Positions 1 through 64,000 of a stretch of DNA of 64,000 bases are shown in pieces (within the stretch, counting starts at the first letter, position 1; each line of letters starts with the position of its first letter). This DNA is from a phage. The notes under the pieces were generated by a model, which worked only from the letters and a program-made list of their open reading frames with translations, did not search any database and had not been told where the DNA came from. The DNA lies in the NCBI GenBank assembly GCA_037574385.1, contig GCA_037574385.1_4529.1. One strand, written 5' to 3'. A program made the position numbers and the translations under genes.

Positions 1-234
1 ACTAATACGACCATTGGTACCTCTGTTTCTAAATGTCCTGACAATACACCGATAAAAATTTGATCAGTGTGCTCAGGGTCACGAAAGTTTTTAAGAGGTT
101 CCATAGCAATATGGAATGCACCTGGGAATACTCGATTCAATTCGTCAATCACAGCTTCGTTAAAAACATCATCTGCCGGGATAACATCTTCAACTACTAG
201 TTCTTGACCATTAAAGCGAAGCATAGATTTCATA
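1..234 (-). CDS. Hypothetical protein, 5' part only (continues beyond window start)
   Basis: ATG near 234 preceded by SD GAGGAAA and an early-promoter module; open frame runs to position 1 (MKSMLRFNGQELVVEDVIPADD...). Not in ORF track because no stop in window. Confidence 0.5.
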
Positions 235-262
235 ACGTTTTCCTCATGTTGTTGATGGGATG

Positions 263-292
263 ATAGTATCACACATCCATGTGTTTGTAAAC
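263..292 (-). promoter_or_regulatory. Early promoter module (PeSL-like): -35 GTTTAC, 18-nt spacer, -10 TACTAT
   Basis: - strand reads GTTTACAAACACATGGATGTGTGATACTATCATCCCATCAACAACATGAGGAAAACGTTATG. Confidence 0.55.
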
Positions 293-2379
293 TATCCTTG
301 GACAAATTTAAACGGAACCGATTCCAAATCCATTAAAGATGCTAACAGTTTCAATCCTTTAGGTGCACTGTTTATTTCTACGAATGAGGCAAAAGATACC
401 GGCTCATCTGATTCGATTTCACCCGTCATAGCAACCACCTCGCCTGTTTCCATGAGAACATCACCGTCGTAAATGACTGCTTCATCCAACTGGTCAGAGG
501 ACATGACTTCGGCTTGAATAAATTTAAGGTTGGATTCTAAACCTGCACCAGTGTCAGATGACGCATCTGTAATTTTATTTATCTGCAAGAGAATGCCTCT
601 AGGCAAAATAATTTCTTGCTCATTAGGGTGATTACTCAACTGTCCTGGATAAATCACGTTAACTTTATGAGCACCATCAATAGCCCATCCAACGTTAACA
701 CGGATTTGTTCTGGTGCATGCATAGCTGTTCTTACTTGACTAGGAGAAATAGTAACACCTTCGTCATTATTGTCAATGTTAAGCTCTTTGCGAACTTCTT
801 CAGGAGCAAGTCCAAGGGCAACGTTTTCTTTAAACCCGCCAAAAATAATAGGAGCTAATGAAGTAGAAACATAGTTTCTGAAGTAGAATACCTTATTTTT
901 AACCATTGCTTCATAAATAGGCATTCTGATAGACTGAGCTCTATACAACGTTAGTCCTTCAGGTAAACGGTCTCCGTTTAAAAACGCTGAATCAAGACCA
1001 TCAATAGCGCGTTTAACTTCATCTTCATCTGCAACATCGTAAAAATCTGGTTTATAACGTCCTAACAACATATTATTGATATCGGTATACGCAGAAGAGG
1101 CATATTCACGAATAGCTCGTTTTTCAGCAACAGAGTATTGTTTAGGGTCCCGATTCATTGTTATATTAAAGGTGCCTCTAGCCGATTCTCGTGCATAAGT
1201 ATACATCACATTAGACAAGAACGCTGATTTACGTTGTTTCCAAGTTTTTTCAGATACTTCAGCTAAAACGTCGTCAGCCAGTTGGAAATTATCTCGTCTA
1301 AAATCTTCAAACCATTCGTCTTTAATAGAGTCTGCAATTTCGTTTGCAGCTTCAACAAAAGCAGCTAATGCTTTAACAGATGTTGTTTTTTCGGTTTTAA
1401 TTTTCTTAGCAAACTTTTCTAAAGTTGGCTTAATAACACTACCATAAGAAACTTCATCAGCAAATCTAAAGGATTCATCAATACGATTATAAATCTTATT
1501 TTCGATATCAGCAACTAAAGTGCCTTTTGCTGTGGATGATGCTTGGGCTAGTACGATTTCATATGCTTCAGGAAGTAATTCGGCTGTAGCTGGGCCACTA
1601 ACTTCTTTAGCAGAATTTTCGTATTTCTGGAATAACTCACCTTCTTGGCGGTCAGCTTCTAAAGATTGGCTTGCTGCAATAGCACGACGAGAAATTTTAG
1701 TATGAGCAATAACAGGCTTATCTTTACGTTTTTCTTCTACAGCAGCAATAGAACCAGCGATAGCAGTTTCTTTGGTGACCGTTTCGCCGGTCTTTTTACT
1801 CACATAAACTTCGCCAACATCAGAATCTACTTTCGTGTACAACTCTGTGTTAATGTTAGGGATGCCTTTAATATCTTCAATGTTGGCATTTTTACGAACC
1901 ATCATCACATAGGTGTGTTTACCTGTGAATTGATACATTGCAGACAATACTTTAAAACGACCACCAGTTTTAGTAGAAACTAAACGAGCAAGAAGAGTTT
2001 GAAGCTGCTGACCACGTCCTTTCAATTTCTTGGTAGGGAATCGGAACAGAACTGCATCCATACGAAGAGCTTTAACCTGTTCATATACTGTATTGAAAAT
2101 GGTGTTGATTGCATCAATAGGAGCAGGACCAAGGCCATTTTTCAATTCAGCGAGATTACCCTTTTCAGACAGACTCATAATAACAACATGAGCATATTTA
2201 TCGCCAAGTTTAACTTGTTTTACAGCGTCGCCTTCAGAAAGGTAAGAGAATAAGCGAACTACGATGTTTGTATCGATATCACCAATTTTCCAGACTTGTG
2301 GAACTTTAGCTTTAGGGTTCAAATTGACGACAGGAAGACTGCCTTCAGATTCAAACACTTCATTTAATTGTTCAGACAT
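292..2379 (-). CDS. alt: Alt-like ADP-ribosyltransferase (packaged internal head protein)
   Basis: 695 aa; size and sequence character match T4 Alt (682 aa); lies immediately downstream of DNA ligase as in T4. Confidence 0.8.
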   Translation of the reverse strand: MSEQLNEVFESEGSLPVVNLNPKAKVPQVWKIGDIDTNIVVRLFSYLSEGDAVKQVKLGDKYAHVVIMSLSEKGNLAELKNGLGPAPIDAINTIFNTVYEQVKALRMDAVLFRFPTKKLKGRGQQLQTLLARLVSTKTGGRFKVLSAMYQFTGKHTYVMMVRKNANIEDIKGIPNINTELYTKVDSDVGEVYVSKKTGETVTKETAIAGSIAAVEEKRKDKPVIAHTKISRRAIAASQSLEADRQEGELFQKYENSAKEVSGPATAELLPEAYEIVLAQASSTAKGTLVADIENKIYNRIDESFRFADEVSYGSVIKPTLEKFAKKIKTEKTTSVKALAAFVEAANEIADSIKDEWFEDFRRDNFQLADDVLAEVSEKTWKQRKSAFLSNVMYTYARESARGTFNITMNRDPKQYSVAEKRAIREYASSAYTDINNMLLGRYKPDFYDVADEDEVKRAIDGLDSAFLNGDRLPEGLTLYRAQSIRMPIYEAMVKNKVFYFRNYVSTSLAPIIFGGFKENVALGLAPEEVRKELNIDNNDEGVTISPSQVRTAMHAPEQIRVNVGWAIDGAHKVNVIYPGQLSNHPNEQEIILPRGILLQINKITDASSDTGAGLESNLKFIQAEVMSSDQLDEAVIYDGDVLMETGEVVAMTGEIESDEPVSFASFVEINSAPKGLKLLASLMDLESVPFKFVQG

Positions 2380-2419
2380 AGTGTTTTCCTTTTAGTAATA
2401 ATTTATATTTATGCCAAAA

Positions 2420-2435
2420 AGAGCCCGAAGGCTCT
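2420..2435 (-). terminator. UUCG-tetraloop hairpin (AGAGCC-UUCG-GGCUCU)
   Basis: Perfect 6-bp stem with UUCG loop on the - strand transcript, just after an ORF stop. Confidence 0.5.
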
Positions 2436-2644
2436 TAATCCACAATCGGGAGCAAAGTACGATAAACTTCAAAATTAGGGCCTTTTTCGTACCCATTAAC
2501 GTTATCTACGAAAACCCGATACGAATTTTCATTAGGAAAATCTAATATAATCTGAGAGCAAGAGGTGGAAACATCTCCACCATCCTTCTTAGCTACAATA
2601 ACTGTTTCTAAATAAGCTTTCATTATAAACCTGTCTGGGACCAC
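2435..2644 (-). CDS. Hypothetical small protein
   Basis: 69-aa ORF between ligase and alt; start probably an internal Met (MKAYLE) because the tracked start overlaps the ligase 3' end. Confidence 0.4.
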   Translation of the reverse strand: MVPDRFIMKAYLETVIVAKKDGGDVSTSCSQIILDFPNENSYRVFVDNVNGYEKGPNFEVYRTLLPIVD

Positions 2645-4116
2645 GGTCCAAATACGTCTTCAAACGAATCCGCTTCTGTTTTATCAAAACGGAACCCTTT
2701 AATAATTGGAAGGAAAATACCTACAGTACCTTCACGGCCTTTAGAATGAACCCAACCATTACATTCGCAATCAGCAATACGTCCGATCAATTTACCTTCA
2801 CGAGCTTCGGTCATTAATCGTTCACGGTCTAAATCATGACGCTCGTCTAAAGGAATAAGAACCTTTACACCGTCAACTGTTTTATGAGTTGTATCTTTAA
2901 AACCTGAACCACAATCGGTTGTAATACGACGACAACGTGATACGAGTTCGACACCGCCTAATTTGTTAGGGTCTTTAGAGTGTTCATAGTATCCTACAAC
3001 TTCTAAAGCGATATCAATAACTTCTTTAAATTTAATTAGGTTCTTAGAGCGTTTGTTTTCCCAATATGAATCACGGTTTTTAAGGATAATACCTTCAAGA
3101 CCTTGGTCAACATATTTTTTATAAACCACTTTAGCTTCATCAAGATTACGAACTAACTGGTTTTCGATAGGTTCAATTCGTTTAAAGCCTTCAGCCATAT
3201 TTTCAAGAGCAGCAAAACGAACATCGTATTTCTGACCTTTAATTTTGCCATCAGAATAGACTTCATCTAAAGGAACATAGTCCCAGGCTTGAAGAACCAT
3301 ACCTTCCGCTTCTTTAGGAGAAATAGTCCCTTGAAGAGATTTATTTGCTAAACCATTTGAAGTGCTACGGTCTGCAACTTGTACTTCTTCGGATTCTTCA
3401 TTATCACCAAATAAGAACGACAGGTCATTTCCTGAGCTCACAGCCTTTTTAATATCAAATGAATGATAAACTAATTCACCATCAATTAAAACCCCATTAG
3501 GGTGTCTTTCACGAGCTTCTTTAGTCATTTCCATTAGTTCATCTGCTAATAGGGTAAGACCATGGTATTCGTTACCGGCGCGAGAAAAGAATTGAACACC
3601 ATCATCGCGAACTTCAGCGAAACAACGAGCACCATCTGCTTTTAATTGGGCAAATGCGGGCCATTTAATATTTTTAGTAATCAATTTCTCATCATATGCA
3701 GATGCTAACATCTGTGGTTGCAATTGAATAAGACCAGGCCACACCTTATTCGCGATAGACACTGAAGCACCTACTTCAAGGTCGCGCATCATTACACGAC
3801 GAAGGACTTCTACATCATCAGGTTTACCATCAGCGATATAACCCATGAGCTCTTTAATTGCAGCATTACCAGTGAGTTTACGAGTGGCTAATGTGAACTC
3901 AATAAAATCCAACATGTCATCTAATTCAAGAAGACCATATGCTTGGGACCTTTCACCTGGTCCTGGCCATTTCTTAATATAATACTGGATACCACGTGCA
4001 TATGTTAAACGATACACACGTTCAAGTAATTTGTTGTCCTTATTTTTCTTAAGGATTTCCTGTTTTGTTTTAGTAGAACCGATCGCAGCTATTTGGTTTA
4101 AAATATCTAAAATCAT
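2623..4116 (-). CDS. 30: ATP-dependent DNA ligase
   Basis: 497 aa; adenylation motif KADGAR (KxDG); strong overall resemblance to T4 gp30 (487 aa). Confidence 0.85.
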   Translation of the reverse strand: MILDILNQIAAIGSTKTKQEILKKNKDNKLLERVYRLTYARGIQYYIKKWPGPGERSQAYGLLELDDMLDFIEFTLATRKLTGNAAIKELMGYIADGKPDDVEVLRRVMMRDLEVGASVSIANKVWPGLIQLQPQMLASAYDEKLITKNIKWPAFAQLKADGARCFAEVRDDGVQFFSRAGNEYHGLTLLADELMEMTKEARERHPNGVLIDGELVYHSFDIKKAVSSGNDLSFLFGDNEESEEVQVADRSTSNGLANKSLQGTISPKEAEGMVLQAWDYVPLDEVYSDGKIKGQKYDVRFAALENMAEGFKRIEPIENQLVRNLDEAKVVYKKYVDQGLEGIILKNRDSYWENKRSKNLIKFKEVIDIALEVVGYYEHSKDPNKLGGVELVSRCRRITTDCGSGFKDTTHKTVDGVKVLIPLDERHDLDRERLMTEAREGKLIGRIADCECNGWVHSKGREGTVGIFLPIIKGFRFDKTEADSFEDVFGPWSQTGL

Positions 4117-4382
4117 TTGATGTCCTCGATTTTGGTTACGGTTCTATTATAAGCCACTTCATCTAGAAGCGATTTCAGCGTTTTCTGATAAGTGGTAATC
4201 CGTTTACCGAGTCCTTCAACATAATATTCTGAAATGTAGATAAACCCTTGTTCAACACACTCTTTAAATATTTCTGCGTCTTTTACTGAACGAAACAACG
4301 GCCAGTCTCGAAAGAACATGTTAACGTGACCGTAGTCACGTATGGTATTTTTGCCATCTGTAATATCATGAACTACAAACAT
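4113..4382 (-). CDS. Hypothetical protein
   Basis: 89-aa ORF overlapping ligase start by 4 nt (translational coupling). Confidence 0.5.
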   Translation of the reverse strand: MFVVHDITDGKNTIRDYGHVNMFFRDWPLFRSVKDAEIFKECVEQGFIYISEYYVEGLGKRITTYQKTLKSLLDEVAYNRTVTKIEDIK

Positions 4383-4391
4383 AATTAACCC

Positions 4392-5210
4392 TTAACAATT
4401 TATAGTCCATTTAGACGAATCTAAAGGAAAGTTTTGAATCGTCCACCATGGCTGCATATCGGTTGGTCCTGGGGTTCGCCAGGTATATGGAGTACGTGTT
4501 GTCGAGGGGCCACCAATTTGATTAGGCCATGCACCTGGACTTGTTGCACCAGATTCTTTAAGCAAATCCGCCAATCGTTTTAAAAGGTCTTCACGATCTG
4601 AATCCGAATTATGCTCGGGTGGAACCAAACGAGATTCAATATCATCCCACGTGTGTACACGTTGTGCAGTACGAGGAATATCATCACGTTCACCACGGGC
4701 CAACCAATAAATCGGTACATTAAGAATTTCTGCCGCATGGTCACAATGATGAGCTAAATCGTCAACGTAACAAATTACGTTATATTTTGTTTTAGCTAGT
4801 TCGAATAATTGTTCCTTTGAAGAATCATGACCACACATCATTACTTCAGAGAAAGCGCCTGGGAACAAAGCATTCAAATTAAATTGTCTATTCAATCGAG
4901 CATCAATTGAATCACCTAACGCCGTTACGGCTACAAAATTATAGTCTTCTTTTAGTTTATTGATAACTCGAAGAGCATCCGAATAAGGCGCTAAGTAACG
5001 AATAAAATCAGAGCGATTATATTTTTCTATTAATTGTTTACCAAGGTTATCGTCGGTATTGAATAGTTTACCAGGAGAAATAAATTTTTCGTCCTGAATC
5101 ATTTTTAAAATATGTTCTAATGGAAGATTATATTTTTGGGCAAAATAAGGAAGTCCAGATTGCCAGCTTAAACATACACCATCAATATCAGTCAAAATAG
5201 TAGGCTTCAT
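4392..5210 (-). CDS. HAD-superfamily phosphatase-like protein with Pro/Trp/Thr-rich C-terminal tail
   Basis: 272 aa; HAD motif I ILTDIDGV near N-terminus and a DD motif (ICYVDDLAHH); 4-nt overlap with the downstream NADAR-like gene. Confidence 0.6.
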   Translation of the reverse strand: MKPTILTDIDGVCLSWQSGLPYFAQKYNLPLEHILKMIQDEKFISPGKLFNTDDNLGKQLIEKYNRSDFIRYLAPYSDALRVINKLKEDYNFVAVTALGDSIDARLNRQFNLNALFPGAFSEVMMCGHDSSKEQLFELAKTKYNVICYVDDLAHHCDHAAEILNVPIYWLARGERDDIPRTAQRVHTWDDIESRLVPPEHNSDSDREDLLKRLADLLKESGATSPGAWPNQIGGPSTTRTPYTWRTPGPTDMQPWWTIQNFPLDSSKWTINC

Positions 5211-5674
5211 AAAGAGTCTCTTAATAGGTTTAACACATCAATAAATTCAGCTTCAGTTAGTATTGTATCATCTTTTGTTAGGTGGCTGGCCATGCTATGC
5301 TTCAAAATTTTTCCTTTAGAGGCTTGTAAGGCATCGCGAAACCCCTTGTTTTGGATCGCTGCTTCAAAATATGCATTTGTGTATAATTCTTTCCACGCTT
5401 CAGAGTATCTTGAAAATGGAACTCCTAACCAGAAGAGAGTCCCATAGTCCTGAGCTCTTGCATAAGACCTTCCAGCTTGCTGTGCAGCCAATCCAGACAA
5501 CCCAAATATACGTCTTTGATGTTCAACATTTTTCACCTTACATCCTTGGAGAAATCCTTCAAGACCTCCGAATTGAATACCATCCATGACAAAAGGCCAT
5601 TGGGCGAAATTACTTAATGCACATGACGGCCATTTGAAATTACTTCTTATTTCTAATTCAGACATCTTTAACAC
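5207..5674 (-). CDS. NADAR / YbiA-like (DUF1768) domain protein
   Basis: 155 aa; LSNFAQWPFVMDGIQFGGLEGFLQGCKV aligns with E. coli YbiA FSNFAAWPIKVDGKTWPTSEHYFQAQKF; further matches downstream (RRIFGLSGLAAQQAGR). Confidence 0.65.
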   Translation of the reverse strand: MLKMSELEIRSNFKWPSCALSNFAQWPFVMDGIQFGGLEGFLQGCKVKNVEHQRRIFGLSGLAAQQAGRSYARAQDYGTLFWLGVPFSRYSEAWKELYTNAYFEAAIQNKGFRDALQASKGKILKHSMASHLTKDDTILTEAEFIDVLNLLRDSL

Positions 5675-5864
5675 TTATAATTTCAACATCAGCCCAATGA
5701 CCATAACCAGGTATACGGTCTTCGATAGATAAATTTCCGTCATTTTTAGGCATTTTAATTGACGTAATGTATGGTTCTAAACGGTTTTCTGCATAATATG
5801 GAAAAACGTCTGTTACACGATAAGTAACTTCAATCATTTCCGTACCAAACAATTTCTTAAGCAT
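5658..5864 (-). CDS. Hypothetical protein
   Basis: 68-aa ORF in gene-dense - strand array. Confidence 0.45.
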   Translation of the reverse strand: MLKKLFGTEMIEVTYRVTDVFPYYAENRLEPYITSIKMPKNDGNLSIEDRIPGYGHWADVEIISVKDV

Positions 5865-5868
5865 TTTA

Positions 5869-6156
5869 TTAGAACCTCATCTGAAAGCCATGTGATTTAA
5901 CATTACCGCCGCCAATATCAGAAATGTTAATTTCACTTGCAATCGAAGGATCGATGTCAATTTCACGATTAAGTTTAGTGATAGCTAAAGTATCATGCCC
6001 ATTTACTGTACGAAACTCCAAAGGACATACTACGTTGACATAGTGTTTAATTGACTCGCTAGTAGGTTGCAAATGGGCCGGAAGGTCTTTAGGTGCTTTA
6101 GAGAAAACAACTTCACAAAAGTTTTTGCGGGTATCAAAATAAGTGGTCATAAACAT
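5869..6156 (-). CDS. Hypothetical protein
   Basis: 95-aa ORF; SD GAGGAAA upstream; UUCG hairpin just upstream of its RBS. Confidence 0.5.
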   Translation of the reverse strand: MFMTTYFDTRKNFCEVVFSKAPKDLPAHLQPTSESIKHYVNVVCPLEFRTVNGHDTLAITKLNREIDIDPSIASEINISDIGGGNVKSHGFQMRF

Positions 6157-6173
6157 AATATTTTCCTCAATAG

Positions 6174-6189
6174 GGAGCCGAAGCTCCCA
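6174..6189 (-). terminator. UUCG-tetraloop hairpin (GGGAGC-UUCG-GCUCCC)
   Basis: Perfect 6-bp stem, immediately followed by the SD of the next gene. Confidence 0.5.
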
Positions 6190-6195
6190 GTTAAA

Positions 6196-6561
6196 TTAGA
6201 TATCGAATTCATTAAGAACTACATCAAAGATTGCTTCGAGATGTTCAGGTTTAGCTCGGTTACTCAGGATATGACGAATCCAAGTTTTAACCAAAAGTTT
6301 ACGATTGACACCGTTCCAGCAAGGATGAGTACCTAAATCACGCTGACGGAAATCATCATCTAATGCAATTTTGAAGTTGGAACCTTCCATCGTGATTGAA
6401 ACCGTGATGCCATTTTCAAATCGCATATAAACGTAATTAGGAGTCATGCACTGTTCGATTTCACAAACTGTACCGTTTTTGTGTTTCCATAAGCAAATAA
6501 CTTCAGAAGAACCAGCGATACCGTTAGAAACATATTTACGTTCGAAGTTGATGTAGTTCAT
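6196..6561 (-). CDS. Hypothetical protein
   Basis: 121-aa ORF with own PeSL-type early promoter and SD GGAGAATAAAATG. Confidence 0.55.
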   Translation of the reverse strand: MNYINFERKYVSNGIAGSSEVICLWKHKNGTVCEIEQCMTPNYVYMRFENGITVSITMEGSNFKIALDDDFRQRDLGTHPCWNGVNRKLLVKTWIRHILSNRAKPEHLEAIFDVVLNEFDI

Positions 6562-6602
6562 TTTATTCTCCAGATGTTTAAGTTGTTTGTTGGTACAGGT
6601 CT

Positions 6603-6631
6603 ATAATAACATAACCTGTACCAAAGTAAAC
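6603..6631 (-). promoter_or_regulatory. Early promoter module with 9-bp inverted repeat flanking -10
   Basis: GTTTAC-N17-TATTAT; arms GGTACAGGT / ACCTGTACC on either side of the -10; SD GGAGAATAAAATG downstream. Confidence 0.55.
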
Positions 6632-6635
6632 TGTT

Positions 6636-7004
6636 TTATGCAACTTTAATCCAATTGTCTAAATTTAAAACACCTTTGGCTTTCATTTTTTCGATAAGGT
6701 TATCTGCTGTAATGCGTCCATTTTGATACCATGTAACATCTTCAGAGTAACCAGTTTCTTCGTCAACATATGTTTCTGAACGAATTTTACCGGTAATAAT
6801 AGTTTTTAATTCGTATGTGTCACCTGTGAAAAAGTTTGCTAACACAATTTTCCAAGAGAAATCATTTGAAGGACCTTCAGGGGTCATACAACCTACGATC
6901 TCAAATTGCTCTTTGTATAACATCCATTGGAATTCTTTAATTTCGATAGCTTTATAACCGTCGTGGTCTTTACATTCGATGTATGAGTTCAGATTGATTT
7001 TCAT
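6636..7004 (-). CDS. Hypothetical protein
   Basis: 122-aa ORF with own PeSL-type promoter and SD GGAGAATAAAATG. Confidence 0.55.
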   Translation of the reverse strand: MKINLNSYIECKDHDGYKAIEIKEFQWMLYKEQFEIVGCMTPEGPSNDFSWKIVLANFFTGDTYELKTIITGKIRSETYVDEETGYSEDVTWYQNGRITADNLIEKMKAKGVLNLDNWIKVA

Positions 7005-7045
7005 TTTATTCTCCAGTTTGTTTTATTGATTAGGTGGTACAAGTC

Positions 7046-7075
7046 TATAGTAACACATCCTACAGGAGAGTAAAC
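7046..7075 (-). promoter_or_regulatory. Early promoter module (PeSL-like)
   Basis: GTTTAC-N18-TACTAT followed by AGAC and SD. Confidence 0.5.
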
Positions 7076-7110
7076 ATCTTTTTAAACTTTTTCTGCCCTA
7101 AACACACAAA

Positions 7111-7130
7111 AGGGAGACCGAAGTCTCCCT
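7111..7130 (-). terminator. UUCG-tetraloop hairpin (AGGGAGAC-UUCG-GUCUCCCU)
   Basis: Perfect 8-bp stem after the small basic protein gene. Confidence 0.5.
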
Positions 7131-7134
7131 AAAA

Positions 7135-7311
7135 TTATGCAACAACCTTTCCAAAACGAGAAGCATCATCTCGAAGAACTGCACGTGCTCTGCGCATGAT
7201 CTTCTCAACTGTTTGATTAATACGAGAGTTCGACCCACGCTTGTATCCAGCGCGTTTAGAATCACCGACTTTCTTTTCAACTGCTTTCTTTGCTTTAGTT
7301 TGTTTTGCCAT
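7135..7311 (-). CDS. Small lysine/arginine-rich basic protein (58 aa)
   Basis: Hand-called: MAKQTKAKKAVEKKVGDSKRAGYKRGSNSRINQTVEKIMRRARAVLRDDASRFGKVVA; followed by UUCG hairpin. Preferred over overlapping track ORFs 7098..7280(-) and 7213..7398(+). Confidence 0.5.
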   Translation of the reverse strand: MAKQTKAKKAVEKKVGDSKRAGYKRGSNSRINQTVEKIMRRARAVLRDDASRFGKVVA

Positions 7312-7683
7312 TATAAATTCTCTTTAAATGAAAATGCAGGACTTATTGACATTGCCTGCTCAAGCCCTCAAGGGGAACATAGGTTTTTGGATATTTAACG
7401 ACCAGGATAACCATAAACCCGTCATCATACCTTATAGCTCTTATCTGTTGCACACCGTTAGCTTAAAGGTTCCGGGTTCGATTTCTCGAGGATAAGATAT
7501 ATACTGATGGATATATAGGCCTTGAGGCGTACTCCCGATTAGCCATCACCTCGGGGTAGCATGCACTTACCGCTATAAGAACAACATTCAAGAGGTACAC
7601 CGTAAAATTGTCGGGGCGGTACTTCTAAAACATACCGATTCGCAAATCGATAATCAGACAATTCGACGGCTCCTCGATTTAAC

Positions 7684-7932
7684 TTACTTCAGGGTAATAA
7701 CAAAATGACGAACTGCTTTACGAGCTGCTGAAGCCAGAGGCTTAGCATATTTCAATTCATCTTTCTGAGCCAGGATATCACGAAGATCGGCCTGTGCTGG
7801 ATTCAGATGTTTGAAATATCGCAGGATTTCCAGTGCTTCGGCTTCAACATCAATTGACGCGCCGTAGTTTTCGTGGCCATTATTCCATGCATGGCGTTGC
7901 AGTTCAAGAGCGTGTTGTAATTGTTTAATCAT
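7684..7932 (-). CDS. rIII: rIII lysis-inhibition accessory protein
   Basis: 82 aa, same length as T4 rIII; adjacent to gene 31 as in T4. Confidence 0.7.
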   Translation of the reverse strand: MIKQLQHALELQRHAWNNGHENYGASIDVEAEALEILRYFKHLNPAQADLRDILAQKDELKYAKPLASAARKAVRHFVITLK

Positions 7933-8048
7933 TTTAAATTCTCAATTCGAGATAATATTTAGTAGCCACGTTCGTCTGAATTTCACCTTCTTTCGACAGG
8001 TCTCTCAGTTGTAGGCTACCGCTTAGAAGAGTGTTCTCTTCATATAGT

Positions 8049-8056
8049 TATTTATA
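8049..8056 (-). promoter_or_regulatory. Candidate late promoter (TATAAATA) upstream of rIII
   Basis: Exact TATAAATA on - strand, but about 115 nt from the rIII start. Confidence 0.3.
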
Positions 8057-8389
8057 TCACTTATAAAGACACGGAATAGCTTTATAGTGGCATGTTACGA
8101 ATTTCTGTTTAATTTCTTTAGGTTGTTTAAGACCTAAAGCCACAAATGGATGTGGAACATTTCGAATTTGTCCAACTGGTAGTGGAGTCAAATCACCGAC
8201 TTCAACAAAACCTTCAGGAACATCAGGACCTACAGAATGAACTACACATAGTTCAGGAACTTCACCTTGAACACGTTTACCAATCACAAGTCCTGATTCG
8301 GTAACTTCTTCATCACCTGCTTGAGCGGGTTCAGAAACCAGAATGACATATTCACCAACAGCACGAATTGGGAGTTGTACTTCAGACAT
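8057..8389 (-). CDS. 31: Gp31 co-chaperonin (GroES analogue) for capsid protein folding
   Basis: 110 aa; near-identical in character to T4 gp31 ([33 protein letters not shown]). Confidence 0.85.
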
Positions 8390-8399
8390 CTTATTTCCT

Positions 8400-8435
8400 T
8401 GTTGTTTGACGATAGATTAATAATACCATACTATT
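8400..8435 (-). promoter_or_regulatory. Candidate MotA-dependent middle promoter for gene 31
   Basis: - strand ATATGCTTTACAAATAGTATGGTATTAT: MotA-box-like TGCTTTA about 11 nt upstream of -10 TATTAT. Confidence 0.4.
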
Positions 8436-8446
8436 TGTAAAGCATA

Positions 8447-8743
8447 TTACATAAGAAGCAAACGTTCCACCGGAGTACCATCAACCGAAATTACTTTATC
8501 AAGGCGGAAAGAACGCCACTGACCTAACTTGGTATCGAATGCTCGAACTGATTCACGAGGTTCATAACGAACTTCTGTTGCCGGATTGTTATTTTCGTAT
8601 TTGACTTCAAGTTCGTCGCGCGAAGCAAACATCGTACGAACATCACCGTTAGCCTTTTCAAATACAACACAATGAACGCCTACAGACAGAATAGTTTTAA
8701 TACGTTCACGAAGAACCATAGTTTCTTGTTCAGTTAAAATCAT
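8447..8743 (-). CDS. Hypothetical protein
   Basis: Tracked ORF 8447..8755 starts with GTG; likely true start is ATG at about 8743 (MILTEQET), 2 nt after the cd stop. Confidence 0.45.
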   Translation of the reverse strand: MILTEQETMVLRERIKTILSVGVHCVVFEKANGDVRTMFASRDELEVKYENNNPATEVRYEPRESVRAFDTKLGQWRSFRLDKVISVDGTPVERLLLM

Positions 8744-8744
8744 A

Positions 8745-9326
8745 TTATTCACCACAAAAGTTTCGGATTTGTTCCCAATTCAGAGAACGAAGATTATTAC
8801 GAGAGTACTGAATTACTTCAATACCAGCTTGTTTTAGAATATCTGCCCAATTTTCAGGAGATCTGTCATATAATTCTGCGTATACAACCTTTTTAATACC
8901 TGACTGCGTAATAGCTTTAGTGCAATCAGGACACGGAGAAAGCGTCGTATATAACGTAGCACCTTCAATAGAATTACCTTTACGAGCGGCAAACAAAATT
9001 GCATTCAATTCTGCGTGGATTTCATTATTAGCAGACCATGCACTATGAGCAGCTCGATGTTCTTTAGCTAAAACAAAATTATCTACCCGTCCAAATGCTG
9101 TAGTGCCTTCTTTATGACCAGCAATGATGACAGGACTCGGCTTGTTCTTCAACCAACCTTGTTCAGTAGCATGGTCACAACAGTTTATACCACCTGCCGG
9201 GCTACCGTTATACCCAGTAGAAATGATACGTCCATCTTTTTCAATGACGGCACCTACTTTCCATGAACAACATTTTGATTCTTGAGAAATCAGATATGCA
9301 ATCTGAAGGTATGTGCTAGCTTTCAT
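8745..9326 (-). CDS. cd: dCMP deaminase
   Basis: 193 aa (T4 Cd 193 aa); zinc-binding motifs HAELNAI and SPCPDC. Confidence 0.85.
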   Translation of the reverse strand: MKASTYLQIAYLISQESKCCSWKVGAVIEKDGRIISTGYNGSPAGGINCCDHATEQGWLKNKPSPVIIAGHKEGTTAFGRVDNFVLAKEHRAAHSAWSANNEIHAELNAILFAARKGNSIEGATLYTTLSPCPDCTKAITQSGIKKVVYAELYDRSPENWADILKQAGIEVIQYSRNNLRSLNWEQIRNFCGE

Positions 9327-10318
9327 TATTGAACCTTATTAATATAAGTTAACAGCTCTTTAGTTTGTTCCCAACTGATGCACGCATCGGTAACGGAAAC
9401 GCCATAGGACATATTATCAGAAATTTTTTGATTTCCTTCATGTAGGAACGATTCTATCATAATTCCTTTGACCAAATCATTAGCTGCTAAATTTTTACCA
9501 ATACCAATTTGATTGCTATAATGCCCATCAGCGTTTGCATGGCTACAGTCAACCATCACATAATGATTCAGACCTACTGCCCTTGCTTTGTTAGAAGCTT
9601 CTTGAATATCAGAAGAATGATAGTTCGGGCCGTTGGTCCCGCCACGCAATACGATATGCGTATTCTGATTACCTTCAGCTTCAACAATGCCTACAGTACC
9701 ATCGACGTCCATACCCATATACCGATGAGGCCAGGCGGCACTATACATCGCGTCTGTAGCTACTTTAATAGAACCATTGGTTGCGTTCTTAAAGCCTACG
9801 CACATCGGTAGACCTGAAGCAATTTCACGATGTGTCTGACTTTCAGTCGTACGGGCGCCAATAGCAACCCATGAGAAAATACCAGAAAGATACTTAATCG
9901 TGAATGGGTCTAATACTTCAGTTGCTAATGGAAGTCCCATACGTAGAAGTTTACGACACAATGTTCGTGCAACTATAAGACCGTGGTTCATATCAAAACT
10001 TCCGTCAAGATATGGATCATTTACAAGACCTTTCCAACCTACGGTAGTTCGAGGCTTTTCAAAATAAACGCGCATCACTAACAGAACATTAGGAAGACGA
10101 GTTTGAAGTTCAGCCAGACGTTTGCCGTATTCAACAGCAGCAATAGGGTCATGAATTGAACAAGGACCTACAACAATAAGTTTGCGTGGGTCTTCACCGT
10201 TCATAATCGAATTAACTTGTTCGCGATGAGAAGCCACTTGTGATGCGTAAGCTTCCGACAAAGGAATAATCTCAGCCAGTTCTTTTGGAGAAATAAGTTT
10301 TCCGACGACAGGTAACAT
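9326..10318 (-). CDS. 3-deoxy-D-arabino-heptulosonate-7-phosphate (DAHP) synthase, class I AroG-like
   Basis: 330 aa; long colinear matches to E. coli AroG: VVGPCSIHDP, VMRVYFEKPRTTVGWKGLVNDP, IGARTTESQTHRE, GFKNATNGSIKVA, ESFLHEGNQ, ITDACI. Confidence 0.8.
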   Translation of the reverse strand: MLPVVGKLISPKELAEIIPLSEAYASQVASHREQVNSIMNGEDPRKLIVVGPCSIHDPIAAVEYGKRLAELQTRLPNVLLVMRVYFEKPRTTVGWKGLVNDPYLDGSFDMNHGLIVARTLCRKLLRMGLPLATEVLDPFTIKYLSGIFSWVAIGARTTESQTHREIASGLPMCVGFKNATNGSIKVATDAMYSAAWPHRYMGMDVDGTVGIVEAEGNQNTHIVLRGGTNGPNYHSSDIQEASNKARAVGLNHYVMVDCSHANADGHYSNQIGIGKNLAANDLVKGIMIESFLHEGNQKISDNMSYGVSVTDACISWEQTKELLTYINKVQ

Positions 10319-10438
10319 AACAATCCTTAGGAGATATAAACAGATTCTGATTCAACAATACCTTTAACCGGATTAGACAGGTTAAGTTGGTAGTGCTCAG
10401 ATTTATGACCATTCTCGATAGTAATGAGATAGCTCTCA

Positions 10439-10675
10439 TTATAGTGTTCCATATACTCGAGTTGCTTCAACAAGACCATCACTGCCTAATTTAAGATTAG
10501 TAATTTGGTCACCATCTTTAGGATTAACGATTATGAGAAAAGAACGTGGAGATTCTTGAATAACTCGTAATGTTGCATCCTGGAAACGTTCAGACACTTT
10601 ATTGATGAGTGCTTGAGCAAATTCTTTTACTTTAATCTGAAATTCGTGTACTGTAATTGGATTTTCACTTAGCAT
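10439..10675 (-). CDS. Hypothetical protein
   Basis: 78-aa ORF; SD GAGGAAATTGAAATG. Confidence 0.5.
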   Translation of the reverse strand: MLSENPITVHEFQIKVKEFAQALINKVSERFQDATLRVIQESPRSFLIIVNPKDGDQITNLKLGSDGLVEATRVYGTL

Positions 10676-10702
10676 TTCAATTTCCTCATTGTTGGTAGAG
10701 TC

Positions 10703-10732
10703 ATCATATCACAACTCTACGGTGTTGTAAAC
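10703..10732 (-). promoter_or_regulatory. Early promoter module with inverted repeat around -10
   Basis: GTTTAC-N18-TATGAT; arms GTAGAGT / ACTCTAC; leader CAACAATGAGGAAATTGAAATG. Confidence 0.5.
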
Positions 10733-11008
10733 TTAAATTGCAAAACATTTAATTTCTTGTGAATCGAAATCAACTTCACACTGAATTACTAGTTCAGCAT
10801 CAAGACCAAACACAACAATCACATGAGCCGAGCTGGGCAACAATGTAACAGACACAGAATCCACTTGGTCAGGCACTAGTGTATTCAAAACGTAGAGTAG
10901 TTCAGAGTGGACCTTAAGCTCGGTAGCAGTATCCAGCTTATCAAAGAAATGATTTGCGATAATCTGACTAAAAACGACCTTTACAATTTCAGAATATTTA
11001 GGGAACAT
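10733..11008 (-). CDS. Hypothetical protein
   Basis: 91-aa ORF in cd-pseT hyperplastic region. Confidence 0.45.
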   Translation of the reverse strand: MFPKYSEIVKVVFSQIIANHFFDKLDTATELKVHSELLYVLNTLVPDQVDSVSVTLLPSSAHVIVVFGLDAELVIQCEVDFDSQEIKCFAI

Positions 11009-11015
11009 AATTACC

Positions 11016-11240
11016 TCAGTGTACAGTATTTACTTTAACTCGAACAACAAATTGCTCGGTCGGTTCGCCTACAGGAACAAACTCTATATGATATTCGCCT
11101 TTGTAACGAGTATTCAGGTCGTTACGAATTTCGGTAAGCTTGTTGATTAATGTAGAACTCATATTAAGTCCTACTAGTTTACGAAGCATTTTGTATGCTT
11201 CATCTTCGATTTCATGATGTTTATCGTACATAATTTTCAT
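11016..11240 (-). CDS. Hypothetical protein
   Basis: 74-aa ORF. Confidence 0.45.
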   Translation of the reverse strand: MKIMYDKHHEIEDEAYKMLRKLVGLNMSSTLINKLTEIRNDLNTRYKGEYHIEFVPVGEPTEQFVVRVKVNTVH

Positions 11241-11411
11241 TTAACCATTCAATTGTCTGGTCGACGTTATCAAATATACCACCGTCCAAACGTTCTTCAT
11301 GCTCATAGTCCAGCACATCAATACCGAACTGTCCATTTACTAAAGGCCAGGCTACAAACAAATATTCTTTATGCTGTTCGATGGCCTCAATCACTTCATA
11401 TAATCGTTTCA

Positions 11412-11412
<1 letters not shown>
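11221..11412 (-). CDS. Hypothetical protein
   Basis: 63-aa ORF abutting pseT stop. Confidence 0.4.
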
Positions 11413-12498
<1,086 letters not shown>

Positions 12499-12499
<1 letters not shown>

Positions 12500-12798
12500 T
12501 ATTTTATTCCTAAGAAAGCTTCAAGAATACGAATGTTATGTTCGCGCCGGTCTTTATTAATTTCAGCAACGTTTTTATTAATTGACGTACTTCTAACGTT
12601 TGAAGAAATAAATTTAATCATATGACTTTTGAGTTGTTGCAAATCCAACCCTTTTTCTTTAGCAGCTTTACGAAGAGCTTTACCTGCTTCGTCTAGGGCC
12701 TTTGCTGCATCTTTATCATAATTGACAAGTGACATTCCACGGCAGATATCAATATACTCATCTGACCGTTTGATATAATTCTCTAGTAATGTTTTCAT
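12499..12798 (-). CDS. Hypothetical protein
   Basis: 99-aa ORF with PeSL-type early promoter (GTTTAC-N18-TATAAT) directly upstream. Confidence 0.5.
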
Positions 12799-12826
12799 TT
12801 AGATTTCCTCAATTATCCATAGGAGC

Positions 12827-12856
12827 ATTATACTCTGCTCCCGAGAGTTTGTAAAC
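12827..12856 (-). promoter_or_regulatory. Early promoter module
   Basis: GTTTACAAACTCTCGGGAGCAGAGTATAATGCTCC; near-identical to the module upstream of ndd. Confidence 0.55.
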
Positions 12857-13080
12857 TATTTTACTAAAGATTCAATATACTCATGAAGAGCTTTAGTCGC
12901 TACTGCCCACTTGTTCTGATATTCATTTTTCAGATTAGCACGAGACTGAACTAACAAGCGGTCGTTAGTCGGAGGCAAAGATTCTAATCGTTGAATCTGA
13001 CGGCCATAAATCATAGCCGCCATTTCAGAGTCATAGATAAGTCCTTTAAGGTATTCATGCTGTTCTTTAGTCATTGACAT
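12856..13080 (-). CDS. Hypothetical protein
   Basis: 74-aa ORF. Confidence 0.45.
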   Translation of the reverse strand: MSMTKEQHEYLKGLIYDSEMAAMIYGRQIQRLESLPPTNDRLLVQSRANLKNEYQNKWAVATKALHEYIESLVK

Positions 13081-13361
13081 TTTTCCTCTTTTAAACCACT
13101 ACGATAATAACATAACATAGTCTTCTGGTCATGTACATATCTTTTTACGTCGTTTAACCAGATACGAAATTCTTGAGAGTCTTCAAATGGCATTCCAACC
13201 CATGGATTACCATCAATAACCTTTACCTGCCATTTCTGGTTATATTCAACAATAGATTCAGGCCATTGCGGATGTAAAGTTTCTTTAGGGCTTAAGGGCA
13301 CATCTTGGGCACATCCAGCCAAAATGCCAATAGATAATACAACTGCGGTTAATTTAATCAT
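13071..13361 (-). CDS. Outer-membrane lipoprotein, o-spanin candidate (Rz1 equivalent)
   Basis: 96 aa; signal peptide with lipobox LAGC; immediately downstream of and 4-nt overlapping the i-spanin candidate; T4 spanins (pseT.3/pseT.2) map to this neighbourhood. Confidence 0.55.
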   Translation of the reverse strand: MIKLTAVVLSIGILAGCAQDVPLSPKETLHPQWPESIVEYNQKWQVKVIDGNPWVGMPFEDSQEFRIWLNDVKRYVHDQKTMLCYYRSGLKEEKCQ

Positions 13362-13714
13362 TCTGAGAGCTTCCTGAGGTCTTCTGCAAAGGAATCGAAG
13401 GACCTGTTGATTTGTTTTTCAACCAATCCTGGTTTACTTGCCACCACGTTCTTCTTCTTCGAATCCTTACGGAGCTTTTCATTTTCAGCCTTAAGTTGGT
13501 CAACTAAAACACGGTTCTTATAAGTCATTTCTTCGATTGACTGATATTGAACTTTGAAGTCGTCTAATACTTTAGCATTGTTTTTAGCAGTCTCTTTAAC
13601 AGAAGCCAATTCAGTATTCAACGAATCAACTTTGTTGTTTAAGACAACTATTGTTACAGTAGAAACTAGAGCAAAAGCTGCTACTATAGCATAAATCGGA
13701 TTTACTTTAAGCAT
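13358..13714 (-). CDS. Inner-membrane-anchored coiled-coil protein, i-spanin candidate (Rz equivalent)
   Basis: 118 aa; N-terminal TM segment (IYAIVAAFALVSTVTIVVL) followed by charged coiled-coil-like periplasmic region. Confidence 0.55.
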   Translation of the reverse strand: MLKVNPIYAIVAAFALVSTVTIVVLNNKVDSLNTELASVKETAKNNAKVLDDFKVQYQSIEEMTYKNRVLVDQLKAENEKLRKDSKKKNVVASKPGLVEKQINRSFDSFAEDLRKLSE

Positions 13715-14202
13715 GTTTTAATAATCTCAATGATTTCATCTCGGGATAATCCATTGATAAGAACGGTTTTCAAACCATCACACTGGATTTTGTACGATTC
13801 AAACAATACACACAACTCTTCTGCTGTATGATACGGGCTTGAAATTCCGAGGCGGTTGAATTTGTCGGTAAGAGGGTCGCAAATAATGTAGAATTTTATA
13901 CCTGCGATATGTACGTTTGGTTGACTAATATTAATGAACACATTAGCGTCATATTTAGTCAAATTGTTTTGAAGAAATTCTACCATGGCATTAACTGCTT
14001 CCGGCATCGCTTCGCGTTTCTCTTCGGCGTATCGAGTGGAATACTCTTTTTGTTTTACTTTCTTTTTAAGATTTTTGGCCAGTGTAACACGGAGGTCAGT
14101 AAGATAACCAACTGGACGTCCTTTCTTAAAGACTCGGATTCCGTCAGTTGTGTCTCCAAAAGCGGTTACGACCATATCGTTAGTAATCAATTGCATATTC
14201 AT
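13702..14202 (-). CDS. Hypothetical protein; positional candidate for Alc (host transcription terminator)
   Basis: Tracked ORF 13702..14265 runs through the gene 63-proximal promoter; probable start is MNMQL at about 14202 after SD GAGGAGAAAATT, giving 166 aa (T4 Alc 167 aa). Identity rests on size and position only. Confidence 0.4.
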   Translation of the reverse strand: MNMQLITNDMVVTAFGDTTDGIRVFKKGRPVGYLTDLRVTLAKNLKKKVKQKEYSTRYAEEKREAMPEAVNAMVEFLQNNLTKYDANVFINISQPNVHIAGIKFYIICDPLTDKFNRLGISSPYHTAEELCVLFESYKIQCDGLKTVLINGLSRDEIIEIIKTCLK

Positions 14203-14233
14203 AATTTTCTCCTCGTGTTGTTGATAAAAGCCA

Positions 14234-14262
14234 TAGTAACACCTTCCTTGGTGTTTGTAAAC
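14234..14262 (-). promoter_or_regulatory. Early promoter module
   Basis: GTTTAC-N17-TACTAT then ATCAACAACACGAGGAGAAAATTATG. Confidence 0.5.
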
Positions 14263-14264
14263 CA

Positions 14265-15398
<1,134 letters not shown>

Positions 15399-15399
15399 T

Positions 15400-15445
15400 C
15401 AGTTAGTTTTTTTAAATTGTACCACAATCCTTGTGGTATGTAAAC
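15400..15445 (-). promoter_or_regulatory. Early promoter module upstream of gene 63 (coordinates approximate)
   Basis: GTTTACATACCACAAGGATTGTGGTACAAT with palindrome CCACAAGGATTGTGG in the spacer. Confidence 0.5.
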
Positions 15446-15855
15446 TACTTTTTCTTATGTTGGATATTCCAAGGCGGGTTGAACTTTTTGATAAAAAGTG
15501 GTTCTTCAAGGTCCATTGTTGCGATGGTCATTGAACCAAGTTCATTGGTGACTGAAAGGTCAAAACATTGGCGGGCCCAGAATTCAACCTTTTTGCCTTG
15601 CATTAAGGCATCCAAAATCATAAGTGATTTTCTTGAATCTGAAGTCTGGTCTTTTCGATTTATGGCTGTTCGATAATAGTTAATGCGTTTCTTTAAATTC
15701 TTGGTTTTACCAATATACACAAGTTCGTCATCTATAGCAATAGCGTATATGACATTTTTCTTATTAGGGGCATCAATGGTTTTAATTGTTGCATCTTCTA
15801 ATAGCTCCAATTCTATATATTTAATAAAGGAATATTCGGCGGCAATATCTTTCAT
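15445..15855 (-). CDS. denA: Endonuclease II (GIY-YIG family)
   Basis: 136 aa, same as T4 EndoII; GIY-YIG-like motif YAIAIDDELVYIGKTKNLKKRINYY; located between gene 63 and nrdB as in T4. Confidence 0.8.
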   Translation of the reverse strand: MKDIAAEYSFIKYIELELLEDATIKTIDAPNKKNVIYAIAIDDELVYIGKTKNLKKRINYYRTAINRKDQTSDSRKSLMILDALMQGKKVEFWARQCFDLSVTNELGSMTIATMDLEEPLFIKKFNPPWNIQHKKK

Positions 15856-15863
15856 AATAAAGT

Positions 15864-15877
15864 GGGACCGAAGTCCC
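15864..15877 (-). terminator. UUCG-tetraloop hairpin between nrdB and denA
   Basis: GGGAC-UUCG-GUCCC. Confidence 0.45.
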
Positions 15878-15881
15878 GTCC

Positions 15882-17057
15882 TTAGAAATATTTTTTGTAT
15901 GAATTGATTACATTTTGGTCTACATCATTATCAATTTGTGCAACAAGATAAGAACTGATTTCAACTTCCTGAGGAGCTGCTTGAACTAAATCAGAGTTCA
16001 GATATTCACGAATCCAAGGATACGGATGTTTGGTCGGAGCATCAGTAATTGGACACGGCAAACCACACTGTTTCATACGAGACACAGTCAAGTAATCAAC
16101 AAAAGCACACATACTCTGTGTATTGATACCTGGACATGTACCGTCTTTAAAGAGGTGCGCAGCCCATTCCTTCTCTTGACTATTTACTTCCATAAAAATG
16201 TCAACTGCTTCTTGTTCACATTCTTTAGCAATTTGAACCCACTCATCGCCGTCAGTACCAGATTGAAGTTGACGGATAATGTACTGAGTACCCTTAAGGT
16301 GGAGTTGTTCGTCACGAGCAATGAACTTCATAATCTTTGCATTGCCTTCCATAATTTCCATATTTTTATGGAAGTTGAAAGTACATGCAAATGATACGTA
16401 AAAACGAATAGCTTCTAAGGCGTTGATAACGTGCAAACAGAGATAAAGAGATTTCATTAGCTCACGCTTGGCGTTAAACATTATTTCTTCGTACATCTCA
16501 ATATCATTCTGCTGGCATGAGCCTAGTGAATACTCATAATTTTCCTTAGCATTTTCCCAATGGCGAGTCTTGACTAGAACATCATCATAATATTTACCTA
16601 TTGATTCAGCTCGTTTCATGATTGCTTCGTCTAATACAATTTCATCAAATACCTTAGATGGATCGGTATAAAGATTTCGCATAATATGAGTATATGAACG
16701 AGAGTGAATAGTTTCACTGAATGTCCATGTTGCAACCCATGTATCTAATGAAGGGTCAGAAATAAGTGCCATAAGTACCGCAGATGGGGCCCTGCCTTGT
16801 ATAGAATCTAATAATGATTGATACTTAAGATTGTTTGTAAAGATGTCCTGTTGGAACTGAGGAAGCTTATTGAACTGCGCAGAGTCCAACATCAAGTTTA
16901 CCTCTTCTGGGCGCCAGAAAAACGACAATTGCTTTTCAATAAGTTCTTCGAAAACTTTATGACGCTGAATATCATACCGTGCGAGGCCAAGACCAGAACC
17001 AAAGAACATCGGTTCATTCAAAACATCGACTTGTTGCGTGTTAAAAACTGTACTCAT
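15882..17057 (-). CDS. nrdB: Ribonucleotide reductase class Ia beta subunit (uninterrupted)
   Basis: 391 aa; contiguous ORF with no intron; position and size match T4 NrdB. Confidence 0.85.
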   Translation of the reverse strand: MSTVFNTQQVDVLNEPMFFGSGLGLARYDIQRHKVFEELIEKQLSFFWRPEEVNLMLDSAQFNKLPQFQQDIFTNNLKYQSLLDSIQGRAPSAVLMALISDPSLDTWVATWTFSETIHSRSYTHIMRNLYTDPSKVFDEIVLDEAIMKRAESIGKYYDDVLVKTRHWENAKENYEYSLGSCQQNDIEMYEEIMFNAKRELMKSLYLCLHVINALEAIRFYVSFACTFNFHKNMEIMEGNAKIMKFIARDEQLHLKGTQYIIRQLQSGTDGDEWVQIAKECEQEAVDIFMEVNSQEKEWAAHLFKDGTCPGINTQSMCAFVDYLTVSRMKQCGLPCPITDAPTKHPYPWIREYLNSDLVQAAPQEVEISSYLVAQIDNDVDQNVINSYKKYF

Positions 17058-17112
17058 TATATTTTCTCACTTAGTTATTAACTCATCCATGAGTAAATTA
17101 TAATCAAAAGTC

Positions 17113-19368
17113 TTAAAGCTTACAAGCAGAGCAATCTTCGGCTTTAGGTGTTTCTAATTCATAGTCATCTGTACCTGACCCATCACGAGTGTTATGATAG
17201 TAGAGATTTTTTCCGCCAAAGTACCAGAAGTAAAGCAGATCGTCAAGCATTACTGACATTGGCACTTTACCTTTCTCAAATACTGTCGGGTCATAGTAAG
17301 TATTAGCAGAAGCAGATTGGCACACCCATTTCAACATGATAGCAACTTGGGTCAAATAAGGTTTATTACCTTTCTTAGCAAGTTTCCACGCGTAGTCGTA
17401 AAGACTCATGTTATGTTCGATATTAGGAACAACCTGACGGAAGTTGCCTTCTTTAGATTCTTTAATACTTACAGGTCCACGAGGTGGTTCTATACCGTTT
17501 GTGCTATTTGAGACTTGACTGCTTGATTCGCATGGCATGAGAGCACTAAGTGTACTGTTACGAATTCCATGTTCTTTGAGTTCAGCTCGAAGTTCTTCCC
17601 AGTCACAGACGTAGTTCGGGGCTGCGATTTGGTCAATCTTTTTATTGTACCAGTCGATAGGTAATTCGCCTCTAGACCATTTAGTGTCTGAATAATACTC
17701 ACAAGGTCCTTTTTCTTTGGCGAGTTTGATTGAAGCTTTGATAAGGCCATATTGCAATCTCTCAAACAATTCATGAGTCAAATCGTTAGCGTCTTCATAT
17801 GAAGCAAAGTTAGAAGCTAACCATGCAGCATAGTTCGTCACACCAACACCGAGATTTCGACGCTTTTTAGCTTTTAAAGCTTCTGGAACCGGATAATCTT
17901 GATAGTCTAACAGGTTATCAAGTGCACGTACTTGTACTTCAGCAAGTTCATTAATTTTATCTTGGTCTTGCCAATCAAATTTATCTAATACAAAAGCAGA
18001 TAACGTGCATAAACCAATTTCAGCATCAGGACCATTCACATCATTAGTTGGAATAGCGATTTCACAGCATAAGTTACTCTGACGAATTGGAGCTTTTTCA
18101 CGAATAAACGGAGTGTAGTTATTCGTGTTATCAACAAACTGTGGATAAATTCGAGCAGTACCAGAACGTTCAGTCATGAACAATTCAAAGAGTTCTAGTG
18201 CTTTGATTCTTTTCTTTCTGATTGTTGGGTCTTTTTCAGCTTTCTCATAAAGCTCACGGAATTTATCTTGATCTTCAAAGAATGAGTAATATAGTTCGCC
18301 TGACATTTCGTGAGGGCTAAATAAAGTAATATAATCATTTTTACCAAGGCGTTCCATCATAAGGTCATTAATCTGAATTCCGTAGTCCATATGTCGAATA
18401 CGGTTTTCATCCACACCTTTGTTATTTTTCAGAACCAACAGGTTCTCTACTTCTAAGTGCCACATCGGATAATACGCCGTAGCAGCACCACCACGAATAC
18501 CACCTTGAGAACAAGATTTTACTGCAGTTTGGAAATGTTTCCAGAACGGAATAACACCCGTATGTCGAACTTCACCCATACCGATCTTAGAACCTTCTGC
18601 ACGAAGCATACCAACGTTGATACCGATACCAGCTCGTTTAGAAATATATTCAATAATTGATGCTGAAGTTTTGTTAATAGATTTTAATGAATCACCGGCT
18701 TCAATAACTACGCAACTAGAGAACTGGCGAGTTGGAGTACGAGCACCTGCCATAATTGGGGTTGGCAATGAAACTTGATGAGTAGAAACAGCATCATAAA
18801 AACGAATAATATGTTTCAAACGGTCATGAGTTTCGTCTTGATGTAAGGCCATACCAATAGCCATGATAGCAAACTGTGGAGTTTCATAAATCTTCCCAGT
18901 TGTTTTATCTTTAACTAGGTATTTTTCTTTAAGCTGCATAGCACCAGCATAAGTCAGATCAAAATCTCGCTCATGTCTAATCCGAGAATCAAGATAAATG
19001 ATTTCTTCTGCAGAATATCTAGACAACAACTCAGGATCGTATTTGCCTTCATTAACACAATACGAGATATGGTCGATAAAAGCAGGAGGTTCAAACTGTC
19101 CGTATACATCTTTACGAAGCGCAAACATTAATCCTTTAGCGGCAACATATTGATAATCAGGTTCTTCAACAGAAATCGAGTTAGCTGCAACTTTAATACA
19201 AATCTTCTGGATATCTTTAGTGCTCATCCCATCAACCAGATGAGTCTTAATTTCTTCATATAATTCGTATGGGTCTATTTGTGTTCCTTCACATTGCCAA
19301 GTTAATACTTGAATAATTTTCTGTGCATCAAAATTTTGGGATACCCCACTGCTCTTAGTTACTTGCAT
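17113..19368 (-). CDS. nrdA: Ribonucleotide reductase class Ia alpha subunit
   Basis: 751 aa; ATP-cone N-terminus, conserved catalytic core; position matches T4 NrdA. Confidence 0.9.
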   Translation of the reverse strand: MQVTKSSGVSQNFDAQKIIQVLTWQCEGTQIDPYELYEEIKTHLVDGMSTKDIQKICIKVAANSISVEEPDYQYVAAKGLMFALRKDVYGQFEPPAFIDHISYCVNEGKYDPELLSRYSAEEIIYLDSRIRHERDFDLTYAGAMQLKEKYLVKDKTTGKIYETPQFAIMAIGMALHQDETHDRLKHIIRFYDAVSTHQVSLPTPIMAGARTPTRQFSSCVVIEAGDSLKSINKTSASIIEYISKRAGIGINVGMLRAEGSKIGMGEVRHTGVIPFWKHFQTAVKSCSQGGIRGGAATAYYPMWHLEVENLLVLKNNKGVDENRIRHMDYGIQINDLMMERLGKNDYITLFSPHEMSGELYYSFFEDQDKFRELYEKAEKDPTIRKKRIKALELFELFMTERSGTARIYPQFVDNTNNYTPFIREKAPIRQSNLCCEIAIPTNDVNGPDAEIGLCTLSAFVLDKFDWQDQDKINELAEVQVRALDNLLDYQDYPVPEALKAKKRRNLGVGVTNYAAWLASNFASYEDANDLTHELFERLQYGLIKASIKLAKEKGPCEYYSDTKWSRGELPIDWYNKKIDQIAAPNYVCDWEELRAELKEHGIRNSTLSALMPCESSSQVSNSTNGIEPPRGPVSIKESKEGNFRQVVPNIEHNMSLYDYAWKLAKKGNKPYLTQVAIMLKWVCQSASANTYYDPTVFEKGKVPMSVMLDDLLYFWYFGGKNLYYHNTRDGSGTDDYELETPKAEDCSACKL

Positions 19369-19394
19369 ATATTCCTCAGTATAGGTTGATAGAC

Positions 19395-19425
19395 ATTACT
19401 CCAAACGGGATAGTATTTATCCCGT
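19395..19425 (-). promoter_or_regulatory. 9-bp perfect inverted repeat in nrdA leader
   Basis: AACGGGATA-AATAC-TATCCCGTT between a TATAAT-like element and the nrdA SD. Confidence 0.4.
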
Positions 19426-19455
19426 TAATTTATTATACACTTTTAAACTGAAGCG

Positions 19456-19710
19456 TTAATTATTCTTAGCAATAATTTCTTTGTATTCTTTAGGTGTCAA
19501 GACCGTGATATTGAAATAAACCAACGGTTCTTTTTCCATACCGTAACCACCACAAAATTCACGATATTCATAAATTCGTTCATGTGAATAACAAACGAAT
19601 CGTTCACCTTTAACTGTGATTTCACTATTTGGTGAAGGGATATCCAGTTCACTTGGATTTTTCATTTCAAAAATTGTGGTGCCATATGAATTAATAAAAC
19701 GTAAAATCAT
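19456..19710 (-). CDS. Hypothetical protein
   Basis: 84-aa ORF between td and nrdA. Confidence 0.45.
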   Translation of the reverse strand: MILRFINSYGTTIFEMKNPSELDIPSPNSEITVKGERFVCYSHERIYEYREFCGGYGMEKEPLVYFNITVLTPKEYKEIIAKNN

Positions 19711-19711
19711 T

Positions 19712-20572
19712 TTATACCGCCATTTTAGCTTTGATAGCTGGATGTGATTCGTAATTTTTAAGAATAAAGTCTTTAGGACGAAGTTTTAATACGTATTCGA
19801 TTTGTTCTTCGGTTGATAGATGTCTAAATTTGTATGGTAATCCGTTAATAACTAATTCACACAACTCTTTAGGTTCACGACGTAAAACTTCTTTGCATTG
19901 CTCTACGTGGTTGCTGTAGATATGCGTATTGCCGCCTGAGAACACTAAATCACCCGGGATAAGGTTACACATCTTCGCTACAATATGCGTCAAGGCAGCG
20001 TACGAGGCAATGTTGAACGGCAAGCCCAAGAAAACATCAACACTTCTCTGGTACCATTGTAAATCAAGATAACCATTACGCACATTGAACTGATAGAACA
20101 TATGGCAAGGAGGAAGAGCCATTTGATTTATTTCGGCCGGATTCCAGGCAGAAACAATTTGACGACGATCAGTTGGTAATTTTTTAATACGGTCGATTGT
20201 TTCAACTAATTGGTCCACACCACCGAAATCACGCCATTGTTTACCATATATAGGACCAAGTTCACCACTATGATAACCAAGGTCTTTTGCCTGATTTTCG
20301 TAATTATCGTCCCAAATAGTTTTACCTTCAATTAGACTACCATGAGTACGAAGACGTAATTCATTAACATTAGTAGAACCTGACATGAACCACAGTAACT
20401 CGGCAATACAAGCTTTCCATGCTAATTTCTTAGTTGTTACTGCAGGGAATCCTTTAGTCAGATCCCAACGTAATTTAGTTCCGAACAGGGCAATTGTTCC
20501 TGTGCCTGTACGGTCGTCTGTTTCGTAGCCATTTTCTAGGATATCATTAATCAGGTATTGGTATTGTTTCAT
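19712..20572 (-). CDS. td: Thymidylate synthase (uninterrupted)
   Basis: 286 aa in one ORF (T4 td is split by a group I intron); ThyA-like motifs and close match to T4 Td. Confidence 0.9.
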   Translation of the reverse strand: MKQYQYLINDILENGYETDDRTGTGTIALFGTKLRWDLTKGFPAVTTKKLAWKACIAELLWFMSGSTNVNELRLRTHGSLIEGKTIWDDNYENQAKDLGYHSGELGPIYGKQWRDFGGVDQLVETIDRIKKLPTDRRQIVSAWNPAEINQMALPPCHMFYQFNVRNGYLDLQWYQRSVDVFLGLPFNIASYAALTHIVAKMCNLIPGDLVFSGGNTHIYSNHVEQCKEVLRREPKELCELVINGLPYKFRHLSTEEQIEYVLKLRPKDFILKNYESHPAIKAKMAV

Positions 20573-21156
20573 TTATATACGCTCTCAGTAATTTCGGTGA
20601 GTTCATCGATTCTGTAGTAATGAGATTCTACCATAGAACGTTGAAGCATAATATCTTGGATGAAATCTTTATCAAGTTGAACGTCTGAATTAACACGACA
20701 TTTCTTAATGATTTTAGTCATAACAATTTCATCAGCATAAGGCAATGCTTGTTTAAGTAGAGCAGGACCGCCGATAACCGAGACATCGACATGTTCAGTA
20801 GAAAGTTTAAACGGTACGTCGGTTGAAGGGCTTAACAAGTTAATTTCACTACCCATTACCAAGGTAATAAATTCTGCTTGGGTGATATAGAACCGTGCAA
20901 GTTCATCAGTTTTAGTCCTAGGCAGTTTTCTGGCCATATCAGTGACAACCACATGAGTACGATCTGGTAGTAGACGAGGTAATGATGCAAAAGTCTTAGC
21001 ACCCATAACCAATACAGTGTTTTTAGTGCGAGCAACAAAGTTACTCATATCTTGTTTGATATGCTTCCATGGAAGTCCATCACCTAATCCAAAAGCATAT
21101 TCCAGATTATCATCAACTGTTTTAGTCGGAGCACACGCGAATACTAATTTAAGCAT
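20569..21156 (-). CDS. frd: Dihydrofolate reductase
   Basis: 195 aa; 4-nt overlap with td; position as in T4. Confidence 0.8.
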   Translation of the reverse strand: MLKLVFACAPTKTVDDNLEYAFGLGDGLPWKHIKQDMSNFVARTKNTVLVMGAKTFASLPRLLPDRTHVVVTDMARKLPRTKTDELARFYITQAEFITLVMGSEINLLSPSTDVPFKLSTEHVDVSVIGGPALLKQALPYADEIVMTKIIKKCRVNSDVQLDKDFIQDIMLQRSMVESHYYRIDELTEITESVYK

Positions 21157-21158
21157 TT

Positions 21159-21407
21159 TTATTTCCTCAGATTTTTCTTAACAACTTTCCAATCAGCTTT
21201 AAACAATTCAACGTCAGAGTGGTGAATCCAGAATCCTGCACTTTCGCCGTCTTCGTAGAGTGGACATCCGTCACATTCTTCGTTCCAACCCATTTCACGT
21301 AAAGCTTCTTCAGCTTGTTCAAGGAGTTCAGCATCTTTACCAACGACGTTGAAGTACCATTTACCTTTAACTTCAGAATCTTTGATGCTCTGACGTTGTA
21401 ATCTCAT
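21159..21407 (-). CDS. Hypothetical protein
   Basis: Tracked ORF 21159..21470 starts with GTG and covers a promoter; probable ATG start (MRLQRQS) at about 21407 after SD GAAGGAGAA. Confidence 0.45.
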   Translation of the reverse strand: MRLQRQSIKDSEVKGKWYFNVVGKDAELLEQAEEALREMGWNEECDGCPLYEDGESAGFWIHHSDVELFKADWKVVKKNLRK

Positions 21408-21469
21408 TTTATTCTCCTTCACTTTTGATTTGATAGGGCTACTATAACATAACCCTATCTGATTATACA

Positions 21470-21862
21470 CTACTTTTTAAAAGTTTTTTGCAAAAGTTTG
21501 ATGATTTCGTCGACGTTGGTTTCATCTACGATACAATGGATTTTTGTTACACCTAAAGTTATACCTTCGTTAGTAGGTTGAGGCTTTACTAAATCTACCT
21601 CAGTAAAGTATTTGAACTCGTCAGGATAAATCTCAAAATAAGTTTCAATTTCACCACCGGCAGAACATACAGTACCATCTTCCATAGTTACACTTACTAC
21701 GTTTGGCGTATCATTATCATAATCAGGTTCCATTCCGTTTACAACAAAACTAGGCCCATGGAGTTCAATCAATTTTAACATCTTAGCGTTATTGTGTGGT
21801 GCTTCTTGAACAAAGTCGTCTTTAAATAAAGGGTTAATGATATAAGATTTTCCGATTTCCAT
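21470..21862 (-). CDS. Hypothetical protein
   Basis: 130-aa ORF with PeSL-type promoter and SD upstream. Confidence 0.5.
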   Translation of the reverse strand: MEIGKSYIINPLFKDDFVQEAPHNNAKMLKLIELHGPSFVVNGMEPDYDNDTPNVVSVTMEDGTVCSAGGEIETYFEIYPDEFKYFTEVDLVKPQPTNEGITLGVTKIHCIVDETNVDEIIKLLQKTFKK

Positions 21863-21890
21863 TTTGATTTCCTCATGTTGTTGATAAGTC

Positions 21891-21920
21891 TATACTAACA
21901 CATCCAGGGAAGAAGTAAAC
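21891..21920 (-). promoter_or_regulatory. Early promoter module
   Basis: GTTTAC-N17-TAGTAT-AGAC...CAACAACATGAGGAAATCAAAATG. Confidence 0.45.
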
Positions 21921-21951
21921 AACTTTTTCGGTAATTTACAGATACTCAAAA

Positions 21952-21969
21952 GGGAGACCGAAGTCTCCC
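21952..21969 (-). terminator. UUCG-tetraloop hairpin after gene 32
   Basis: GGGAGAC-UUCG-GUCUCCC directly after the gp32 stop. Confidence 0.55.
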
Positions 21970-21975
21970 GATTTA

Positions 21976-22878
21976 TTATAGACCGGCTAACAGGTCATCG
22001 AGGTCACCATCATCAGAGGATGAGGTAGAGCTCATGAAGTCATCTTCAGTTTTTGCAGAACTAAAGGCTTCCATGTCTTTATCAAAATCGTCAAGGTCAG
22101 AAGCAACTTTATCTGCAACAGAAGCTGCTGCGGCTGCTGCACCACCAAGAGCGGCAGTACCAAGAACCTTAGCGAAAGATTCATTTAATTTTTCAAAAGA
22201 TTTGAACTGGTCTTTAGCCGTCAAAGTAGTAAGGTCTACCATCTGGTCATACAGTTCTTTCTGGAATGCTTCGTCATTAATACGAGGAATTTCAGATTGA
22301 CCCAAGAATTTAGATTCGTCATAGTTGCTAAAACCGGAAACCTGCTTAGCTTTCAGAACGAAGTTAGCACCTTCAAACGGACAAGTAACATCAACTGGAG
22401 TTTCACCCATTTCGGTATCAACAGCAATCATTGCATTGATTTTGTCCCAAATCTTTTTACCGAAACGATATTTAAATACTTTACCTTCGTTATCTGGAGC
22501 TTGAGGGTCTTTAACAACCAGAATATTAGCCCAATAGGAAGTTTTACGTTTCAGTTGAGAATATTCAGTTTTGTTGGTATTGTACAGGTCATTTTTACTA
22601 ATGTACTGACATACAGGACAAGAGTCGTAATCACCATGTGTAGAAGAGCAATTTTCAATATACCATTTACCATTTTTCTTGAAACCGTGGTTAACAAGAA
22701 TTGCAAATGGTAGTGCATCATCAGTTTTTGCTGGCAAGAAACGAATTACCGCTTGACCATTACCTGATGCATCTAGCTTCAGCTTCCATTCGCCTTTATC
22801 TTCTGAAGAGAAACCTTTGTTACCGTTCAGTTTAGCCATTTGAGCAGCGAGGTCAGCAGTAGATTTACGTTTAAACAT
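21976..22878 (-). CDS. 32: Single-stranded DNA-binding protein gp32
   Basis: 300 aa; near-identity to T4 gp32 N-terminus ([35 protein letters not shown]) and acidic C-terminal tail. Confidence 0.95.
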
Positions 22879-22994
22879 TATATTTACCTTTATTTAGATT
22901 ATTTAATTTATTTACAGTTGGTTGCTACGACACTTATACCTCGTAGCTGGTATGATTTATTTATAAAGTAATTTTAACACACAAGAAATAAAGC
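22879..22994 (-). promoter_or_regulatory. Gene 32 leader/regulatory region: late promoter TATAAATA, hairpin and AU-rich unstructured leader
   Basis: - strand TATAAATA at about 22958..22965; inverted repeat GCTACGA/TCGTAGC; long A/U-rich tract before the start codon, consistent with the known gp32 translational autoregulation site. Confidence 0.45.
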
Positions 22995-23648
22995 TTAATA
23001 CTTACATGATTTGATTGTTTCTATGAACAATTTCTTAGCAGCATTTCCATCGATTTGAAGTATTTTTCGATATGCCTTTAATTTGGTAGAATAATTTTGC
23101 CAGACTAAATTGTCAGTAAGTTCGTCATGCTTATCTATAATATTCAAGAATGAATCCAACAACAAGAAGGTTTCAAACGAAATTATATTGCTTTGTAGCA
23201 ATTTAAATATGTAGCTCGACTGAACTTTATTATTATAATCAAATATCTCTTGAAGCGCACTAACTTCCACTTTCTTACTGAAATAGTAGATGTTACGTAC
23301 ATCTTCAGCAAACGTCTCCTTGGCCTGTTTGAGACGTCCAATATATTCCCTATAGAAAACTAATGCATCAGCGTCTGATATCTCACCAATCCATGCATCT
23401 TGGTTAGCAACTAAGTTACTGATGAATATCAAAGTGAGTTCCTTTAACTTATATTTCTCTGCTAGTTTCTCAAAGAAATATTTATCTCGGCGTTTTTGAT
23501 ACGCATTATCCGAAACACGCATGCACCAGTTATATTTGATTACGTCATACCGACCATTAAAATGTTGTTTGCACATCAAGTATAGTTTGTATACCGATTT
23601 TCCGTTAATATAACGTTCTCCATCAGGAGGCATGCGTATTTTAATCAT
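22995..23648 (-). CDS. 59: Helicase loader gp59
   Basis: 217 aa, same as T4 gp59; close match throughout (YKLYLM.KQH.NG.YDVIKYNWCMRVSD). Confidence 0.9.
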   Translation of the reverse strand: MIKIRMPPDGERYINGKSVYKLYLMCKQHFNGRYDVIKYNWCMRVSDNAYQKRRDKYFFEKLAEKYKLKELTLIFISNLVANQDAWIGEISDADALVFYREYIGRLKQAKETFAEDVRNIYYFSKKVEVSALQEIFDYNNKVQSSYIFKLLQSNIISFETFLLLDSFLNIIDKHDELTDNLVWQNYSTKLKAYRKILQIDGNAAKKLFIETIKSCKY

Positions 23649-23983
23649 AATAAGAAATCTAACGTATTAGTTTTTTCACCACGAGCAACTGATGGGCGAA
23701 GCATGTTTTCGTCAATTGCTTCACTTGTAATTTTTTCAACAATTCCTGTAGGAATAAATTTAGCAAATTGTGTTTCTGGAATAGAATTTTCTTCCAAGAA
23801 AGCAGTTGTTGCTTCTAAATAAGACATACCAAATTGTTCAACCATGGATTCGATAATGAATCCGTTTTCTTGACGGTCAAGCAATTTAGCGATATCATCT
23901 TTATCGTGTTTTACTGCTAATTCTTGTTCAGATAAACCGGCCTCATCAACCGGTTTAATATCACTTAGTGAAAACTGTGTCAT
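23645..23983 (-). CDS. 33: Late transcription co-activator gp33
   Basis: 112 aa, same as T4 gp33; position between 59 and dsbA. Confidence 0.6.
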   Translation of the reverse strand: MTQFSLSDIKPVDEAGLSEQELAVKHDKDDIAKLLDRQENGFIIESMVEQFGMSYLEATTAFLEENSIPETQFAKFIPTGIVEKITSEAIDENMLRPSVARGEKTNTLDFLL

Positions 23984-24248
23984 AAAGCTCGACTACCTCT
24001 TCGTTTTCAGCTTCAAATTGGTCACGAGCATCTTTATGATAAAGAGCTAACAAACGATTAAACATTTTTCCATCGACGCCAAGCTCTTCTTTAGCACGAG
24101 TACGAATGTCTTTAATCAGTTCATTATAACCAGAAATTTTAAGTTTGTTATCGGAAGCTTCCTTGACTAGTTTAGCCAGTTCTTCACCATGCACATCTTG
24201 ATTAAATTCAACTGCTTCTTTCTTAGCCATGTTTACCTCAGAATTCAT
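23961..24248 (-). CDS. dsbA: dsDNA-binding protein DsbA (late transcription enhancer)
   Basis: 95 aa; position between 33 and rnh as in T4. Confidence 0.5.
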   Translation of the reverse strand: MNSEVNMAKKEAVEFNQDVHGEELAKLVKEASDNKLKISGYNELIKDIRTRAKEELGVDGKMFNRLLALYHKDARDQFEAENEEVVELYDTVFTK

Positions 24249-25155
24249 TAATTACACTTGTTAATTTAGAAAGTCCAGATTTTACAAAGTACGAATAAAT
24301 CTTGCCTTTAGGTTGTGGTTTATATGAGTTATAATACTCTATAATGGTTGAAGCAATATTATCAGGGATATAATCAAAATCAATTAGAACCAAATTTTCT
24401 TGGTACCGTTTATATTCTTCTGCACTTAATAATACTTCAGCTTGAGAACGGTCATTAGCAATTGCTTCAATAATCGTTGTTTTCATGCTTGGAGTTCGTT
24501 CGCCTTCAACTCGAGTAAACCAGAAATCACCACGAACTCGAACAGACGCAACACCATCTTTACGGTCGCCTTTAAGAATTTTAGTCATGCAATCAATTTC
24601 GGCAGAACCATTCTTAATTTTAACCCATTTTTTCTGCGGTGGCGACCACTGTTTAACGTTAGGGTATTTGTGTAATTGTGTAAAGTCACCATCTGATGCA
24701 ACAATACACACCTTATGACCGGCTAATGACAAATATTTAGTTAATACACCGATATGGTCATCTGCTTCGTATTTGTCAATATCCATTACAACGTATGGCA
24801 TATATTTCTTAATCTCATCAACGACTTGATGGAGTGCAGTAAAATATCCTTCCCAATCCCACTTTGAAGCTTCACGATCGGTTTTACGATTTTTCTTATA
24901 ATAGTAAGCAAAGTCGCGTCGCCAATACCCAGAAGTAGCGTTATCCATGCACAATACAAATTTTGTATAACCTTGCTTACGGAACATCACTACGTTTTTA
25001 CGAATTGAATTCAAGATTACATGGCGAACCATCGGAACAGTAATTTTATCACCGTCTTCAAAGTTGTTTAATGCAGCTGCTAATGCAATGTTACTAAAGT
25101 CTGCAAGTGCAATACCTTCTTTGTAATCTTCATCCAACATCATTTCTAAATCCAT
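24238..25155 (-). CDS. rnh: RNase H / 5'-3' flap exonuclease
   Basis: 305 aa, same as T4 RNase H; divergently oriented from gene 34 as in T4. Confidence 0.8.
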   Translation of the reverse strand: MDLEMMLDEDYKEGIALADFSNIALAAALNNFEDGDKITVPMVRHVILNSIRKNVVMFRKQGYTKFVLCMDNATSGYWRRDFAYYYKKNRKTDREASKWDWEGYFTALHQVVDEIKKYMPYVVMDIDKYEADDHIGVLTKYLSLAGHKVCIVASDGDFTQLHKYPNVKQWSPPQKKWVKIKNGSAEIDCMTKILKGDRKDGVASVRVRGDFWFTRVEGERTPSMKTTIIEAIANDRSQAEVLLSAEEYKRYQENLVLIDFDYIPDNIASTIIEYYNSYKPQPKGKIYSYFVKSGLSKLTSVINEF

Positions 25156-25188
25156 ATGAACCTCTTGTTCAGTTAGTCAACTTGGACT

Positions 25189-25217
25189 ATAGTAACATAC
25201 TAGTTCGAAAGCGTAAA
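25189..25217 (-). promoter_or_regulatory. Early promoter for rnh (divergent from gene 34 late promoter)
   Basis: ATTTACG-N18-TACTAT-AGTCC on - strand in the rnh/34 divergent intergenic region. Confidence 0.4.
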
Positions 25218-25243
25218 TAGTCTTTTACTCATTTATAAATAGT

Positions 25244-25251
25244 AAAATAGA
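25244..25251 (+). promoter_or_regulatory. Late promoter (TATAAATA) for gene 34 operon
   Basis: Exact TATAAATA about 25 nt upstream of gene 34 ATG, followed by SD AAGAGGA. Confidence 0.6.
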
Positions 25252-25275
25252 ACACATAATGATAAGAGGACTACC

Positions 25276-28200
25276 ATGGTTGACATCAAACGTAAGTTCA
25301 GGGCCGAAGATGGTCTTGACGCAGGCGGTGATAAGATAGTTAACGTTGCGCTTGCTGACCGCACAGTTGGCACCGATGGCGTGAACGTTGACTTTTTGGT
25401 GCAAGAAAACACCGTACAGAATTATGACGAGACGCGCGCGTATACAAAAGATTTTATTGTTCTTTATGATAATCGTTTTTATCAAGCTTTAAACGATATT
25501 CCAGCTCCGGCAGGCCCTTTCTCTTTGGCTAAATGGAAGGCAACTCGTACAGATGCAGAATGGATTACAGTTCAAGGCGGAGATTTCCAATTATCAGTAG
25601 GTAACTCTATCGCGGTTGATACTTCAGCTGGCACTGATATTAATTTCACTTTGCCTCAAAATCCTTTAGATGGCGATACAGTTATTTTGTCTGATATTGG
25701 TGGTAGAGTAGGCTATGTAAAAGTTCAAATTACTGCAGAGGCTCAAAGTATTGTAAACTTTAGAGGACAACAGGTTCGTTCAGTTTTAATGACGCACCCA
25801 AAATCTAAAATGGTCTTCATTTTTAGCAACCGCCTATGGCAAATGTATGTTTCTGATTACGAACGTAATGCAGTCACAGTAACTCCTGCTAAGCCATATC
25901 AGGCGCAACCTAATGATTTTATCATTCGACGTTTTACATCAGCCGCTCCTATTAATATTACATTGCCTCGTAATGCTAATAATGGCGATATTATTAATTT
26001 AGTTGATTTAGACAAATTAAACCCATTATATCACACAATTGTCAAAACTTACGATGAAACAACTTCTATACGAGAAGCTGGTGTTCATGTAGCAGAAGGA
26101 CGTAATACTGCGGAAGCATTCTTTGTTTATGATTCTGCTAATAGCTTATGGCGTGTTTGGGAAGGTGACCAGAAATCTCGTTTACGTATAGTTCGTAATG
26201 ATACTGATTTACACCCTAATGAAGAAGTTCTTGTTTTTGGAACTAATAATGATACAATCTCGACGGTAAATCTTACTTTGCCTACAGATATTTTGTCTGG
26301 CGATACTGTTAAAATATCGTTGAATTATATGCGTAAAGGGCAAACTGTAAAAATTAAAGCTGCTGAAGGCGATACAATTGCTAGCAGTATTTCTTTATTA
26401 CAGTTCCCAAAACGTTCGGAGTATCCACCTGATGCACAATGGGTTTCTGTTAGTGAGCTGGAATTTAATGGTGATACTTCGTATGTACCTGTACTTGAGT
26501 TAGCTTATATAGAAGATTATTCATCTGAAACAAAATATTGGGTAGTTCAACAAAACACCGTAACCGTCGAACGAGTCGATGCATCGAGCAATACAACTAG
26601 AGCTCGTTTAGGTGTTATTGCGCTTGCTTCTCAAGCGCAAGCAAATGTTGATTTAGAAAATGCTCCTGGTAAAGAACTGGCTATTACTCCGGAAACATTA
26701 GCAAATCGTACAGCAACTGAAACTCGTCGTGGTATTGCTCGTATTGCAACAACTGCACAAGTTAACCAGAATACCGATTTTGCATTCCAAGACGACTTGA
26801 TTATTTCTCCTAAGAAATTGAACGAACGTACAGCAACTGAAACCCGTAGAGGTGTTGCTGAAGTTGCAACTCAGGCTGAAACTAATGCTGGCATAGATGA
26901 TACCACTATTATTACTCCTAAGAAATTGGATGCCCGTCAAGGTTCTGAAGTTTTATCTGGTATTGTAAAATACACATCTACGACTGGTACTACAGCTGCT
27001 ACTATTCGTGGTAATGCTGGGACTAACGTTTATAACAAAGCTGTAGATAATTTAACTATTTCTCCAAAGGCTCTTGACCAGTATAAAGCTACCCCTACTC
27101 AACAGGGCGCAGTAATTCTTGCTATTGAAAGTGAAGTTATCGCTGGCGAATCACAAGCTGGTTGGGCTAATGCTGTAGTGACCCCTGAAACTCTGCATAA
27201 GAAAACTTCTACTGATGGGCGTATTGGTTTAATTGAAATTGCTACGCAAGCAGAAACTAACACTGGAATTGATTATACTAGAGCAGTAACGCCTAAGACG
27301 TTAAATGATAGGAAAGCTACGGAAGGATTATCCGGCATAGCCGAAATTGCTACGCAAGTTGAATTTGATACTGGAACTGACGATACTCGTATCTCGTCTC
27401 CACTGAAAATTAAAACTCATTTTGATTCTTCTGACCGTACCAGTGTTAATTCTGATTCCGGACTTATTGAAGAAGGAACCTTGTGGAACCATTATACTCT
27501 TGATATTTCTAAAGCAAATGAAACACAACGTGGTACACTTCGCGTAGCAACCCAAGCAGAATCTAATGCAGGAACTTTAGATGATGTTCTTATTACTCCT
27601 AAAAAGCTTTTAGGGACTAAGTCCACTGAAACGTCTGAAGGCGTAATTAAGGTTGCTACTCAGGCTGAAACTGTAACAGGAACTTCTGCTAATACTGCTG
27701 TATCTCCTAAGAATTTAAAATGGATTGTCCAGAATGAACCAACATGGGCTGCTACTACTGCAATAAGAGGTTTTGTTAAAACTTCATCAGGTTCAATTAC
27801 ATTCGTTGGTAATGATACAGTTGGTTCAACACAACCTTTAGAATCATATGAAAAAAATAGCTATGCGGTGTCACCATATGAATTAAACCGTGTACTTGCT
27901 AACTATTTGCCATTGAAAGCTAAAGCCGTAGATAGTAATCTGTTAGATGGTCTAGATTCTCTTCAGTTCATCCGTAGAGACATCGACCAGACGGTTAATG
28001 GTTCTTTAAGTCTTACTAAGCAGACCAACCTGAGTGCTCCTTTAGTATCTACAAGCACTGCTTCTTTTGGGTCCGAAGCATCTGTTACTCGTAGATTAAC
28101 TCTTAACGACTCTAGCGGTTCTGAAATAGTTTTCACTAAAGGAACCCAATCTCTTAGTAATAAAGAGAATTTCGTTGTTAGAGCATGGGGTAATAGCGCT

Positions 28201-29109
28201 ACAGATGGTGCCCGTGATACAGTATTTGAAGCGGGTGACGAAACAGGATACCATTTCTATTCTCAGCGCGCTTCTGATAATAAAGTATCATTTAATATTA
28301 ATGGAACACTTTATTCAACAGGCATTGTTTCTACAAATGGATTAAATGTTACAGGTGTTTCTACCTTTACCGGGCCTATTAGTGCTACAGGCGAAATTGT
28401 TTCTAGTTCTCCTATTGCATTCAGAGCTATTAACGGTAACTATGGTGTTATGCTTTATAATGCTGGTGACAGTTCTTATATTGCATTAACTAACTCAGGT
28501 GACCAGACCGGGACGTTTAATAACTTACGCCCGATCACGATTAACAATGCCACAGGATTAGTTCGTCTTGACAATGGTGTTCAAATCACAAGTGGTGCAA
28601 CAATAACTACCGGTGGGTTAACTGTAAATAACAGAATTATTTCTAACGGCGTTAAAACTGCCACGGTTTATACCGATAAACCAACAGCTTCTACTGTAGG
28701 TTTTTGGTCTATTGACATTAACGATTCTGCTGTATATAGCCAATTCCCTGGATATTGGACGCGTGATAACAAAGGTAACCGTGACCAAGAAATTAAATAT
28801 CCTGGTACTTTGACTCAATTTGGTAATAGCTTAGATTCGCTTTATCAGGATTGGATTTGTTATCCTACTGGTGCAAATGGTGGTAGTATTCGATATACTC
28901 GTACCTGGCAGAAAAATAAAGATGCTTGGACCTCATTTGCAATGGTATTTGATAGTGGCAACCCACCTTCACCTAGCGATGTCGGTGCTATCCCATCCGA
29001 TAATGCTGTGATTGGAAACCTTACTGTTCGAGACTTCTTACAATTAGGAAATGTGAGAATTGTTCCAGACCCGGTTAACAAAACCGTTAAATTTATATGG
29101 GTTGAATAA
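25276..29109 (+). CDS. 34: Long tail fibre proximal subunit gp34
   Basis: 1277 aa; internal tandem about 40-aa repeats (TATETRRG-A-IAT-AQ/E..); first gene of the + strand fibre operon with late promoter TATAAATA upstream. Confidence 0.85.
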   Translation: MVDIKRKFRAEDGLDAGGDKIVNVALADRTVGTDGVNVDFLVQENTVQNYDETRAYTKDFIVLYDNRFYQALNDIPAPAGPFSLAKWKATRTDAEWITVQGGDFQLSVGNSIAVDTSAGTDINFTLPQNPLDGDTVILSDIGGRVGYVKVQITAEAQSIVNFRGQQVRSVLMTHPKSKMVFIFSNRLWQMYVSDYERNAVTVTPAKPYQAQPNDFIIRRFTSAAPINITLPRNANNGDIINLVDLDKLNPLYHTIVKTYDETTSIREAGVHVAEGRNTAEAFFVYDSANSLWRVWEGDQKSRLRIVRNDTDLHPNEEVLVFGTNNDTISTVNLTLPTDILSGDTVKISLNYMRKGQTVKIKAAEGDTIASSISLLQFPKRSEYPPDAQWVSVSELEFNGDTSYVPVLELAYIEDYSSETKYWVVQQNTVTVERVDASSNTTRARLGVIALASQAQANVDLENAPGKELAITPETLANRTATETRRGIARIATTAQVNQNTDFAFQDDLIISPKKLNERTATETRRGVAEVATQAETNAGIDDTTIITPKKLDARQGSEVLSGIVKYTSTTGTTAATIRGNAGTNVYNKAVDNLTISPKALDQYKATPTQQGAVILAIESEVIAGESQAGWANAVVTPETLHKKTSTDGRIGLIEIATQAETNTGIDYTRAVTPKTLNDRKATEGLSGIAEIATQVEFDTGTDDTRISSPLKIKTHFDSSDRTSVNSDSGLIEEGTLWNHYTLDISKANETQRGTLRVATQAESNAGTLDDVLITPKKLLGTKSTETSEGVIKVATQAETVTGTSANTAVSPKNLKWIVQNEPTWAATTAIRGFVKTSSGSITFVGNDTVGSTQPLESYEKNSYAVSPYELNRVLANYLPLKAKAVDSNLLDGLDSLQFIRRDIDQTVNGSLSLTKQTNLSAPLVSTSTASFGSEASVTRRLTLNDSSGSEIVFTKGTQSLSNKENFVVRAWGNSATDGARDTVFEAGDETGYHFYSQRASDNKVSFNINGTLYSTGIVSTNGLNVTGVSTFTGPISATGEIVSSSPIAFRAINGNYGVMLYNAGDSSYIALTNSGDQTGTFNNLRPITINNATGLVRLDNGVQITSGATITTGGLTVNNRIISNGVKTATVYTDKPTASTVGFWSIDINDSAVYSQFPGYWTRDNKGNRDQEIKYPGTLTQFGNSLDSLYQDWICYPTGANGGSIRYTRTWQKNKDAWTSFAMVFDSGNPPSPSDVGAIPSDNAVIGNLTVRDFLQLGNVRIVPDPVNKTVKFIWVE
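26690..27720 (+). repeat. In-frame tandem repeats (about 40 aa / 120 nt unit) inside gene 34
   Basis: Protein motif TATETRRG(I/V)A-(I/V)AT-A(Q/E)-N-(G/T)-D recurs at least six times with ITPKKL-type linkers. Confidence 0.6.
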
Positions 29110-29117
29110 GAGGTTAT

Positions 29118-30242
29118 ATGGAAAAATTTATGGCAAGGTTTGGACAGGGATACGTCCAAACGCCATTTTTATCGGAAAGCAATTCAGTTAGATTTAAACT
29201 AAGTATAGCGGGTTCATGCCCGCTTTCAACAACTAATCCGTATATTTTGTTCCAAAATGAGCCTTTAGGGTTGCAGTCTTTTGGTATTGGACTAAATGTT
29301 AGGGTAATAAATCCGGAAAATGGAACTATAGTTGATAGTAAATTATACAATTTTGCGCCTACAAATAATGCAACTTCAGCTGCATTTATTTCGTTTGTTA
29401 ATACATACGCAGATAATTTCATTTTCGCATTTATTTCTAATAACAAATTTAATTTGCCGCCAGAAATAATTGAATGGTTTAAAGCTGCTGGGAGTTCAGT
29501 TATACCGTCAATTGAAGTTGCTAGTCTTGTTGATATTTCATATTCAGCGTTTTATGTTTCAGGTAAAAATACTATTGCATTAGAACACATAAAATACAGT
29601 AATAAGAAAACAATTTCGGATTACTCAACTCCATTAGATATTGTATATGACTCTATTGCTGATATAGGTGCTACCGGCTATCCTAGACGTACATATGAAG
29701 CTCTAGAAACGTTTTTATCTCCTGTTGGAGGAACTAACAATGAAATAAAAAGGGTGCCTACATCATCCCTTGTTACTCCTATCGCAAACTATGGATTAAA
29801 GCCTACAGATTTTCTTTATTTGAAATTTCAATTAATGGCTGATGAAGCATTACTAGAGGAAGGAACCACAAGACTTTCAATTCGTTTCTTTAAGTCTCCA
29901 TCTAGCTCTCCTATATCGTCTAAAGATATAAACTTTGACGGAACTGCTGGTGAATGGAAGCTATATGAAGAATACGTTGAAATACCAGCTGAAGCCGATG
30001 GCTTTACAGTATATTGTTACCGTACGGCCCCAGTCGGTCAAGGTGGACTAAGAAATGTTATTTTTACTGAAGTATCATGTAACGGAAGTATAGCAAAACC
30101 TGCCGAGTTTGGCCTAAATGGTATTCGTGCTAATTACATCGATGAATCATTAACCGGTAATGATATAATGGACTTGCCTACTCAGTTATCTAACGACACA
30201 GGTAAGGTATTTGGGCAGGAATTTAAAGAGTACACAGAATAA
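29118..30242 (+). CDS. 35: Long tail fibre hinge protein gp35
   Basis: 374 aa; position and size as T4 gp35. Confidence 0.75.
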   Translation: MEKFMARFGQGYVQTPFLSESNSVRFKLSIAGSCPLSTTNPYILFQNEPLGLQSFGIGLNVRVINPENGTIVDSKLYNFAPTNNATSAAFISFVNTYADNFIFAFISNNKFNLPPEIIEWFKAAGSSVIPSIEVASLVDISYSAFYVSGKNTIALEHIKYSNKKTISDYSTPLDIVYDSIADIGATGYPRRTYEALETFLSPVGGTNNEIKRVPTSSLVTPIANYGLKPTDFLYLKFQLMADEALLEEGTTRLSIRFFKSPSSSPISSKDINFDGTAGEWKLYEEYVEIPAEADGFTVYCYRTAPVGQGGLRNVIFTEVSCNGSIAKPAEFGLNGIRANYIDESLTGNDIMDLPTQLSNDTGKVFGQEFKEYTE

Positions 30243-30265
30243 AGGAGGCTTCGGTCTCCTTTTCG
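30243..30265 (+). terminator. Intrinsic terminator-like hairpin after gene 35
   Basis: + strand GGAGGC-UUCG-GUCUCC followed by UUUUCG. Confidence 0.5.
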
Positions 30266-30267
30266 CG

Positions 30268-30275
30268 TATAAATA
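30268..30275 (+). promoter_or_regulatory. Late promoter (TATAAATA) for gene 36
   Basis: Exact TATAAATA about 27 nt upstream of gene 36 ATG, after the gene 35 terminator hairpin. Confidence 0.6.
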
Positions 30276-30301
30276 CTTTAATATTAATAAGGAGACACGA
30301 A

Positions 30302-30958
30302 ATGGCCGATTTAAAAGCCGGAAGTACAGTTGGTGGTTCCGTCATATGGCATCAAGGCAATTTTCCTTTAATGCCAGCTGGCGATGACATCCTATATAAA
30401 ACATTTAAATTATACACTGAATATAACAAGCCAAAAGCGGCTGATAACGATTTCGTATCTAAAGCAAACGGCGGGACATATCTCAAAAAGGTAATCTTTA
30501 ACGAAGGTGTTGCAGTCAAAACAGCTGATGACCAAACGAATGGTATTTTTTCTGGTGGTGGTGACGCCGCGACATTCGACCAAACAAACATGGATATTGT
30601 TTCGTGGTATGGTATTGGGTTTAAATCATCTCAAGGTACCGGTGAAAGAACTGTTGTAATTGATACTCGCACCGGTAATATAAGTTCTAAAGGCGTTATT
30701 GAAGCATCTCAATTCAGAGCCACAACGTTAGCACCTTTAAATAATTACGACCTTACTCGCAAAGATTATGTTGATAGTCAAATAAATACAGTTAATGCTA
30801 ATGCAAACAGTCGTGTACTCCGTTCAGGAGATACGATGACCGGCGCGCTAACAGCCCCAAACTTTTTCTCACAGAATCCTGCATCTCAACCCGCGCATGT
30901 TCCACGATTTGACCAAATTGTTATTAAGGATTCTGTTCAAGATTTCGGCTATTATTAA
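30302..30958 (+). CDS. 36: Long tail fibre distal connector gp36
   Basis: 218 aa; preceded by TATAAATA late promoter and SD AAGGAGA. Confidence 0.75.
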   Translation: MADLKAGSTVGGSVIWHQGNFPLMPAGDDILYKTFKLYTEYNKPKAADNDFVSKANGGTYLKKVIFNEGVAVKTADDQTNGIFSGGGDAATFDQTNMDIVSWYGIGFKSSQGTGERTVVIDTRTGNISSKGVIEASQFRATTLAPLNNYDLTRKDYVDSQINTVNANANSRVLRSGDTMTGALTAPNFFSQNPASQPAHVPRFDQIVIKDSVQDFGYY

Positions 30959-30966
30959 GAGGACTT

Positions 30967-33900
30967 ATGGCTACTTTAAAACAAATACAATTTAAAAGAA
31001 GCAAAACTGCAGGAGCACGTCCTGCCGCTTCAGTATTAGCCGAAGGTGAATTGGCTATAAACTTAAAAGACCGTGTACTTTTTACCAAAGATGACCAAGG
31101 AAATATTATTGATCTAGGTTTTGCTAAAGGCGGTAGTATTGACGGGAATGTTATTCATACAGGCAATTATAACCAAACCGGCGATTATACTTTAAATGGC
31201 GTCTTCACTCAGACTGGTAATTTTAATTTAACTGGTATTGCTCGAGTAACTCGTGATATTATCGCCGCTGGGCAGATTATGACTGAAGGCGGAGAACTTA
31301 TTACAAAAAGTTCAGGTACAGCACATGTTCGTTTTTTCGATAACAATAGCCGCGAACGTGGAATCATTTATGCCCCGGCTAATGATGGTTTAACTACACA
31401 AGTACTTAATATCAGGGTTCAAGACTACGCCGCTGGTGATGAAAGCACCTATGCATTTTCGGGCAGTGGACTATTTACTTCACCTGAAGTATCAGCATGG
31501 AAATCTATTTCGTCTCCACAAATTCTGACCGACAAAGTTATTACAAATGGGAAGAAGACAGGCGATTATGACATCTATTCATTATCAAATAACACTCCAT
31601 TGGCAGAAAGCGAAACGGCTATTAACCACCTCCGTGTTATGCGAAATGCTGTAGGAGCAGGTATTTTCCACGAAGTTAATGTTAATGACGGAATAACCTG
31701 GTATTCCGGAGATGGCTTAGACACTTATCTTTGGTCGTTTACCTGGTCCGGTGGATTGAAAGCCGGTCATTCTATCGCTGTAGGTCTTCCAGGCGGTCCA
31801 AAAGGATATTCTGAATTAGGAACGGCCTCAATTGTTCTTGGTGATAATGATACCGGATTTAAGTGGCATCAGGATGGATATTTCCATACAGTAAACAACG
31901 GAACAAAAACTTTCATTTACGGTCCTGCGGAAACACAAAGCCTTAGAAAAATGGTTATGGGTTATTCTCCAGATGGGCTTCTTATGACAACGCCACCGAC
32001 AGAAAACTATGCTTTGGCCACTGTTGTTACTTACCATGATAATAACGCATACGGCGACGGTCAAACTCTTTTAGGTTATTACCAAGGTGGTAATTATCAT
32101 CATTATTTCCGCGGTAAGGGTACTACAAACATTAATACTCACGGCGGTTTGTTGGTTACTCCTGGTAATATTGACGTTATTGGCGGTTCTGTTAATATAG
32201 ATGGTAGAAATAATTCTTCTACACTAATGTTTAGAGGCAACACAACAGGATACAGCTCGGTTGATAATATGGATATTAAAGTTTGGGGTAATACGTTTGT
32301 TGATCCAAGCGGAGGTACCCGTAAAAACATTATGGAAATTTCTGATGCAACTAGCTGGATGAGCTATATTCAAAGACTTACTACTGGCGAAGTAGAAATG
32401 AACGTTAATGGTTCATTTGAATCATCTGGTGTTACTGCTGGAGATAGAGGAGTTCACACAACAGGTGAAATTTCATCTGGAGCAGTGAATGCTCTTCGTA
32501 TTTGGAACGCAGATTATGGAGCCATTTTTAGACGTTCAGAAGGCAGTCTTCATATTATTCCAACTGCTTATGGTGAAGGTAAACACGGTGATATCGGTCC
32601 ACTTCGCCCGTTTAGTATGGCTTTAGATACTGGTAAAGTTACTATTCCAGATTTACAATCAAGTTACAATACGTTTGCTGCGAATGGCTATATTAAATTT
32701 GTTGGTCATGGAGCAGGCGCTGGTGGTTATGATATTCAATATGTTCAAGCAGCTCCTATTTTCCAGGAAATTGACGATGATGCTATAAACAAATATTATC
32801 CTATTGTTAAACAGAAGTTTTTAAACAGTAAAGCTGTTTGGTCTTTAGGTACTGAAATTAATTCGGGTACATTTGTTTTACACCATATCAAAGAAGATGG
32901 TTCACAAGGCCATACATCAAGATTTAACGCTGACGGTACAGTTAACTTCCCGGATAACGTTCAAGTCGGTGGCGGTGAAGCTACTATTGCTCGCAATGGT
33001 AATATCTGGTCTGATATCTGGAAAACGTTTACTTCTGCCGGTGATACTACAAATATTCGCGATGCTATTGCGACTCGTGTTTCGAAAGAAGGCGACACGA
33101 TGACCGGCAAATTGACTTTATCTGCAGGTAACGATGCCCTTGTTTTAACTGCAGGTGCTGGTGCTTCATCACATATCCGTAGTGATGTAGGTGGTACAGG
33201 TAATTGGTATATAGGCAAAGGCGGTGCCGACAATGGTCTAGGTTTTTACAGTTACATTACACAAGGCGGTGTATACATAACAAATACCGGTGAAATATCG
33301 CTTTCTCCTCAAGGACAAGGAACATTTAATTTTAATAGAGACCGCCTTTATATAAATGCTAGTCAATGGGTTGCACATAAATCTGGCGCTTGGGGCGACC
33401 AATGGGGCTTAGAAGCTCCTGTATTTGTGGATTTTGGCTACGTCGGTAATGATAGTTATTATCCTATTATCAAAGGAAAATCAGTTATTACTAATGAAGG
33501 ATTTGTATCAGGCGTTGATTTTGGTATGCGCCGTACCCCTAATATGTGGGCACAAGGTATTATCCGTGTAGGCAACCAGGAAAACGGTTCAGACCCACAA
33601 GCCATCTATGAATTCCACAGTAACGGTACTTTTTATGCCCCTAGCCTACTTAAGAGCAATAGAGTATCAGCAGGTGGCGGTGACCCCGTATGGGCCGGGC
33701 CATGTATTGTTCTTGGCGATAATGACACAGGTCTAGTTTGGGAAGCAGATGGTATTTTCAACGCATACGCAAACGGACAAGGCGTGTTTAGTTTTAGAGC
33801 TGGTCTCGCACAAACATTTGGTAACGTATCTTTAAACGTTAACGCAGGTATGTATGTTCGTGATAACATTGATGTTAACGACGTTTATATCCGTTCTGAT

Positions 33901-34215
33901 ATTCGCTGTAAGTCAGAAATTAAGCTTATTAAGAACGCTCAAGAGAAATCTAAACTCTTAGGCGGCTATACTTATCTGCTTAAAAACTCTGTTACAGACG
34001 AAGTTAAACCATCTGCAGGTTTAATTGCTCAGGAAGTTCAAGAAGTATTGCCTGAACTTGTTTCTGAAGATAAAGAGACCGGACTGCTTCGTTTGAACTA
34101 TAACGGTATTATTGGTTTAAATACTGCCACTATCAACGAGCATACTGACGAAATCAAGGAATTGAAATCTGAAATTGCTGAGTTGAAAGCATTAATTAAA
34201 TCATTGATAAAATAA
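30967..34215 (+). CDS. 37: Long tail fibre distal subunit gp37 with C-terminal intramolecular chaperone domain
   Basis: 1082 aa; C-terminus carries the SD-R-K auto-cleaving chaperone-type motif (SDIRCKSEIK ... GLIAQEVQEVLPELV ... coiled-coil tail). Confidence 0.8.
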   Translation: MATLKQIQFKRSKTAGARPAASVLAEGELAINLKDRVLFTKDDQGNIIDLGFAKGGSIDGNVIHTGNYNQTGDYTLNGVFTQTGNFNLTGIARVTRDIIAAGQIMTEGGELITKSSGTAHVRFFDNNSRERGIIYAPANDGLTTQVLNIRVQDYAAGDESTYAFSGSGLFTSPEVSAWKSISSPQILTDKVITNGKKTGDYDIYSLSNNTPLAESETAINHLRVMRNAVGAGIFHEVNVNDGITWYSGDGLDTYLWSFTWSGGLKAGHSIAVGLPGGPKGYSELGTASIVLGDNDTGFKWHQDGYFHTVNNGTKTFIYGPAETQSLRKMVMGYSPDGLLMTTPPTENYALATVVTYHDNNAYGDGQTLLGYYQGGNYHHYFRGKGTTNINTHGGLLVTPGNIDVIGGSVNIDGRNNSSTLMFRGNTTGYSSVDNMDIKVWGNTFVDPSGGTRKNIMEISDATSWMSYIQRLTTGEVEMNVNGSFESSGVTAGDRGVHTTGEISSGAVNALRIWNADYGAIFRRSEGSLHIIPTAYGEGKHGDIGPLRPFSMALDTGKVTIPDLQSSYNTFAANGYIKFVGHGAGAGGYDIQYVQAAPIFQEIDDDAINKYYPIVKQKFLNSKAVWSLGTEINSGTFVLHHIKEDGSQGHTSRFNADGTVNFPDNVQVGGGEATIARNGNIWSDIWKTFTSAGDTTNIRDAIATRVSKEGDTMTGKLTLSAGNDALVLTAGAGASSHIRSDVGGTGNWYIGKGGADNGLGFYSYITQGGVYITNTGEISLSPQGQGTFNFNRDRLYINASQWVAHKSGAWGDQWGLEAPVFVDFGYVGNDSYYPIIKGKSVITNEGFVSGVDFGMRRTPNMWAQGIIRVGNQENGSDPQAIYEFHSNGTFYAPSLLKSNRVSAGGGDPVWAGPCIVLGDNDTGLVWEADGIFNAYANGQGVFSFRAGLAQTFGNVSLNVNAGMYVRDNIDVNDVYIRSDIRCKSEIKLIKNAQEKSKLLGGYTYLLKNSVTDEVKPSAGLIAQEVQEVLPELVSEDKETGLLRLNYNGIIGLNTATINEHTDEIKELKSEIAELKALIKSLIK

Positions 34216-34220
34216 TAAAA

Positions 34221-34240
34221 GGGCCTTCGGGCCCTGGAGG
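34221..34240 (+). terminator. UUCG-tetraloop hairpin after gene 37
   Basis: + strand GGGCC-UUCG-GGCCC, followed by SD GGAGG of gene 38. Confidence 0.5.
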
Positions 34241-34245
34241 TTTTT

Positions 34246-35025
34246 ATGGCAGTAGTAGGAATACCTGGTTGGATTGGAACATCAGCAGTGGCTGAAACAG
34301 GTCAACGTTGGATGTCAGCAGCTTCTAGAGAATTACGTCTAGGGAACCCATCTTGGATGTCACAATTCGCTGGACGTTCAAGAGAAATTATTCACACTCT
34401 TGGAGCAGACCATAACTTTAATGGTCAATGGTTCCGTGACCGCTGTTTTGAAGCCGGTGGCGCTCCTATAGTGTTTAATATCACAGGCAACTTAGTATCA
34501 TATTCTAAAGACGTTCCTTTATTCTTCATGTATGGTGATACTCCTAACGAATATGTTACTTTGAATATTCATGGTGGTGTTCATATGTGGGGCCGAGGTG
34601 GTAATGGTAGCGTAAATGGAAGCCCAGGCACTAATGGCGGCGACGTAATCCAAAATGATATTGGTGGACGACTTCGCATTTGGAACTATGGCGTTATTGC
34701 ATCAGGTGGCGGTGGCGGGGGTGCAGTGTCGTTAAAGAATAGCTGGGATGCGTATGCTACAGCTGGTGGTGGCGGTGGCAGGCCATTTGGTCTTGGCGGC
34801 GGCGGTGTTAATTGGCCTGGTGGCAATGCTAGTTATGACGGTCCAGGTGGTGGCGGTAATACAAGTCAATTTGGTGGCGGCAATGGCGGTGATGCTGGGG
34901 GTGCTGGTGGTGACGGATGGGGCAGTCACTTATCTAGATCTGGGGGTGGTGCTCCTGGTAGAGCAGTATTCGGAAGTTCACCTTCATGGGGTGCTACAGG
35001 CACAATCTACGGCTCCTGGATTTAA
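34246..35025 (+). CDS. 38: Tail fibre tip adhesin gp38 (T2-type, glycine-rich motifs)
   Basis: 259 aa; multiple poly-Gly blocks (GGGGGG, GGGGG, GGGG) separating short variable segments, as in T2-family gp38 adhesins. Confidence 0.75.
34660..34960 (+). repeat. Glycine-codon-rich low-complexity segments in gene 38 (GGTGGCGG-type repeats)
   Basis: Poly-Gly runs encoded by repeated GGT/GGC; this also explains the spurious overlapping ORFs on both strands here. Confidence 0.6.
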
Positions 35026-35044
35026 ACGATAATACCTCTCAATT

Positions 35045-35052
35045 ATAAATAT
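35045..35052 (+). promoter_or_regulatory. Late promoter (TATAAATA) for holin t
   Basis: Exact TATAAATA immediately upstream of SD GGGAGG and the t start codon. Confidence 0.6.
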
Positions 35053-35058
35053 TGATAA

Positions 35059-35730
35059 ATGGGAGGTAATATGGCAGCACCAAAAGTATCATTTTCGCCT
35101 AGTGATATTTTATTTGGGTTGCTAGACCGCATTTTCAAAGATAACGCCTCTGGAAATATTCTTATTTCCAGAGTTGCTGTTGTAGTTCTTTTGTTCCTAA
35201 TGGCACTAATATGGTACAAAGGGAGTATTTTTATGGATTATTACGTGAGGTCGAAATATGATACTTACACAGAAGTAATTCAAAAAGAAAGAAATACACG
35301 ATTTGAATCTGCGGCTTTAGAACAACTACAAATAGTCCACGTCACATCAAGGGCGGATTTTAGTTCGGTGTATTCTTTCAGACCTAAAAATCTAAATTAT
35401 TTCGTCGACCTTATTGCGTATGAAGGTAAGTTACCTAGCACAGTAACTGAAAAATCTATGGGAGGATTTCCTGTCGATAAAACTACAGCAGAATATTCGG
35501 TCCATTTAAGTGGACTTCACTTTACTTCTAAAACAGATTTTGCTTTCTTACCTACCAAATCAAAAACTCCGGAACTGGCATATATGTATAGTTGTCCTTA
35601 CTTCAATTTGGATAACATATATGCTGGAACTGTTTCTATGTATTGGTATAAGGGGTCGGATGTGTTAAATGAAGAACGCTTGGCAGCAATATGCAACCAA
35701 GCAGCAAGGATATTAGGGCGGGCTAAATAA
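35059..35730 (+). CDS. t: Holin T
   Basis: 223 aa; close match to T4 T holin (SFSPSDILFG.LDR.FKDNA.G, YMYSCPYFNLDNIYAGT, AARILGRAK). Confidence 0.9.
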   Translation: MGGNMAAPKVSFSPSDILFGLLDRIFKDNASGNILISRVAVVVLLFLMALIWYKGSIFMDYYVRSKYDTYTEVIQKERNTRFESAALEQLQIVHVTSRADFSSVYSFRPKNLNYFVDLIAYEGKLPSTVTEKSMGGFPVDKTTAEYSVHLSGLHFTSKTDFAFLPTKSKTPELAYMYSCPYFNLDNIYAGTVSMYWYKGSDVLNEERLAAICNQAARILGRAK

Positions 35731-36003
35731 TTAGTTGTTAGAATACATCGTCAAATGGCGATAAATATTTTCAAAACCTTCATTGAATTCACTAATCAGT
35801 GTTTTCTTTTCTTCGGCAGTTAAATTTGTAATTAGTTTTCTGAACGAATTCTGATTTAGCTGCCGACCATCTTTTTTAATTCCAATCTCATTCAAGAATC
35901 CGATGAAATTTGCTCGGTCTTCAACAATATCTTCCCTAGAGAATTTAATCAAAATAGAAGCAATAGTAATAATTTCACGTACGATTTCAATGTCTTTATT
36001 CAT
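35731..36003 (-). CDS. asiA: Anti-sigma-70 factor AsiA
   Basis: 90 aa, same as T4 AsiA; near-identical sequence (VREIIT.ASILIKFSREDIVE.RANFI.FLNEIG). Confidence 0.9.
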   Translation of the reverse strand: MNKDIEIVREIITIASILIKFSREDIVEDRANFIGFLNEIGIKKDGRQLNQNSFRKLITNLTAEEKKTLISEFNEGFENIYRHLTMYSNN

Positions 36004-36009
36004 AACGTT

Positions 36010-36065
36010 TTATTCATTCCATTTGGTTGATACGAGTATAGTACCATTATCAGTGTTGATTGTAA
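36010..36065 (-). promoter_or_regulatory. Early promoter module upstream of asiA
   Basis: GTTTACAATCAACACTGATAATGGTACTATACTCGTATCAACC...ATG. Confidence 0.5.
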
Positions 36066-36250
36066 ACAGCTTTTTCTACACTTTTAACGTAATCAATGTA
36101 GTCTTCCTGTTCATACGAGTGTAAGGCCAAGAACGTGGCTAATAGTTCATTATAGACTAAAGCCTCACGCTCACGTTCTGCCTCTACTACGTTCTGAAGA
36201 TTATGGCTCATATCATTCCTTATAACTATCAATGTAGTCCTGTATGTCAA
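36050..36250 (-). CDS. Hypothetical protein
   Basis: 66-aa ORF between asiA and the arn candidate. Confidence 0.4.
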   Translation of the reverse strand: MTYRTTLIVIRNDMSHNLQNVVEAEREREALVYNELLATFLALHSYEQEDYIDYVKSVEKAVYNQH

Positions 36251-36500
36251 AGAATGACATTTCGTATTCTAGGACATTAAGAGCCCGTTCTTCAGTATAG
36301 TCAGAACCAAAGACGATAGTGATTTCACCAGGCTTCATATGATTGAAATCGACACTAAAAGGAATACGAGAACATACTTCGTCTGCCATATCTGCAACAA
36401 CACTACGATATACTTCTCGGTTAACCTGATAAAGCTCTGCAAGTTCTTCACAACGAATAACAAGTTCAGTGGCAGGATTTTCTTTGATTTTAGTAAGCAT
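36213..36500 (-). CDS. Acidic small protein; positional candidate for Arn (anti-restriction, McrBC inhibitor)
   Basis: 95 aa (T4 Arn 92 aa), strongly acidic; lies between asiA and motA as arn does in T4. Identity unverified. Confidence 0.4.
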   Translation of the reverse strand: MLTKIKENPATELVIRCEELAELYQVNREVYRSVVADMADEVCSRIPFSVDFNHMKPGEITIVFGSDYTEERALNVLEYEMSFFDIQDYIDSYKE

Positions 36501-36574
36501 AGTCTTTACCCTTATGTTTTTGTTTGCGTTTAGATTGAAGTTCTGATTTCTTCTTGTCCTTATGGACAGAAGCC

Positions 36575-36802
36575 TTATTGAAATCGTGTTTTGCTACAAG
36601 ATTGTTCATAATGATTTATAACCTCATTTAAACATTTATCGGTAAAAGAAAACTTTTTAGCCACAGAACATTCGATAATGTGCTCTTTCAAATCTTTAGG
36701 GTCGGTATAACCCATCTCAGTAATAAAGTGGCGAATTAAAGCTTTATTCTTATCATTAACAGAATTAAAATAATCTGCTTTAGAATCAATTATTCTCATC
36801 AT
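36575..36802 (-). CDS. Hypothetical protein
   Basis: 75-aa ORF. Confidence 0.45.
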   Translation of the reverse strand: MMRIIDSKADYFNSVNDKNKALIRHFITEMGYTDPKDLKEHIIECSVAKKFSFTDKCLNEVINHYEQSCSKTRFQ

Positions 36803-37067
36803 CTAATTTCCTTAATTGATATTGCAGCGAGCTAATAATTTCTTCGTTCATTTTAATATACATGTCACGCAAGAAAGGTTTTAACCCTTCACGAATAATT
36901 GCTAATGTGTCACCTTTACATAGATTGACCAAATAAGGGTGATCTAAAGCGTCCCAACCAGGCTGATTAGCATACATGCCATAGTTTTCTTCCATCATAT
37001 GATTAAGACGTTTGATATCTTGGATACGTGATTCAATAGCATCTTTCTGGAGTTGTTTAATATTCAT
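36786..37067 (-). CDS. Hypothetical protein
   Basis: 93-aa ORF. Confidence 0.45.
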   Translation of the reverse strand: MNIKQLQKDAIESRIQDIKRLNHMMEENYGMYANQPGWDALDHPYLVNLCKGDTLAIIREGLKPFLRDMYIKMNEEIISSLQYQLRKLDDENN

Positions 37068-37528
37068 TAATAAAGGTCCTCTGAATAAAGTTCTTTCTCA
37101 CTTCCACCACGTTCAATACGTACCTGTCCAGCATACGTTGCAATAATCATTGCTTCTTCACGAGTCCAGTAATTAGAGTATTGGTCAATAAAGCCTTGGT
37201 CGTCGCCACAAACTTGTTGCGAGACTAATTGAGGACCAACTATATCAAGTACTTCAGCCATATCTTTAGAGTAATGACGAACTCCAGGAATAACCAGAGT
37301 TCCACCACTCTTCAATTTAAACCTATTAGCTGCACATACTATAACACGTTGAACTTTTTGGTCATTGTTCCAATAGCACGTTTGCCAACAGATTTCAGGA
37401 ACTTCATTCATTATATCATCAGCAGAATAATTATAACCGTAGGACTGGAATTTTTCTGCTAGACTTTCAGGAGTCTCACGAGACAAGGCTAAATCTAATA
37501 GCTCTAAGCGTTCTTTAAATGATTTCAT
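37067..37528 (-). CDS. Hypothetical protein
   Basis: 153-aa ORF, Cys-containing (CWQTCYWNN ... VCAAN ... VCGDD). Confidence 0.5.
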
Positions 37529-37854
37529 TTAAACCATTCCTTAATACGTTGCCAAATAGATTTTTGTGCTTGTTTATTTACACCAATCGAACGAATAACC
37601 GGTTGTGACTGCTGATATTCTTTATAATCTTCTTTATAGATTTCGTAAGCTGCATCAACAAATGAACTGATCGCTGCCATGTAGTTTTTACGAAGGCCAA
37701 ATGGCGCATCATTATTTTCACGAATAACCATATATTGGCCTGCTTTAATCTTTACAATTGTCCCTAAATAAGCCCCGTGGTACCAAATATCCCATCCTTC
37801 CTGAGTAGGTTCTGCACATTTACGAAGTTCGTTAATAATATTCAGCTTATTCAT
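37525..37854 (-). CDS. Hypothetical protein
   Basis: 109-aa ORF, 4-nt overlap with downstream gene. Confidence 0.5.
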
Positions 37855-37864
37855 TATGTATTCC

Positions 37865-38497
37865 TCACAGTACGTTAGTTACAAGGGTAATGATTTCTTT
37901 GGACACATTAGGGAAGTCAATGTAAGTATATTTACCACCGATCTTAATCTTAACATCATTTTCAAGAGAAGTAAACAGCTTTGATTCAGCTTCTGACATG
38001 TTGTATGCAAAGATTCTAAGAGCGCCATCTCGTCGAATTTCAATTTGGCGAATACCTAGAACTCGTTTTGCAAATCGAACTTCCAAGTTACTACGGTTTT
38101 CACCAATTTCTTTAACTTCAACTTTATCTTTAATATTTTCAAAAACAAAGTTTGCTAATTCATGCATTTCAGGAGTAACTCCACGTGCTTTTCTAGTGTT
38201 ACGTTTCTGAAGAAGTTCTGGAGCATTTTCTTGAGCAAATAGGTCTGCAGCTTTTTGGATAATATCCATTGCTTCGCCGGTTGCCACAAGTCCATCACCG
38301 GATTTTTCGACTAAACCTTTCTTAATCAATACACCAATGTTAGAGTTAACAACTGATGCGTTGTATTCTGCTTCCAGAGCTTCACGGACATTGGCAGCAG
38401 TGGTGAAGTTGTTCTTAATGATATAAACCATTATTGCCGCAGTTTTTTCATTCAGAGCGTTTTCAGAAGCTTTGATGATGTAAGTAACTTTAGACAT
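37865..38497 (-). CDS. motA: Middle-transcription activator MotA
   Basis: 210 aa (T4 MotA 211 aa); N-terminus MSKVTYIIKAS..LNEKTA and NSNIGVLIKKGLVEKSGDGL match T4 MotA. Confidence 0.8.
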   Translation of the reverse strand: MSKVTYIIKASENALNEKTAAIMVYIIKNNFTTAANVREALEAEYNASVVNSNIGVLIKKGLVEKSGDGLVATGEAMDIIQKAADLFAQENAPELLQKRNTRKARGVTPEMHELANFVFENIKDKVEVKEIGENRSNLEVRFAKRVLGIRQIEIRRDGALRIFAYNMSEAESKLFTSLENDVKIKIGGKYTYIDFPNVSKEIITLVTNVL

Positions 38498-38536
38498 TTT
38501 ATTTCTCCAATTTGGTTGTTTTGTTTTGATAGGTCT

Positions 38537-38565
38537 ATAATATCACGTTTGAAGCACGTGTAAAC
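38537..38565 (-). promoter_or_regulatory. Early promoter module upstream of motA
   Basis: GTTTACACGTGCTTCAAACGTGATATTATAGACCTATC; inverted repeat CACGTG..ACGTG in spacer. Confidence 0.5.
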
Positions 38566-38574
38566 TGTTTTATG

Positions 38575-38609
38575 AGAAAAAAAAATGCACAAAAGGGAGC
38601 TTCGGCTCC
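38575..38609 (-). terminator. Intrinsic terminator after gene 52 (hairpin plus U-tract)
   Basis: - strand GGGAGC-CGAA-GCUCCC followed by UUUUGUGCAUUUUUUUUUUCUC. Confidence 0.55.
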
Positions 38610-38686
38610 CTAATCGTGATTGTCCAACCAATACAGCCAAATCACTAGTGCAGCTATTGCACCGAGAAATCCTAAGGCTAAGGCAC

Positions 38687-40012
38687 TCAAAGTGCCTCCA
38701 AGTCTTTAGTGTACTCTGTCACAACATCGGTAGACTTCCAATACTCATTTTCTTCTTTCTTAGCTTTAGCTTCTTCTGCTAGTTTACGTGCTTCATCGGA
38801 AGTGATATGGAAGATGTTAAGACCTACCAGTTTATCAACATGTTCTTTATACATTTCGATTTGTGCTAGCTCTTCAGTCAAAGCTTTACGAGTCTTGCCC
38901 TGAATCACAATTTCACCACTGATAACTTTTTTGATGAAGTGTGCCTTAGCAAAAGCAAGTTTAAATGCTTTTTCAGATTCAAGGATTTTGTTGTCAATAC
39001 GTTTCTGAACGTAAGTCTTACGGACTTCAACAAAATCTTTGATTAAGTCTACTACATTATCGTAGACCGCTAATTTACCTTTTTCATTAATCACTGTGAT
39101 GTTTTGTGAACGACGTTCGATGAGACTAAAATCTTTCATGATTTTTTCATGACGTAGCTCTTCATCGTCTGGAAGCGAGTACTCTTTACGGAACTTCACC
39201 TTAAACCCAAATCCATGTTCACCACAATCATCTTCCCATGAGATTAGACCTTTATCTTCTAATGGGTCAAGAACCTTACTCACATACGTTTCACGGTCGA
39301 ATTTATATGGGATTTCAGTTATCTGCATTTGAGTACGAGATGTGAACTTATATGTTCCGTGAATCTCATAACGCCCATCAACTTCATGTACTTCACCACG
39401 GAATTCCGGGAATTCAACTTTTGGCTTAGTGACATTTTTACCTTGAAGAGCTTGTAATACAGCCTTTTTGACTGATTTAAAACTATGAGGCAGAATATTT
39501 GTTGCATAACCGGTTGCAATACCGGAGACACCATTCAAAAGAACTGTCGGAATAATAGGAAGATAGAATTTTGGTGGAATATGTTCTTTATCTTCATGAG
39601 TTGGAGCATATTCGGTATCTTTATAGACATTATAGAAATTTTTGCTTACACGAGCAAAAATATAACGAGATGCCGCAGCTTTTTGGACTGTTCTAGAACC
39701 AAAGTTGCCTTGGCCATCTAACAGTGGATAGTTGTTGTTCCATGTGTTAGCCATTAATGCACCTGCATCTTGTGCAGAAGATTCACCATGGTGATAACCT
39801 AAATCTGCAACACCACCCGCAATTGACGCAAGTTTATGAAATTTTTCTTTATTACCACGAGCCAAATCTAACGCACGATGGACCACAAAACGTTGAACCG
39901 GCTTAAATCCATCAATCATGTTTGGGATTGCACGGTTTTCAACGGTGTACATCGCATATGCTAAGGCTTCGTTATCAATAATACTTTTTAGATTACGAGA
40001 ATTCAATTGCAT
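38687..40012 (-). CDS. 52: DNA topoisomerase II medium subunit gp52 (GyrA-like)
   Basis: 441 aa (T4 gp52 442 aa); GyrA-like N-terminal region; position next to motA. Confidence 0.8.
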   Translation of the reverse strand: MQLNSRNLKSIIDNEALAYAMYTVENRAIPNMIDGFKPVQRFVVHRALDLARGNKEKFHKLASIAGGVADLGYHHGESSAQDAGALMANTWNNNYPLLDGQGNFGSRTVQKAAASRYIFARVSKNFYNVYKDTEYAPTHEDKEHIPPKFYLPIIPTVLLNGVSGIATGYATNILPHSFKSVKKAVLQALQGKNVTKPKVEFPEFRGEVHEVDGRYEIHGTYKFTSRTQMQITEIPYKFDRETYVSKVLDPLEDKGLISWEDDCGEHGFGFKVKFRKEYSLPDDEELRHEKIMKDFSLIERRSQNITVINEKGKLAVYDNVVDLIKDFVEVRKTYVQKRIDNKILESEKAFKLAFAKAHFIKKVISGEIVIQGKTRKALTEELAQIEMYKEHVDKLVGLNIFHITSDEARKLAEEAKAKKEENEYWKSTDVVTEYTKDLEAL

Positions 40013-40016
40013 ATTT

Positions 40017-40157
40017 TCACCATATTAATGAACGAATAACCATTATAACATCTGAAATGAAAAGCACTACTTGGATTAGTCCAAACATCACACCGTAGTA
40101 CAGAACCGTAAGCAACAACAAGAGCCCGAAGGCTCCTGTTAAGATTTTCTTAATCAT
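40017..40157 (-). CDS. Small hydrophobic membrane peptide (46 aa)
   Basis: Hand-called: MIKKILTGAFGLLLLLTVLYYGVMFGLIQVVLFISDVIMVIRSLIW; start overlaps stop of the upstream small ORF (TAATG). It contains a UUCG hairpin in its coding sequence, so it may instead be non-coding. Confidence 0.35.
   Translation of the reverse strand: MIKKILTGAFGLLLLLTVLYYGVMFGLIQVVLFISDVIMVIRSLIW
40122..40135 (-). terminator. UUCG-tetraloop hairpin (lies within candidate small ORF)
   Basis: GAGCC-UUCG-GGCUC on - strand. Confidence 0.35.
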
Positions 40158-40303
40158 TACTCGCCTTTTAATACGTTAAGAAGAGCTAAGACTGCTAAGG
40201 TACCTTGTGATACGGCCTGTTGAAATACTGTTGTTTCGCCCGTAACTAAAGTGTTAACGAATAAAAACGACCAACACAGCAATGCAATAATCCATGCTAC
40301 CAT
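40157..40303 (-). CDS. Small hydrophobic membrane protein (48 aa), ac-like by size and position
   Basis: Hand-called: MVAWIIALLCWSFLFVNTLVTGETTVFQQAVSQGTLAVLALLNVLKGE; SD GAGGT upstream; T4 has the small membrane gene ac between ndd and 52. Confidence 0.45.
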   Translation of the reverse strand: MVAWIIALLCWSFLFVNTLVTGETTVFQQAVSQGTLAVLALLNVLKGE

Positions 40304-40355
40304 TTTAATTACCTCAAAAATAAATTAAAGGCCTAACTTAATAGGTCCGTATAAA

Positions 40356-40802
40356 TTAGTAACTCTGCAGAATGAATTTGAAATTATCAGCCAGAAGACG
40401 GTTCATTTCAGTGAGTGTTTGATATTCTGACGTATGGTTGCGAGTGAATGCCAGAGCCAATTGACCTTTACCATAACCAGTGGTCAGTGGTTTCATGTTC
40501 TTAGCTGCAACAAAGATTACATCATATTCAATATTGTTAGTGCCCATGGTACGGGCTAGTTGCGAACGGCCTTGACGAATGTGAGAAAGAATTGCATCCA
40601 ACCCTTGTTTAGAACGTTGACGTCCTACAAAGAATCGTGCTGCTACTTGACGCCAATCAGATGAACCTTTAACAAAGAAGTAAAAACCTTCACGAGAACG
40701 AAACTCTTTAGAAACTTCAGAACCATATTCACCATTACGAACTACTGCAACAACTTCACCGCCAACTGCCAGAAGGTCTTTACGAGTTAAATATTTGGTC
40801 AT
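40356..40802 (-). CDS. ndd: Nucleoid disruption protein Ndd
   Basis: 148 aa (T4 Ndd about 151 aa); C-terminal region ([28 protein letters not shown]) matches recollection of T4 Ndd; position near gene 52. Confidence 0.65.
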
Positions 40803-40846
40803 GCTAATTTCCTCAATTGATTAATGTTTTTGTAATCCATGAGAGC

Positions 40847-40876
40847 ATTATACTCTGCTCTCAAGAGTTTGTACAA
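40847..40876 (-). promoter_or_regulatory. Early promoter module upstream of ndd
   Basis: TTGTACAAACTCTTGAGAGCAGAGTATAATGCTCTC; GAGAGC/GCTCTC flank the -10. Confidence 0.55.
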
Positions 40877-40878
40877 TT

Positions 40879-41078
40879 TTATTCGGTCATATCAGAACGT
40901 TCAAAAAGCTCTTCAACAGTTAAACATTCGGTGTCATCCTCAATAAAGAATCGGGTCCAACACGTTGGGGCGATGCAGTTATGAGTTTGTCCAGCTATAG
41001 AAGCTACACGAATAAGCTGCTGACCATTATTCAGGACAAATTTTTCACCAATTTCAACATCTTTAAAAAGCTTAGCCA
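40879..41078 (-). CDS. Hypothetical protein
   Basis: Tracked ORF 40879..41139 uses a TTG start through the promoter; probable start MAKLFKDVEIG after SD GAGGAA (about 66 aa). Confidence 0.4.
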
Positions 41079-41139
41079 TTTTGTATTCCTCATGTTTAAG
41101 TAGGACTACTATACCATAATCATACCGTGATGTAAACAA

Positions 41140-41250
41140 TTAAATTACATTAAAATATGTTAAAGCCAACCATGTTCCAGTGAACGAACATGCAATGTAA
41201 AAAACCGTATCACAAATTGTTTTTAGTACAATAAGAAGTGCATTTTTCAT
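41140..41250 (-). CDS. Small hydrophobic peptide (36 aa)
   Basis: Hand-called: MKNALLIVLKTICDTVFYIACSFTGTWLALTYFNVI; start overlaps upstream stop (ATGA coupling). Confidence 0.4.
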   Translation of the reverse strand: MKNALLIVLKTICDTVFYIACSFTGTWLALTYFNVI

Positions 41251-41333
41251 AAGTACCTCAATGCAATTGAAAATATTATACAAATCATAGGGATACTAAG
41301 CAACCATATTCCGATCCACATTTTAGAGCTCAT
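41247..41333 (-). CDS. Small hydrophobic peptide (28 aa)
   Basis: Hand-called: MSSKMWIGIWLLSIPMICIIFSIALRYL; ATG overlaps stop of 41330..41593 (ATGA coupling). Confidence 0.4.
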   Translation of the reverse strand: MSSKMWIGIWLLSIPMICIIFSIALRYL

Positions 41334-41593
41334 ATCTCAACTTCCGCGAGTTCCATATATCCTTTGCTGATAACCTCTTTAAGGTCTTTAGAAAGAATAA
41401 CATCAAAATGGTCGTTCATATGTCCATTAACCAGACGAGTTATTTCGGCTTCAGATGACATATAAGGCACGTCTGAGTCCCAATGAGATAGACCTAAATG
41501 GGTATAAATCATCCCTTCGTCGTCTGCGGTGTTGTACATTGAAACAAACTCACCTGTCACTTTATGTTTTGCGTAGAAAAATTTAAATTTCAT
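41330..41593 (-). CDS. Hypothetical protein
   Basis: 87-aa ORF. Confidence 0.5.
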   Translation of the reverse strand: MKFKFFYAKHKVTGEFVSMYNTADDEGMIYTHLGLSHWDSDVPYMSSEAEITRLVNGHMNDHFDVILSKDLKEVISKGYMELAEVEI

Positions 41594-41661
41594 GATGTTA
41601 TCCTCTTTTAGATAGGACTACTGTATCATAGTCCTACTTAGTTGTAAACACTTTTATGAAA

Positions 41662-42282
41662 TTAAAGTTGAAGATACCACCCGTTGTAGTTGCTCTTGCG
41701 GACGATTTTCTTTAGGTCTTCATGGTCTCCCACGAACTTTATAGAATAAGAGAAGACGTCAGGTGAGGTTTCTTTGACATTCAATATAATAATACAGTCT
41801 GCAACTCGATGATTCAGGAATGGCCCTATGTTGATTCCGTTGCCACCCGGATAATCACCACTGTATCCTGTGGTAACAGAAATCCATTTAGAATCCATCT
41901 GATGTGTCTTGACTTCTACACGAATTCCACAATATTTAGGATGGGCTAACACGTCCCATGCATATGTGTACGGGTCTTCTACGTCTTCATTACCTTTATT
42001 AACATATCCGTCTAGCCAATTTGCTACTACATACTCTGCAAAGACTGCAACCTTACAACGTCGAACTACATCTTCTTTGTTTTGGTCTGGATTTTGGCTC
42101 AATGAATATCGAGCAGTGTCAGCAATCTTCACCTTCATTTCACTAGTCAAAAACTCATTCGACAGGATAAATGTCGGAAGATTCTTCAGTCTCAATAGTC
42201 CCAAGTTCGTCTTTACCATAGATACCTCTGATGTGTAGTTCGCCAAAATAAATGCGGTCTCCTTCTTCAAGATAGTTAGCAT
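41662..42282 (-). CDS. Putative PD-(D/E)xK-type nuclease; positional candidate for endonuclease IV (denB)
   Basis: Contains D...EVK (AWDVLAHPKYCGIRVEVKTH); sits between ndd and rIIB where T4 has denB. Start uncertain: the tracked start overlaps the upstream gene and internal Mets are possible. Confidence 0.4.
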   Translation of the reverse strand: MLTILKKETAFILANYTSEVSMVKTNLGLLRLKNLPTFILSNEFLTSEMKVKIADTARYSLSQNPDQNKEDVVRRCKVAVFAEYVVANWLDGYVNKGNEDVEDPYTYAWDVLAHPKYCGIRVEVKTHQMDSKWISVTTGYSGDYPGGNGINIGPFLNHRVADCIIILNVKETSPDVFSYSIKFVGDHEDLKKIVRKSNYNGWYLQL

Positions 42283-42442
42283 CTACCGGCGGGATTTCAA
42301 TAACAACTTCGTCGCATTCTAACCAGCCGTAGTGTGCATCACCAGGATGTTTTACCAATTTAGCACAATAAACTGATTTACACTTATGATGACCACGAAG
42401 ATTAGCAATTTTGGATTCTGATACGTCAAATGGATGAATCAT
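42155..42442 (-). CDS. Hypothetical protein
   Basis: Tracked ORF 42155..42493 probably starts at internal ATG (MIHPFDV) just after the rIIB terminator hairpin. Confidence 0.45.
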   Translation of the reverse strand: MIHPFDVSESKIANLRGHHKCKSVYCAKLVKHPGDAHYGWLECDEVVIEIPPVDANYLEEGDRIYFGELHIRGIYGKDELGTIETEESSDIYPVE

Positions 42443-42461
42443 AATTACCCCTAAAGAAAAA

Positions 42462-42477
42462 GGGGACCGAAGTCCCC
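42462..42477 (-). terminator. UUCG-tetraloop hairpin after rIIB
   Basis: GGGGAC-UUCG-GUCCCC just after the rIIB stop. Confidence 0.55.
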
Positions 42478-42482
42478 AATTA

Positions 42483-43418
42483 TTATTCTGCAAACAATTC
42501 AGTAACGTCTGAAATTACTTCATAACGACAAGTACGCATCTTAGCATCACCATAGTCAACTGGGATGGATACAACATCACGTGGATGAACTTTAACCTTA
42601 ACAACTTTATCTGAGCTTGAACCAAAGTGGCGAATATAAGATTTAGCACAAACGTGGAGACCACGAGAACAGGTTTGAGTATCATCGTCGTTAACTCGAG
42701 TACGAGGCATTGAAACAACTTTACCTGGGGAGTTATCAAATGTACCACTATAGCAGTCTAAATAGTCCTTACGAACTACTTTCCACGCGTAGAAATGCCC
42801 ATCTTCAGTGATTTCAATATCATTTGCAACCAAGAAGTCGAATAAACGTTGTACAGCTTTTTCGCTCGGGTTTTCTAACAGGTTTTCAAGGAACGGCAGA
42901 TAGAATTTAAAGTCTTCGCCTTTTTCCATGGAATCAATAATACGATTAACCAGACCTGAACGAATTTCTATACCTTGATAAAATAAACTACCACCTTCAA
43001 TAGTAACATTACCGTCAACAAACTTAGTAATAGCTTTCTTGACGTTAATAAGTTCAACAGCTTTACTAAGGTTTCCTGCGACCAGATTAGCTTTAATTTC
43101 TTCAAAATTTGCATGACTTGATGGGGTCGCATTGTATGCTACGCGTCCTTCAATGATTGAAATAAATTTAGATGACGCGTTCCATACGATTTCTGGACGA
43201 TGTCCGCCGATAATAGGTTCATCATTTTCTGGGATCTGTTCTTCGTCTTCAAATTCAGCTGCTTTCTCTTCAGCTTTAAAATTCTTAACAATCTTACGAA
43301 GAGTATCTGTTGAAATGTCGAAGTAATCGGCAATTTCTTTACGAGTCCATTTGCCCGATTCAACCAGGCCGTAAGCTTCTAACTGTTCTTCTTGGGACAA
43401 GCATTTAATATTGTACAT
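42483..43418 (-). CDS. rIIB: rIIB membrane-associated protein
   Basis: 311 aa (T4 rIIB 312 aa); N-terminus MYNIKCL as in T4; followed by rIIA. Confidence 0.85.
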   Translation of the reverse strand: MYNIKCLSQEEQLEAYGLVESGKWTRKEIADYFDISTDTLRKIVKNFKAEEKAAEFEDEEQIPENDEPIIGGHRPEIVWNASSKFISIIEGRVAYNATPSSHANFEEIKANLVAGNLSKAVELINVKKAITKFVDGNVTIEGGSLFYQGIEIRSGLVNRIIDSMEKGEDFKFYLPFLENLLENPSEKAVQRLFDFLVANDIEITEDGHFYAWKVVRKDYLDCYSGTFDNSPGKVVSMPRTRVNDDDTQTCSRGLHVCAKSYIRHFGSSSDKVVKVKVHPRDVVSIPVDYGDAKMRTCRYEVISDVTELFAE

Positions 43419-43427
43419 AATGTTTCC

Positions 43428-45641
43428 TTATTTGGCCGCTTCCACGGCCTTCATGAATTTAACGATTTGAGCGACTTGTTCTTTAGAAAGAGTACCACGT
43501 CGTCCCATGTATTCTGACACAATATGATAATTGGTTTCGAATTCAATAACCATTTTATCATCATTATCGTAAGCATTATCTTTAAGCTTATCGAAAATTT
43601 TAGCACACAATTCTAACTTTTTATTCAGTTCTCTGTTAGTAGCACCTGAGAATCGATTCCATCCCCAACGATTATTTACCGTTGAGAGTTTTGCAAAATC
43701 TTTACTGATTTCTTTGTTTTTAGAGCTAAAATACTTACTAAGGAAGTTAAGCTCTTCGTTACGAGTAATATGATTCAAATAAGGCTGTGCTCTACGACTT
43801 GGTGATACATACTCATCATAATCCACTTTATCAATTAGCGTAATATAGTCATTAATTGATTTTTCGAACAAGCATTCTACTTCGCCAAGTTTACGAACTT
43901 TCTTAGCAATCTGTGGACGAACTACAGTGAACTCTTTAATACCTGACAAATCAGCAATACGGGTCAAGAAATTGGAGTCATAGTTCAACCAACCTTTATC
44001 TGCGTCAAGACATTCAGCATTAGAACGATTACGAACTATAGCATAACCTTGGATTTCATCTGCTTCACTTGCTGGAATAAAGAGGTCTTCTGATACCCAA
44101 ACATCGTTTTCATTCTTAAAGAATCGATGAGCACTTGGCGATTTAGGACGAGGCTCATTAGTCCGTTTCCTGACTTCAATCCATGGCTTAACGATTTGTA
44201 AAAGCTCTGAAGTCTTGTACATGTTAATGTTGTCGCCGTCAAAGATAACTTTAAGGCGTTCCAGAAGTTTCATTGCATCTTCGTCTGTAGGGTCAACGAA
44301 TAGTACGCTTTTACCAAAACCGCGTGGAACTTTACCGGTTAATTTAACCTCGTCTTTAGACATTTCAATTGAATTAAGAGCTCGCATTAATGGAACGCGT
44401 CCCTTAACGTCGTCAATAACAATTTCAACGTTTTTAATGTTAATGCCAATCAGGCTGTTAATTGAAATAGTTGATGATGAGCTACCACTTTCACGAATAC
44501 GACGAAGACGAGGGGATTCAACGATATCGTATACGACGCCAAGATTACACCACTCAGGCCCCATTTTAAAACGTTTATACAACTCAGAATAAGTTAGTTG
44601 TTCTTTAGAGTATTTCAGTGATTCAATATTAGACCCAGCCTTTTCCATGTATTTACGAGCGGTATAGCCAAGAGAATCAATTTCACGGAACACATGACGT
44701 GGGTATTTACAATCAATCCATTTCTTAGAATCTTCAGCGAACAATTTAGCATCGATTTCTGCAACGCGTTTATGGATATTTGCTACTGTACGTTTATCAA
44801 ACGACAATGCTTCACGAGACGGAGCTACATCTAGTTCACCCATAGGGAATTTAATATAAGCTGTAGTGCATCGTGTCATCATCCATGTTTGTTCTTTAAT
44901 AACACTTCCGATTGGATAAACAATACCACCATAAACAGCCATGATATTACCACGTTCACCCCGTGGAGCTTCCTTGGCCAAATATACATCGTCAAATTCT
45001 GGGAAGTATTTAATATCTTTAACACCACGAACTTCTGCTATATCACCTAAAGGACGCATAACATATGCAATTTCAGATGCGAACTTTTCAAAATCTTCTG
45101 GGTTAACCGGTACGACTACTTCTACACCCGTACGGTCATCAGGACCCATCTTATCTACAAAGGTTGGCTTAATTTGAGGACCCGTGTCATCTTGGTAGAT
45201 TACGTAACCACGAACTTCACCGTTGTGATAAGACGTAAGGTTAAACGTATCGGTATATGCTAGCGGAGCTTTAGAGCCGAGCCCGAATCCACCAATGAAA
45301 TCGTTGCTCGATGTTTTAGTTGAAGCAAAATATGAGTTATAGATTCCTGGCTCTTCGTCATTACCTCGAATAGTGAAATCACTCATACCAGGACCAAAGT
45401 CTCGAACTACAAAACGTGGGTCTAAACGACCTGGAGCCTGAACAATAAACTTATCAGTGCAACCGTTAAGAATTTGTCCATCAATACAGTTTGTGATTAA
45501 TTCACGTACACAAGCCAATTCTTTGTTTGTATAAAGGTCATTAGACAAAATCTTATAAACTTTGCTATTGCCTTGAATAGTGAATGCTGTACTCTTACCG
45601 CCTGAACCAATAATCGTTTCTTTAGCCGTTTCAATAATCAT
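43428..45641 (-). CDS. rIIA: rIIA protein (GHKL ATPase-like)
   Basis: 737 aa (T4 rIIA 725 aa); adjacent to rIIB. Confidence 0.85.
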   Translation of the reverse strand: MIIETAKETIIGSGGKSTAFTIQGNSKVYKILSNDLYTNKELACVRELITNCIDGQILNGCTDKFIVQAPGRLDPRFVVRDFGPGMSDFTIRGNDEEPGIYNSYFASTKTSSNDFIGGFGLGSKAPLAYTDTFNLTSYHNGEVRGYVIYQDDTGPQIKPTFVDKMGPDDRTGVEVVVPVNPEDFEKFASEIAYVMRPLGDIAEVRGVKDIKYFPEFDDVYLAKEAPRGERGNIMAVYGGIVYPIGSVIKEQTWMMTRCTTAYIKFPMGELDVAPSREALSFDKRTVANIHKRVAEIDAKLFAEDSKKWIDCKYPRHVFREIDSLGYTARKYMEKAGSNIESLKYSKEQLTYSELYKRFKMGPEWCNLGVVYDIVESPRLRRIRESGSSSSTISINSLIGINIKNVEIVIDDVKGRVPLMRALNSIEMSKDEVKLTGKVPRGFGKSVLFVDPTDEDAMKLLERLKVIFDGDNINMYKTSELLQIVKPWIEVRKRTNEPRPKSPSAHRFFKNENDVWVSEDLFIPASEADEIQGYAIVRNRSNAECLDADKGWLNYDSNFLTRIADLSGIKEFTVVRPQIAKKVRKLGEVECLFEKSINDYITLIDKVDYDEYVSPSRRAQPYLNHITRNEELNFLSKYFSSKNKEISKDFAKLSTVNNRWGWNRFSGATNRELNKKLELCAKIFDKLKDNAYDNDDKMVIEFETNYHIVSEYMGRRGTLSKEQVAQIVKFMKAVEAAK

Positions 45642-45653
45642 ATTTTTCTCTCA

Positions 45654-45854
45654 TCACAAGTTACGTTTAAAAATTTCTGCTACTTCAAGAAGTTCTTCTT
45701 TAGTAGCTGTATCGGTTTGTATTTTATATCGAATTTCTTTAAAGCGTTCTTTAAAGGACTCTGCTGACTCGATATCAAAAAATCTTTGGATAAGCCGGAA
45801 TTCCCGGAGCACTGCTTTATCAAAAAGTTCCAAGTCCACGTTATATGTTCTCAT
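45654..45854 (-). CDS. Hypothetical protein (rIIA.1 position)
   Basis: 66-aa ORF immediately upstream of rIIA. Confidence 0.5.
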   Translation of the reverse strand: MRTYNVDLELFDKAVLREFRLIQRFFDIESAESFKERFKEIRYKIQTDTATKEELLEVAEIFKRNL

Positions 45855-45879
45855 AATATTCTCTTCAGTAGATTCCTAG

Positions 45880-45930
45880 GGCACTATTACTAAAGACCAT
45901 ATAATCTATCATCTTATGTGTAATAGTGCC
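45880..45930 (-). other. 11-bp perfect inverted repeat (GGCACTATTAC / GTAATAGTGCC) separated by about 29 nt
   Basis: Lies between the glycosyltransferase stop and the rIIA.1 start; loop contains a TATAAT-like element. Confidence 0.45.
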
Positions 45931-45946
45931 TCAGGCGATTCAGGAT

Positions 45947-47047
45947 TTACGCTGTGAAGATTTTATCCCACATTGCAACAACTGCATCTCGGTTATACTT
46001 CTTCCATACTGCTTCAGCACGTTTAACTCGAGCTTCGTATGTGTCAGTGAATTCTAATACAGCTTTTGTGTAAAGCGCAACTACTTCTTTCTTAGGAGTA
46101 GAGGAATCAATTTCTACACGCACAGTATCTGGGTCATATTCGAATGTCGCATGCGGATAATCCTTAAAAACTAACTGAATTACAGGGACACCTTTAGAAA
46201 TGGCTTCAATAGAACTATTCTCTACCGTACCTGTGTCAGGACACGTATTAATAAGTGCTTTAGCTGTTTTAAGACGTTCCATAATTTCACTGTGTGGAGC
46301 ATCAATAATAACAGGATACTTAGCCGGTGGTGCCCATTTACTAGGACAGTATCCTGCGCCATTTTCGCCTAGTGCTTTAATCGCTTCAAGAGCAACATCA
46401 GTACGACGCATTTTAGTGTCATAACGTTGTGCACTAATAATCAGATCAGTCGCCGGAAGAACTTCAGGTTTCTCATTCAAACAAATAACCGGATAATCTT
46501 CGGCTTCAAACAACGGATTTGCTCGCCAATAATCATAATCAATTTTGTCAGTCAGACCTGAAGTCATATAACAATATTTGCGTTCAAATTCACGGAAGGC
46601 TTTAGTAGGAGCATAACTCTTACCACCGTTCTTATGAATTTGAATAGTCTGGTCCCAAATTTGAACAATGCCACGAGATACCGGCTCAAACGGTGTTGCC
46701 ATAAAATTCTTATGAACTTTAGAGAGACCTGCGTCTTTAATTGCCTGAACGGTTAGTTTAGTCGGTTCCATTGTAACAACGAAATCGTACTCATTAATGC
46801 CGGCTAGTTCAACAATCTTACGAGCCATAGTATAACTCATACCTAGACTGAATTTAGTCAGATGACCAACAGGATGATGATTAACCTTCCAATCACCAAA
46901 CGTGTCATTATCAAAGCCGATATAATCAATATCAGCACCGATGGACACAAGATATTTCAACACATTTAAATGTACTGCTTCAAGACCACCTTGTACACGT
47001 TCTGGGTTAAACGGGACTGCGCGAGATGGGATAAACATAACTTTCAT
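45947..47047 (-). CDS. GT-B fold glycosyltransferase (GT4-like); candidate DNA hypermodification enzyme
   Basis: 366 aa; N-terminal MKVMFIPSRAVPFNPERVQGGLE and C-terminal TCPDTGTVENSSIEAISKGVPVI resemble GT4 donor-binding motifs; sits where T4 carries gene 60/mobA. Confidence 0.6.
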   Translation of the reverse strand: MKVMFIPSRAVPFNPERVQGGLEAVHLNVLKYLVSIGADIDYIGFDNDTFGDWKVNHHPVGHLTKFSLGMSYTMARKIVELAGINEYDFVVTMEPTKLTVQAIKDAGLSKVHKNFMATPFEPVSRGIVQIWDQTIQIHKNGGKSYAPTKAFREFERKYCYMTSGLTDKIDYDYWRANPLFEAEDYPVICLNEKPEVLPATDLIISAQRYDTKMRRTDVALEAIKALGENGAGYCPSKWAPPAKYPVIIDAPHSEIMERLKTAKALINTCPDTGTVENSSIEAISKGVPVIQLVFKDYPHATFEYDPDTVRVEIDSSTPKKEVVALYTKAVLEFTDTYEARVKRAEAVWKKYNRDAVVAMWDKIFTA

Positions 47048-47074
47048 AATTAAGCCTTATTAAAATTAAAATGA

Positions 47075-47090
47075 AGCTCCCGAAGGAGCT
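47075..47090 (-). terminator. UUCG-tetraloop hairpin after gene 39
   Basis: AGCUCC-UUCG-GGAGCU overlapping the gp39 stop. Confidence 0.5.
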
Positions 47091-48907
47091 TAGGACATCC
47101 ATTCTTTACGAAGTTCTGAATCATCACCCAACAACATTTCAAAGAGTTCTTTCCAATTTTCAGGAAGTTTAACTACGTCGTACACAGGGTTTTGAATCAT
47201 TTCACGATATTCTGACTTTTCAAGGGAGCCCAATCCCTTGATGTATCGAATACTATGCTTAGGCAGTGTATCTTTAGCTTCTTCATACTCAGCTACAGTA
47301 TAAAACCATTTTTGAGTTTTGCCGATTTGTGCAATAATTACAGGTGTTTTAACAAAGCGAATACGTCCTTGTTCAAACAATTCAGGCCAATTACTAAAGA
47401 AAGCAAGCAAAGCCGGATAGATACTTCCAAGACCGTCATGATCGGCATCGGTCATAATTGCAATATTACGATAGTTCGTATTCTCTGCCTTTTCACCAAG
47501 AATAAGACCTGTGATAGCACAGATATCAAAGAGCTCTTTGTTCTTCATCATATCGGCATATGACATACCCCAGCTATTCATCACCTTACCACGTAATGGG
47601 AATCCGCCGTGTAGTTCACGGTCACGAACATCAATGAGATATCCAATTGCCGAATCACCTTCTGTTAAAAACAATGTCGTATCTGCATCTTTACCGCATT
47701 GGTTAGCTTTAATATGCTTATGAACCTTAGCTTTAGTTGCCTTTTTAGCTGCTTTAGTTTCTGCAGCCTTTTCTGCTGCCAATTTACGAGCTAATGCTGC
47801 TTCAACAATAGGCATAATCAAGGCTTCGTTTTTAAGAAGTGCCTGAGCAATTTTCTTAGCATCTAATTGGATATGATTACGAATATCACCATACGTTGAC
47901 GTTAAACGTTCTTTAGTCTGAGAATCAAAACGCATGTTGCTCATGTCTCTAATAAACATCAACATTGTGAGACATTCTTTAACACGAGCTTTAGTGACTT
48001 CAATACCCTTATATTTCTTTTTAATACCCGGCAAAAGATGTTCGCAAATATCATCCATTACACATTCAACATGATGACCACCATTTTTAGTATGGATGTT
48101 ATTCACATAAGTTAAATGACGGAAGCCATCCGGTGATGTTGTGAATGCTATAGAGACTTTATCATTTTCTTGAATGATGTTATCTTCACCAAATTGTTTA
48201 GCAAATCGTTTAAAATTGCCATCAACCTTTTTACCATTAAATGTGAACTTGATATCAGGATAAACGACTGCCAATGTTTGAAGTCGGTCTAAAGTAATAT
48301 CTAAATAAATTTGAGATAAATTATGCTCTTCAAATGAAGTGAAATCAGGAGTGAAGATTACTTTAGTGCCTTTACCTTTAGATTTCTTAGAAGACCATGA
48401 TTTGTTTTCCATTCCGTTTGAACAGTTAACAGTGATTTCATTTTCGCCATCTGACGTGATGCCTGTAAACAACGTAGAGAAGATATTAGTTAAACTACTC
48501 CCGACGCCGTTCATACCACCTGTCTTGCGTTCAGAGTCGTCACCAAAGTTACCACCGGCCTTTGGAATAGTCCAGGCTGCTACAGGCCCAGGAATTTGTT
48601 CACCCGTTTGGTCGGTAACTAAACCTTGAGGAATACCACGTCCGTTATCTTCCACTGAAACTTGATTATTTTTAATTTGCACATCAATTTTATTTGCAAA
48701 CTTAAATGATGTACGAATAGCTTCATCAACCGAGTTGTCAATAATCTCATCGATTAATTTAACCAGACCAGGAACATATTCAACTTGTTGATATTTACCA
48801 AACAAAAAACGCTCATGTGCTTCTTTAGCTGAAGAACCAATATACATACCACTACGTTTCTTAATATGTTCTACATCTGACAGTACCTTAATTTCATTTT
48901 TAATCAT
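47090..48907 (-). CDS. 39: DNA topoisomerase II large subunit, fused gp39+gp60 (GyrB-like)
   Basis: 605 aa in one ORF; GHKL ATPase N-terminus (DNSVDEA, GRGIP) plus Toprim region; T4 splits this into 39 (516 aa) and 60 with a translational bypass. Confidence 0.85.
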   Translation of the reverse strand: MIKNEIKVLSDVEHIKKRSGMYIGSSAKEAHERFLFGKYQQVEYVPGLVKLIDEIIDNSVDEAIRTSFKFANKIDVQIKNNQVSVEDNGRGIPQGLVTDQTGEQIPGPVAAWTIPKAGGNFGDDSERKTGGMNGVGSSLTNIFSTLFTGITSDGENEITVNCSNGMENKSWSSKKSKGKGTKVIFTPDFTSFEEHNLSQIYLDITLDRLQTLAVVYPDIKFTFNGKKVDGNFKRFAKQFGEDNIIQENDKVSIAFTTSPDGFRHLTYVNNIHTKNGGHHVECVMDDICEHLLPGIKKKYKGIEVTKARVKECLTMLMFIRDMSNMRFDSQTKERLTSTYGDIRNHIQLDAKKIAQALLKNEALIMPIVEAALARKLAAEKAAETKAAKKATKAKVHKHIKANQCGKDADTTLFLTEGDSAIGYLIDVRDRELHGGFPLRGKVMNSWGMSYADMMKNKELFDICAITGLILGEKAENTNYRNIAIMTDADHDGLGSIYPALLAFFSNWPELFEQGRIRFVKTPVIIAQIGKTQKWFYTVAEYEEAKDTLPKHSIRYIKGLGSLEKSEYREMIQNPVYDVVKLPENWKELFEMLLGDDSELRKEWMS

Positions 48908-48956
48908 GTTGTCTCCTCGTTATGAAGGTATTCTATCATCCGAAATCTAAAGCAAA

Positions 48957-48972
48957 AAGGGCCGAAGCCCTT
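48957..48972 (-). terminator. UUCG-tetraloop hairpin
   Basis: AAGGGC-UUCG-GCCCUU. Confidence 0.45.
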
Positions 48973-49396
48973 ATTTAAATTTAATTTTCTGAAGTGCATC
49001 AATTGCAGCCAAACGCCCTTGTTCACTTTTAACTGTAATGACCACATCGCCTGATACGATCACCGAACCATCAACAAATTCTATAGAGTCTTTTTTGAAA
49101 TCGACAGCTGTATCTGGTTCCGGAACTTCTTCAAAGAATTTAAATTCTGCACCATAAATCAGAATATCACCTTGCATACTATGAATAGTTCGGCCATAAT
49201 CGCCTACGGCTTCTACAGCAATCATTGAAACACCGTAACCAATCATCTCTTCCACAATAAAATCTTTAGACAATAAAGTAGTATGCAGATTAGTATTAAG
49301 ACGTTTACCAGTCGTATTAAGAATTCTCAAGAAATTATCTTCCTGTCCTTTGATAATACGGTATTTCTTGCCAATTTCAAAACCTTTAAAAGCCAT
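48971..49396 (-). CDS. Hypothetical protein
   Basis: 141-aa ORF. Confidence 0.5.
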   Translation of the reverse strand: MAFKGFEIGKKYRIIKGQEDNFLRILNTTGKRLNTNLHTTLLSKDFIVEEMIGYGVSMIAVEAVGDYGRTIHSMQGDILIYGAEFKFFEEVPEPDTAVDFKKDSIEFVDGSVIVSGDVVITVKSEQGRLAAIDALQKIKFK

Positions 49397-49401
49397 AATT
49401 A

Positions 49402-49578
49402 TCCCTTCTTAAGTAAGTCGTAAAAACCACCGTTCACATGTTTAGGAGCAGAAACCCGACGAGTAGACAGACGATGACATTCAGGGCAAACATCGTTTTC
49501 TCGTTCAGAAATCCTTTTAATTTTTTCATATTCATGACCACAATCTTCAGATTGACATTTATAGTCGTATAACGGCAT
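49402..49578 (-). CDS. FmdB-family zinc-ribbon protein (58 aa)
   Basis: Hand-called: MPLYDYKCQSEDCGHEYEKIKRISERENDVCPECHRLSTRRVSAPKHVNGGFYDLLKKG; CxxxC...CxxC pattern; SD AGGAAT upstream. Confidence 0.55.
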
Positions 49579-49580
49579 TA

Positions 49581-50009
49581 TTATTCCTTAAAATGTGTTT
49601 TCAACATTTGATACAAAGACCATGCCTGGTCGTTATTTTCGATAGTAATCGTCATCACCGGAAATTCGGTCAATTCATCAAGTTCTTCAGAGTCTTGCTC
49701 TTCAGACGCTTGATATGGATTTCCAACTTCATCAAAAAACTCTGCTTCACTAGTAGAGAGCCAGATAAAGTTTTCATCAAGAATATCACCACCAGTTGCG
49801 TATCCAACCATGCCAGTAGATGTCACAATTTTAGTAGGTCGACCAAGATGGTCAACATCTAATACTTTAAATGGTTCCATGCCAAGACGTCGTGCATAAA
49901 TCCCATTATCAGTGTGGTTTTTAATAAACTCTTCTTGGACACGTTTATCTTTAAATTGGTACCATGAGTTAACGCGGAATTTATTAGCCATTAGTAAGTT
50001 TCCTTCCAA
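49581..50009 (-). CDS. Hypothetical protein
   Basis: 142-aa ORF. Confidence 0.5.
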
Positions 50010-50263
50010 TAAGTTGTACCATTTTCAGTGATTTCACGGAAGATACCATAGATAGGCATTTCATCACCGAGTTTTTCGTAAACGTAAACCACTTCAGTGT
50101 AGCATAAAAATTCAGTCCAGTTTTTCTGTACAACAACTAAATCAGGATTAAACAGAACATCTTCAAACTCATCGATGTTTGAATCAGTAGTTACGTTTTT
50201 AATGATTTGACGTTTCATAATATTCTCCTCTTGTTTTGATAGGTCTATAGTATCATAGACCAT
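49991..50263 (-). CDS. Hypothetical protein
   Basis: 90-aa ORF with PeSL-type promoter upstream. Confidence 0.5.
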
Positions 50264-50275
50264 AGTTGTTGTACA

Positions 50276-50800
50276 TCATTTTAGCAAAATAAAATCAACT
50301 TGTTCTGCCAATGAACGTCTGAACATTAATTGACAACTTCCGAGGATGAAATCAGGTGCTTCATAGACCGCGATGTAGTATCCTTTAGCTTTCAAGAGTT
50401 CAACATCTACCTGGTCATCAAACCATGCATAAACCGCGTCAACACTTTCAAATCCAAAATAGAACCCTTGAGCCCAATCTTCACTCAATTCAAATGTGTG
50501 CTCAATTCTATAGTATCTTAAGATATTTTGTTCAAGGAGTTTATCTTCATTTACTGTAGGACGATTAGGGACATTATAGTTGTCGCCGTGATGGTAGAAA
50601 TTACCTGAGAGTATTCCATGTTTATCAAGGAACTCCCATGTTTCTTCAGAGTTGTCGGTGCCCGACCAACCGTAAGGTGAGCGAGGTTCTTTATTCCAAG
50701 AGGTTTCCCAAATTCTGACGGCTTTACCGTCTTCGATGGCAATTCCTGGTAATGATTCACGTTGAGTACAAAAACTACGTTCTACGCGGTAAACTAACAT
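50276..50800 (-). CDS. Hypothetical protein
   Basis: 174-aa ORF with PeSL-type promoter upstream. Confidence 0.5.
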   Translation of the reverse strand: MLVYRVERSFCTQRESLPGIAIEDGKAVRIWETSWNKEPRSPYGWSGTDNSEETWEFLDKHGILSGNFYHHGDNYNVPNRPTVNEDKLLEQNILRYYRIEHTFELSEDWAQGFYFGFESVDAVYAWFDDQVDVELLKAKGYYIAVYEAPDFILGSCQLMFRRSLAEQVDFILLK

Positions 50801-50859
50801 ATTATTCTCCTCTGGTTGATACGGTTATAATATCAAAACCAGAGGAGAAGTAAACAACT
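50801..50859 (-). promoter_or_regulatory. Early promoter module with 11-bp inverted repeat pairing spacer to SD region
   Basis: GTTTACTTCTCCTCTGGTTTTGATATTATAACCGTATCAACCAGAGGAGAATATAATG; arms CTCCTCTGGTT / AACCAGAGGAG. Confidence 0.5.
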
Positions 50860-51279
50860 TTATGCGAAAGCAGCCGGGCTATATTTTTTAATTTGGAATT
50901 CAGGAACTACCATGAACTGACCAGCGAAAACGATGTTATAAAGCTTAACACCATCTTCTACCCAACGGTCGCTAATAAATCCGGCGATTTGCTTAGTTTT
51001 CCATGGCGTTCCATCGGTTGCCGCAGCAATAGTGAATTCGTGGTCTTTTTCAACAGAAACTGATCTGCATAGTCCCCATTTGAACGCTTTTTCTTCTGGT
51101 TCAATGAATTGGCTTGAGACGTAGCCAATGTTGCCATCAGCATCACGAACTTTAACTTGATGTGGACTAAAGAGTCCACAACTTACAGAAAGAACTTCAA
51201 CCAACTTCCCAGCAACTTTAGAGCGAGAAGCAACAGATACATATACGTAATCACCAATAGAGAGATTTGCAATATTCAT
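50860..51279 (-). CDS. Hypothetical protein, paralog family member 1
   Basis: 139 aa; shares N-terminal SRSKVAGKLVEV and C-terminal GFISDRWVEDGVKLYNIVFAGQFMVVPE with the next two genes. Confidence 0.55.
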   Translation of the reverse strand: MNIANLSIGDYVYVSVASRSKVAGKLVEVLSVSCGLFSPHQVKVRDADGNIGYVSSQFIEPEEKAFKWGLCRSVSVEKDHEFTIAAATDGTPWKTKQIAGFISDRWVEDGVKLYNIVFAGQFMVVPEFQIKKYSPAAFA

Positions 51280-51288
51280 AATAATTCC

Positions 51289-51774
51289 TTAAGCTTTACG
51301 AGGAGACACATAACGAGTGATTTCGGATTCTTTAACAACTCTGAAGTCACCTAAGAATACGATATTGTATAACTTTTCACCATCTTCAACCCATTGGTCA
51401 CTAATGAAGCCACACATAGTATCAGTTTTGCTTGGATAACCGTATTCATCGATGAAGTCAAATTCTTTATCAGTCTGGAATTCAACGCCTTTGCAAAGGG
51501 CCCATTTGAACTGTACATTATGCTCTGTGGATTCAACTTTTTCTCTTGAAGCAAAAGCACTACTCACAGGCGTTTCCAAGAACTTTGCACGAACATAAGC
51601 AAATTTGGTTTCCTGTGTCCCAAAACTAGGAATAATACGAACCTTTACCTCAGAATCTTCATCTTTAACGCCTTCTTTAAGTTGAATACTTACAACTTCG
51701 ACCAATTTTCCTGCGGCTTTAGAACGAGATTTGTTAGATACGCGAACGATTTCACCAATAATACCAAGATTCAT
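51289..51774 (-). CDS. Hypothetical protein, paralog family member 2
   Basis: Tracked ORF 51289..51837 over-extended; probable start MNLGIIGE at about 51774; shares SRSKAAGKLVEV and GFISDQWVEDGEKLYNIVFLGDFRVVKE. Confidence 0.5.
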   Translation of the reverse strand: MNLGIIGEIVRVSNKSRSKAAGKLVEVVSIQLKEGVKDEDSEVKVRIIPSFGTQETKFAYVRAKFLETPVSSAFASREKVESTEHNVQFKWALCKGVEFQTDKEFDFIDEYGYPSKTDTMCGFISDQWVEDGEKLYNIVFLGDFRVVKESEITRYVSPRKA

Positions 51775-51836
51775 AATTTCTCTCTCTTTGTTTAAATTGA
51801 ATTCATTATACTCCATCCATCCTTGGATGTACAACA

Positions 51837-52331
51837 TTAATTAAGGATATTAACCACAGCACTACGTGGAACTACACTAAAATCACCTGCATGAACAACG
51901 TTCAGAAGTTCAACACCGTCTTCAATCCACTGGTCAGTTACCCATCCATTTACTGGACCTGCGAAAGGACGTCGAATTGAAACATATTTACACAGCAAAT
52001 CAGTAGGCTCAATAGGCTTAATCAGAGTACCGTACATACAAGCGATATCCATATCAATACAGATGTCTTTAACGGGTTCTACTTCTTCAATCAACAGTTC
52101 AAAGTCTGTGCTTGGAAGGGCGGTAGTGGAAATTGTACCATATGAATTTTTAATTTCTAAGAATAACCAAGGGCCTTCAGCTTGTTTGATGAAGTTAACA
52201 ATAGTGAAACTATTGCCTTGAGTGGCACCTAAAATTTCACAAAACTTTTCGTAAGCTCGCACTGAAGCACTGTACCAGTTGATTTGTTTTTCGTCTTTCA
52301 GGATGTAAGTAGCCGTAGTATTGATATTCAT
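51837..52331 (-). CDS. Hypothetical protein, paralog family member 3 (divergent)
   Basis: 164 aa; C-terminal GWVTDQWIEDGVELLNVVHAGDFSVVPR aligns with members 1 and 2. Confidence 0.5.
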   Translation of the reverse strand: MNINTTATYILKDEKQINWYSASVRAYEKFCEILGATQGNSFTIVNFIKQAEGPWLFLEIKNSYGTISTTALPSTDFELLIEEVEPVKDICIDMDIACMYGTLIKPIEPTDLLCKYVSIRRPFAGPVNGWVTDQWIEDGVELLNVVHAGDFSVVPRSAVVNILN

Positions 52332-52397
52332 AATGTTTTTCCTGTTTGGTTAAGATAGAAAGATTATACTCCAACCATCCTTGGTTGTAAACTGATT

Positions 52398-53075
52398 TTA
52401 TCGCTGTTTTACACTTAACGGGTCAGGATTCTCAGGGACATCTTCAAGGCCAAGCGCATAACGCTGAGCATATTTTAACATCAAAATATCTTTAGCACAA
52501 TCATGAATACTATCATGGGCAATGAATCCTTTTAGCGTACCCATAGGTAATGGACACATACTTAATCCTCGCGTCAACGAGTAAGCTTCGATTGCCGTAC
52601 GAATATCGCGTTGAGCCCAGAATTTAACCGGTTCTAATTTATCAGTATCAATATCTGGTTCAAGAACACCTTCATCACGATAGAGGTCACGAATCAAATC
52701 GACCAAGATCGGGAAGTCAAAGCTCATACCACGGCACCACATCTGTGATTTCCATTGGTCAACTTTATTAGCTCGACAATAATCTAAAAAGATTTTAATG
52801 CCTTCAAGCGTAGTGACATCGTCTTCAGACGGAGCCAGGTTTTTACGTGCTTCTGCTGATTGTTCTTTCCACCATTTCATAGTGGATTTAGCGAAAACTC
52901 GCTTCCCTTTTTGAGAAGCTAAATTAAATTTAATTCGCTTACCTCGTTGAACAAGTTCTTCAAATGTTTCAACAACTTCAGGGTCCGAATTATATGCAAT
53001 AACCGCAAGGTCAATAACAGCCGCTTTTGATGTATTGCCGAATGTTTCAAAATCTATAATAACATCAGTGCTCAT
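52398..53075 (-). CDS. dexA: Exonuclease A (DEDD 3'-5' exonuclease)
   Basis: 225 aa (T4 DexA 227 aa); Exo I motif VIIDFETFG; immediately upstream of dda as in T4. Confidence 0.7.
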   Translation of the reverse strand: MSTDVIIDFETFGNTSKAAVIDLAVIAYNSDPEVVETFEELVQRGKRIKFNLASQKGKRVFAKSTMKWWKEQSAEARKNLAPSEDDVTTLEGIKIFLDYCRANKVDQWKSQMWCRGMSFDFPILVDLIRDLYRDEGVLEPDIDTDKLEPVKFWAQRDIRTAIEAYSLTRGLSMCPLPMGTLKGFIAHDSIHDCAKDILMLKYAQRYALGLEDVPENPDPLSVKQR

Positions 53076-53084
53076 AATTTTCTC

Positions 53085-54398
53085 TCAAATAAAATGGACG
53101 TCAAAACGACCACGAGTCGTGCCGACATACAATAACTGTTTAGCTAATTCTGAATCGGCATAATGGATACAAGGTGTATAAACAAAGGCTGTGTCAACAG
53201 ACATACCCTGAGCCTTATGGAAGGTTGATACTGGTAGTGCCTTCACCTTAGTGAACATACGTTTAGCATCCCAGAATTCGCTCCATGGAGCTTTACCACC
53301 TTTATTCCAGAATTTGTATGTTTCTGCAGTCTTAGCCAAAAACAAATTGAATTTATAAAGCTCTTCTTCAGAAGAAATAACCTTTATATCTTCGCGGATG
53401 TATTCTTCATCATCCCCATATGTTTCTACTGTAAGATTCCAGTATCGTATCATATACTCGCCAGAAACACCACGTGCTTTAACGAATGTAGACGTTTCTA
53501 CAGCATCTCGAATACGAACGAATTGCCCGTTATTGAAAAGCATTTCGGTCATATTTTTGCCATCTAGCTTATATGTCTTAGTAAATGGCTCTTGTAGAAC
53601 AATGACCTCGTCTTTAATAAATGGCTTTTCTGTTTCAAGAAGTTTTCGGCGAATAATTGAATTCAACTTATCCACCGACTTATTTGTGAATGCCATCATT
53701 CGATTTTCGAAAAGGTCTTCAGGAGTTTTAACGACGTTAAAATAGTTCATCATATACGATTTAAGGTCTGTATATCCATGAACACCGTGCCCATCAACTA
53801 CTTTATCATAAATCCATTTGCCATTACGAATATCGGTCGCAACATCAATAATTGGTGCATTGCTACGTTTAACTTCTGTAAGGTTGCATTGCACGAAGTC
53901 TTTGTGAGTGAAGAAAGGACTTAGATACGCAGTTGATTCGCCGGGGTCCACTGGACGAATCTGACATCGGTCACCAATTCCAATTACTGTACACCATTTA
54001 GGGATACTAGCTAACATTATTTTAAACAGAGAACGGTCACACATTGACGCTTCATCAAATAACAGTACACGACACAAGGCTAAGTCGGGAACCTTTTTCT
54101 GTTCAAATAATACGTTTTCTTCGTATGTAGTTGGGTTGATTTTAAGAATGCTATGAATAGTCGATGCTTCTTGTCCAGCAAGTTTGCTTAGAACCTTTTT
54201 AGCAGCGTGTGTTGGTGCTGCTAAAATAATACCTGATTCTCCAGAAGAAATAAGGGCTTCAACGATGAATCTAGTAAGGGTTGTTTTACCTGTACCCGCA
54301 GGTCCATTAATAGTTACGTGATGTTTCTTTTCTTTAATAGCTTTCATAACAACGTTGAAGGCGTTTTTCTGGCCTTCAGTCAAGTCATCAAATGTCAT
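53085..54398 (-). CDS. dda: Dda DNA helicase (SF1B)
   Basis: 437 aa (T4 Dda 439 aa); Walker A GPAGTGKTT; near-identical N-terminus MTFDDLTEGQKNAFN.VMKAIKEKKHHVTINGPAGTGKTTLT. Confidence 0.9.
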   Translation of the reverse strand: MTFDDLTEGQKNAFNVVMKAIKEKKHHVTINGPAGTGKTTLTRFIVEALISSGESGIILAAPTHAAKKVLSKLAGQEASTIHSILKINPTTYEENVLFEQKKVPDLALCRVLLFDEASMCDRSLFKIMLASIPKWCTVIGIGDRCQIRPVDPGESTAYLSPFFTHKDFVQCNLTEVKRSNAPIIDVATDIRNGKWIYDKVVDGHGVHGYTDLKSYMMNYFNVVKTPEDLFENRMMAFTNKSVDKLNSIIRRKLLETEKPFIKDEVIVLQEPFTKTYKLDGKNMTEMLFNNGQFVRIRDAVETSTFVKARGVSGEYMIRYWNLTVETYGDDEEYIREDIKVISSEEELYKFNLFLAKTAETYKFWNKGGKAPWSEFWDAKRMFTKVKALPVSTFHKAQGMSVDTAFVYTPCIHYADSELAKQLLYVGTTRGRFDVHFI

Positions 54399-54706
54399 CG
54401 TAAAGTCCCTGCAATTGGAATACTAACAATACGGCCAGTATCTAGAATTCGTTGATACAATCTTTGCGTCTCTGCATCTAGTTTAACGTGTTTCATTTCA
54501 AGCTTATTAAACCAGAACTTACGCGGAGTTTCGACCATTCTTAGAACTCCCATTTTTAAATCTGTTTTATACTGTGTTTTCAAAGTATCGAAAACTTTAT
54601 CTGCAATATCCTTTCTAAAAAATACTGCAGGACGATATTCATCAAGAGGAACCGGGACAGTAAATCCTTCCATATCTCGATAAACTATTGCATATACATA
54701 AACCAT
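54395..54706 (-). CDS. Hypothetical protein (dda.1 position)
   Basis: 103-aa ORF, 4-nt overlap with dda. Confidence 0.5.
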   Translation of the reverse strand: MVYVYAIVYRDMEGFTVPVPLDEYRPAVFFRKDIADKVFDTLKTQYKTDLKMGVLRMVETPRKFWFNKLEMKHVKLDAETQRLYQRILDTGRIVSIPIAGTLR

Positions 54707-54708
54707 AA

Positions 54709-55455
54709 TTAACCTTTAACCAATTGGAATAATGATGCGCTAAGTGGTAAGCCACGTTTCAATTTTAATTTACCAATGAAACCAATCTTTTCAAAACGTT
54801 GCAAACCTTGGATAACTTTATCATATGTATCGAAAAGCGATTCAGCGTCAGTTAATTTAGTTTTAGTTTTCCAGTCAGAGCCTTTAAGAAGAACGTTGAG
54901 TTTAGTAAGTTCATGGCCTTCTGCTTGGTGTGAACCATTAATGCGTGCTTTCAAAGCAACAATTCTAAGTTTAGATTCGTTAGATAAAGGTTGATTTTTC
55001 ATCATGTTCGCCATATGCTTAACACGATTTTCACGTTTTGCTCGGATTTTTAAAATAGTACCATAAACCTTTTTAATTTGGGCCCATTTCTTCTCGTCGA
55101 GATTAAGTTTCTCTACTTTACGGACAGAAGGATTAGCGATACGTCTTGCAATGGCATCACGTTTCTCAATAAGTTCTTCTAATGTTAAATCAGAACGAGC
55201 CGTGTTATATTTTTTCTTAACTGGGATAACATTACCTTTAATGTAGCCGATATCGTTATCAAAACGTTCTAAGGATAATTTCTCACCTTCAACAGAGTTA
55301 TTGAAAGATTCACCTGAGTAAGCGCAGACCTTTTGATCAAGAATGTTTTTAAGGTAATTAAAGTCTAAGTTAAAATCCTTAGAGCGTCTCTTCGCAGAAG
55401 CTCTGGTGTGGTCAAGACGACGATTGATTTTGTTAATTTTATTATTTGATAACAT
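54709..55455 (-). CDS. Hypothetical basic protein; positional candidate for Srd
   Basis: 248 aa; lies between dda and the Mod ADP-ribosyltransferase where T4 has srd; contains a Cys/His-bearing segment (CAYSGESF ... ERFDNDIGYIKGNV). Identity by position only. Confidence 0.35.
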   Translation of the reverse strand: MLSNNKINKINRRLDHTRASAKRRSKDFNLDFNYLKNILDQKVCAYSGESFNNSVEGEKLSLERFDNDIGYIKGNVIPVKKKYNTARSDLTLEELIEKRDAIARRIANPSVRKVEKLNLDEKKWAQIKKVYGTILKIRAKRENRVKHMANMMKNQPLSNESKLRIVALKARINGSHQAEGHELTKLNVLLKGSDWKTKTKLTDAESLFDTYDKVIQGLQRFEKIGFIGKLKLKRGLPLSASLFQLVKG

Positions 55456-55608
55456 AATATTTTCCTCTGTCTTACGGACGTTAGGTCATTTAGCTGATAA
55501 GCTTATAATATCATGCCCTCAGGTAGTGTACACTCTTTTTTTCGTAAAATGCTTTAATTTTTTATGTGTTATAATGGTTCTGAGTTCCATCCGGTTATTC
55601 CAATCCAG

Positions 55609-56217
55609 TCAGTAACTGACAATAGTCAGATTCCAGATTGTATAATTTCCATCTTGAATAATAGAATCTACACGCAGTGTAGTCCCTATAGGGAGCATAA
55701 ATTCACATTCGTCAGATATAAGTCTAGCATTAGACCGTCTTGTCGCTTCAGGGAAAGCTCCATTGAACTCACAAGACGGCGCAGCCAGAATCATATTAAG
55801 CATATGTTCACGGAAGTTGAAAGCAAATGGTGCATCTTTGATGCAGAACATATTAAATGTTCCATAAAAATTATATGAAGCAAAGTTACGTGCTACACCG
55901 AACACCGGGCTGAAGCTCATTACTCTGTCAAATTTAATAATACTACCAACGCCTTTATCATCAAGTGTGGCCATAGTTTTCTTAGAGATTCCACGATACA
56001 TTGTCTCAGGAACAGAAGACGACCAATTTCTACGAACAATTGCACTTAAATCTTGTTGGATGCTATCAGGCTTGTTTTCCATACACTGCCACAGTATACT
56101 TTGTTCAATGTCGCTGAATTGACTATCAATTTCGTACTGCAATACATCTTGATATTCGGGGTTTTGAGCACGACGAACCATTTCTTCAATTTCACACTCG
56201 TTATACGGCATAAACAT
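55609..56217 (-). CDS. Mod-type ADP-ribosyltransferase (ModA/ModB family)
   Basis: 202 aa (T4 ModA 200 aa, ModB 207 aa); ART R-S-E signature: YRGIS, SFSPVFG, and E-x-E (DECEF). Only one copy is present. Confidence 0.7.
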   Translation of the reverse strand: MFMPYNECEIEEMVRRAQNPEYQDVLQYEIDSQFSDIEQSILWQCMENKPDSIQQDLSAIVRRNWSSSVPETMYRGISKKTMATLDDKGVGSIIKFDRVMSFSPVFGVARNFASYNFYGTFNMFCIKDAPFAFNFREHMLNMILAAPSCEFNGAFPEATRRSNARLISDECEFMLPIGTTLRVDSIIQDGNYTIWNLTIVSY

Positions 56218-56274
56218 TTAGGTTTCTCCTGTGGTTGATAAAGGTATAGTATCATCGTCGGTAGAGTTTGTACA

Positions 56275-56409
56275 CTAAAAATTCAACATTTTCAAATGAA
56301 TGATTTTGTATAATCGAGATAAAGGGTCATATTCTAAGTCTTCAATTTCCACAATCTCAAATCTAGAGATACTTGAGACCATGTACTCTTGTTCAGATTG
56401 ACATGTCAT
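56275..56409 (-). CDS. Small protein (44 aa)
   Basis: Hand-called: MTCQSEQEYMVSSISRFEIVEIEDLEYDPLSRLYKIIHLKMLNF; strong SD TGGAGGT and PeSL-type promoter (GTTTAC-N17-TATGAT) directly upstream. Confidence 0.45.
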   Translation of the reverse strand: MTCQSEQEYMVSSISRFEIVEIEDLEYDPLSRLYKIIHLKMLNF

Positions 56410-56419
56410 GATAGACCTC

Positions 56420-56466
56420 CATTTAAAGATAAGCCTATCATAACACGAGAGGAGGGAATGTAAACT
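56420..56466 (-). promoter_or_regulatory. Early promoter module upstream of 44-aa ORF
   Basis: GTTTACATTCCCTCCTCTCGTGTTATGATAGGC...GGAGGTCTATCATG. Confidence 0.45.
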
Positions 56467-56629
56467 ACTTTTTAAGCTTTCCGACTAAAGGTCCATCAGG
56501 GCCAGGTTGTTCTAACATGAATGGTGATGCTTTAAGAAGCAATGCCAACCCTTTCACCATTCGATACCATATCTCAAAGTCCTTTTTCTTGGTTTCCACT
56601 AAGAATTGCTCTTTCAAATGCTCTTTCAT
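56462..56629 (-). CDS. Small protein (55 aa)
   Basis: Hand-called: MKEHLKEQFLVETKKKDFEIWYRMVKGLALLLKASPFMLEQPGPDGPLVGKLKK; ATGA overlap with upstream ORF stop; SD GGAG. Confidence 0.4.
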
Positions 56630-56817
56630 TTCCAAGGACTCCACGGTGGTGGGTCGTCATAATAAGAGGCAAGGTCTTTCAGGGCTTCAACAGGTAAACT
56701 AAAGCCATGTCGTTGTATAATACTATCTAGTTCATCAACAAGTTCACTACGATGCACTTTAGGAGCCTCAACTTCAGGCTCATCAAACATACTCATCAAG
56801 TCCATATTATTCACCAA
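56626..56817 (-). CDS. Hypothetical protein
   Basis: 63-aa acidic ORF. Confidence 0.45.
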   Translation of the reverse strand: MVNNMDLMSMFDEPEVEAPKVHRSELVDELDSIIQRHGFSLPVEALKDLASYYDDPPPWSPWK

Positions 56818-57271
56818 GATAAAAACTAGCCGGTTCAGAGAATGTTTCTAGTGCTACACCTTTTGTCTTAAAAAATTTCCAAATAGCTCGTTGCAAATGG
56901 GTTAAATCTGCTAATGATGTAATAAAGTATTTTTTGGCAAAATACTTATGGTCTCGCTTTTCAAACAGGTCTAAACGCTTTTCAGGATTCACATAAACGG
57001 CATTTTCTGTAGATTCATACCCTAAATCCTTTATGCCTTCTTCAAGACTAAACGGAGAATTTTTAGAATGAGTAATAGCTCCAACTCGCTCTACACGAAT
57101 TTTGTAACCTTTAGGAATCTGCAATTTGCAGAATTCTTCTACGATATATTGCGGATTATTTAGACTTTTGTTAATGAGAATAGCTATTTCTAGCGGAGTC
57201 TTATCTTCTACTGGTATATGTTTAAACGACTTGGCTTCAAGCAAATACATTTTAAATAGCATAGCATCCAT
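56807..57271 (-). CDS. Hypothetical protein
   Basis: 154-aa ORF in the mod-soc interval. Confidence 0.5.
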   Translation of the reverse strand: MDAMLFKMYLLEAKSFKHIPVEDKTPLEIAILINKSLNNPQYIVEEFCKLQIPKGYKIRVERVGAITHSKNSPFSLEEGIKDLGYESTENAVYVNPEKRLDLFEKRDHKYFAKKYFITSLADLTHLQRAIWKFFKTKGVALETFSEPASFYLGE

Positions 57272-57477
57272 TATAATTTCCTCAATGGTTCACCCATATA
57301 AAGTTTTACAATACGTTCGCCTTCATCTTCGACGAGCTTTTCTTCATGTTTCTGGAATTCTTTAGCCATATTCTCTTCAAGAACATCCAGCCAATCTTCT
57401 GGACCGACTCCATCATTCAAGCTTTTAAACCATTTTACTATTCTGTTCATTCGCAGCTCCCTGAGCTTGAACCACAA
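57271..57477 (-). CDS. Hypothetical protein
   Basis: 68-aa tracked ORF; true start may be internal Met (MNRIVKWF) at about 57450. Confidence 0.4.
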   Translation of the reverse strand: MWFKLRELRMNRIVKWFKSLNDGVGPEDWLDVLEENMAKEFQKHEEKLVEDEGERIVKLYMGEPLRKL

Positions 57478-57770
57478 TCAGAATAACTTGACCCAGAATC
57501 ACCAGGCCAAGACGATACGTATGAATGATTATAACTTGAAGAGCTTGAAGCATTAACCTGTTTTGTTTTTGGACGAATAACTTCTTCCATCATTCCGTCA
57601 CCGATATATTCCCAACTTTTTTCGTGTGTATCAGGAATAGGCATCATACCTTCGCCTGGTTTAACAGCAAATAACTTCTTCAGTATCGTAAGCATTAATT
57701 GTTCCTCGAACAAAACGAACACCACCATCATCCCAACGGATTTCGGCATTAAATTTGACGTCTTCACCAT
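57447..57770 (-). CDS. Hypothetical Ser-rich protein
   Basis: Tracked 107-aa ORF overlaps 57661..57888; likely starts at an internal Met (about 57647). C-terminus is Ser-rich (SSSSSYNHSYVSSWPGDSGSSYSDCGSSSGSCE). Confidence 0.35.
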   Translation of the reverse strand: MVKTSNLMPKSVGMMVVFVLFEEQLMLTILKKLFAVKPGEGMMPIPDTHEKSWEYIGDGMMEEVIRPKTKQVNASSSSSYNHSYVSSWPGDSGSSYSDCGSSSGSCE

Positions 57771-57888
57771 CCATCATGAATGAGTGTACGACTACATCAT
57801 CGTAATATCCAAGACCGTATTTCAACGAAACTTCTTGAGCAATCAAAGCACCTAATGTGTTATTAGGTTTAATCCAACGATTTAACAT
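57661..57888 (-). CDS. Hypothetical protein
   Basis: 75-aa ORF with PeSL-type promoter and SD AGAGGAGAA upstream. Confidence 0.5.
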   Translation of the reverse strand: MLNRWIKPNNTLGALIAQEVSLKYGLGYYDDVVVHSFMMDGEDVKFNAEIRWDDGGVRFVRGTINAYDTEEVICC

Positions 57889-57954
57889 ATTGTTCTCCTC
57901 TTGAGTAGGTAAGAATATCTTAACACAGTTTTTAGTGGTTGTAAACTCTAGAAA

Positions 57955-57985
57955 CGAAAAAAAAAAGGAATCCCGAAGGATTCCT
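57955..57985 (-). terminator. Strong intrinsic terminator after soc
   Basis: AGGAAUCC-UUCG-GGAUUCCU (8-bp stem) followed by a 10-nt U-tract. Confidence 0.7.
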
Positions 57986-57993
57986 TAAATTAT

Positions 57994-58230
57994 TTAACCG
58001 CTTACTGGTGTAGGGGTAAACATTGCGGCGTTCTTAGTTTTCCAAGTTGCTGCATCAGAAACGACATCAGAATAAGCTGCCTTTTCTGATGGAAAGATTT
58101 GGTAATGAGAATCTGCAATCCGATGTTCGTTTGAATAAATCTCAAACGGAACAGAAACTTCCATACCTTTAACTTCTTTACCTTCACCAGCTGGATGCGT
58201 GAAGGTTTTGATATTAACGAAACCACCCAT
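57994..58230 (-). CDS. soc: Small outer capsid protein Soc
   Basis: 78 aa (T4 Soc 80 aa); GFVNIKTF, HYQ.FPSEKAAYS match T4 Soc; followed by strong intrinsic terminator. Confidence 0.75.
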   Translation of the reverse strand: MGGFVNIKTFTHPAGEGKEVKGMEVSVPFEIYSNEHRIADSHYQIFPSEKAAYSDVVSDAATWKTKNAAMFTPTPVSG

Positions 58231-58271
58231 AATAAACTCCTTTGTTGTTTAATTACAGGTGTATTTATAAC

Positions 58272-58553
58272 TTACAATTTAGCAGCTTGGACTGCTTTAT
58301 TGGCTTCAGTCATTTTAGCTAGATTTTCAGCAGTAGGATTAGCAATGTATTCGGCTGTAGCTTGAGCAAAAACATTATGAGTTTCGATTACATTTTTAGC
58401 ATTTTCAGTATTCATATCAATTTCTTGTTTAGATAAATTTTTTAGTTGATTGGCTAAGAGTTCTACAAAGATTTCAACATTAGCGTTTTCAATTATAGCA
58501 TTAATATGCTTCTTACGAGCTTTCTTAAGCTGACGTTTATTTAAACGAGACAT
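58272..58553 (-). CDS. Hypothetical basic/alpha-helical protein
   Basis: 93-aa ORF abutting gene 56. Confidence 0.45.
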   Translation of the reverse strand: MSRLNKRQLKKARKKHINAIIENANVEIFVELLANQLKNLSKQEIDMNTENAKNVIETHNVFAQATAEYIANPTAENLAKMTEANKAVQAAKL

Positions 58554-59089
58554 TAATAACCTCGGTCCTGACGAGCAAAGTTCTCGGCGTTTTTCAGGTA
58601 ATACAGTTTAAAGATTTCTTCTGCAGTCAGTCCAAGGCCATGGAACATATTCAGAACAAAGTGGAGGATATCAATCATTTCGAATTTAATTTCGAGCTGG
58701 TCTTCAGGAGACAACTCATCAATACGACGATTACGGAATTCAGCATGTTGTACTTTCCAAGGCTTCCATACACTGCTGGCAGCTTTTTCACCATTGCTCA
58801 TACCACCAAGTGAAGTCAGCAGTTCACGGAATTCATCATCAATATAATCTTTCTGATTACGCAGCCAATCAACAACATCGCCAGCAGTGGCCAATTCATC
58901 AGGATGTTTGTTATGTTCAGGCTTGTCATTTGCCAGACGAACCTGTAAAGATTTCTGCATATCAAGCATAACTTGCAGTGGGTCTTTATCTTCGTGAATC
59001 AGAGCATTAAAATAAGCTTCTTCTGCTTTATCAACACCAGAAATAAGTTGTGAACATTCGTTAAAGTGTGCCATTATTTTTCCTTTCAA
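58553..59089 (-). CDS. 56: dCTPase/dUTPase gp56 (MazG-like nucleotide pyrophosphohydrolase)
   Basis: 178 aa (T4 gp56 171 aa); MAHFNEC, DPLQVMLDMQ, DELATAGDVV, SPEDQLEIKFE, IFKLYYLKN, NFARQDRGY match T4 gp56. Confidence 0.85.
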   Translation of the reverse strand: MKGKIMAHFNECSQLISGVDKAEEAYFNALIHEDKDPLQVMLDMQKSLQVRLANDKPEHNKHPDELATAGDVVDWLRNQKDYIDDEFRELLTSLGGMSNGEKAASSVWKPWKVQHAEFRNRRIDELSPEDQLEIKFEMIDILHFVLNMFHGLGLTAEEIFKLYYLKNAENFARQDRGY

Positions 59090-59163
59090 TTCAGTAATAA
59101 GTGAGTTAATTCTAACATTAATTTTATAAAGCGTAATAAATAATAGGTAACTAAGGAGATATT

Positions 59164-59361
59164 ATGTTTAAACTTCCATCGTTAATCAACGCTATTAAAG
59201 GCAATAAAAAGAAAACTGCTATCGCTGCAATAGTTGTAGGCGGCATTATTTCATGGAACTTCGGGATTGCACCATTGTTAGTTGCCCATGGTGTTATAGT
59301 TCCTTCTGTTCCATTGGATACTGTAGTTGATTTGGCCTTTGCTATTATAGGGCTTGTTTAA
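59164..59361 (+). CDS. Small membrane protein (65 aa), + strand
   Basis: Strong SD AAGGAGAT 5 nt before ATG; two hydrophobic segments; convergent with and 4-nt overlapping the gene 61 stop; occupies the 56-61 interval where T-even phages carry dam. Confidence 0.5.
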   Translation: MFKLPSLINAIKGNKKKTAIAAIVVGGIISWNFGIAPLLVAHGVIVPSVPLDTVVDLAFAIIGLV

Positions 59362-60380
59362 ATCTTCGAATAACGAGATAATCTCATTTTAGCATGCAAC
59401 CCACTTGAAATATTCTGTTTCATATATTCTAAAATTTCTTGTGGTGTTGCATTTTCTTTCATTACCATATCATTCACATCCTTTGATCTCCATGGAGCTC
59501 TATCCCAGAACATAACACGTTCGCCTGCATCTACTAATCGCTTCATACGAGCTATAGTATCCGGATGCCTAGGTTCATTATCCATTACCCATACCCGACG
59601 TTCTTTAAATGGTACCACATCTAAATCTATTGAGCCGCCTGTAATAGCGATTGCATTGGGTATGAATAAACTATCAATAGGGCCTTCCATTACCCAGACG
59701 TCTCCTTCCTTAACACGTTCAACACCATAAATTTTTGTTGCAGACTCAAACGCTTTAATAGTGATATATTTCTGAGGAGCATCTTTACGAAGTGCACGTC
59801 CTTGGAATGACTCGGCCTTCCCGTCTTTATTAAAAATAGGAATCACTAAACGTGGTTCAGGAATCTCTTTCTTATACGTACCAGGTTGAATTTTGTTAAC
59901 CAATTTAGGCCATTCTAATGTGAACCATAATCTGTTCCACGATTCTTTAGGAATACACCGAGACTTAACATATTTCACAATAGGATGCTCTTCAGGCAGC
60001 TTGTCCAGACGAGAACAAGACGGCAAAGAATTTATAGTCTTTTTCTCCGGTTCTGGTTTATGTTCAGGAACCTTTTCAATCTTTGGTTCCATTCTAGCTT
60101 TTTCTTTACGAACTTCCATTAGATATTCACGATAAAGATCTTCGTCATACTCTTTTAAGTATCCGGAAATTGTATTATGATATTGACAGTTATAGCAATG
60201 CACATTACCTGGAGTACCGCCATAATACCATCCGCGAGCTTTCATTGCATCTGTCTGAGAGTCGCCACAAACTGGACAACGAAACGTTAATTTAAATGTG
60301 CTTGAATTATTGATTTGTCTAAAACGAGGTAGGTGAGAAAACGCACGATAAGCAAATTCATTATCTATCCATTCAGCCAT
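59358..60380 (-). CDS. 61: DNA primase gp61
   Basis: 340 aa (T4 gp61 342 aa); N-terminal zinc ribbon CPVCGDS...CYNCQYH; Toprim-like core. Confidence 0.85.
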   Translation of the reverse strand: MAEWIDNEFAYRAFSHLPRFRQINNSSTFKLTFRCPVCGDSQTDAMKARGWYYGGTPGNVHCYNCQYHNTISGYLKEYDEDLYREYLMEVRKEKARMEPKIEKVPEHKPEPEKKTINSLPSCSRLDKLPEEHPIVKYVKSRCIPKESWNRLWFTLEWPKLVNKIQPGTYKKEIPEPRLVIPIFNKDGKAESFQGRALRKDAPQKYITIKAFESATKIYGVERVKEGDVWVMEGPIDSLFIPNAIAITGGSIDLDVVPFKERRVWVMDNEPRHPDTIARMKRLVDAGERVMFWDRAPWRSKDVNDMVMKENATPQEILEYMKQNISSGLHAKMRLSRYSKI

Positions 60381-60419
60381 AGTATTCTCCAGAGGCCTTA
60401 AATTAATAAGGCCATCATA

Positions 60420-60914
60420 TCACAACTTATTGATATTTACTTTAATTCGCTTTCTTTTCTTGGAAGGAATTTGTTCTGGACCTTTATTTACGACTGCACC
60501 TGTAGTTGTTCCTGATGCAATAGCTTGAGGACTGCCACCTGAATCACCAGCCACCATATCCTCAAATAAAGGGAGTTCTTTAAATATTTCTTTCTGCTGT
60601 TCTTCTGTAATGTTATAGCGGGATGCTACAGCACTCCAGGCAGACATCATTGAGGCCATTCCATTAAGACCCGGAACAGTGCTCATCATTCGCTTCATTG
60701 AACGAACTGAAGCATGAAAAGGTGTATAAGCCGCTTTCTCTTCAGGAGTGGAAGGACGTTTAAGAACACTTCCACGTTCGTCGATGATTTTGGCTTCATA
60801 CGCTTTCCATTCGGTAAAAGGTTTTTGCATTAGACGAATAAACTTATATGCATAAACTGAATCTATTGCAGTGTTAATAATACCCATAGGTACCTCCTGA
60901 GTATATTTAATCAA
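60420..60914 (-). CDS. Hypothetical protein (61.1 position)
   Basis: 164-aa ORF downstream of primase. Confidence 0.5.
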   Translation of the reverse strand: MIKYTQEVPMGIINTAIDSVYAYKFIRLMQKPFTEWKAYEAKIIDERGSVLKRPSTPEEKAAYTPFHASVRSMKRMMSTVPGLNGMASMMSAWSAVASRYNITEEQQKEIFKELPLFEDMVAGDSGGSPQAIASGTTTGAVVNKGPEQIPSKKRKRIKVNINKL

Positions 60915-61104
60915 TCACAAAGATCGCTTTATCACCGTTCGCATCTGTGACTTCATATGTAGTGTCTTCATAGTGTGGAATATTCCAAATTACACCGTCA
61001 TTAGCTTTTACGCTAATATGACATTGGTGTTTTGAAACAACTTCATAATCTTCAAAACTTGTAAAAACACTAATTTTAGAACCAGTGCAAATTGCAGTAG
61101 TCAT
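60907..61104 (-). CDS. Hypothetical protein
   Basis: 65-aa ORF. Confidence 0.4.
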   Translation of the reverse strand: MTTAICTGSKISVFTSFEDYEVVSKHQCHISVKANDGVIWNIPHYEDTTYEVTDANGDKAIFVID

Positions 61105-61105
61105 T

Positions 61106-61765
61106 TTAACCTCGATTCATAAATGCATTAAATATTTGGTCATCAACAGAAATTTCTAATTCGACTTCAATTGCTTCAGCCTTTTCTTCAGGTGGTAATT
61201 CGTATCCACACACTACAATTTTTTCATCGATATCAAAATATACAGAAGCAATATGATTAATGTTATTTTCAGTTAAGTCTAAATCAACATCAACATCTTT
61301 TTGACCTACACTTAAAGGATAACTAATACGGGTTATTTTATTATCTTTAACAAAGAGTCCACCAACATACTCTGTACTACGTTTGAAGTTTACACGTTTC
61401 CGAATTGAAAGATATGATGCATCTTTACCGTGAGCTCGGCTCATAGGACATAATGAATAACTAGAATAAGAGATATCAAATCCTACGCCTTCAACATGTG
61501 CCAGAGTATCATGAGTAAACCAATTATAGTCGTATGCCAAATCCATTAAATTATAATATGTGAACGGAACTGGATTAACGTCATACGTTGTACCTTTAAA
61601 ATCTGCCCAGGCAACGATTTCGTTATCTTTAACAATTACAAAAATTACACCAATATGGTATCCGTTATTATTTTCATTCGGCGTTATATTATAACATTGT
61701 GCATTAGGAAATTTACCATATTTAAATGGCGCGTTTTTGTGCATATAATAAATCATATTATTCAC
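61106..61765 (-). CDS. Hypothetical protein
   Basis: 219-aa ORF. Confidence 0.5.
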   Translation of the reverse strand: MNNMIYYMHKNAPFKYGKFPNAQCYNITPNENNNGYHIGVIFVIVKDNEIVAWADFKGTTYDVNPVPFTYYNLMDLAYDYNWFTHDTLAHVEGVGFDISYSSYSLCPMSRAHGKDASYLSIRKRVNFKRSTEYVGGLFVKDNKITRISYPLSVGQKDVDVDLDLTENNINHIASVYFDIDEKIVVCGYELPPEEKAEAIEVELEISVDDQIFNAFMNRG

Positions 61766-62051
61766 CTGTGATTTCGGTTACGATATCTTTGTTATCGAAA
61801 TTAGGGTCACAATACAAAACATAGTTGTACTGCATGATACCGCCAGACTTAAGTTGTTCAACAACTTTATTAACCATATTAGGACGGTCTCGTTTAGTGA
61901 TGTTCATGATATCAGAGAAGATTTGTTGTTCAACATCTTCTTGATTTGCAGTCATTGACCACTCACAGAGGTCTTTATCATAACCTGCTGTAACTGGAGC
62001 TGGTGCACATGATACTGCAAGTAAGATTGCTGCCAATGATAACTTTTTCAT
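61758..62051 (-). CDS. sp: Spackle periplasmic protein (gp5 lysozyme inhibitor, superinfection exclusion)
   Basis: 97 aa, same as T4 Sp; signal peptide; AGYDKDLCEWSMTA, DIMNI.KRDRP, LKSGG.MQYNYVLYCD match T4 Sp. Confidence 0.7.
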   Translation of the reverse strand: MKKLSLAAILLAVSCAPAPVTAGYDKDLCEWSMTANQEDVEQQIFSDIMNITKRDRPNMVNKVVEQLKSGGIMQYNYVLYCDPNFDNKDIVTEITGE

Positions 62052-62114
62052 TTTAACTCCTTAGTTGATTTGATAGGACTACTATACTATAGTCCATCTA
62101 TAATGTAAACAAGT

Positions 62115-62363
62115 TTATTCTTTTTCGCGAATAATAATTACTTGTTGAGGCTGCTGAGCAGATTTCTTTTCGGCAACGATAGACCAAATTAAAGTTCCAA
62201 TCCAACCAACCATCGTCCAGTTAAAGAGCAAAGATACAAAGAAGATTGCTGTTGTGCTTTTTGTGCCACGAATAAGTGCGATTACCCAAGGCAACATGTA
62301 AATGATGATTGAACCAATACCTGCGATTAAAACTGCTACTGAACTAGCTACGAATAATTCCAT
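62115..62363 (-). CDS. Two-TM inner-membrane protein
   Basis: 82 aa with two long hydrophobic segments and charged C-terminus; directly next to sp. Confidence 0.5.
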   Translation of the reverse strand: MELFVASSVAVLIAGIGSIIIYMLPWVIALIRGTKSTTAIFFVSLLFNWTMVGWIGTLIWSIVAEKKSAQQPQQVIIIREKE

Positions 62364-62424
62364 GTTAATTTCCTCTTGATTTGTTATGTTTATAGTATCT
62401 TGTTTTAACTTTGGCGTAAACCAA

Positions 62425-62793
62425 TTAATTAAATTTGTTTAAACGTTCAATACACTGGACGTAGTTATTCGCGATTTGTTTCTGGGTAGGCTCTTTACCA
62501 GTTGTTTCAATATAGCGAATGAATGCGATTTCAGTAGCCTGTAAGCAATGTTCTTTAACGCGTTGTTCTTTTGTCAATGCTACAGTATCAGAATCACGAT
62601 AACGTTGAGCATGGGCATCAGCTTGAATCATTCGATTACCTACAGTAACCGGGTCTTCCACTTCAACTTTAGGTTGGTTGTACTGTTTAACATTCGGGTT
62701 ATAAATCAATTGGCCAACATTATTAGGGATAAAGCCGTGAGCACCACATCCAGTTAATCCGAATACCATTGCTAAAGCGATTAATTTTTTCAT
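62425..62793 (-). CDS. Putative lipoprotein
   Basis: 122 aa; signal peptide with lipobox LTGC. Confidence 0.55.
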   Translation of the reverse strand: MKKLIALAMVFGLTGCGAHGFIPNNVGQLIYNPNVKQYNQPKVEVEDPVTVGNRMIQADAHAQRYRDSDTVALTKEQRVKEHCLQATEIAFIRYIETTGKEPTQKQIANNYVQCIERLNKFN

Positions 62794-62864
62794 TTCAATT
62801 TCCTCTGTAGTTGATAAAAAGATAGTAACACAGTATGTGGTGCTTGTAAACAGTTATTTTAAAA

Positions 62865-63074
62865 TTATCGAAAATCAGCTTCAAAAACTTTCTCGTCATT
62901 AATAAATGCTTTAACAAGTGCACTGTTCACTTCGGCGAGTTGTACCGCAACCCACTCGATTTCTTCACGATCACCTGATAACATGATATCTTTAGTGAAC
63001 ATCTCACCACTTTTAAACCAGCCAATAAAAGTAATTTTAGTTAATTTGCTCATATTTCCTCGCAAAATGCCCAT
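62865..63074 (-). CDS. Hypothetical small protein; weak positional candidate for Dmd (RnlA/LsoA antitoxin)
   Basis: 69-aa tracked ORF (about 62 aa from internal Met MSKLTKITFIGWF); size near T4 Dmd (60 aa) and in the 61-41 interval; identity unverified. Confidence 0.3.
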   Translation of the reverse strand: MGILRGNMSKLTKITFIGWFKSGEMFTKDIMLSGDREEIEWVAVQLAEVNSALVKAFINDEKVFEADFR

Positions 63075-63367
63075 TCAGCGTGATAAACTGTAGCACCTTT
63101 AGTATCGTTCATTTGAACTACGTCTACCGGAGAAATTACTCGATAGAGACGTGGTTCACCTCCATAAGAGCGTGCTGCTCGTCCTGCATAAATCTTTGCT
63201 AAACCGATATCTTCAGTAAAGAATACACGATTCAAGTTTTTCTTACGTCCAGTTTCAGACAGAACTCCTGTTTCTTCAGGAGGACAAAGCATGTTTTCGA
63301 TGTTAGCTGAACTACTTGAACCGTGATAAAAAATCTTAAATTCTGCTTTACAATCGATGGTTTTCAT
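63050..63367 (-). CDS. Hypothetical protein with H-G-S / Y / E pattern
   Basis: 105 aa; FYHGSSS, KIYAG and YHAEW elements occur in the order seen in H-Y-E class ADP-ribosyltransferase folds, but the protein is short; tentative. Confidence 0.4.
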   Translation of the reverse strand: MKTIDCKAEFKIFYHGSSSSANIENMLCPPEETGVLSETGRKKNLNRVFFTEDIGLAKIYAGRAARSYGGEPRLYRVISPVDVVQMNDTKGATVYHAEWAFCEEI

Positions 63368-63422
63368 TTTGTTCTCCAGTAGTTGATAGGTCTATAATAA
63401 CACAACTACTGGAGAAGTAAAC
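63368..63422 (-). promoter_or_regulatory. Early promoter module with 14-bp inverted repeat pairing spacer to SD region
   Basis: GTTTACTTCTCCAGTAGTTGTGTTATTATAGACCTATCAACTACTGGAGAACAAAATG; arms TTCTCCAGTAGTTG / CAACTACTGGAGAA. Confidence 0.5.
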
Positions 63423-63797
63423 TTAAAAACGTAATTTAGATATATCTGCGTTGATTTCGTTTTGGTTTGCGTCGTATGCAATTAAACGAACCGCTTTAGA
63501 TGGGTCATTCAATGCATAGAAATGATGGAACATTGCTCGAACGATATCACCATTTACGAGTTCTACCTGGATAGGAGAACCTTTTTCTAGTTGGAAATGT
63601 TCATAAGCTTTGATGGTTCGCAGATAATCAAGTTTTTGATTTCCGGCTCCAACAATTTGTACGATACGTTTGCCCATGTTTTCCATACGAGATACAATAG
63701 TTTTAGGAGCAAGAATAACGTAGGTTGCCAACGGAGAAACTACTTCAACAGTTGTGTTTTCGGTGATTGCAGTAAAAATTGCTTGAGACATATTCAT
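63423..63797 (-). CDS. Hypothetical protein
   Basis: 124-aa ORF with PeSL-type promoter upstream and UUCG hairpin after the gene 41 stop. Confidence 0.5.
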   Translation of the reverse strand: MNMSQAIFTAITENTTVEVVSPLATYVILAPKTIVSRMENMGKRIVQIVGAGNQKLDYLRTIKAYEHFQLEKGSPIQVELVNGDIVRAMFHHFYALNDPSKAVRLIAYDANQNEINADISKLRF

Positions 63798-63862
63798 AAT
63801 GTTTTCCTCTTGGTTGGTGTAAGTACATCATATCATGCCTAGAGGAAGATGTAAACCCCGAA

Positions 63863-63880
63863 AGGAGACCGAAGTCTCCT
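63863..63880 (-). terminator. UUCG-tetraloop hairpin after gene 41
   Basis: AGGAGAC-UUCG-GUCUCCU just after the candidate gp41 stop. Confidence 0.5.
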
Positions 63881-63893
63881 TTTTATTAAAATT

Positions 63894-64000
63894 TTAACTC
63901 ATTGGCTAAGCTATCTAGGTCAGCACGTGTTGCTTTGGCTTTACCTACGCGTTCCGTACGATTCACCTCTGCCTGACGCATCTGAGCACCTGCGTTTTCA
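63894..64000 (-). CDS. 41: Replicative DNA helicase gp41, 3' end only (continues beyond window)
   Basis: Open frame ending ...RADLDSLANELKF-stop at about 63894; identity inferred from synteny (61 cluster then 41). Confidence 0.45.

Follow-up and report, generated by a model that had tools for sequence, protein, structure and literature searches.

The 64,000-nucleotide stretch of phage DNA analysed here (the window) is from a Mosigvirus, an RB69-like T-even phage, and spans alt to gene 41. It carries 14 hairpins closed by C(UUCG)G. We consider it likely that these act as RNA, most of them as transcription terminators or attenuators, a minority as elements adjacent to a ribosome-binding site, and one as a split ribosome-binding site. 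The hairpins are real but ordinary, being an already known feature of T-even phages: the UUCG class was discovered in the intercistronic regions of T4 (Tuerk 1988; T4 mRNA, PMC4371310, PMC3972237).

Census and placement of the hairpins

An exact scan of the whole window found 13 perfect G/C-rich stems of 5–9 bp closed by C(UUCG)G, and a fourteenth hairpin with one G.U pair in its stem (Table 1). The preliminary description had reported at least 14 such UUCG-closed stems between 2420 and 63880, and the positions found by the scan match this range. Perfect stems with a TTCG or CGAA loop and 5 bp or more number 14; 300 shuffles that preserved dinucleotides gave 0.67 on average (sd 0.86) and never more than 5. 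Any other loop, counted together with its complement, occurs at most four times among the 107 perfect tetraloop hairpins of the whole window. Two further UUCG matches, both inside ORFs, look like chance: an A-U pair closes the loop of the A/U-rich one at 4410, and the one at 25021 has a stem of only 4 bp.

The window is approximately 93% coding, and 13 of the 14 hairpins are either clear of ORFs or share 2 nt with a stop codon; all 13 start between −2 and +9 nt relative to a stop codon. Their earlier description as lying immediately after stop codons thus holds for these 13, and fails for the hairpin at 40116–40141, which lies within ORF 52.1. In other lineages the corresponding part of this ORF also forms a stable hairpin, though a different one, even where the amino acids differ. 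The closing pair is C-G in every hairpin, and UUCG is on the mRNA strand in 13 of the 14.

Table 1. The 14 hairpins of the window. Class A, terminator followed by a promoter; class B, stop codon, hairpin, Shine-Dalgarno sequence (SD) and AUG in that order; class C, candidate split ribosome-binding site and/or attenuator. RB69 sites are TransTerm predictions (PMC1524935).
Junction	Position	Strand	Hairpin	Followed by	Class	Promoter motif downstream	RB69 site
alt.1>alt	2419–2436	−	AAGAGCC-UUCG-GGCUCUU (shares 2 nt with stop codon)	UUUGGCA	A	late-like CATAAATA/TATAAATT, 5–11 nt	alt<--alt.1
30.7>30.6	6173–6188	−	GGGAGC-UUCG-GCUCCC	directly UAUU-GAGG-AAAAUAUU-AUG	B		
30.9>30.8	7111–7130	−	AGGGAGAC-UUCG-GUCUCCCU	UUUGUGUGUUU	A	early-like TTTACT..N..TACTAT, 36 nt	30.8<--30.9
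nrdB>denA	15864–15877	−	GGGAC-UUCG-GUCCC	ACUUUAUU-AUG (denA start)	C		
gene 32>	21952–21969	−	GGGAGAC-UUCG-GUCUCCC	UUUUGAGU	A	early-like, 32 nt	same junction
35>36	30241–30262	+	AAAGGAGGC-UUCG-GUCUCCUUU (one G.U; stop codon overlaps stem)	UCGCG	A, weak U-tract	exact late TATAAATA, 5 nt	
37>38	34220–34235	+	AGGGCC-UUCG-GGCCCU	at once GGAGG-UUUUU-AUG (gene 38)	B		
52/motA	38594–38611	−	AGGGAGC-CGAA-GCUCCCU	UUUGUGCAUUUUUUUUU	A, inverted loop	early, 29 nt	motA<--52
in ORF 52.1 (codons 6–14)	40116–40141 (perfect core 40122–40135)	−	UAACAGGAGCC-UUCG-GGCUCUUGUUG (11 bp including 2 G.U)				
rIIB>	42462–42477	−	GGGGAC-UUCG-GUCCCC	UUUUUCUUU-AGGGG-UAAUU-AUG	U-tract as in A, adjacent SD as in B		
gene 39>	47074–47091	−	AAGCUCC-UUCG-GGAGCUU (stop codon overlaps stem)	CAUUUUAAUUUUAAUAAGG..AUG	B		score 97
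upstream of gene 39	48957–48972	−	AAGGGC-UUCG-GCCCUU	UUUGCUUUAG	A	middle (MotA box) TGCTT-N14-TAGAAT, overlapped by tail	same junction
soc>	57965–57986	−	AAGGAAUCC-UUCG-GGAUUCCUU	UUUUUUUU	A	early, 19 nt	same junction
gene 41>	63861–63882	−	AAAGGAGAC-UUCG-GUCUCCUUU	CGGGG		early TTTACA-N17-TATGAT, −35 abutting at 5 nt	ORF041c<--41

Terminator-like hairpins and hairpins beside ribosome-binding sites

The preliminary description credited only the soc and gene 52 hairpins with a clear U-tract, which does not hold. Read from the sequences, 10 of the 14 have five or more U among the 8 nt that follow the last G-C pair, U paired at the base of the stem being included in the count. The gene 52 hairpin (38594) in fact follows a 26-codon motA.1-like ORF, and its loop on the mRNA strand is CGAA, with UUCG on the antisense strand. 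U-tracts are short or interrupted at 2419, 30241, 47074 and 63861, the last being classed with 6173 and 34220 as having no U-tract. A d'Aubenton-Carafa-type score, which joins a discriminant of 1990 to present-day folding energies and is of value for ranking only, is positive at 2419, 6173, 7111, 21952, 38594, 40116, 42462, 48957 and 57965 (soc), the last having the highest terminator score of the window.

Eight of the 14 hairpins have a promoter motif of T4 type (early, middle or late) 5–36 nt downstream, and therefore appear to mark boundaries of transcription units. Five of the eight motifs are early, out of just 27 early motifs on both strands of the window, and one is among only six exact TATAAATA sites. 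For RB69, TransTerm predictions had already placed a terminator at 10 of these 14 junctions (Nolan 2006, PMC1524935, supplement 6); that study also noted conserved terminators after gene 32, upstream of alt, and between genes 35 and 36, the last present in all six genomes compared.

On the basis of these observations, we propose that the hairpins fold once transcribed, and that probably around 8–10 of the 14 serve E. coli RNA polymerase as intrinsic terminators or attenuators, graded in strength. These would be the hairpins at 2419, 7111, 21952, 30241, 38594, 42462, 48957 and 57965, and more weakly those at 47074 and 63861. Lying between a stop codon and the next promoter, they would insulate transcription units from one another. 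Intergenic UUCG stem-loops of T4 have been called terminators (PMC1702504), and a T4-type intergenic stem-loop in a lacZ reporter terminated approximately as well as rrnB T1 (PMC2839356). The efficiency of termination is not predictable from hairpin and U-tract alone (bioRxiv 10.64898/2026.05.29.728758), and a literature search found no 3'-end mapping data for T-even phages, T4 included, so that actual termination is here inferred, as are effects on RNA stability and translation; what the analysis shows is structure, enrichment, strand bias, position, conservation and covariation. After release of the RNA, the hairpin at its 3' end would block 3' exonucleases. Since a terminator hairpin in this way becomes a protective RNA 3' end, the roles in termination and in stability are not exclusive.

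A non-terminating minority, lying beside a ribosome-binding site, would comprise the hairpins at 6173 and 34220 and, as a class, those at the gene 39> junction. The 11 stable variants among the 30.7>30.6 orthologues have a U-tract in no case (loops UUCG, UACG, GAAA and UUCA), and the SD GAGG is found 2–6 nt past the stem. At gene 39> the tail is U-rich in the window, while other genera have a non-UUCG hairpin with the SD directly next to it and a U-tract in only one of eight; judged by sequence, what this junction conserves is a hairpin of the non-terminating kind. Hairpins of this kind may protect the 3' end of the upstream cistron, or the 5' end of the downstream cistron after cleavage; alternatively, they may keep the initiation region clear of competing structure.

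The hairpin between nrdB and denA is preceded by UAAGGAC, which contains the nrdB stop codon and an SD-like GGA. Of 20 distinct junction sequences that were resolved, 19 have a gap of 24–32 nt between the nrdB stop codon and the denA AUG, which is exactly 26–27 nt in 14; the loop is UUCG in 17 of 19. From this layout, the hairpin most likely brings the upstream SD-like GGA(G) to approximately 9 nt from the denA AUG. It may act in transcription attenuation as well.

Conservation across the Tevenvirinae

Among distinct orthologous variants, a hairpin with a U-tract is kept in 12 of 12 after 30.9, 44 of 48 after gene 32, 23 of 26 at 35>36 and 30 of 30 after soc (88–100%), and at these four sites changes in the stem are fully compensated across genera. 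Of 55 distinct gene 32 variants, 48 have a hairpin no more than 40 nt from the gp32 stop codon, with gp32 identity down to 38%. Nearly all of the 26 stable 35>36 variants are followed by TATAAATA. The soc loop is UUCG in 24 of the 30 variants and CGAA in one lineage; an AGAA/UUCU pair is also seen. The substitutes at orthologous sites are other stable RNA loops, of the UNCG class (UACG, UCCG) and the GNRA class (GAAA, GCAA, GAGA).

Three junctions differ in that the hairpin is conserved and the U-tract is not. Stable variants number 26 at rIIB> (21 with UUCG, on many different stems), 10 of 10 at alt.1>alt (nine with UUCG, stems again differing) and 26 at gene 41> (11 with UUCG); a U-tract is present in just 15, six and nine of these, respectively. 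The hairpin itself is therefore the conserved requirement at these junctions.

Covariation is seen in the stems of nrdB>denA (alignment A1) and gene 32 (A2). Both sides have changed in four of six and six of seven pairs, respectively, and the observed score was reached by none of 500 shuffles. In both alignments 98–100% of cells are paired, a value that is partly built in because the most stable hairpin downstream of each stop codon was taken. The real evidence is that nearly every orthologous junction has such a hairpin, when hairpins of similar stability come only approximately once in 940 nt of each strand of the window.

Two further features were observed. The loop can be inverted between relatives, from UUCG to CGAA: the 52/motA hairpin has CGAA in RB69, as in the window, and sense UUCG in three relatives (L001, L087 and L113) whose flanks are 88–94% identical over 131 nt. 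In addition, the same stem recurs at different junctions of one genome, identical 6-nt arms being found in 9.7% of comparisons within a genome and 3.2% between genomes (approximately threefold; permutation p ~2e-4).

Alternative explanations and comparison with known systems

The preliminary description took most of the hairpins to be mRNA stability or processing elements and not terminators. On this model they would lie within long polycistronic transcripts and serve as barriers to 3' exonucleases or as 5' protection after endonuclease cleavage. For the majority this is unlikely. It would account for the absence of a U-tract at 6173, 34220 and 63861, for the orthologues of 30.7>30.6 and 39>, where the next SD always adjoins, and for the better conservation of hairpin than of U-tract at rIIB>, alt.1> and 41>; T4 UUCG stem-loops containing GGAG also resist cleavage by RegB (PMC1702504). 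It is hard to reconcile with the U-rich tails of 10 hairpins, the promoter motif directly downstream of eight, the published RB69 terminator predictions at 10 junctions, and the retention of hairpin and U-tract together at four. Its premise of intercistronic elements acting as RNA, some of them not classical terminators, is upheld, and a role in stability is plausible both for three to five of the 14 hairpins and, besides termination, for the terminators.

Much less probable again is a function primarily at the level of DNA, to which any role as RNA would be secondary: the hairpins would be cruciforms, or short inverted repeats for recombination and module shuffling in the manner of PeSL cassettes in T4-type phages. 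PeSL stem-loops do mediate recombination, with one crossover found inside a loop (PMC2839356, PMC4122927), the recurrence of stems within a genome is in keeping with this, and inversion of a loop between close relatives requires a DNA event between the arms. However, such a function gives no cause for the strand bias of UUCG. This loop with a C-G closing pair is precisely the combination that gives an RNA hairpin its greatest stability, the substitutes at orthologous sites are likewise stable RNA loops, and the hairpins keep to positions set by stop codons, U-tracts, SD sequences and promoters. It is more likely that recombination homogenises and flips the hairpins as a by-product than that they exist for it. 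That short palindromes in an A+T-rich genome arose by chance or from composition can hardly be entertained: the matches at 4410 and 25021 do have that appearance, but chance is refuted for the set by the shuffle test and by the orthologous positions and compensated stems kept in dozens of genomes, and 13 of the 14 fall in the non-coding part of the window, which makes up approximately 7% of it.

In T4, UUCG hairpins are also found at alt.1>alt (ATTAAAGGCC-UUCG-GGCCTTTAAT), 39.1>39 (AAGGCC-UUCG-GGCCUU) and 37>38. The position after gene 41 differs, T4-like lineages having a promoter-overlapping stem-loop instead. At 37>38, RB69 has GAGGGGC-UUCG-GCCCCUU, while in T4 AGAGGGGC-UUCG-GCCCUUCU lies between SD and AUG and is the documented split ribosome-binding site of gene 38 (PMC3014915). 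The split-SD mechanism has been described for T4 genes 38 and 25 (PMC3014915), and the arrangement of SD-like GGA(G), hairpin and AUG between nrdB and denA resembles theirs.

The UUCG hairpins and their setting

An exact scan of the window for perfect stems (5 bp or longer) capped by CGAA or TTCG found 14 places. A scan tolerating G.U pairs added 30241-30262, and extended 40122-40135 to 40116-40141. Two candidates inside ORFs were set aside as likely chance occurrences: that at 4410 is A/U-rich with an A-U closing pair, and that at 25021 has a stem of only 4 bp. The 14 hairpins kept are listed in the table. They all have a C-G closing pair and contain CTTCGG or CCGAAG, with stems of 5-11 bp and folding energies of -7.5 to -15.9 kcal/mol. 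The preliminary description of at least 14 G/C-rich UUCG or CGAA hairpins after stop codons is confirmed, with the corrections given below. The 300 dinucleotide-preserving shuffles contain 0.67 ± 0.86 TTCG/CGAA hairpins of at least 5 bp (maximum 5), compared with 14 observed. The pattern is real and highly non-random. There are 107 perfect tetraloop hairpins in the window, and the second-commonest loop is seen 4 times. The longest is an 11-bp perfect inverted repeat in the holin gene t (CTCTGGAAATA-TTCT-TATTTCCAGAG, window 35148-35173, -14 kcal/mol).

About 93% of the window is coding; 13 of the hairpins fall between ORFs, with starts at -2 to +9 nt relative to a stop codon. The intercistronic placement first proposed for all of them therefore has one exception, which lies within codons 6-14 of ORF 52.1 (window 40017-40157). 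This ORF encodes a small membrane protein, and it and its orthologues in several genera have a stable hairpin 15-45 nt into the ORF (-9 to -17 kcal/mol). Both the stems and the amino acids differ (GAFGLL, GYSLAL, IAALVAA, IVAAIAAA), and the hairpin may be a by-product of Gly, Ala and Leu codons or may itself be under selection. Read along the strand that carries the neighbouring genes, the loop is UUCG in 13 of the 14 hairpins, and CGAA in the hairpin between 52 and motA.

The 5' arms are rich in purines (consensus A(A/G)GGAG(A)C); the 3' arms are rich in pyrimidines and often continue into U residues. Counted in the 8 nt past the last G-C pair, at least 5 U residues are found in 10 of the 14 hairpins. 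The earlier view that few of them, only those at soc and gene 52, carry a clear U-tract is thus not borne out; the lower estimate arose because only U residues beyond the stem were counted. The combination of G/C-rich hairpin and U-rich tract is clearest at 7111, 21952, 38594, 42462, 48957 and 57965, and a d'Aubenton-Carafa-type discriminant ranks these hairpins (soc, rIIB, 30.9, 32, 52/motA and upstream of 39) as clearly terminator-like. Tails were scored separately because the built-in terminator scan, which returned 13-26 sites with 12-13 expected, is too permissive in A+T-rich sequence.

A T4-type promoter motif is found 5-36 nt downstream of 8 of the 14 hairpins, which places these 8 at the end of a transcription unit. 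The early motif, TTTAC(A/T)-N16-18-TAnnnT, occurs only 27 times in the whole window, counting both strands, and the exact late motif TATAAATA only 6 times.

The UUCG hairpins of the window, with the elements that follow them and their stable variants in relatives. U residues are counted in the 8 nt past the last G-C pair.
Junction or gene	Start in window	U residues	Following element	Stable variants	With U-tract	With UUCG loop
alt.1 to alt	2419	at least 5	late TATAAATA, one mismatch	10	6/10	9
30.7 to 30.6	6173	3	SD and AUG directly after	11	0/11	5
after 30.9	7111	at least 5	early motif	12	12/12	6
nrdB to denA	15864	at least 5	denA AUG	19	13/19	17
after 32	21952	at least 5	early motif	48 of 55	44/48	23
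35 to 36	30241	4	late TATAAATA, exact	26	23/26	15
37 to 38	34220	3	SD and AUG directly after			
52/motA	38594	at least 5	early motif			
within ORF 52.1	40116	at least 5				
after rIIB	42462	at least 5	SD and AUG directly after	26	15/26	21
after 39	47074	at least 5	SD and AUG directly after	8	1/8	1
upstream of 39	48957	at least 5	MotA-box middle motif, overlapping tail			
after soc	57965	at least 5	early motif	30	30/30	24
after 41	63861	3	early motif	26	9/26	11

The window (G+C 37.8%) shares 96-98% identity with genomes of Mosigvirus (RB69-like T-even) phages, among them ESh27, phiC120 and ChristianSchoenbein. Gene names were transferred from the annotations of Mosigvirus relatives, RB69 and T4. 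The genes are on the minus strand except at 25.2-35.7 kb. The first stretch runs alt, 30, rIII, 31, cd, pseT, alc, rnlA, denA, nrdB, nrdA, td, frd, 32, 59, 33, dsbA, rnh. The tail-fibre genes 34-38 and t follow on the plus strand, and the last stretch runs asiA, motA, 52, ac, ndd, denB, rIIB, rIIA, 39, dexA, dda, modA/B, soc, 56, 61 and the end of 41.

Several details of the gene content are worth adding. Between 39 and rIIA.1, where T4 has gene 60 and mobA, the window has instead a gene of 366 aa (45947-47047), annotated in a relative as a putative hmC-arabinosyltransferase. Gene 39 is the unsplit 605-aa '60plus39' form, so that the window lacks the bypass hairpin of gene 60, which in T4 has a UUCG loop. 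At 38610-38690 on the minus strand, a 26-codon ORF (MSALALGFLGAIAALVIWLYWLDNHD) with a TTG start overlaps gene 52 at that gene's end and terminates within the 52/motA hairpin stem. It has the position of T4 motA.1, and is unannotated in RB69 and ChristianSchoenbein. Between 30.9 and rIII lie 372 nt of non-coding sequence (7312-7683) without a convincing ORF, containing a T-arm-like GGTTCGA on the plus strand; ARAGORN and Rfam found no match in it, and it folds no better than its shuffles (z = -0.29). Rfam (gathering thresholds) and ARAGORN gave no matches over the window. Three junction hairpins with loops other than UUCG are found on the minus strand at 43434-43449, 19404-19426 and 60392-60416. 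These are GGCCGU-GGAA-GCGGCC at the end of rIIA, just ahead of the rIIB SD; AACGGGAUA-AAUAC-UAUCCCGUU between nrdA.2 and nrdA, a TransTerm site in RB69; and a 7-bp hairpin just ahead of the gene 61 SD.

Conservation and the case for termination

The hairpin positions were compared with those of T4, as the preliminary description had suggested. UUCG hairpins are shared at five junctions (alt.1 to alt, after 30.9, 37 to 38, 39.1 to 39, and after soc), with T4 stems that differ from those of the window in every case. There are about 13 UUCG hairpins in the 64 kb of the window and 8 in 76 kb of syntenic T4 sequence. Those at genes 32, 41 and 30.7 have no UUCG counterpart in T4, and between nrdB and denA T4 has a GCAA loop in place of UUCG. 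RB69 has the same hairpins as the window in the same places, with a few compensated changes.

For a wider comparison, relatives' loci around gp32, gp52, gp30 and gp41 were taken from IMG/VR, the gp41 query coming from one of the relatives' loci (L001). At each junction the stop codon of the upstream gene was located by tblastn, and the most stable local hairpin downstream of it was taken. The gene 32 series extends down to 38% gp32 identity. Most of the variants between 35 and 36 are followed by TATAAATA. Where the loop is not UUCG it is mostly UNCG (UACG, UCCG), GNRA (GAAA, GCAA, GAGA) or a lineage-specific pentaloop. Between genera the stems differ widely while complementarity is kept. In the gene 32 stem alignment all cells pair (100%), with both sides changed in 6 of the 7 pairs; in that for nrdB to denA (A1) the figures are 97.9% and 4 of 6, this high pairing being partly built in because the alignments were made from the best hairpin per junction. 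For both junctions the observed covariation score is reached in 0 of 500 shuffles, and slid registers score far lower. The independent evidence is the presence of a hairpin at almost every orthologous junction, where the window as a whole has one of comparable stability about every 940 nt on each strand. Selection on the stability of an RNA hairpin, and not on a DNA palindrome, is shown by the strand bias, by a C-G closing pair that never varies and by replacement loops that are also unusually stable as RNA.

At junctions with a conserved hairpin and U-tract and a promoter after them, the simplest reading is that the hairpins would cause intrinsic termination or attenuation by the host RNA polymerase at transcription-unit boundaries, and that after termination the hairpin would be left as an exonuclease-resistant 3' end. 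This agrees with the RB69 TransTerm list, which includes 10 of the 14 junctions (Nolan et al., 2006, supplement 6, PMC1524935), so that most of the window sites are already predicted as terminators in RB69. It agrees also with the conserved terminators described after gene 32, between 35 and 36 and upstream of alt (PMC1524935), and with a reporter assay in which an intergenic stem-loop of T4 type was similar to rrnB T1 as a terminator (PMC2839356). A literature search for Term-seq or other 3'-end mapping in T4 or T4-type phages found no data set.

The preliminary description had proposed that most of the hairpins are elements of mRNA stability or processing. The promoters, the conserved U-tracts and the RB69 predictions argue against this for the majority, and it survives for a minority. 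At 30.7 to 30.6, after 39 and at 37 to 38, all that is conserved is the hairpin and its position beside an SD; a non-terminating role is therefore more likely here. These hairpins might protect a 3' or 5' end after processing, or insulate the initiation region. A role as RNase III sites was rejected, since the stems are far too short. With GGAG in 8 of the 14 stems, the hairpins could be targets or decoys for RegB, but GGAG in such structures is reported to resist RegB. Purine-rich 5' arms, pairing with C/U-rich 3' arms that lead into the U-tract, are a better explanation of the GGAG.

The nrdB-denA junction

The hairpin at 15864 is preceded by an SD-like GGA, overlapping the stop codon of nrdB, and followed by the AUG of denA; the junction reads UAAGGAC-hairpin-ACUUUAUU-AUG. 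The same layout, UAA-GGA(G)-hairpin-5 to 9 nt-AUG, is present in 19 of 20 distinct resolved junction sequences. The gap from nrdB stop to denA AUG is 24-32 nt, and exactly 26-27 nt in 14 of the 19. The sequence features of a split Shine-Dalgarno region are found here: the AUG has its SD-like element over 20 nt upstream and none at the usual distance, and a stable, covarying hairpin between them would reduce the GGA-AUG spacing on folding from 23 to about 9 nt. Attenuation is a competing or additional reading at this junction, because 13 of the 19 variants are U-rich after the stem. A literature search, incomplete in coverage, for the denA/nrdB hairpin with Shine-Dalgarno gave no relevant match, and a prior description is possible.

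In T4 the RefSeq annotation begins denA with GUG, 3 nt past the stop codon of nrdB and within the 5' arm of the conserved hairpin (18925-18958 of the T4 locus, L003). All other lineages have a conserved AUG some 27 nt further downstream, with MK(D/E) after it. These sequences suggest that the T4 annotation places the start 8 codons too early, and the conserved AUG is the more likely one. If denA does have a split SD, the annotated GUG, being inside the stem, would be wrong.

Loop inversions, recurring stems and known systems

The 52/motA hairpin has an identical stem and near-identical flanks (88-94% over 131 nt) in the window, RB69, phiE142 (L113), L087 (a further relative's locus) and ChristianSchoenbein. 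The loop is CGAA in the window and RB69, and UUCG in the other three. Judged from these alignments, the window's CGAA is a loop inversion of the hairpin that reads UUCG in close relatives. Similar pairs occur among the soc hairpins of relatives (CGAA in L183 and UUCG in L178; AGAA in L163 and UUCU in L162). A single inversion between the two arms fits these cases, because all four loop bases become the reverse complement at once.

Stems also recur within genomes. GGGAGAC is found after 30.9, 32 and 41 in the window; in T4, GGACUCC follows both 30.9 and soc, and alt.1 and 39.1 share AAGGCC. Over 15 genomes, the same 6-nt arm is shared by 9.7% of within-genome pairs and 3.2% of between-genome pairs (permutation p ~2e-4). 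In the PeSL (promoter-early stem-loop) cassettes of T4-type phages, recombination occurs between conserved regulatory stem-loops, in one case by crossing over within the loop (Arbiol et al., 2010, PMC2839356; Comeau et al., 2014, PMC4122927). PeSL-like recombination could be the cause of both the loop flips and the recurring stems, and a shared lineage-specific sequence preference is another possible cause. The terminator hairpins may thus evolve in concert within each genome, with the same stems appearing at unrelated junctions and loops flipped by recombination between arms. That nrdB-denA is a third split SD region after those of T4 genes 38 and 25, conserved across genera of Tevenvirinae, and that terminator hairpins evolve in concert, is a possible, if somewhat doubtful, combined reading.

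The main finding in itself matters little, being a textbook feature of T-even mRNA re-identified in an RB69-like genome. It is of use in that the hairpins mark transcription-unit boundaries and aid the annotation of small ORFs and start codons (denA, the motA.1-like ORF, 30.9), and in that the comparison separates junctions with hairpin and U-tract from hairpin-only ones, which are candidates for non-terminator roles of UUCG. Two modest leads, which may not have been described before, are the possible split ribosome-binding site of denA and the possible concerted evolution of stems with loop flipping. If true, they would add modestly to what is known of translation control and regulatory-module recombination in T4-type phages, the second extending PeSL-type recombination to UUCG terminators.

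In bacterial operons, intercistronic hairpins are known that stabilise 3' ends, such as the REP elements in malE-malF and the hairpins of the puf operon. The hairpins at 6173, 34220 and the gene 39 junction resemble these in being stable, without U-tract and between co-transcribed cistrons; they differ in being much shorter (5-9 bp) and capped by a tetraloop. The resemblance to intrinsic terminators of E. coli RNA polymerase lies in the G/C-rich stem, the 4-nt loop, the U-rich tail of 10 of the 14, the A-rich 5' flanks that pair with the U-tract, and the location at the ends of transcription units. However, three or four of the hairpins have no U-tract, and several have an SD 2-10 nt after them.

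As a set, the window hairpins belong to a known class, the C(UUCG)G hairpins of T-even phages, which was first reported for T4 intercistronic regions (Tuerk et al., 1988, PNAS 85:1364, as cited in PMC4371310 and PMC3972237). They are alike in loop, C-G closing pair, short G/C-rich stem, intercistronic site and phage group: all 14 have the loop and closing pair, and 13 of 14 have UUCG on the sense strand and 13 of 14 lie between ORFs.

Only two split Shine-Dalgarno regions are listed in a 2010 review (PMC3014915, reviewing Nivinskas et al., 1999, and Malys and Nivinskas, 2009): that of T4 gene 38, where the spacing goes from 22 to 5 nt, and that of T4 gene 25, where it goes from 27 to 11 nt. 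The denA junction is like them in its distant SD-like GGA(G), its intervening stable hairpin and its spacing if folded. It differs in that denA is not in the list of that review, that the spacer after the hairpin is U-rich in many lineages, so that the element could also terminate, and that weak pairing of the GGA(G) with the U-run of the spacer is possible in some lineages.

Like PeSL cassettes, the UUCG hairpins are intergenic composites of predicted terminator and promoter that are repeated in the genome and may be prone to recombination, with a promoter at most 36 nt after 8 of them. Unlike the PeSL stem-loop, which is usually between -35 and -10 or over the -10 (PMC2839356), they lie 5-36 nt upstream of the -35. 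A separate set of hairpins in the window does have the PeSL position, with a -10-like hexamer of an early promoter in the loop of a stable stem, for example GGGAGCAGAG-TATAAT-GCTCCT. These are on the minus strand at 10695-10720, 11152-11174, 12821-12842, 21433-21458, 40840-40863, 41612-41637, 50242-50261 and 62076-62095, those at 12821-12842 and 40840-40863 being examples of the PeSL position. In T4 and other lineages this arrangement recurs after gene 41, on stems with compensated changes. These -10-in-loop hairpins match the published PeSL cassettes (PMC2839356, PMC4122927).

What the first reader, a model, noticed from the sequence alone, without database searches (positions are those of the whole stretch)
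4392..5674. Translationally coupled HAD phosphatase and NADAR/YbiA-like gene pair near alt
A HAD-type phosphatase and a 155-aa NADAR (DUF1768) protein overlap by 4 nt. NADAR enzymes are N-glycosidases; family members hydrolyse ADP-ribose-guanine adducts made by DarT-type toxins, and YbiA cleaves ribosylamino-uracil intermediates. In a phage that itself encodes ADP-ribosyltransferases (alt, mod) this pair could act as an anti-defence (reversal of DNA ADP-ribosylation) or nucleotide-salvage module.
Basis: partly seen in the sequence, partly recalled or inferred. Interest (0 to 1): 0.7.

Follow-up and report, generated by a model that had tools for sequence, protein, structure and literature searches.

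The report
Known anti-DarT gene adfN plus phosphatase
The two overlapping genes are phage T4 genes 30.3 and 30.2: 30.3 is the already published anti-defence enzyme AdfN, which strips ADP-ribose off phage DNA, and 30.2 is an uncharacterised phosphatase that T4 transposon data show is not needed for that job.

Summary
On the minus strand, a 272-aa HAD-fold gene (4392-5210) and a NADAR-fold gene (5207-5665) share an ATGA overlap. They lie about 2.8 kb from alt, in an RB69-like T-even phage. The NADAR start is most likely the ATG at 5665 (152 aa), not the GTG at 5674.

The NADAR gene is T4 gene 30.3, published as adfN. [quoted passage not shown] The window protein is 95% identical to T4 AdfN and keeps E36, K43 and H123. 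It also lacks the single-T insertion that inactivates the RB69 allele.

The "module" idea is not supported. In a T4 transposon library challenged with DarTG1, insertions in 30.3 are lost (log2FC -7.25) while insertions in 30.2 are neutral (-0.12, p = 0.61). Only 37 of 78 related loci keep adfN within 4 kb of 30.2, and in some phages the genes lie 50-64 kb apart. Four-nucleotide overlaps are the commonest gene junction in this region.

gp30.2 is a complete C1-capped HAD phosphatase. Its closest relatives are 5'(3')-deoxyribonucleotidases (the NT5C family). Its substrate is unknown.

The parts
5207..5665 (-). adfN (T4 gene 30.3): 152-aa NADAR-superfamily DNA ADP-ribosylglycohydrolase, intact allele
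5666..5674 (-).
   Evidence: T4 annotation and the published construct start at the ATG. The mechanical ORF list starts at the GTG.
5558..5560 (-). Codon for catalytic Glu36 of AdfN
   Evidence: GAA, read. Invariant in alignment A2. T4 E36A abolishes function. Aligns with the Glu of YbiA's SEHYFQAQK.
5537..5539 (-). Codon for catalytic Lys43 of AdfN
   Evidence: AAG, read. Conserved in T4. T4 K43A abolishes function.
5297..5299 (-). Codon for His123, the residue that marks the phage gp30.3 clade of NADARs
   Evidence: CAT, read. Invariant in A2. PMC11125620 states that phage NADARs carry His where YbiA has Glu and DarT1-linked NADARs have Asp.
5255..5256 (-). Site where RB69 carries an extra T (nt 411 of the gene) that truncates its AdfN; the window lacks it
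   Evidence: Alignment A1 column 447. RB69's annotated 30.3 ends 43 nt before 30.2. The frameshift is described in PMC11257639.
5207..5210 (-). ATGA overlap: stop codon of adfN and start codon of 30.2
   Evidence: Read. The same junction is present in T4.
4392..5210 (-). Gene 30.2: 272-aa HAD-superfamily phosphatase with a C1 cap (core aa 1-200) and a disordered variable tail
5175..5189 (-). HAD motif I, D8-I-D10-G-V (nucleophile and acid/base aspartates)
   Evidence: D8 and D10 are invariant in 34 sequences and lie at the end of strand 1 of the model.
4758..4763 (-). HAD motif IV, D150-D151. Motif II (T96, codon 4923-4925) and motif III (K132, codon 4815-4817) lie between motifs I and IV.
   Evidence: Conservation in A3 and positions relative to the strands of the model.
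4392..4540 (-). Pro/Trp/Gly-rich, low-confidence C-terminal tail of gp30.2 (about aa 224-272), hypervariable among orthologues
   Evidence: pLDDT below 55. Unalignable tails in A3. Only 64-80% nt identity to RB69 here, against 95-100% elsewhere.
5658..5864 (-). Gene 30.4 (68 aa), immediately upstream; its stop overlaps the adfN start by 8 nt (ATGTCTGA, 5658-5665)
   Evidence: phrog_2042. T4 30.4 insertions are partly depleted on DarTG1 (log2FC -1.79, adj. p 0.014), consistent with polarity or coupling onto adfN.

Best explanation
The window comes from an RB69-like T-even phage (Mosigvirus), and the two genes are T4 genes 30.3 and 30.2.

Gene 30.3 is adfN. It is expressed early in infection, and its 152-aa NADAR-fold product hydrolyses the N-glycosidic bond between ADP-ribose and guanine that the host DarT1 toxin places on phage DNA. 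This restores replication in DarTG1-carrying hosts. The catalytic residues E36 and K43, and the clade-specific H123, are present. Unlike RB69, this phage has the intact reading frame with the C-terminal helix, so I predict it resists DarTG1. That prediction is an inference.

Gene 30.2 is a separate enzyme: a Mg-dependent, aspartyl-phosphate-forming HAD phosphatase with a C1 cap. Its closest relatives are NT5C-type 5'(3')-(deoxy)nucleotidases, so it most probably dephosphorylates a small nucleotide-like phosphomonoester. The fold and motifs are shown here; the substrate is inferred.

The ATGA overlap reflects the compact gene packing of this T-even early region, not a two-enzyme pathway.
For: Identity and synteny:
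- 95.6% nt identity to RB69 and 99% to Shigella phage ESh27; gene order is alt, alt.1, 30, 30.1, 30.2, 30.3, 30.4.

AdfN:
- PF08010 at 1.7e-68.
- 145/152 residues identical to T4 gp30.3.
- hhalign against YbiA: probability 88%, E 2.8e-6. YbiA's second-best Pfam hit is PF08010.
- E36, K43 and H123 are conserved.
- The RB69 frameshift is absent.
- Published genetics and biochemistry of the T4 orthologue.
- Independent transposon screen: T4 30.3 log2FC -7.25, adj. p 0, on DarTG1.

gp30.2:
- Confident AF2 core.
- Motifs D8/D10, T96, K132 and D150-D151 are conserved.
- 1078 representative clusters in the family, of which 27 of 139 sampled match Pfam NT5C (best 4.2e-10) and P0258 passes the curated cut-off.
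- Viral structural neighbours are annotated as 5' nucleotidases.

Independence of the two genes:
- T4 30.2 insertions on DarTG1: log2FC -0.12, p 0.61; only two genes were significant in that screen.
- adfN lies within 4 kb of 30.2 in only 37 of 78 loci.
- adfN is about 64 kb away in Aeromonas phage 44RR2.8t and about 50-58 kb away in EcS1 and PEi20.
- Overlapping junctions are the norm in this region.
Against: - No experiment was done on this phage. The activity of this allele is inferred from 95% identity to T4 AdfN.
- The Pfam NADAR model itself does not hit the protein.
- AdfN works fully only during Tevenvirinae infection, and the authors leave open a second phage factor. The T4 transposon data argue against 30.2 being that factor, but only for one DarTG1 system, one host and one medium, and they cannot exclude redundancy.
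Confidence: 0.78

Rival explanations
1. The pair is a two-step anti-DarT module. AdfN releases ADP-ribose (or leaves a phosphoribosyl remnant), and the translationally coupled HAD phosphatase processes that product. In this reading gp30.2 is the unidentified 'additional factor' that makes AdfN efficient only in T-even infections.
For: - ATGA overlap, present in T4 as well.
- The two genes directly abut in 19 of the 37 loci that keep both within 4 kb.
- Both genes are near-universal in Straboviridae: 1511 and 1445 phage records, with matching host genera.
- The AdfN authors note that another phage factor could be needed.
- Aravind's group reports phosphatases coupled to ADP-ribose-removing domains in other systems.
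Against: - T4 transposon insertions across 71 TA sites of 30.2 are neutral on DarTG1 (log2FC -0.12, p 0.61), while 30.3 insertions are lost. Only 2 genes were significant.
- adfN sits tens of kb from 30.2 in Aeromonas, Edwardsiella and EcS1-type phages.
- 41 of 78 loci have 30.2 with no adfN within 4 kb.
- Purified AdfN alone de-ADP-ribosylates DNA in vitro.
- Overlaps of this kind also join unrelated genes such as ligase/30.1 and pseT/ORF230c.
Confidence: 0.07
2. gp30.2 works with DNA ligase (gene 30) rather than with AdfN, for example as a DNA-end 3'-phosphatase or a phosphatase acting on a ligation by-product.
For: - 30.2 lies directly upstream of the ligase gene, within 1.6 kb, with or without 30.1 between them, in 74 of 78 loci. 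This holds even where the 30.3-30.9 region is rearranged.
- One distant phage type shows the same arrangement: its 30.2-like protein is 25% identical and its ligase 22% identical (L076/L077).
Against: - The model has a roughly 75-residue helical C1 cap inserted after motif I. From general knowledge of HAD enzymes, a C1 cap usually restricts the site to small substrates, whereas DNA-end phosphatases are capless.
- The top fold and family links are to NT5C nucleotidases.
- T-even phages already encode PseT.
- Gene order is strongly conserved in T4-like phages, so adjacency alone is weak evidence.
- Other distant relatives have no ligase nearby.
Confidence: 0.1
3. gp30.3 here acts mainly as a metabolic or small-molecule N-glycosidase (YbiA-like riboflavin-intermediate damage control, or hydrolysis of soluble ADP-ribose signalling molecules) rather than on DNA.
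For: [quoted passage not shown]
- T4 gp30.3 did not rescue DarT1 toxicity in uninfected cells.
Against: - Direct genetics: adfN is necessary and sufficient against DarTG1 in T-even phages, and the E36A and K43A mutants are dead.
- It removes ADPr from DarT1-modified DNA and from guanosine-ADPr oligonucleotides in vitro.
- Insertions are lost specifically on DarTG1 and are neutral otherwise.
- The phage clade carries His where YbiA carries Glu.
Confidence: 0.04

Closest known systems
AdfN (anti-DarT factor NADAR; T4 gp30.3), Johannesman, Carlson & LeRoux 2024, PMC11257639
   Same: Orthologue. It is 95% identical over all 152 residues, has the same flanking genes and overlaps, the same catalytic E36 and K43, and the same C-terminal helix sequence.
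   Different: It comes from an RB69-type (Mosigvirus) genome. The type phage RB69 carries a frameshifted, non-functional allele; here the frame is intact. There are seven substitutions relative to T4. This allele has not been tested.
DarG1 / DarT1-associated NADAR antitoxins (BC4488 family; Geobacter lovleyi NADAR, PDB 8bat)
   Different: AdfN has no N-terminal extension. It has His rather than Asp in the last strand. It has no adjacent DarT toxin gene. It does not replace DarG1 in uninfected cells.
E. coli YbiA (N-glycosidase; Pfam NADAR PF08719; PDB 2b3w)
   Different: The window protein fails the PF08719 model. It has His in place of the YbiA-family Glu. Its biological role differs.
NT5C family 5'(3')-deoxyribonucleotidases (Pfam PF06941; human cdN 6g2n, mdN 2jao; S. 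epidermidis 3bwv)
   Different: gp30.2 itself does not reach any curated threshold. It is only 13-19% identical to solved structures. It carries an extra roughly 70-residue helix-plus-disordered tail. No activity data exist.

Membership tests
NADAR superfamily (gp30.3/AdfN clade) | YbiA/NADAR alpha+beta fold | tested here: met
NADAR superfamily (gp30.3/AdfN clade) | Match to the Pfam NADAR/DUF1768 model PF08719 | tested here: not met
   No hit at E <= 0.1 for the window protein, and none at E <= 1 for three other gp30.3 family members. The sibling model PF08010 hits at 1.7e-68. The link to NADAR comes from hhalign against YbiA (probability 88%, E 2.8e-6) and from YbiA's weak hit to PF08010 (E 0.004).
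NADAR superfamily (gp30.3/AdfN clade) | Catalytic Glu and Lys of the ...E..xQ..K motif (T4 E36, K43) | tested here: met
   E36 is invariant in A2. K43 is present and identical to T4. Both align with the YbiA motif.
NADAR superfamily (gp30.3/AdfN clade) | His in the last strand (clade marker, replacing Glu or Asp) | tested here: met
   H123 is invariant in A2 and lies in strand 120-123 of the model. The criterion is taken from PMC11125620.
NADAR superfamily (gp30.3/AdfN clade) | Intact C-terminal helix (lost in the inactive RB69 allele) | tested here: met
   No extra T at nt 411. Helix 138-151 is present in the model. The C-terminus is identical to T4.
NADAR superfamily (gp30.3/AdfN clade) | Hydrolysis of guanine-ADP-ribose on DNA; protection from DarTG1 | not testable with these tools
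   Shown for T4 AdfN. Inferred here from 95% identity.
HAD superfamily phosphatases | Rossmannoid HAD core fold | tested here: met
HAD superfamily phosphatases | Four catalytic motifs: DxD, T/S, K, DD | tested here: met
   D8 and D10 are invariant, T96 is at least 90% conserved, K132 is invariant, and D150/D151 are at least 90% conserved in 34 sequences. Each sits at the canonical strand end in the model. D8, D10 and K132 persist across 139 distant relatives.
HAD superfamily phosphatases | Curated Pfam or NCBIfam HAD model above threshold | tested here: not met
   HAD_2 scores 15.5 bits against a cut-off of 23.8. There is no NCBIfam hit.
NT5C 5'(3')-deoxyribonucleotidase family (PF06941) | Match to PF06941 above the gathering score | tested here: not met
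   The window protein has no hit. Among relatives retrieved with its profile, 27 of 139 hit at E <= 1e-3, and P0258 passes (36.8 bits against 24.8). gp30.2 is therefore a neighbouring clade, not a demonstrated member.
NT5C 5'(3')-deoxyribonucleotidase family (PF06941) | Structural similarity, including the C1 cap | tested here: inconclusive
NT5C 5'(3')-deoxyribonucleotidase family (PF06941) | dNMP phosphatase activity | not testable with these tools
   No literature on gp30.2 was found.

The most novel reading that the evidence does not exclude
gp30.2 is not a housekeeping nucleotidase. Instead it is a conserved accessory of the phage DNA ligase, or a counter-defence enzyme that destroys a nucleotide-monophosphate danger signal or toxic nucleotide produced during host-DNA breakdown. 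That would explain why it is kept next to gene 30 in nearly all T4-like phages yet is dispensable on laboratory K-12. A weaker variant is that 30.4, not 30.2, is the accessory factor that makes AdfN efficient in T-even infections.
Probability: 0.1. Interest if true: 0.6.

Novelty: already known. Interest (0 to 1): 0.22.

Why it matters
This validates that kind of sequence reasoning but adds no new biology.
- This RB69-type phage carries an intact adfN, so unlike RB69 it should plate on DarTG1 hosts. That is relevant to host-range prediction and to using RB69-like phages as DarTG1 reporters.
- gp30.2 remains one of the widely conserved T4-like genes with no known substrate. It occurs in about 1,400 phage records and over 1,000 sequence clusters. 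Here it is narrowed to a complete, NT5C-like, capped HAD phosphatase that is genetically separable from AdfN, which makes it a defined target for a substrate screen.

Tried and rejected
1. A direct Pfam NADAR hit for gp30.3: none; only PF08010.
2. phmmer of either protein against PDB sequences: only sub-threshold hints (YbiA E 0.99; mdN E 0.8). The gp30.2 profile against PDB sequences gave nothing meaningful.
3. NCBIfam gave no family for either protein.
4. Fusion partners of gp30.2 relatives (430-660 aa proteins P0119, P0161, P0174, P0222) had no second Pfam domain.
5. Gene neighbourhoods of distant gp30.2 relatives outside T4-like phages (L071, L075-L078, L083-L087) showed no recurrent partner: no NADAR, and ligase in only one lineage.
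6. Literature searches for gp30.2 found nothing. A 2026 preprint on an m6-dAMP-sensing defence system does not implicate 30.2.
7. Promoter and terminator scans gave no more sites than shuffled sequence. Rfam found nothing in 1-9000.
8. The afdb50 fold library was unavailable; the viral library was used instead.
9. I considered that the GTG at 5674 is the true start. I rejected this because T4 and the published construct use the ATG.

Full report
**What is in the sequence**

The window is a T-even-type phage. The stretch 4000-6200 is 99.0% identical to Shigella phage ESh27 and 95.6% identical to RB69 (genus Mosigvirus). RB69's annotation gives the gene order alt, alt.1, 30 (DNA ligase), 30.1, 30.2, 30.3, 30.4, 30.6, all on one strand.

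In the window these genes are on the minus strand:

| Gene | Coordinates |
|---|---|
| alt | 292..2379 |
| ligase (30) | 2623..4116 |
| 30.1 | 4113..4382 |
| 30.2 | 4392..5210 |
| 30.3 | 5207..5674 (as listed mechanically) |
| 30.4 | 5658..5864 |

Two details need correcting. The likely 30.3 start is the ATG at 5665, giving 152 aa, as in T4 (459 nt) and in the published expression construct. That ATG overlaps the 30.4 stop by 8 nt (ATGTCTGA).

**The NADAR gene**

- The protein does not match Pfam NADAR (PF08719). It matches the phage-specific family PF08010 at 1.7e-68.
- A profile of the family aligns to YbiA with hhalign probability 88% and E 2.8e-6. YbiA's second-best Pfam hit is PF08010.
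- The literature settles the function. T4 gp30.3 was named AdfN. It is necessary and sufficient for T-even phages to overcome DarTG1. It removes ADP-ribose from DarT1-modified DNA. It is inactivated by E36A or K43A (PMC11257639).
- An independent study showed hydrolysis of guanosine-ADPr but not thymidine-ADPr, and noted that phage gp30.3 NADARs carry a His where other NADARs have Glu or Asp (PMC11125620).
- The window protein is 145/152 identical to T4 AdfN and keeps E36, K43 and H123.

**An intact allele in an RB69-type genome**

RB69 is DarTG1-sensitive because an extra T at nt 411 truncates AdfN. The window-versus-RB69 alignment shows that this T is absent here (column 447 of A1; window 5255/5256). 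That restores the C-terminal helix and the ATGA junction. In RB69 the annotated 30.3 ends 43 nt before 30.2. I therefore predict that this phage is DarTG1-resistant; this is an inference.

**The HAD gene**

- Pfam gives only a sub-threshold HAD_2 hit (E 0.02), and NCBIfam gives nothing.
- A 34-sequence alignment shows motif I (D8-x-D10-G-V), motif II (T96), motif III (K132) and motif IV (D150-D151) invariant or nearly so.
- The AlphaFold model is confident for residues 1-190 (pLDDT above 90). It places each motif at its canonical strand end, with a helical C1 cap (about residues 16-86) inserted after motif I.
- An exhaustive profile search finds 1078 representative clusters, mostly proteins of about 200 aa. 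Of 139 of these scanned against Pfam, 27 match NT5C (PF06941), 13 match generic Hydrolase and 9 match HAD_2. One passes the NT5C gathering score.
- Viral structural neighbours beyond the orthologues are annotated as 5' nucleotidases.
- The last 50 or so residues are Pro/Trp/Gly-rich, low-confidence and hypervariable.

So gp30.2 is a complete, capped HAD phosphatase nearest to the NT5C nucleotidases. Its substrate is unknown, and no paper mentions it.

**Is the pair a module?**

Three lines of evidence say no.

1. Genetics. In the HIDEN-SEQ T4 transposon library (bioRxiv 10.1101/2025.11.20.689424), sheet Data S6 'Control_vs_DarTG1' lists two significant genes. Gene 30.3 has log2FC -7.25 (adj. 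p 0) and 30.4 has -1.79 (adj. p 0.014). Gene 30.2, with 71 TA sites, has -0.12 (p 0.61). Gene 30.2 is also non-essential on K-12, with 72 of 72 sites hit.
2. Linkage.
   - Among 78 IMG/VR loci encoding a 30.2 homologue, only 37 have an adfN homologue within 4 kb. Nineteen abut directly, three lie within about 150 nt, and fifteen lie 0.4-1.7 kb away.
   - Both genes are nonetheless widespread: 1511 and 1445 phage records, with matching genus counts.
   - adfN simply sits elsewhere in some lineages. In Aeromonas phage 44RR2.8t it lies in the tRNA cluster next to vs.6, about 64 kb from 30.2. In EcS1 and PEi20 the two genes are about 50-58 kb apart.
3. The overlap. In T4's homologous stretch, 13 of 24 same-strand junctions overlap and 7 of those are 4-nt overlaps. 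In RB69, 12 of 29 overlap, including junctions between unrelated genes.

The more conserved neighbour of 30.2 is the DNA ligase gene, which lies within 1.6 kb downstream in 74 of 78 loci. That could reflect T4-like synteny or a functional tie. The C1 cap argues for a small-molecule substrate, and distant relatives show no recurrent ligase or NADAR neighbour.

**Verdict**

The anti-DarT reading of the NADAR gene is right, but it was published in 2024 and independently confirmed. The HAD gene is a separate, still uncharacterised, probably nucleotidase-like phosphatase. The only specifics new to this window are the intact adfN allele in an RB69-type background and the narrowed description of gp30.2. 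Interest is low.

Noticed in passing
window 5658-5864 (-), gene 30.4: In the T4 transposon screen on DarTG1, 30.4 is the only significant gene besides adfN (log2FC -1.79, adj. p 0.014). Its stop overlaps the adfN start by 8 nt. This could be polarity or translational coupling onto adfN, or 30.4 could be an accessory factor. BLAST homologues of 30.4 accompany adfN only in the Tequatrovirus/Mosigvirus-type loci.
   Followed up: partly
window 5302-5529 (-), frame of T4 '30.3'': T4 annotates an internal out-of-frame ORF 30.3' inside 30.3. The same frame in the window has a stop after 34 codons (against the open 75 codons in T4). The ORF is therefore not conserved and is probably not a real gene.
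   Followed up: yes
window 5062-5660 versus flanks 4400-5060 and 5661-5860: Nucleotide identity to T4 is 87-95% across adfN and the first ~150 nt of 30.2, but 37-75% in the rest of 30.2, 30.1, ligase and 30.4. At protein level AdfN is 95% identical to T4 and gp30.2 is 69%. This is a mosaic island, suggesting recent exchange or unusually strong constraint. It also explains why the RB69 x T4 crosses recombined within 30.3.
   Followed up: partly
window 4392-4540 (-), C-terminal tail of gp30.2: The tail is Pro/Trp/Gly-rich, predicted disordered, and differs in length and sequence among orthologues (total lengths 196-347 aa). It diverges even from RB69 (64-80% nt identity). It is possibly a protein-interaction tail.
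   Followed up: no
L003-L079 (IMG/VR loci), and window 2623-5210: 30.2 sits directly upstream of the DNA ligase gene in 74 of 78 loci, whether or not 30.1 or adfN is present. This includes one distant phage type (L076/L077) whose 30.2-like protein is 25% identical.
   Followed up: partly
L080 (Aeromonas phage 44RR2.8t) 3501-3950: In this T4-like phage adfN lies inside the tRNA gene cluster, between vs.6 and tRNA-Arg, about 64 kb from 30.2. This shows that adfN has moved around the genome.
   Followed up: partly
P0004-P0006, P0010, P0012, P0015, P0019; locus L012 3636-4004: Several database entries and one IMG/VR genome carry shortened gp30.3 products (86-126 aa, 80-94% identical over the aligned part). 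Truncated adfN alleles like RB69's may therefore recur, unless these are annotation fragments.
   Followed up: no
window 7111-7130 (-): A strong terminator-like hairpin (8-bp stem, 5 GC pairs, followed by a T-rich tail) lies just downstream of 30.9. It could mark the end of a transcription unit upstream of the 30.8-30 cluster.
   Followed up: no

Follow-up and report, generated by a model that had tools for sequence, protein, structure and literature searches.

The last 48 residues of a protein encoded on the minus strand of the window (the whole 64-kb stretch of DNA analysed here, whose source phage is a Mosigvirus, an RB69-like T-even phage) are almost certainly a genuine, translated and conserved C-terminus of the T4-type protein gp30.2. 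Our best overall explanation, to which we assign a probability of about 0.6, is that this Pro/Trp/Thr-rich segment (aa 225-272; 4395..4538, minus strand) is a predicted disordered tail of gp30.2 that carries docking motifs. A first-pass annotation of the DNA had pointed to an unusual C-terminal extension, and the peptide that it quoted is exactly this stretch of 48 residues. The range that it gave, 4392-4560, does cover the tail, but its 169 nt cannot be divided into whole codons, and about seven extra residues (LKESGATS) fall within it.

Gene 30.2 and its neighbourhood

The gene that ends in the tail lies at 4392..5210 on the minus strand and encodes 272 aa, followed by a stop codon at 4392..4394; its product combines a HAD phosphatase domain with a C-terminal helix and the tail. 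The protein matched phrog_420 (E=1.4e-78), with residues 1-259 aligned to profile positions 12-247 of 267. It shares 100% amino acid identity with a hypothetical protein of Shigella phage ESh27, 95-99% with the proteins of about 140 other Mosigvirus records and 72-74% with gp30.2 of T4-type phages, and the homologous ORF is labelled 30.2 in the records of RB69, CC31 and mar005P1. Searches of NCBIfam and of PDB sequences returned no significant match for either 30.2 or 30.1.

The neighbouring gene 30.3 (5207..5674; Pfam Phage_30_3, E=1.7e-68) encodes the NADAR anti-DarT factor AdfN (PMC11825919). Directly downstream of 30.2 lies gene 30.1 (4113..4382, minus strand), whose 89-aa product matched Pfam DUF3045 with E=6.9e-26, and past it in the cluster the DNA ligase gene, gene 30 (2623..4116). 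The order 30.3 - 30.2 - 30.1 - 30 found in the window recurs in LF82-3, mar005P1, PHB12, CJ20 and PKO111. T4 gp30.2 (279 aa, annotated as 'uncharacterized 32.4 kDa protein') and RB69 gp30.2 likewise belong to phrog_420 and are encoded at the same place, between 30.3/AdfN and 30.1/ligase. Judged by sequence and synteny, the window gene is a member of the T4 gp30.2 family. Literature searches for the function of gp30.2, for 30.2 in connection with HAD and for DUF3045 found no publication on these subjects, the sole relevant paper being that on the neighbour 30.3/AdfN.

A HAD core joined to the tail by a helix

By its motifs and predicted fold, gp30.2 is a C1-capped HAD-fold phosphatase. Motifs, the AlphaFold2 (AF2) model and Foldseek together place the catalytic core with its C1 cap at aa 1-195 (4626..5210, minus strand), with D8-I-D10-G-V as motif I (in HAD enzymes DxDx[TV], a nucleophilic Asp followed at +2 by the general acid/base Asp), T96 as motif II, K132 as motif III and D150-D151 as motif IV. 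Among 70 homologues, tailed as well as tailless, D8, D10, K132, D150 and D151 are invariant and T96 is nearly so. The AF2 model, built on a 70-sequence alignment, had a mean pLDDT of 85 for the whole protein and above 90 for the HAD core, and its helices at residues 16-86, between strands 1 and 2 of the Rossmannoid core, form a C1-type cap. A Foldseek search with the core gave 121 PDB matches at E<=1e-3, and the best 50 of the 121 were all of the HAD fold. The match to Pfam HAD_2 (PF13419) was weak (E=0.02), its 15.5 bits staying below the gathering threshold of 23.8 bits, as the Pfam model does not accommodate a family this divergent; HAD membership thus rests on motifs and fold.

The solved structures closest to the core are B. 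subtilis YfnB (3i76) and the cdN/mdN 5'(3')-deoxyribonucleotidases (2jao, 2i7d, 1q92), at E values of about 1e-8 to 1e-6 and target-normalised TM scores of 0.57-0.64. They share with gp30.2 the C1-capped HAD fold and the DxDxV, T, K and DD motifs, but their sequence identity to the core is just 14-17%, and the solved chains, at 187-232 residues, are about as long as the core and leave no room for an extension like the tail. As regards the 5'(3')-deoxyribonucleotidase (NT5C-type) subfamily in particular, the structural match (E 7.6e-8, TM 0.47/0.62) is no stronger than those with other HAD subfamilies, and the gp30.2 family profile run against the PDB reached 2jao at E=0.31, which is not significant.

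The core is connected to the tail by a linker and an amphipathic alpha-helix (aa 196-224; 4539..4625, minus strand), the helix itself spanning residues 203-219 (4554..4604) in a block of pLDDT 78-88. Extensions built in this way, with an amphipathic helix leading into a region rich in Pro and aromatic residues, are widespread in the family, and lengths are bimodal. In a sample of 99 sequences (98 cluster representatives and the window protein), 36 had fewer than 25 residues after the core and 58 were extended by 45 residues or more; W/P-rich composition marked 44 of the 58 long extensions, and 33 contained a W-x-(x)-P motif. That over a third of the sample, 36 of 99, has so little after the core argues that the tail is dispensable for the enzyme itself. 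Invariant catalytic motifs in proteins with and without the tail, together with the HAD fold, suggest that gp30.2 is probably a catalytically active phosphatase to which the tail is an accessory.

Conserved motifs and spread of the tail

Two motifs stand out in alignments of the tail with those of its relatives. The first, of the form Φ-x-W-P, is A227-W228-P229 in the window protein (4524..4532, minus strand), and it aligns with FPWN in T4 and with FPWP, NWP, QWP and NWPP in other genera. The second, the core conserved motif P-x-x-W-[RKV]-x-P-G ... P-[WY]-[WY], corresponds to P241-YTWRTPGPTDMQP-W255-W256 (4443..4490, minus strand). Mean column identity across 24 aligned diverse tails (alignment A2) was 24%; even so, W244 (alignment position W25) was kept in at least 90% of the tails in both alignments that we made (A2 and A3), and P254 (P35) in at least 90% in alignment A2 only.

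Beyond these motifs the tail ends in a hypervariable part, TIQNFPLDSSKWTINC (4395..4442, minus strand). Mosigvirus tails end in TIQNFPLDSSKW(TWS)INC, and the window has a rare allele that lacks the 'WS' of most of them, through the loss of 6 nt that LF82-3 and others have; RB69 and most Mosigvirus tails differ from that of the window by in-frame indels (TTR, WS), the RB69 tail being 87% identical to it. The Mosigvirus tail is without the C-terminal GTGIEYLNRQPT motif that is seen at this place in many other genera. A tail end of the form G-T-G-I-E-Y-L-N-R-Q-P-T plus a few residues occurs in Tequatrovirus (GGVEYLYNRPT), in Karamvirus, in Gaprivervirus-like phages and in several groups known from metagenomes only. 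In HX01 and AV114, aa 225-254 are kept and the last ~16-20 residues are swapped, over about 80 nt of DNA that cannot be aligned, and the replacement is bounded on its right by the conserved ribosome-binding region of 30.1, TAAGGGTTAATTATG. We considered that the HX01-type C-terminus might be a frameshift of that in the window and rejected this, as the DNA cannot be aligned over this stretch, which indicates a replacement.

Homologous tails with the common motifs ΦxWP, PxxW[RKV]xPG and P[WY][WY] were found in T4 (Tequatrovirus), Karamvirus, Gaprivervirus and Gaprivervirus-like phages and Jiaodavirus. The resemblance to T4 extends over the whole protein: the cores are 72-74% identical, both proteins consist of core, helix and W/P tail, and the TWRTPG of the second motif is identical. 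The T4 tail differs in being longer and His/Tyr-rich and in keeping G-[IV]-EYL-x-N-[RQ]-PT, which the Mosigvirus tail has lost. On these alignments, the tail in the window represents, in its Mosigvirus form, an extension also present on T4 gp30.2, and the tail as such has long been part of the gp30.2 family in T-even-like phages of enterobacteria. The alignment of homologues thus revealed a conserved tail, which, together with codon usage in the tail that matches that of the phage, speaks against both a recent acquisition and a frame artefact, two of the origins that the first-pass annotation had proposed.

The tail of the window type is present in 152 phage records (about 150 Mosigvirus genomes), once per genome and always in 30.2. 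When two tail types were searched by tblastn against 50,697 phage records, each genome had the tail in one place, again always 30.2, and a word-index search with a profile of the 24 tails retrieved two gp30.2 fragments only. An hmmsearch with a 65-position tail profile against 1.84 billion representatives yielded one spurious repeat protein, in a search insensitive enough to miss true gp30.2 as well at E<=1e-3. No protein other than gp30.2 was thus found to carry the tail, a negative that the insensitivity of the large-database profile search keeps from being firm. The tail is a real feature of an ordinary kind, a lineage-specific disordered tail on an uncharacterised phage enzyme; what it adds is that gp30.2, a conserved and unstudied T4-like HAD phosphatase, has a modular C-terminus whose Trp/Pro motifs are kept in several genera.

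Predicted disorder and a possible docking role

In the AF2 model, residues 225-272 had pLDDT values of 37-58 beside the confidently modelled core, and in a Karamvirus-type homologue with the complete motif set the tail had values of 39-56; these are monomer predictions, in which low pLDDT is no proof of disorder. A genuine disordered tail was the first of the readings offered in the first-pass annotation, and it agrees well with the low pLDDT in models of two lineages, with a tail pN/pS of 0.12 and with the presence of the tail in some 150 Mosigvirus genomes. Since predicted disorder is here combined with selection weaker than in the core, with in-frame indels and module swaps, and with conserved aromatic and Pro positions, we find the odds somewhat in favour of a disordered tail that bears short linear motifs on which partners dock.

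The protein is made up of a C1-capped HAD phosphatase (1-195), an amphipathic helix (~203-219) and a predicted disordered tail of 48 residues, and the tail evolves by fast substitution, in-frame indels and swaps of its last ~20 residues while its Trp/Pro motifs are retained. These motifs would provide short linear docking sites, gaining order only in the bound state, and the binding of a partner would tether or regulate the phosphatase; the helix would be a spacer or would take part in oligomerisation. The one candidate partner with some support is gp30.1 (DUF3045), the product of the directly downstream gene.

A flexible C-terminal extension with islands of conserved motifs in a rapidly changing background is known from the tails of E. 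coli SSB, T7 gp2.5 and T4 gp32 and from the clamp-binding tail of the T4/RB69 polymerase, which may serve as analogues of the gp30.2 tail. Those tails recruit partners that are known, and they are acidic, or hydrophobic with a terminal aromatic residue. The gp30.2 tail is unlike them in being near neutral (net charge +1) and rich in Trp, Pro and Thr, and we know of no tail motif of these replication proteins that its motifs match.

Tails also regulate other HAD enzymes, and that of gp30.2 might act in cis or between subunits, either by folding back on the HAD cap or active site, as a lid or an autoinhibitor, or in oligomerisation together with the helix. The helix at 203-219 is predicted fairly confidently, its equivalent in the Karamvirus-type protein (194-223) reaches pLDDT 91-93, and within the tail the blocks at 241-260 are slightly above the rest (pLDDT 55-58), with a short helical turn at 255-257. 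However, pLDDT stays below 70 throughout the tail in both models, although their alignments were 68-70 sequences deep, and every catalytic motif is kept in tailless homologues; the core thus manages without the tail. We therefore regard an action in cis as unlikely.

Composition of the tail

Compared with the long ORFs of the window, the tail is enriched in Pro (16.7%, 4.5x), Trp (10.4%, 7.1x) and Thr (16.7%, 2.8x). Across the 44 ORFs of at least 150 aa, windows of 48 aa with P+W+T of at least 43.75% or with at least five Trp were found only in the tail, and a six-frame scan of stop-free stretches detected no second segment of such composition in the 64 kb. The tail has a Shannon entropy of 3.70 bits, which is the 19th percentile of such windows (mean 3.82, sd 0.17), and it uses 17 residue types. 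Its composition is biased, and it is neither a repeat nor truly of low complexity; of the description 'low-complexity' in the first-pass annotation, the Pro/Trp/Thr bias held up and turned out to be unique in the window, while the low complexity in the strict sense did not.

Five Trp in 48 residues could also mean that the tail is an anchor at the membrane interface, with the Trp-rich end localising the phosphatase at the inner membrane. The last 19 residues (PWWTIQNFPLDSSKWTINC) have a Wimley-White interfacial free energy of -3.0 kcal/mol, among the lowest in the protein, but the sum over the whole tail is neutral, at +0.11 kcal/mol. Trp/Pro-rich membrane-active peptides of the indolicidin and tritrpticin type are short and strongly cationic. 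The gp30.2 tail resembles them in its high Trp and Pro content, including a PWW, and departs from them in its net charge of just +1 and in its overall neutral interfacial free energy, so that it does not qualify as a cationic peptide. Moreover, TWRTPGPTD, the best-conserved motif, is polar and rich in Pro and Gly, and the hydrophobic end is the very portion that is freely swapped among close relatives. A membrane anchor is, in our estimation, quite unlikely.

Selection on the tail

Pooled Nei-Gojobori estimates of pN/pS for three lineages were 0.02 in the core, 0.17 in the linker/helix and 0.12 in the tail for Mosigvirus; 0.02, 0.37 and 0.26, respectively, for T4-type phages; and 0.05, 0.13 and 0.08 for Gaprivervirus-like phages. 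To judge by these estimates the tail is under purifying selection, weaker than that on the core, and we sum up the tail pN/pS as 5-10 times the core value. Selection appears to act on the peptide itself: Mosigvirus and T4-type phages have the same TWRTPG, written in synonymous codons (CGA/AGA, ACC/ACG/ACT, CCA/CCT), and its preservation despite these differences argues for selection on the peptide and not on the DNA.

These data bear on the possibility that the tail is a tolerated extension without function, conserved through recent ancestry or through a constraint on the DNA such as expression signals of 30.1. The tail is absent in many family members, its hypervariable C-terminal end is exchanged as a cassette, and a late-promoter-like TATAAATT and the ribosome-binding site of 30.1 lie at or beside its 3' end. 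Against this stand the tail pN/pS of 0.08-0.26 in the three lineages, the synonymous changes inside TWRTPG and the retention of W244 and P254, both motif residues, by genera with no more than 45-55% identity between their cores. Nor did the GC-rich tail region give a sign of RNA structure, its predicted mRNA fold being no better than that of shuffled sequence (z=-0.71) and Rfam returning no match. In a scan of 4000..5800 for promoters and terminators, sites were no more numerous than after shuffling. We consider it very unlikely that the tail has no function.

GC content and codon usage

The tail is GC-richer than its surroundings, as the first-pass annotation had remarked: its GC content is 47.2%, compared with 36.2% in the rest of the gene and 37.8% in the window, which places it at the 97th percentile of 147-nt windows. 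The excess is confined to the first and second codon positions (GC of 0.42, 0.67 and 0.33 at positions 1, 2 and 3), and it arises because Pro (CCN), Trp (TGG), Thr (ACN) and Gly (GGN) are encoded by GC-rich codons. When synonymous codons for the tail peptide were resampled from the codon usage of the window itself, the expected GC was ~47.8-47.9 +/- 2.0% and the expected GC3 0.349 +/- 0.058, in line with the observed 47.2% and 0.333. The tail thus follows the phage's own usage, and nothing in its codons suggests a foreign origin.

A recent horizontal insertion from a GC-richer source, another of the first-pass proposals, could call on the local GC content of 47% in a window of 38% and on the megablast similarity to T4-type genes, which ends at about nt 536-570 of 819. 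The similarity at the DNA level is lost, however, because the 3' third of the gene evolves faster, and at the protein level homologous tails are found in Tequatrovirus, Karamvirus, Gaprivervirus-like phages and Jiaodavirus. With total GC predicted by the amino acids, GC3 as expected and TWRTPG held in common with T4-type phages through synonymous codons, an insertion of this kind is highly improbable.

Reading frame

The annotated frame was examined on nine Mosigvirus alleles, in which the variable sites of the tail were distributed over codon positions 3, 1 and 2 as 8:1:3 and the indels were of 6 and 9 nt, in-frame, leaving the frame open; it also stays open through very different tails in dozens of lineages. 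Two short ORFs overlap the tail in other frames, one of 42 aa with a GTG start at 4421..4549 (minus strand) and one of 49 aa with a TTG start at 4434..4583 (plus strand), and no family match was found for either of them. That the tail is a frame artefact, with the true 30.2 being shorter and a small gene hidden in another frame or strand, as the first-pass annotation had also suggested, is next to inconceivable, as the annotated frame agrees with the substitution pattern, with the in-frame indels and with pN/pS, the competing ORFs have weak starts and no family matches, and neither the RNA fold nor Rfam gave a signal. The whole ORF, tail included, already stands in many GenBank records as 'hypothetical protein'; this annotation is right, and the GC bump with its odd peptide can be struck off as a false alarm.

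The product of gene 30.1 as a candidate partner

Among 77 IMG/VR loci grouped at 80% core identity, 30.1 (DUF3045) lay directly downstream in all eight clusters with a W/P-type tail (8/8), and such a tail occurred in none of the 23 clusters without 30.1 (0/23); two clusters had 30.1 but not the tail (L034-39 and L043). The association gave a Fisher exact p=3e-6, uncorrected for phylogeny. We regard the link between the tail and 30.1 in these loci as suggestive and as confounded by ancestry, both being confined to a single enterobacterial Tevenvirinae-like clade. On one metagenomic contig (P0016) the 30.2 core and 30.1 are fused in a single ORF. A search with 30.1 yielded no second fusion, the 27 proteins found, 67-92 aa long, all standing alone, and we take the one case as weak evidence, possibly an indel or an assembly artefact. 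Because of the confounding by shared ancestry and of a fusion that has no counterparts, it is doubtful that gp30.1 is the partner of the tail.

It is likewise rather improbable that the tail is a docking module that recruits gp30.2 to gp30.1, and thereby into a unit with DNA ligase and the anti-DarT factor AdfN. If this were true, T-even phages would have a nucleotide phosphatase tied to anti-defence or to the reversal of DNA damage, and there would be a new Trp-Pro linear motif, PxxW[RK]xPG...P[WY][WY], together with its receptor domain. The tail and its residues W244, W255 and W256 offer a handle for work on the 30-30.3 cluster, the home of the recently characterised AdfN. The C-terminal tryptic peptides of the gp30.2 tail are TPGPTDMQPWWTIQNFPLDSSK and WTINC.

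Variation at the C-terminus of gp30.2

The C-terminus of gp30.2, the HAD phosphatase whose Pro/Trp/Thr-rich tail occupies residues 225-272 in the window, looks like a hotspot of accessory modules. In Escherichia phages AV114 and HX01 (loci L017 and L018), the tail ends differently: an unrelated sequence, PHWRYTNVGEHPVPPYWAVPQGYGTTKG, stands in place of its last ~20 residues, and at the DNA level this swap is a non-alignable cassette of ~80 nt (locus positions about 1060-1137), flanked by conserved DNA that includes the ribosome-binding region of 30.1, the downstream DUF3045 gene. Other gp30.2 lineages carry C-terminal additions quite unlike the tail, namely proteins P0065 and P0066, of the Yersinia phage phiR1-RT type (loci L060 and L095), and P0081. 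One of these additions is a domain of ~110 aa that had no Pfam match, and another is a Cys-rich extension of 150 aa ending in CGGAPWCCP.

The tail and 30.1 can also be absent together, the clearest case being Raoultella phage Rpl1 (Slopekvirus, L024), where a tailless gp30.2 of 204 aa is followed directly by the DNA ligase gene, without a 30.1 gene. A tailless 30.2 core was also found fused with the DUF3045 domain of 30.1, in a 302-aa ORF at positions 234..1142 of L019 (Logan contig SRR21148734_3542831). The fusion is known from this one metagenomic contig, and 27 homologues of 30.1 yielded no second example; in L043, a relative of L019, 30.2 and 30.1 are separate, overlapping ORFs.

A late-promoter-like site and neighboring genes

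The last codons of 30.2 (T-I-N-C) contain TATAAATT (window 4397..4404, minus strand), which matches the T4 late-promoter consensus TATAAATA at 7/8 positions and precedes the 30.1 start by ~20 nt. Comparison of the alleles showed that the site is present in the LF82-3-type allele and missing from the HX01-type allele. Its resemblance to a late promoter may be due to chance.

The adjoining gp30.3/AdfN homologue (5207..5674, minus strand) looks full-length, as its match to Pfam Phage_30_3 spans profile positions 1-138 of 138. By contrast, gp30.3/AdfN of RB69 was reported to be truncated by a frameshift, and RB69 to be DarTG1-sensitive (PMC11825919). Judging from this difference in sequence, the window phage may resist DarTG1.

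Two long plus-strand ORFs elsewhere in the window are probably spurious: 12090..12560 (156 aa, TTG start) and 14803..15327 (174 aa, ATG start), which overlap in antisense the minus-strand ORFs 11412..12311 and 14265..15389, respectively.
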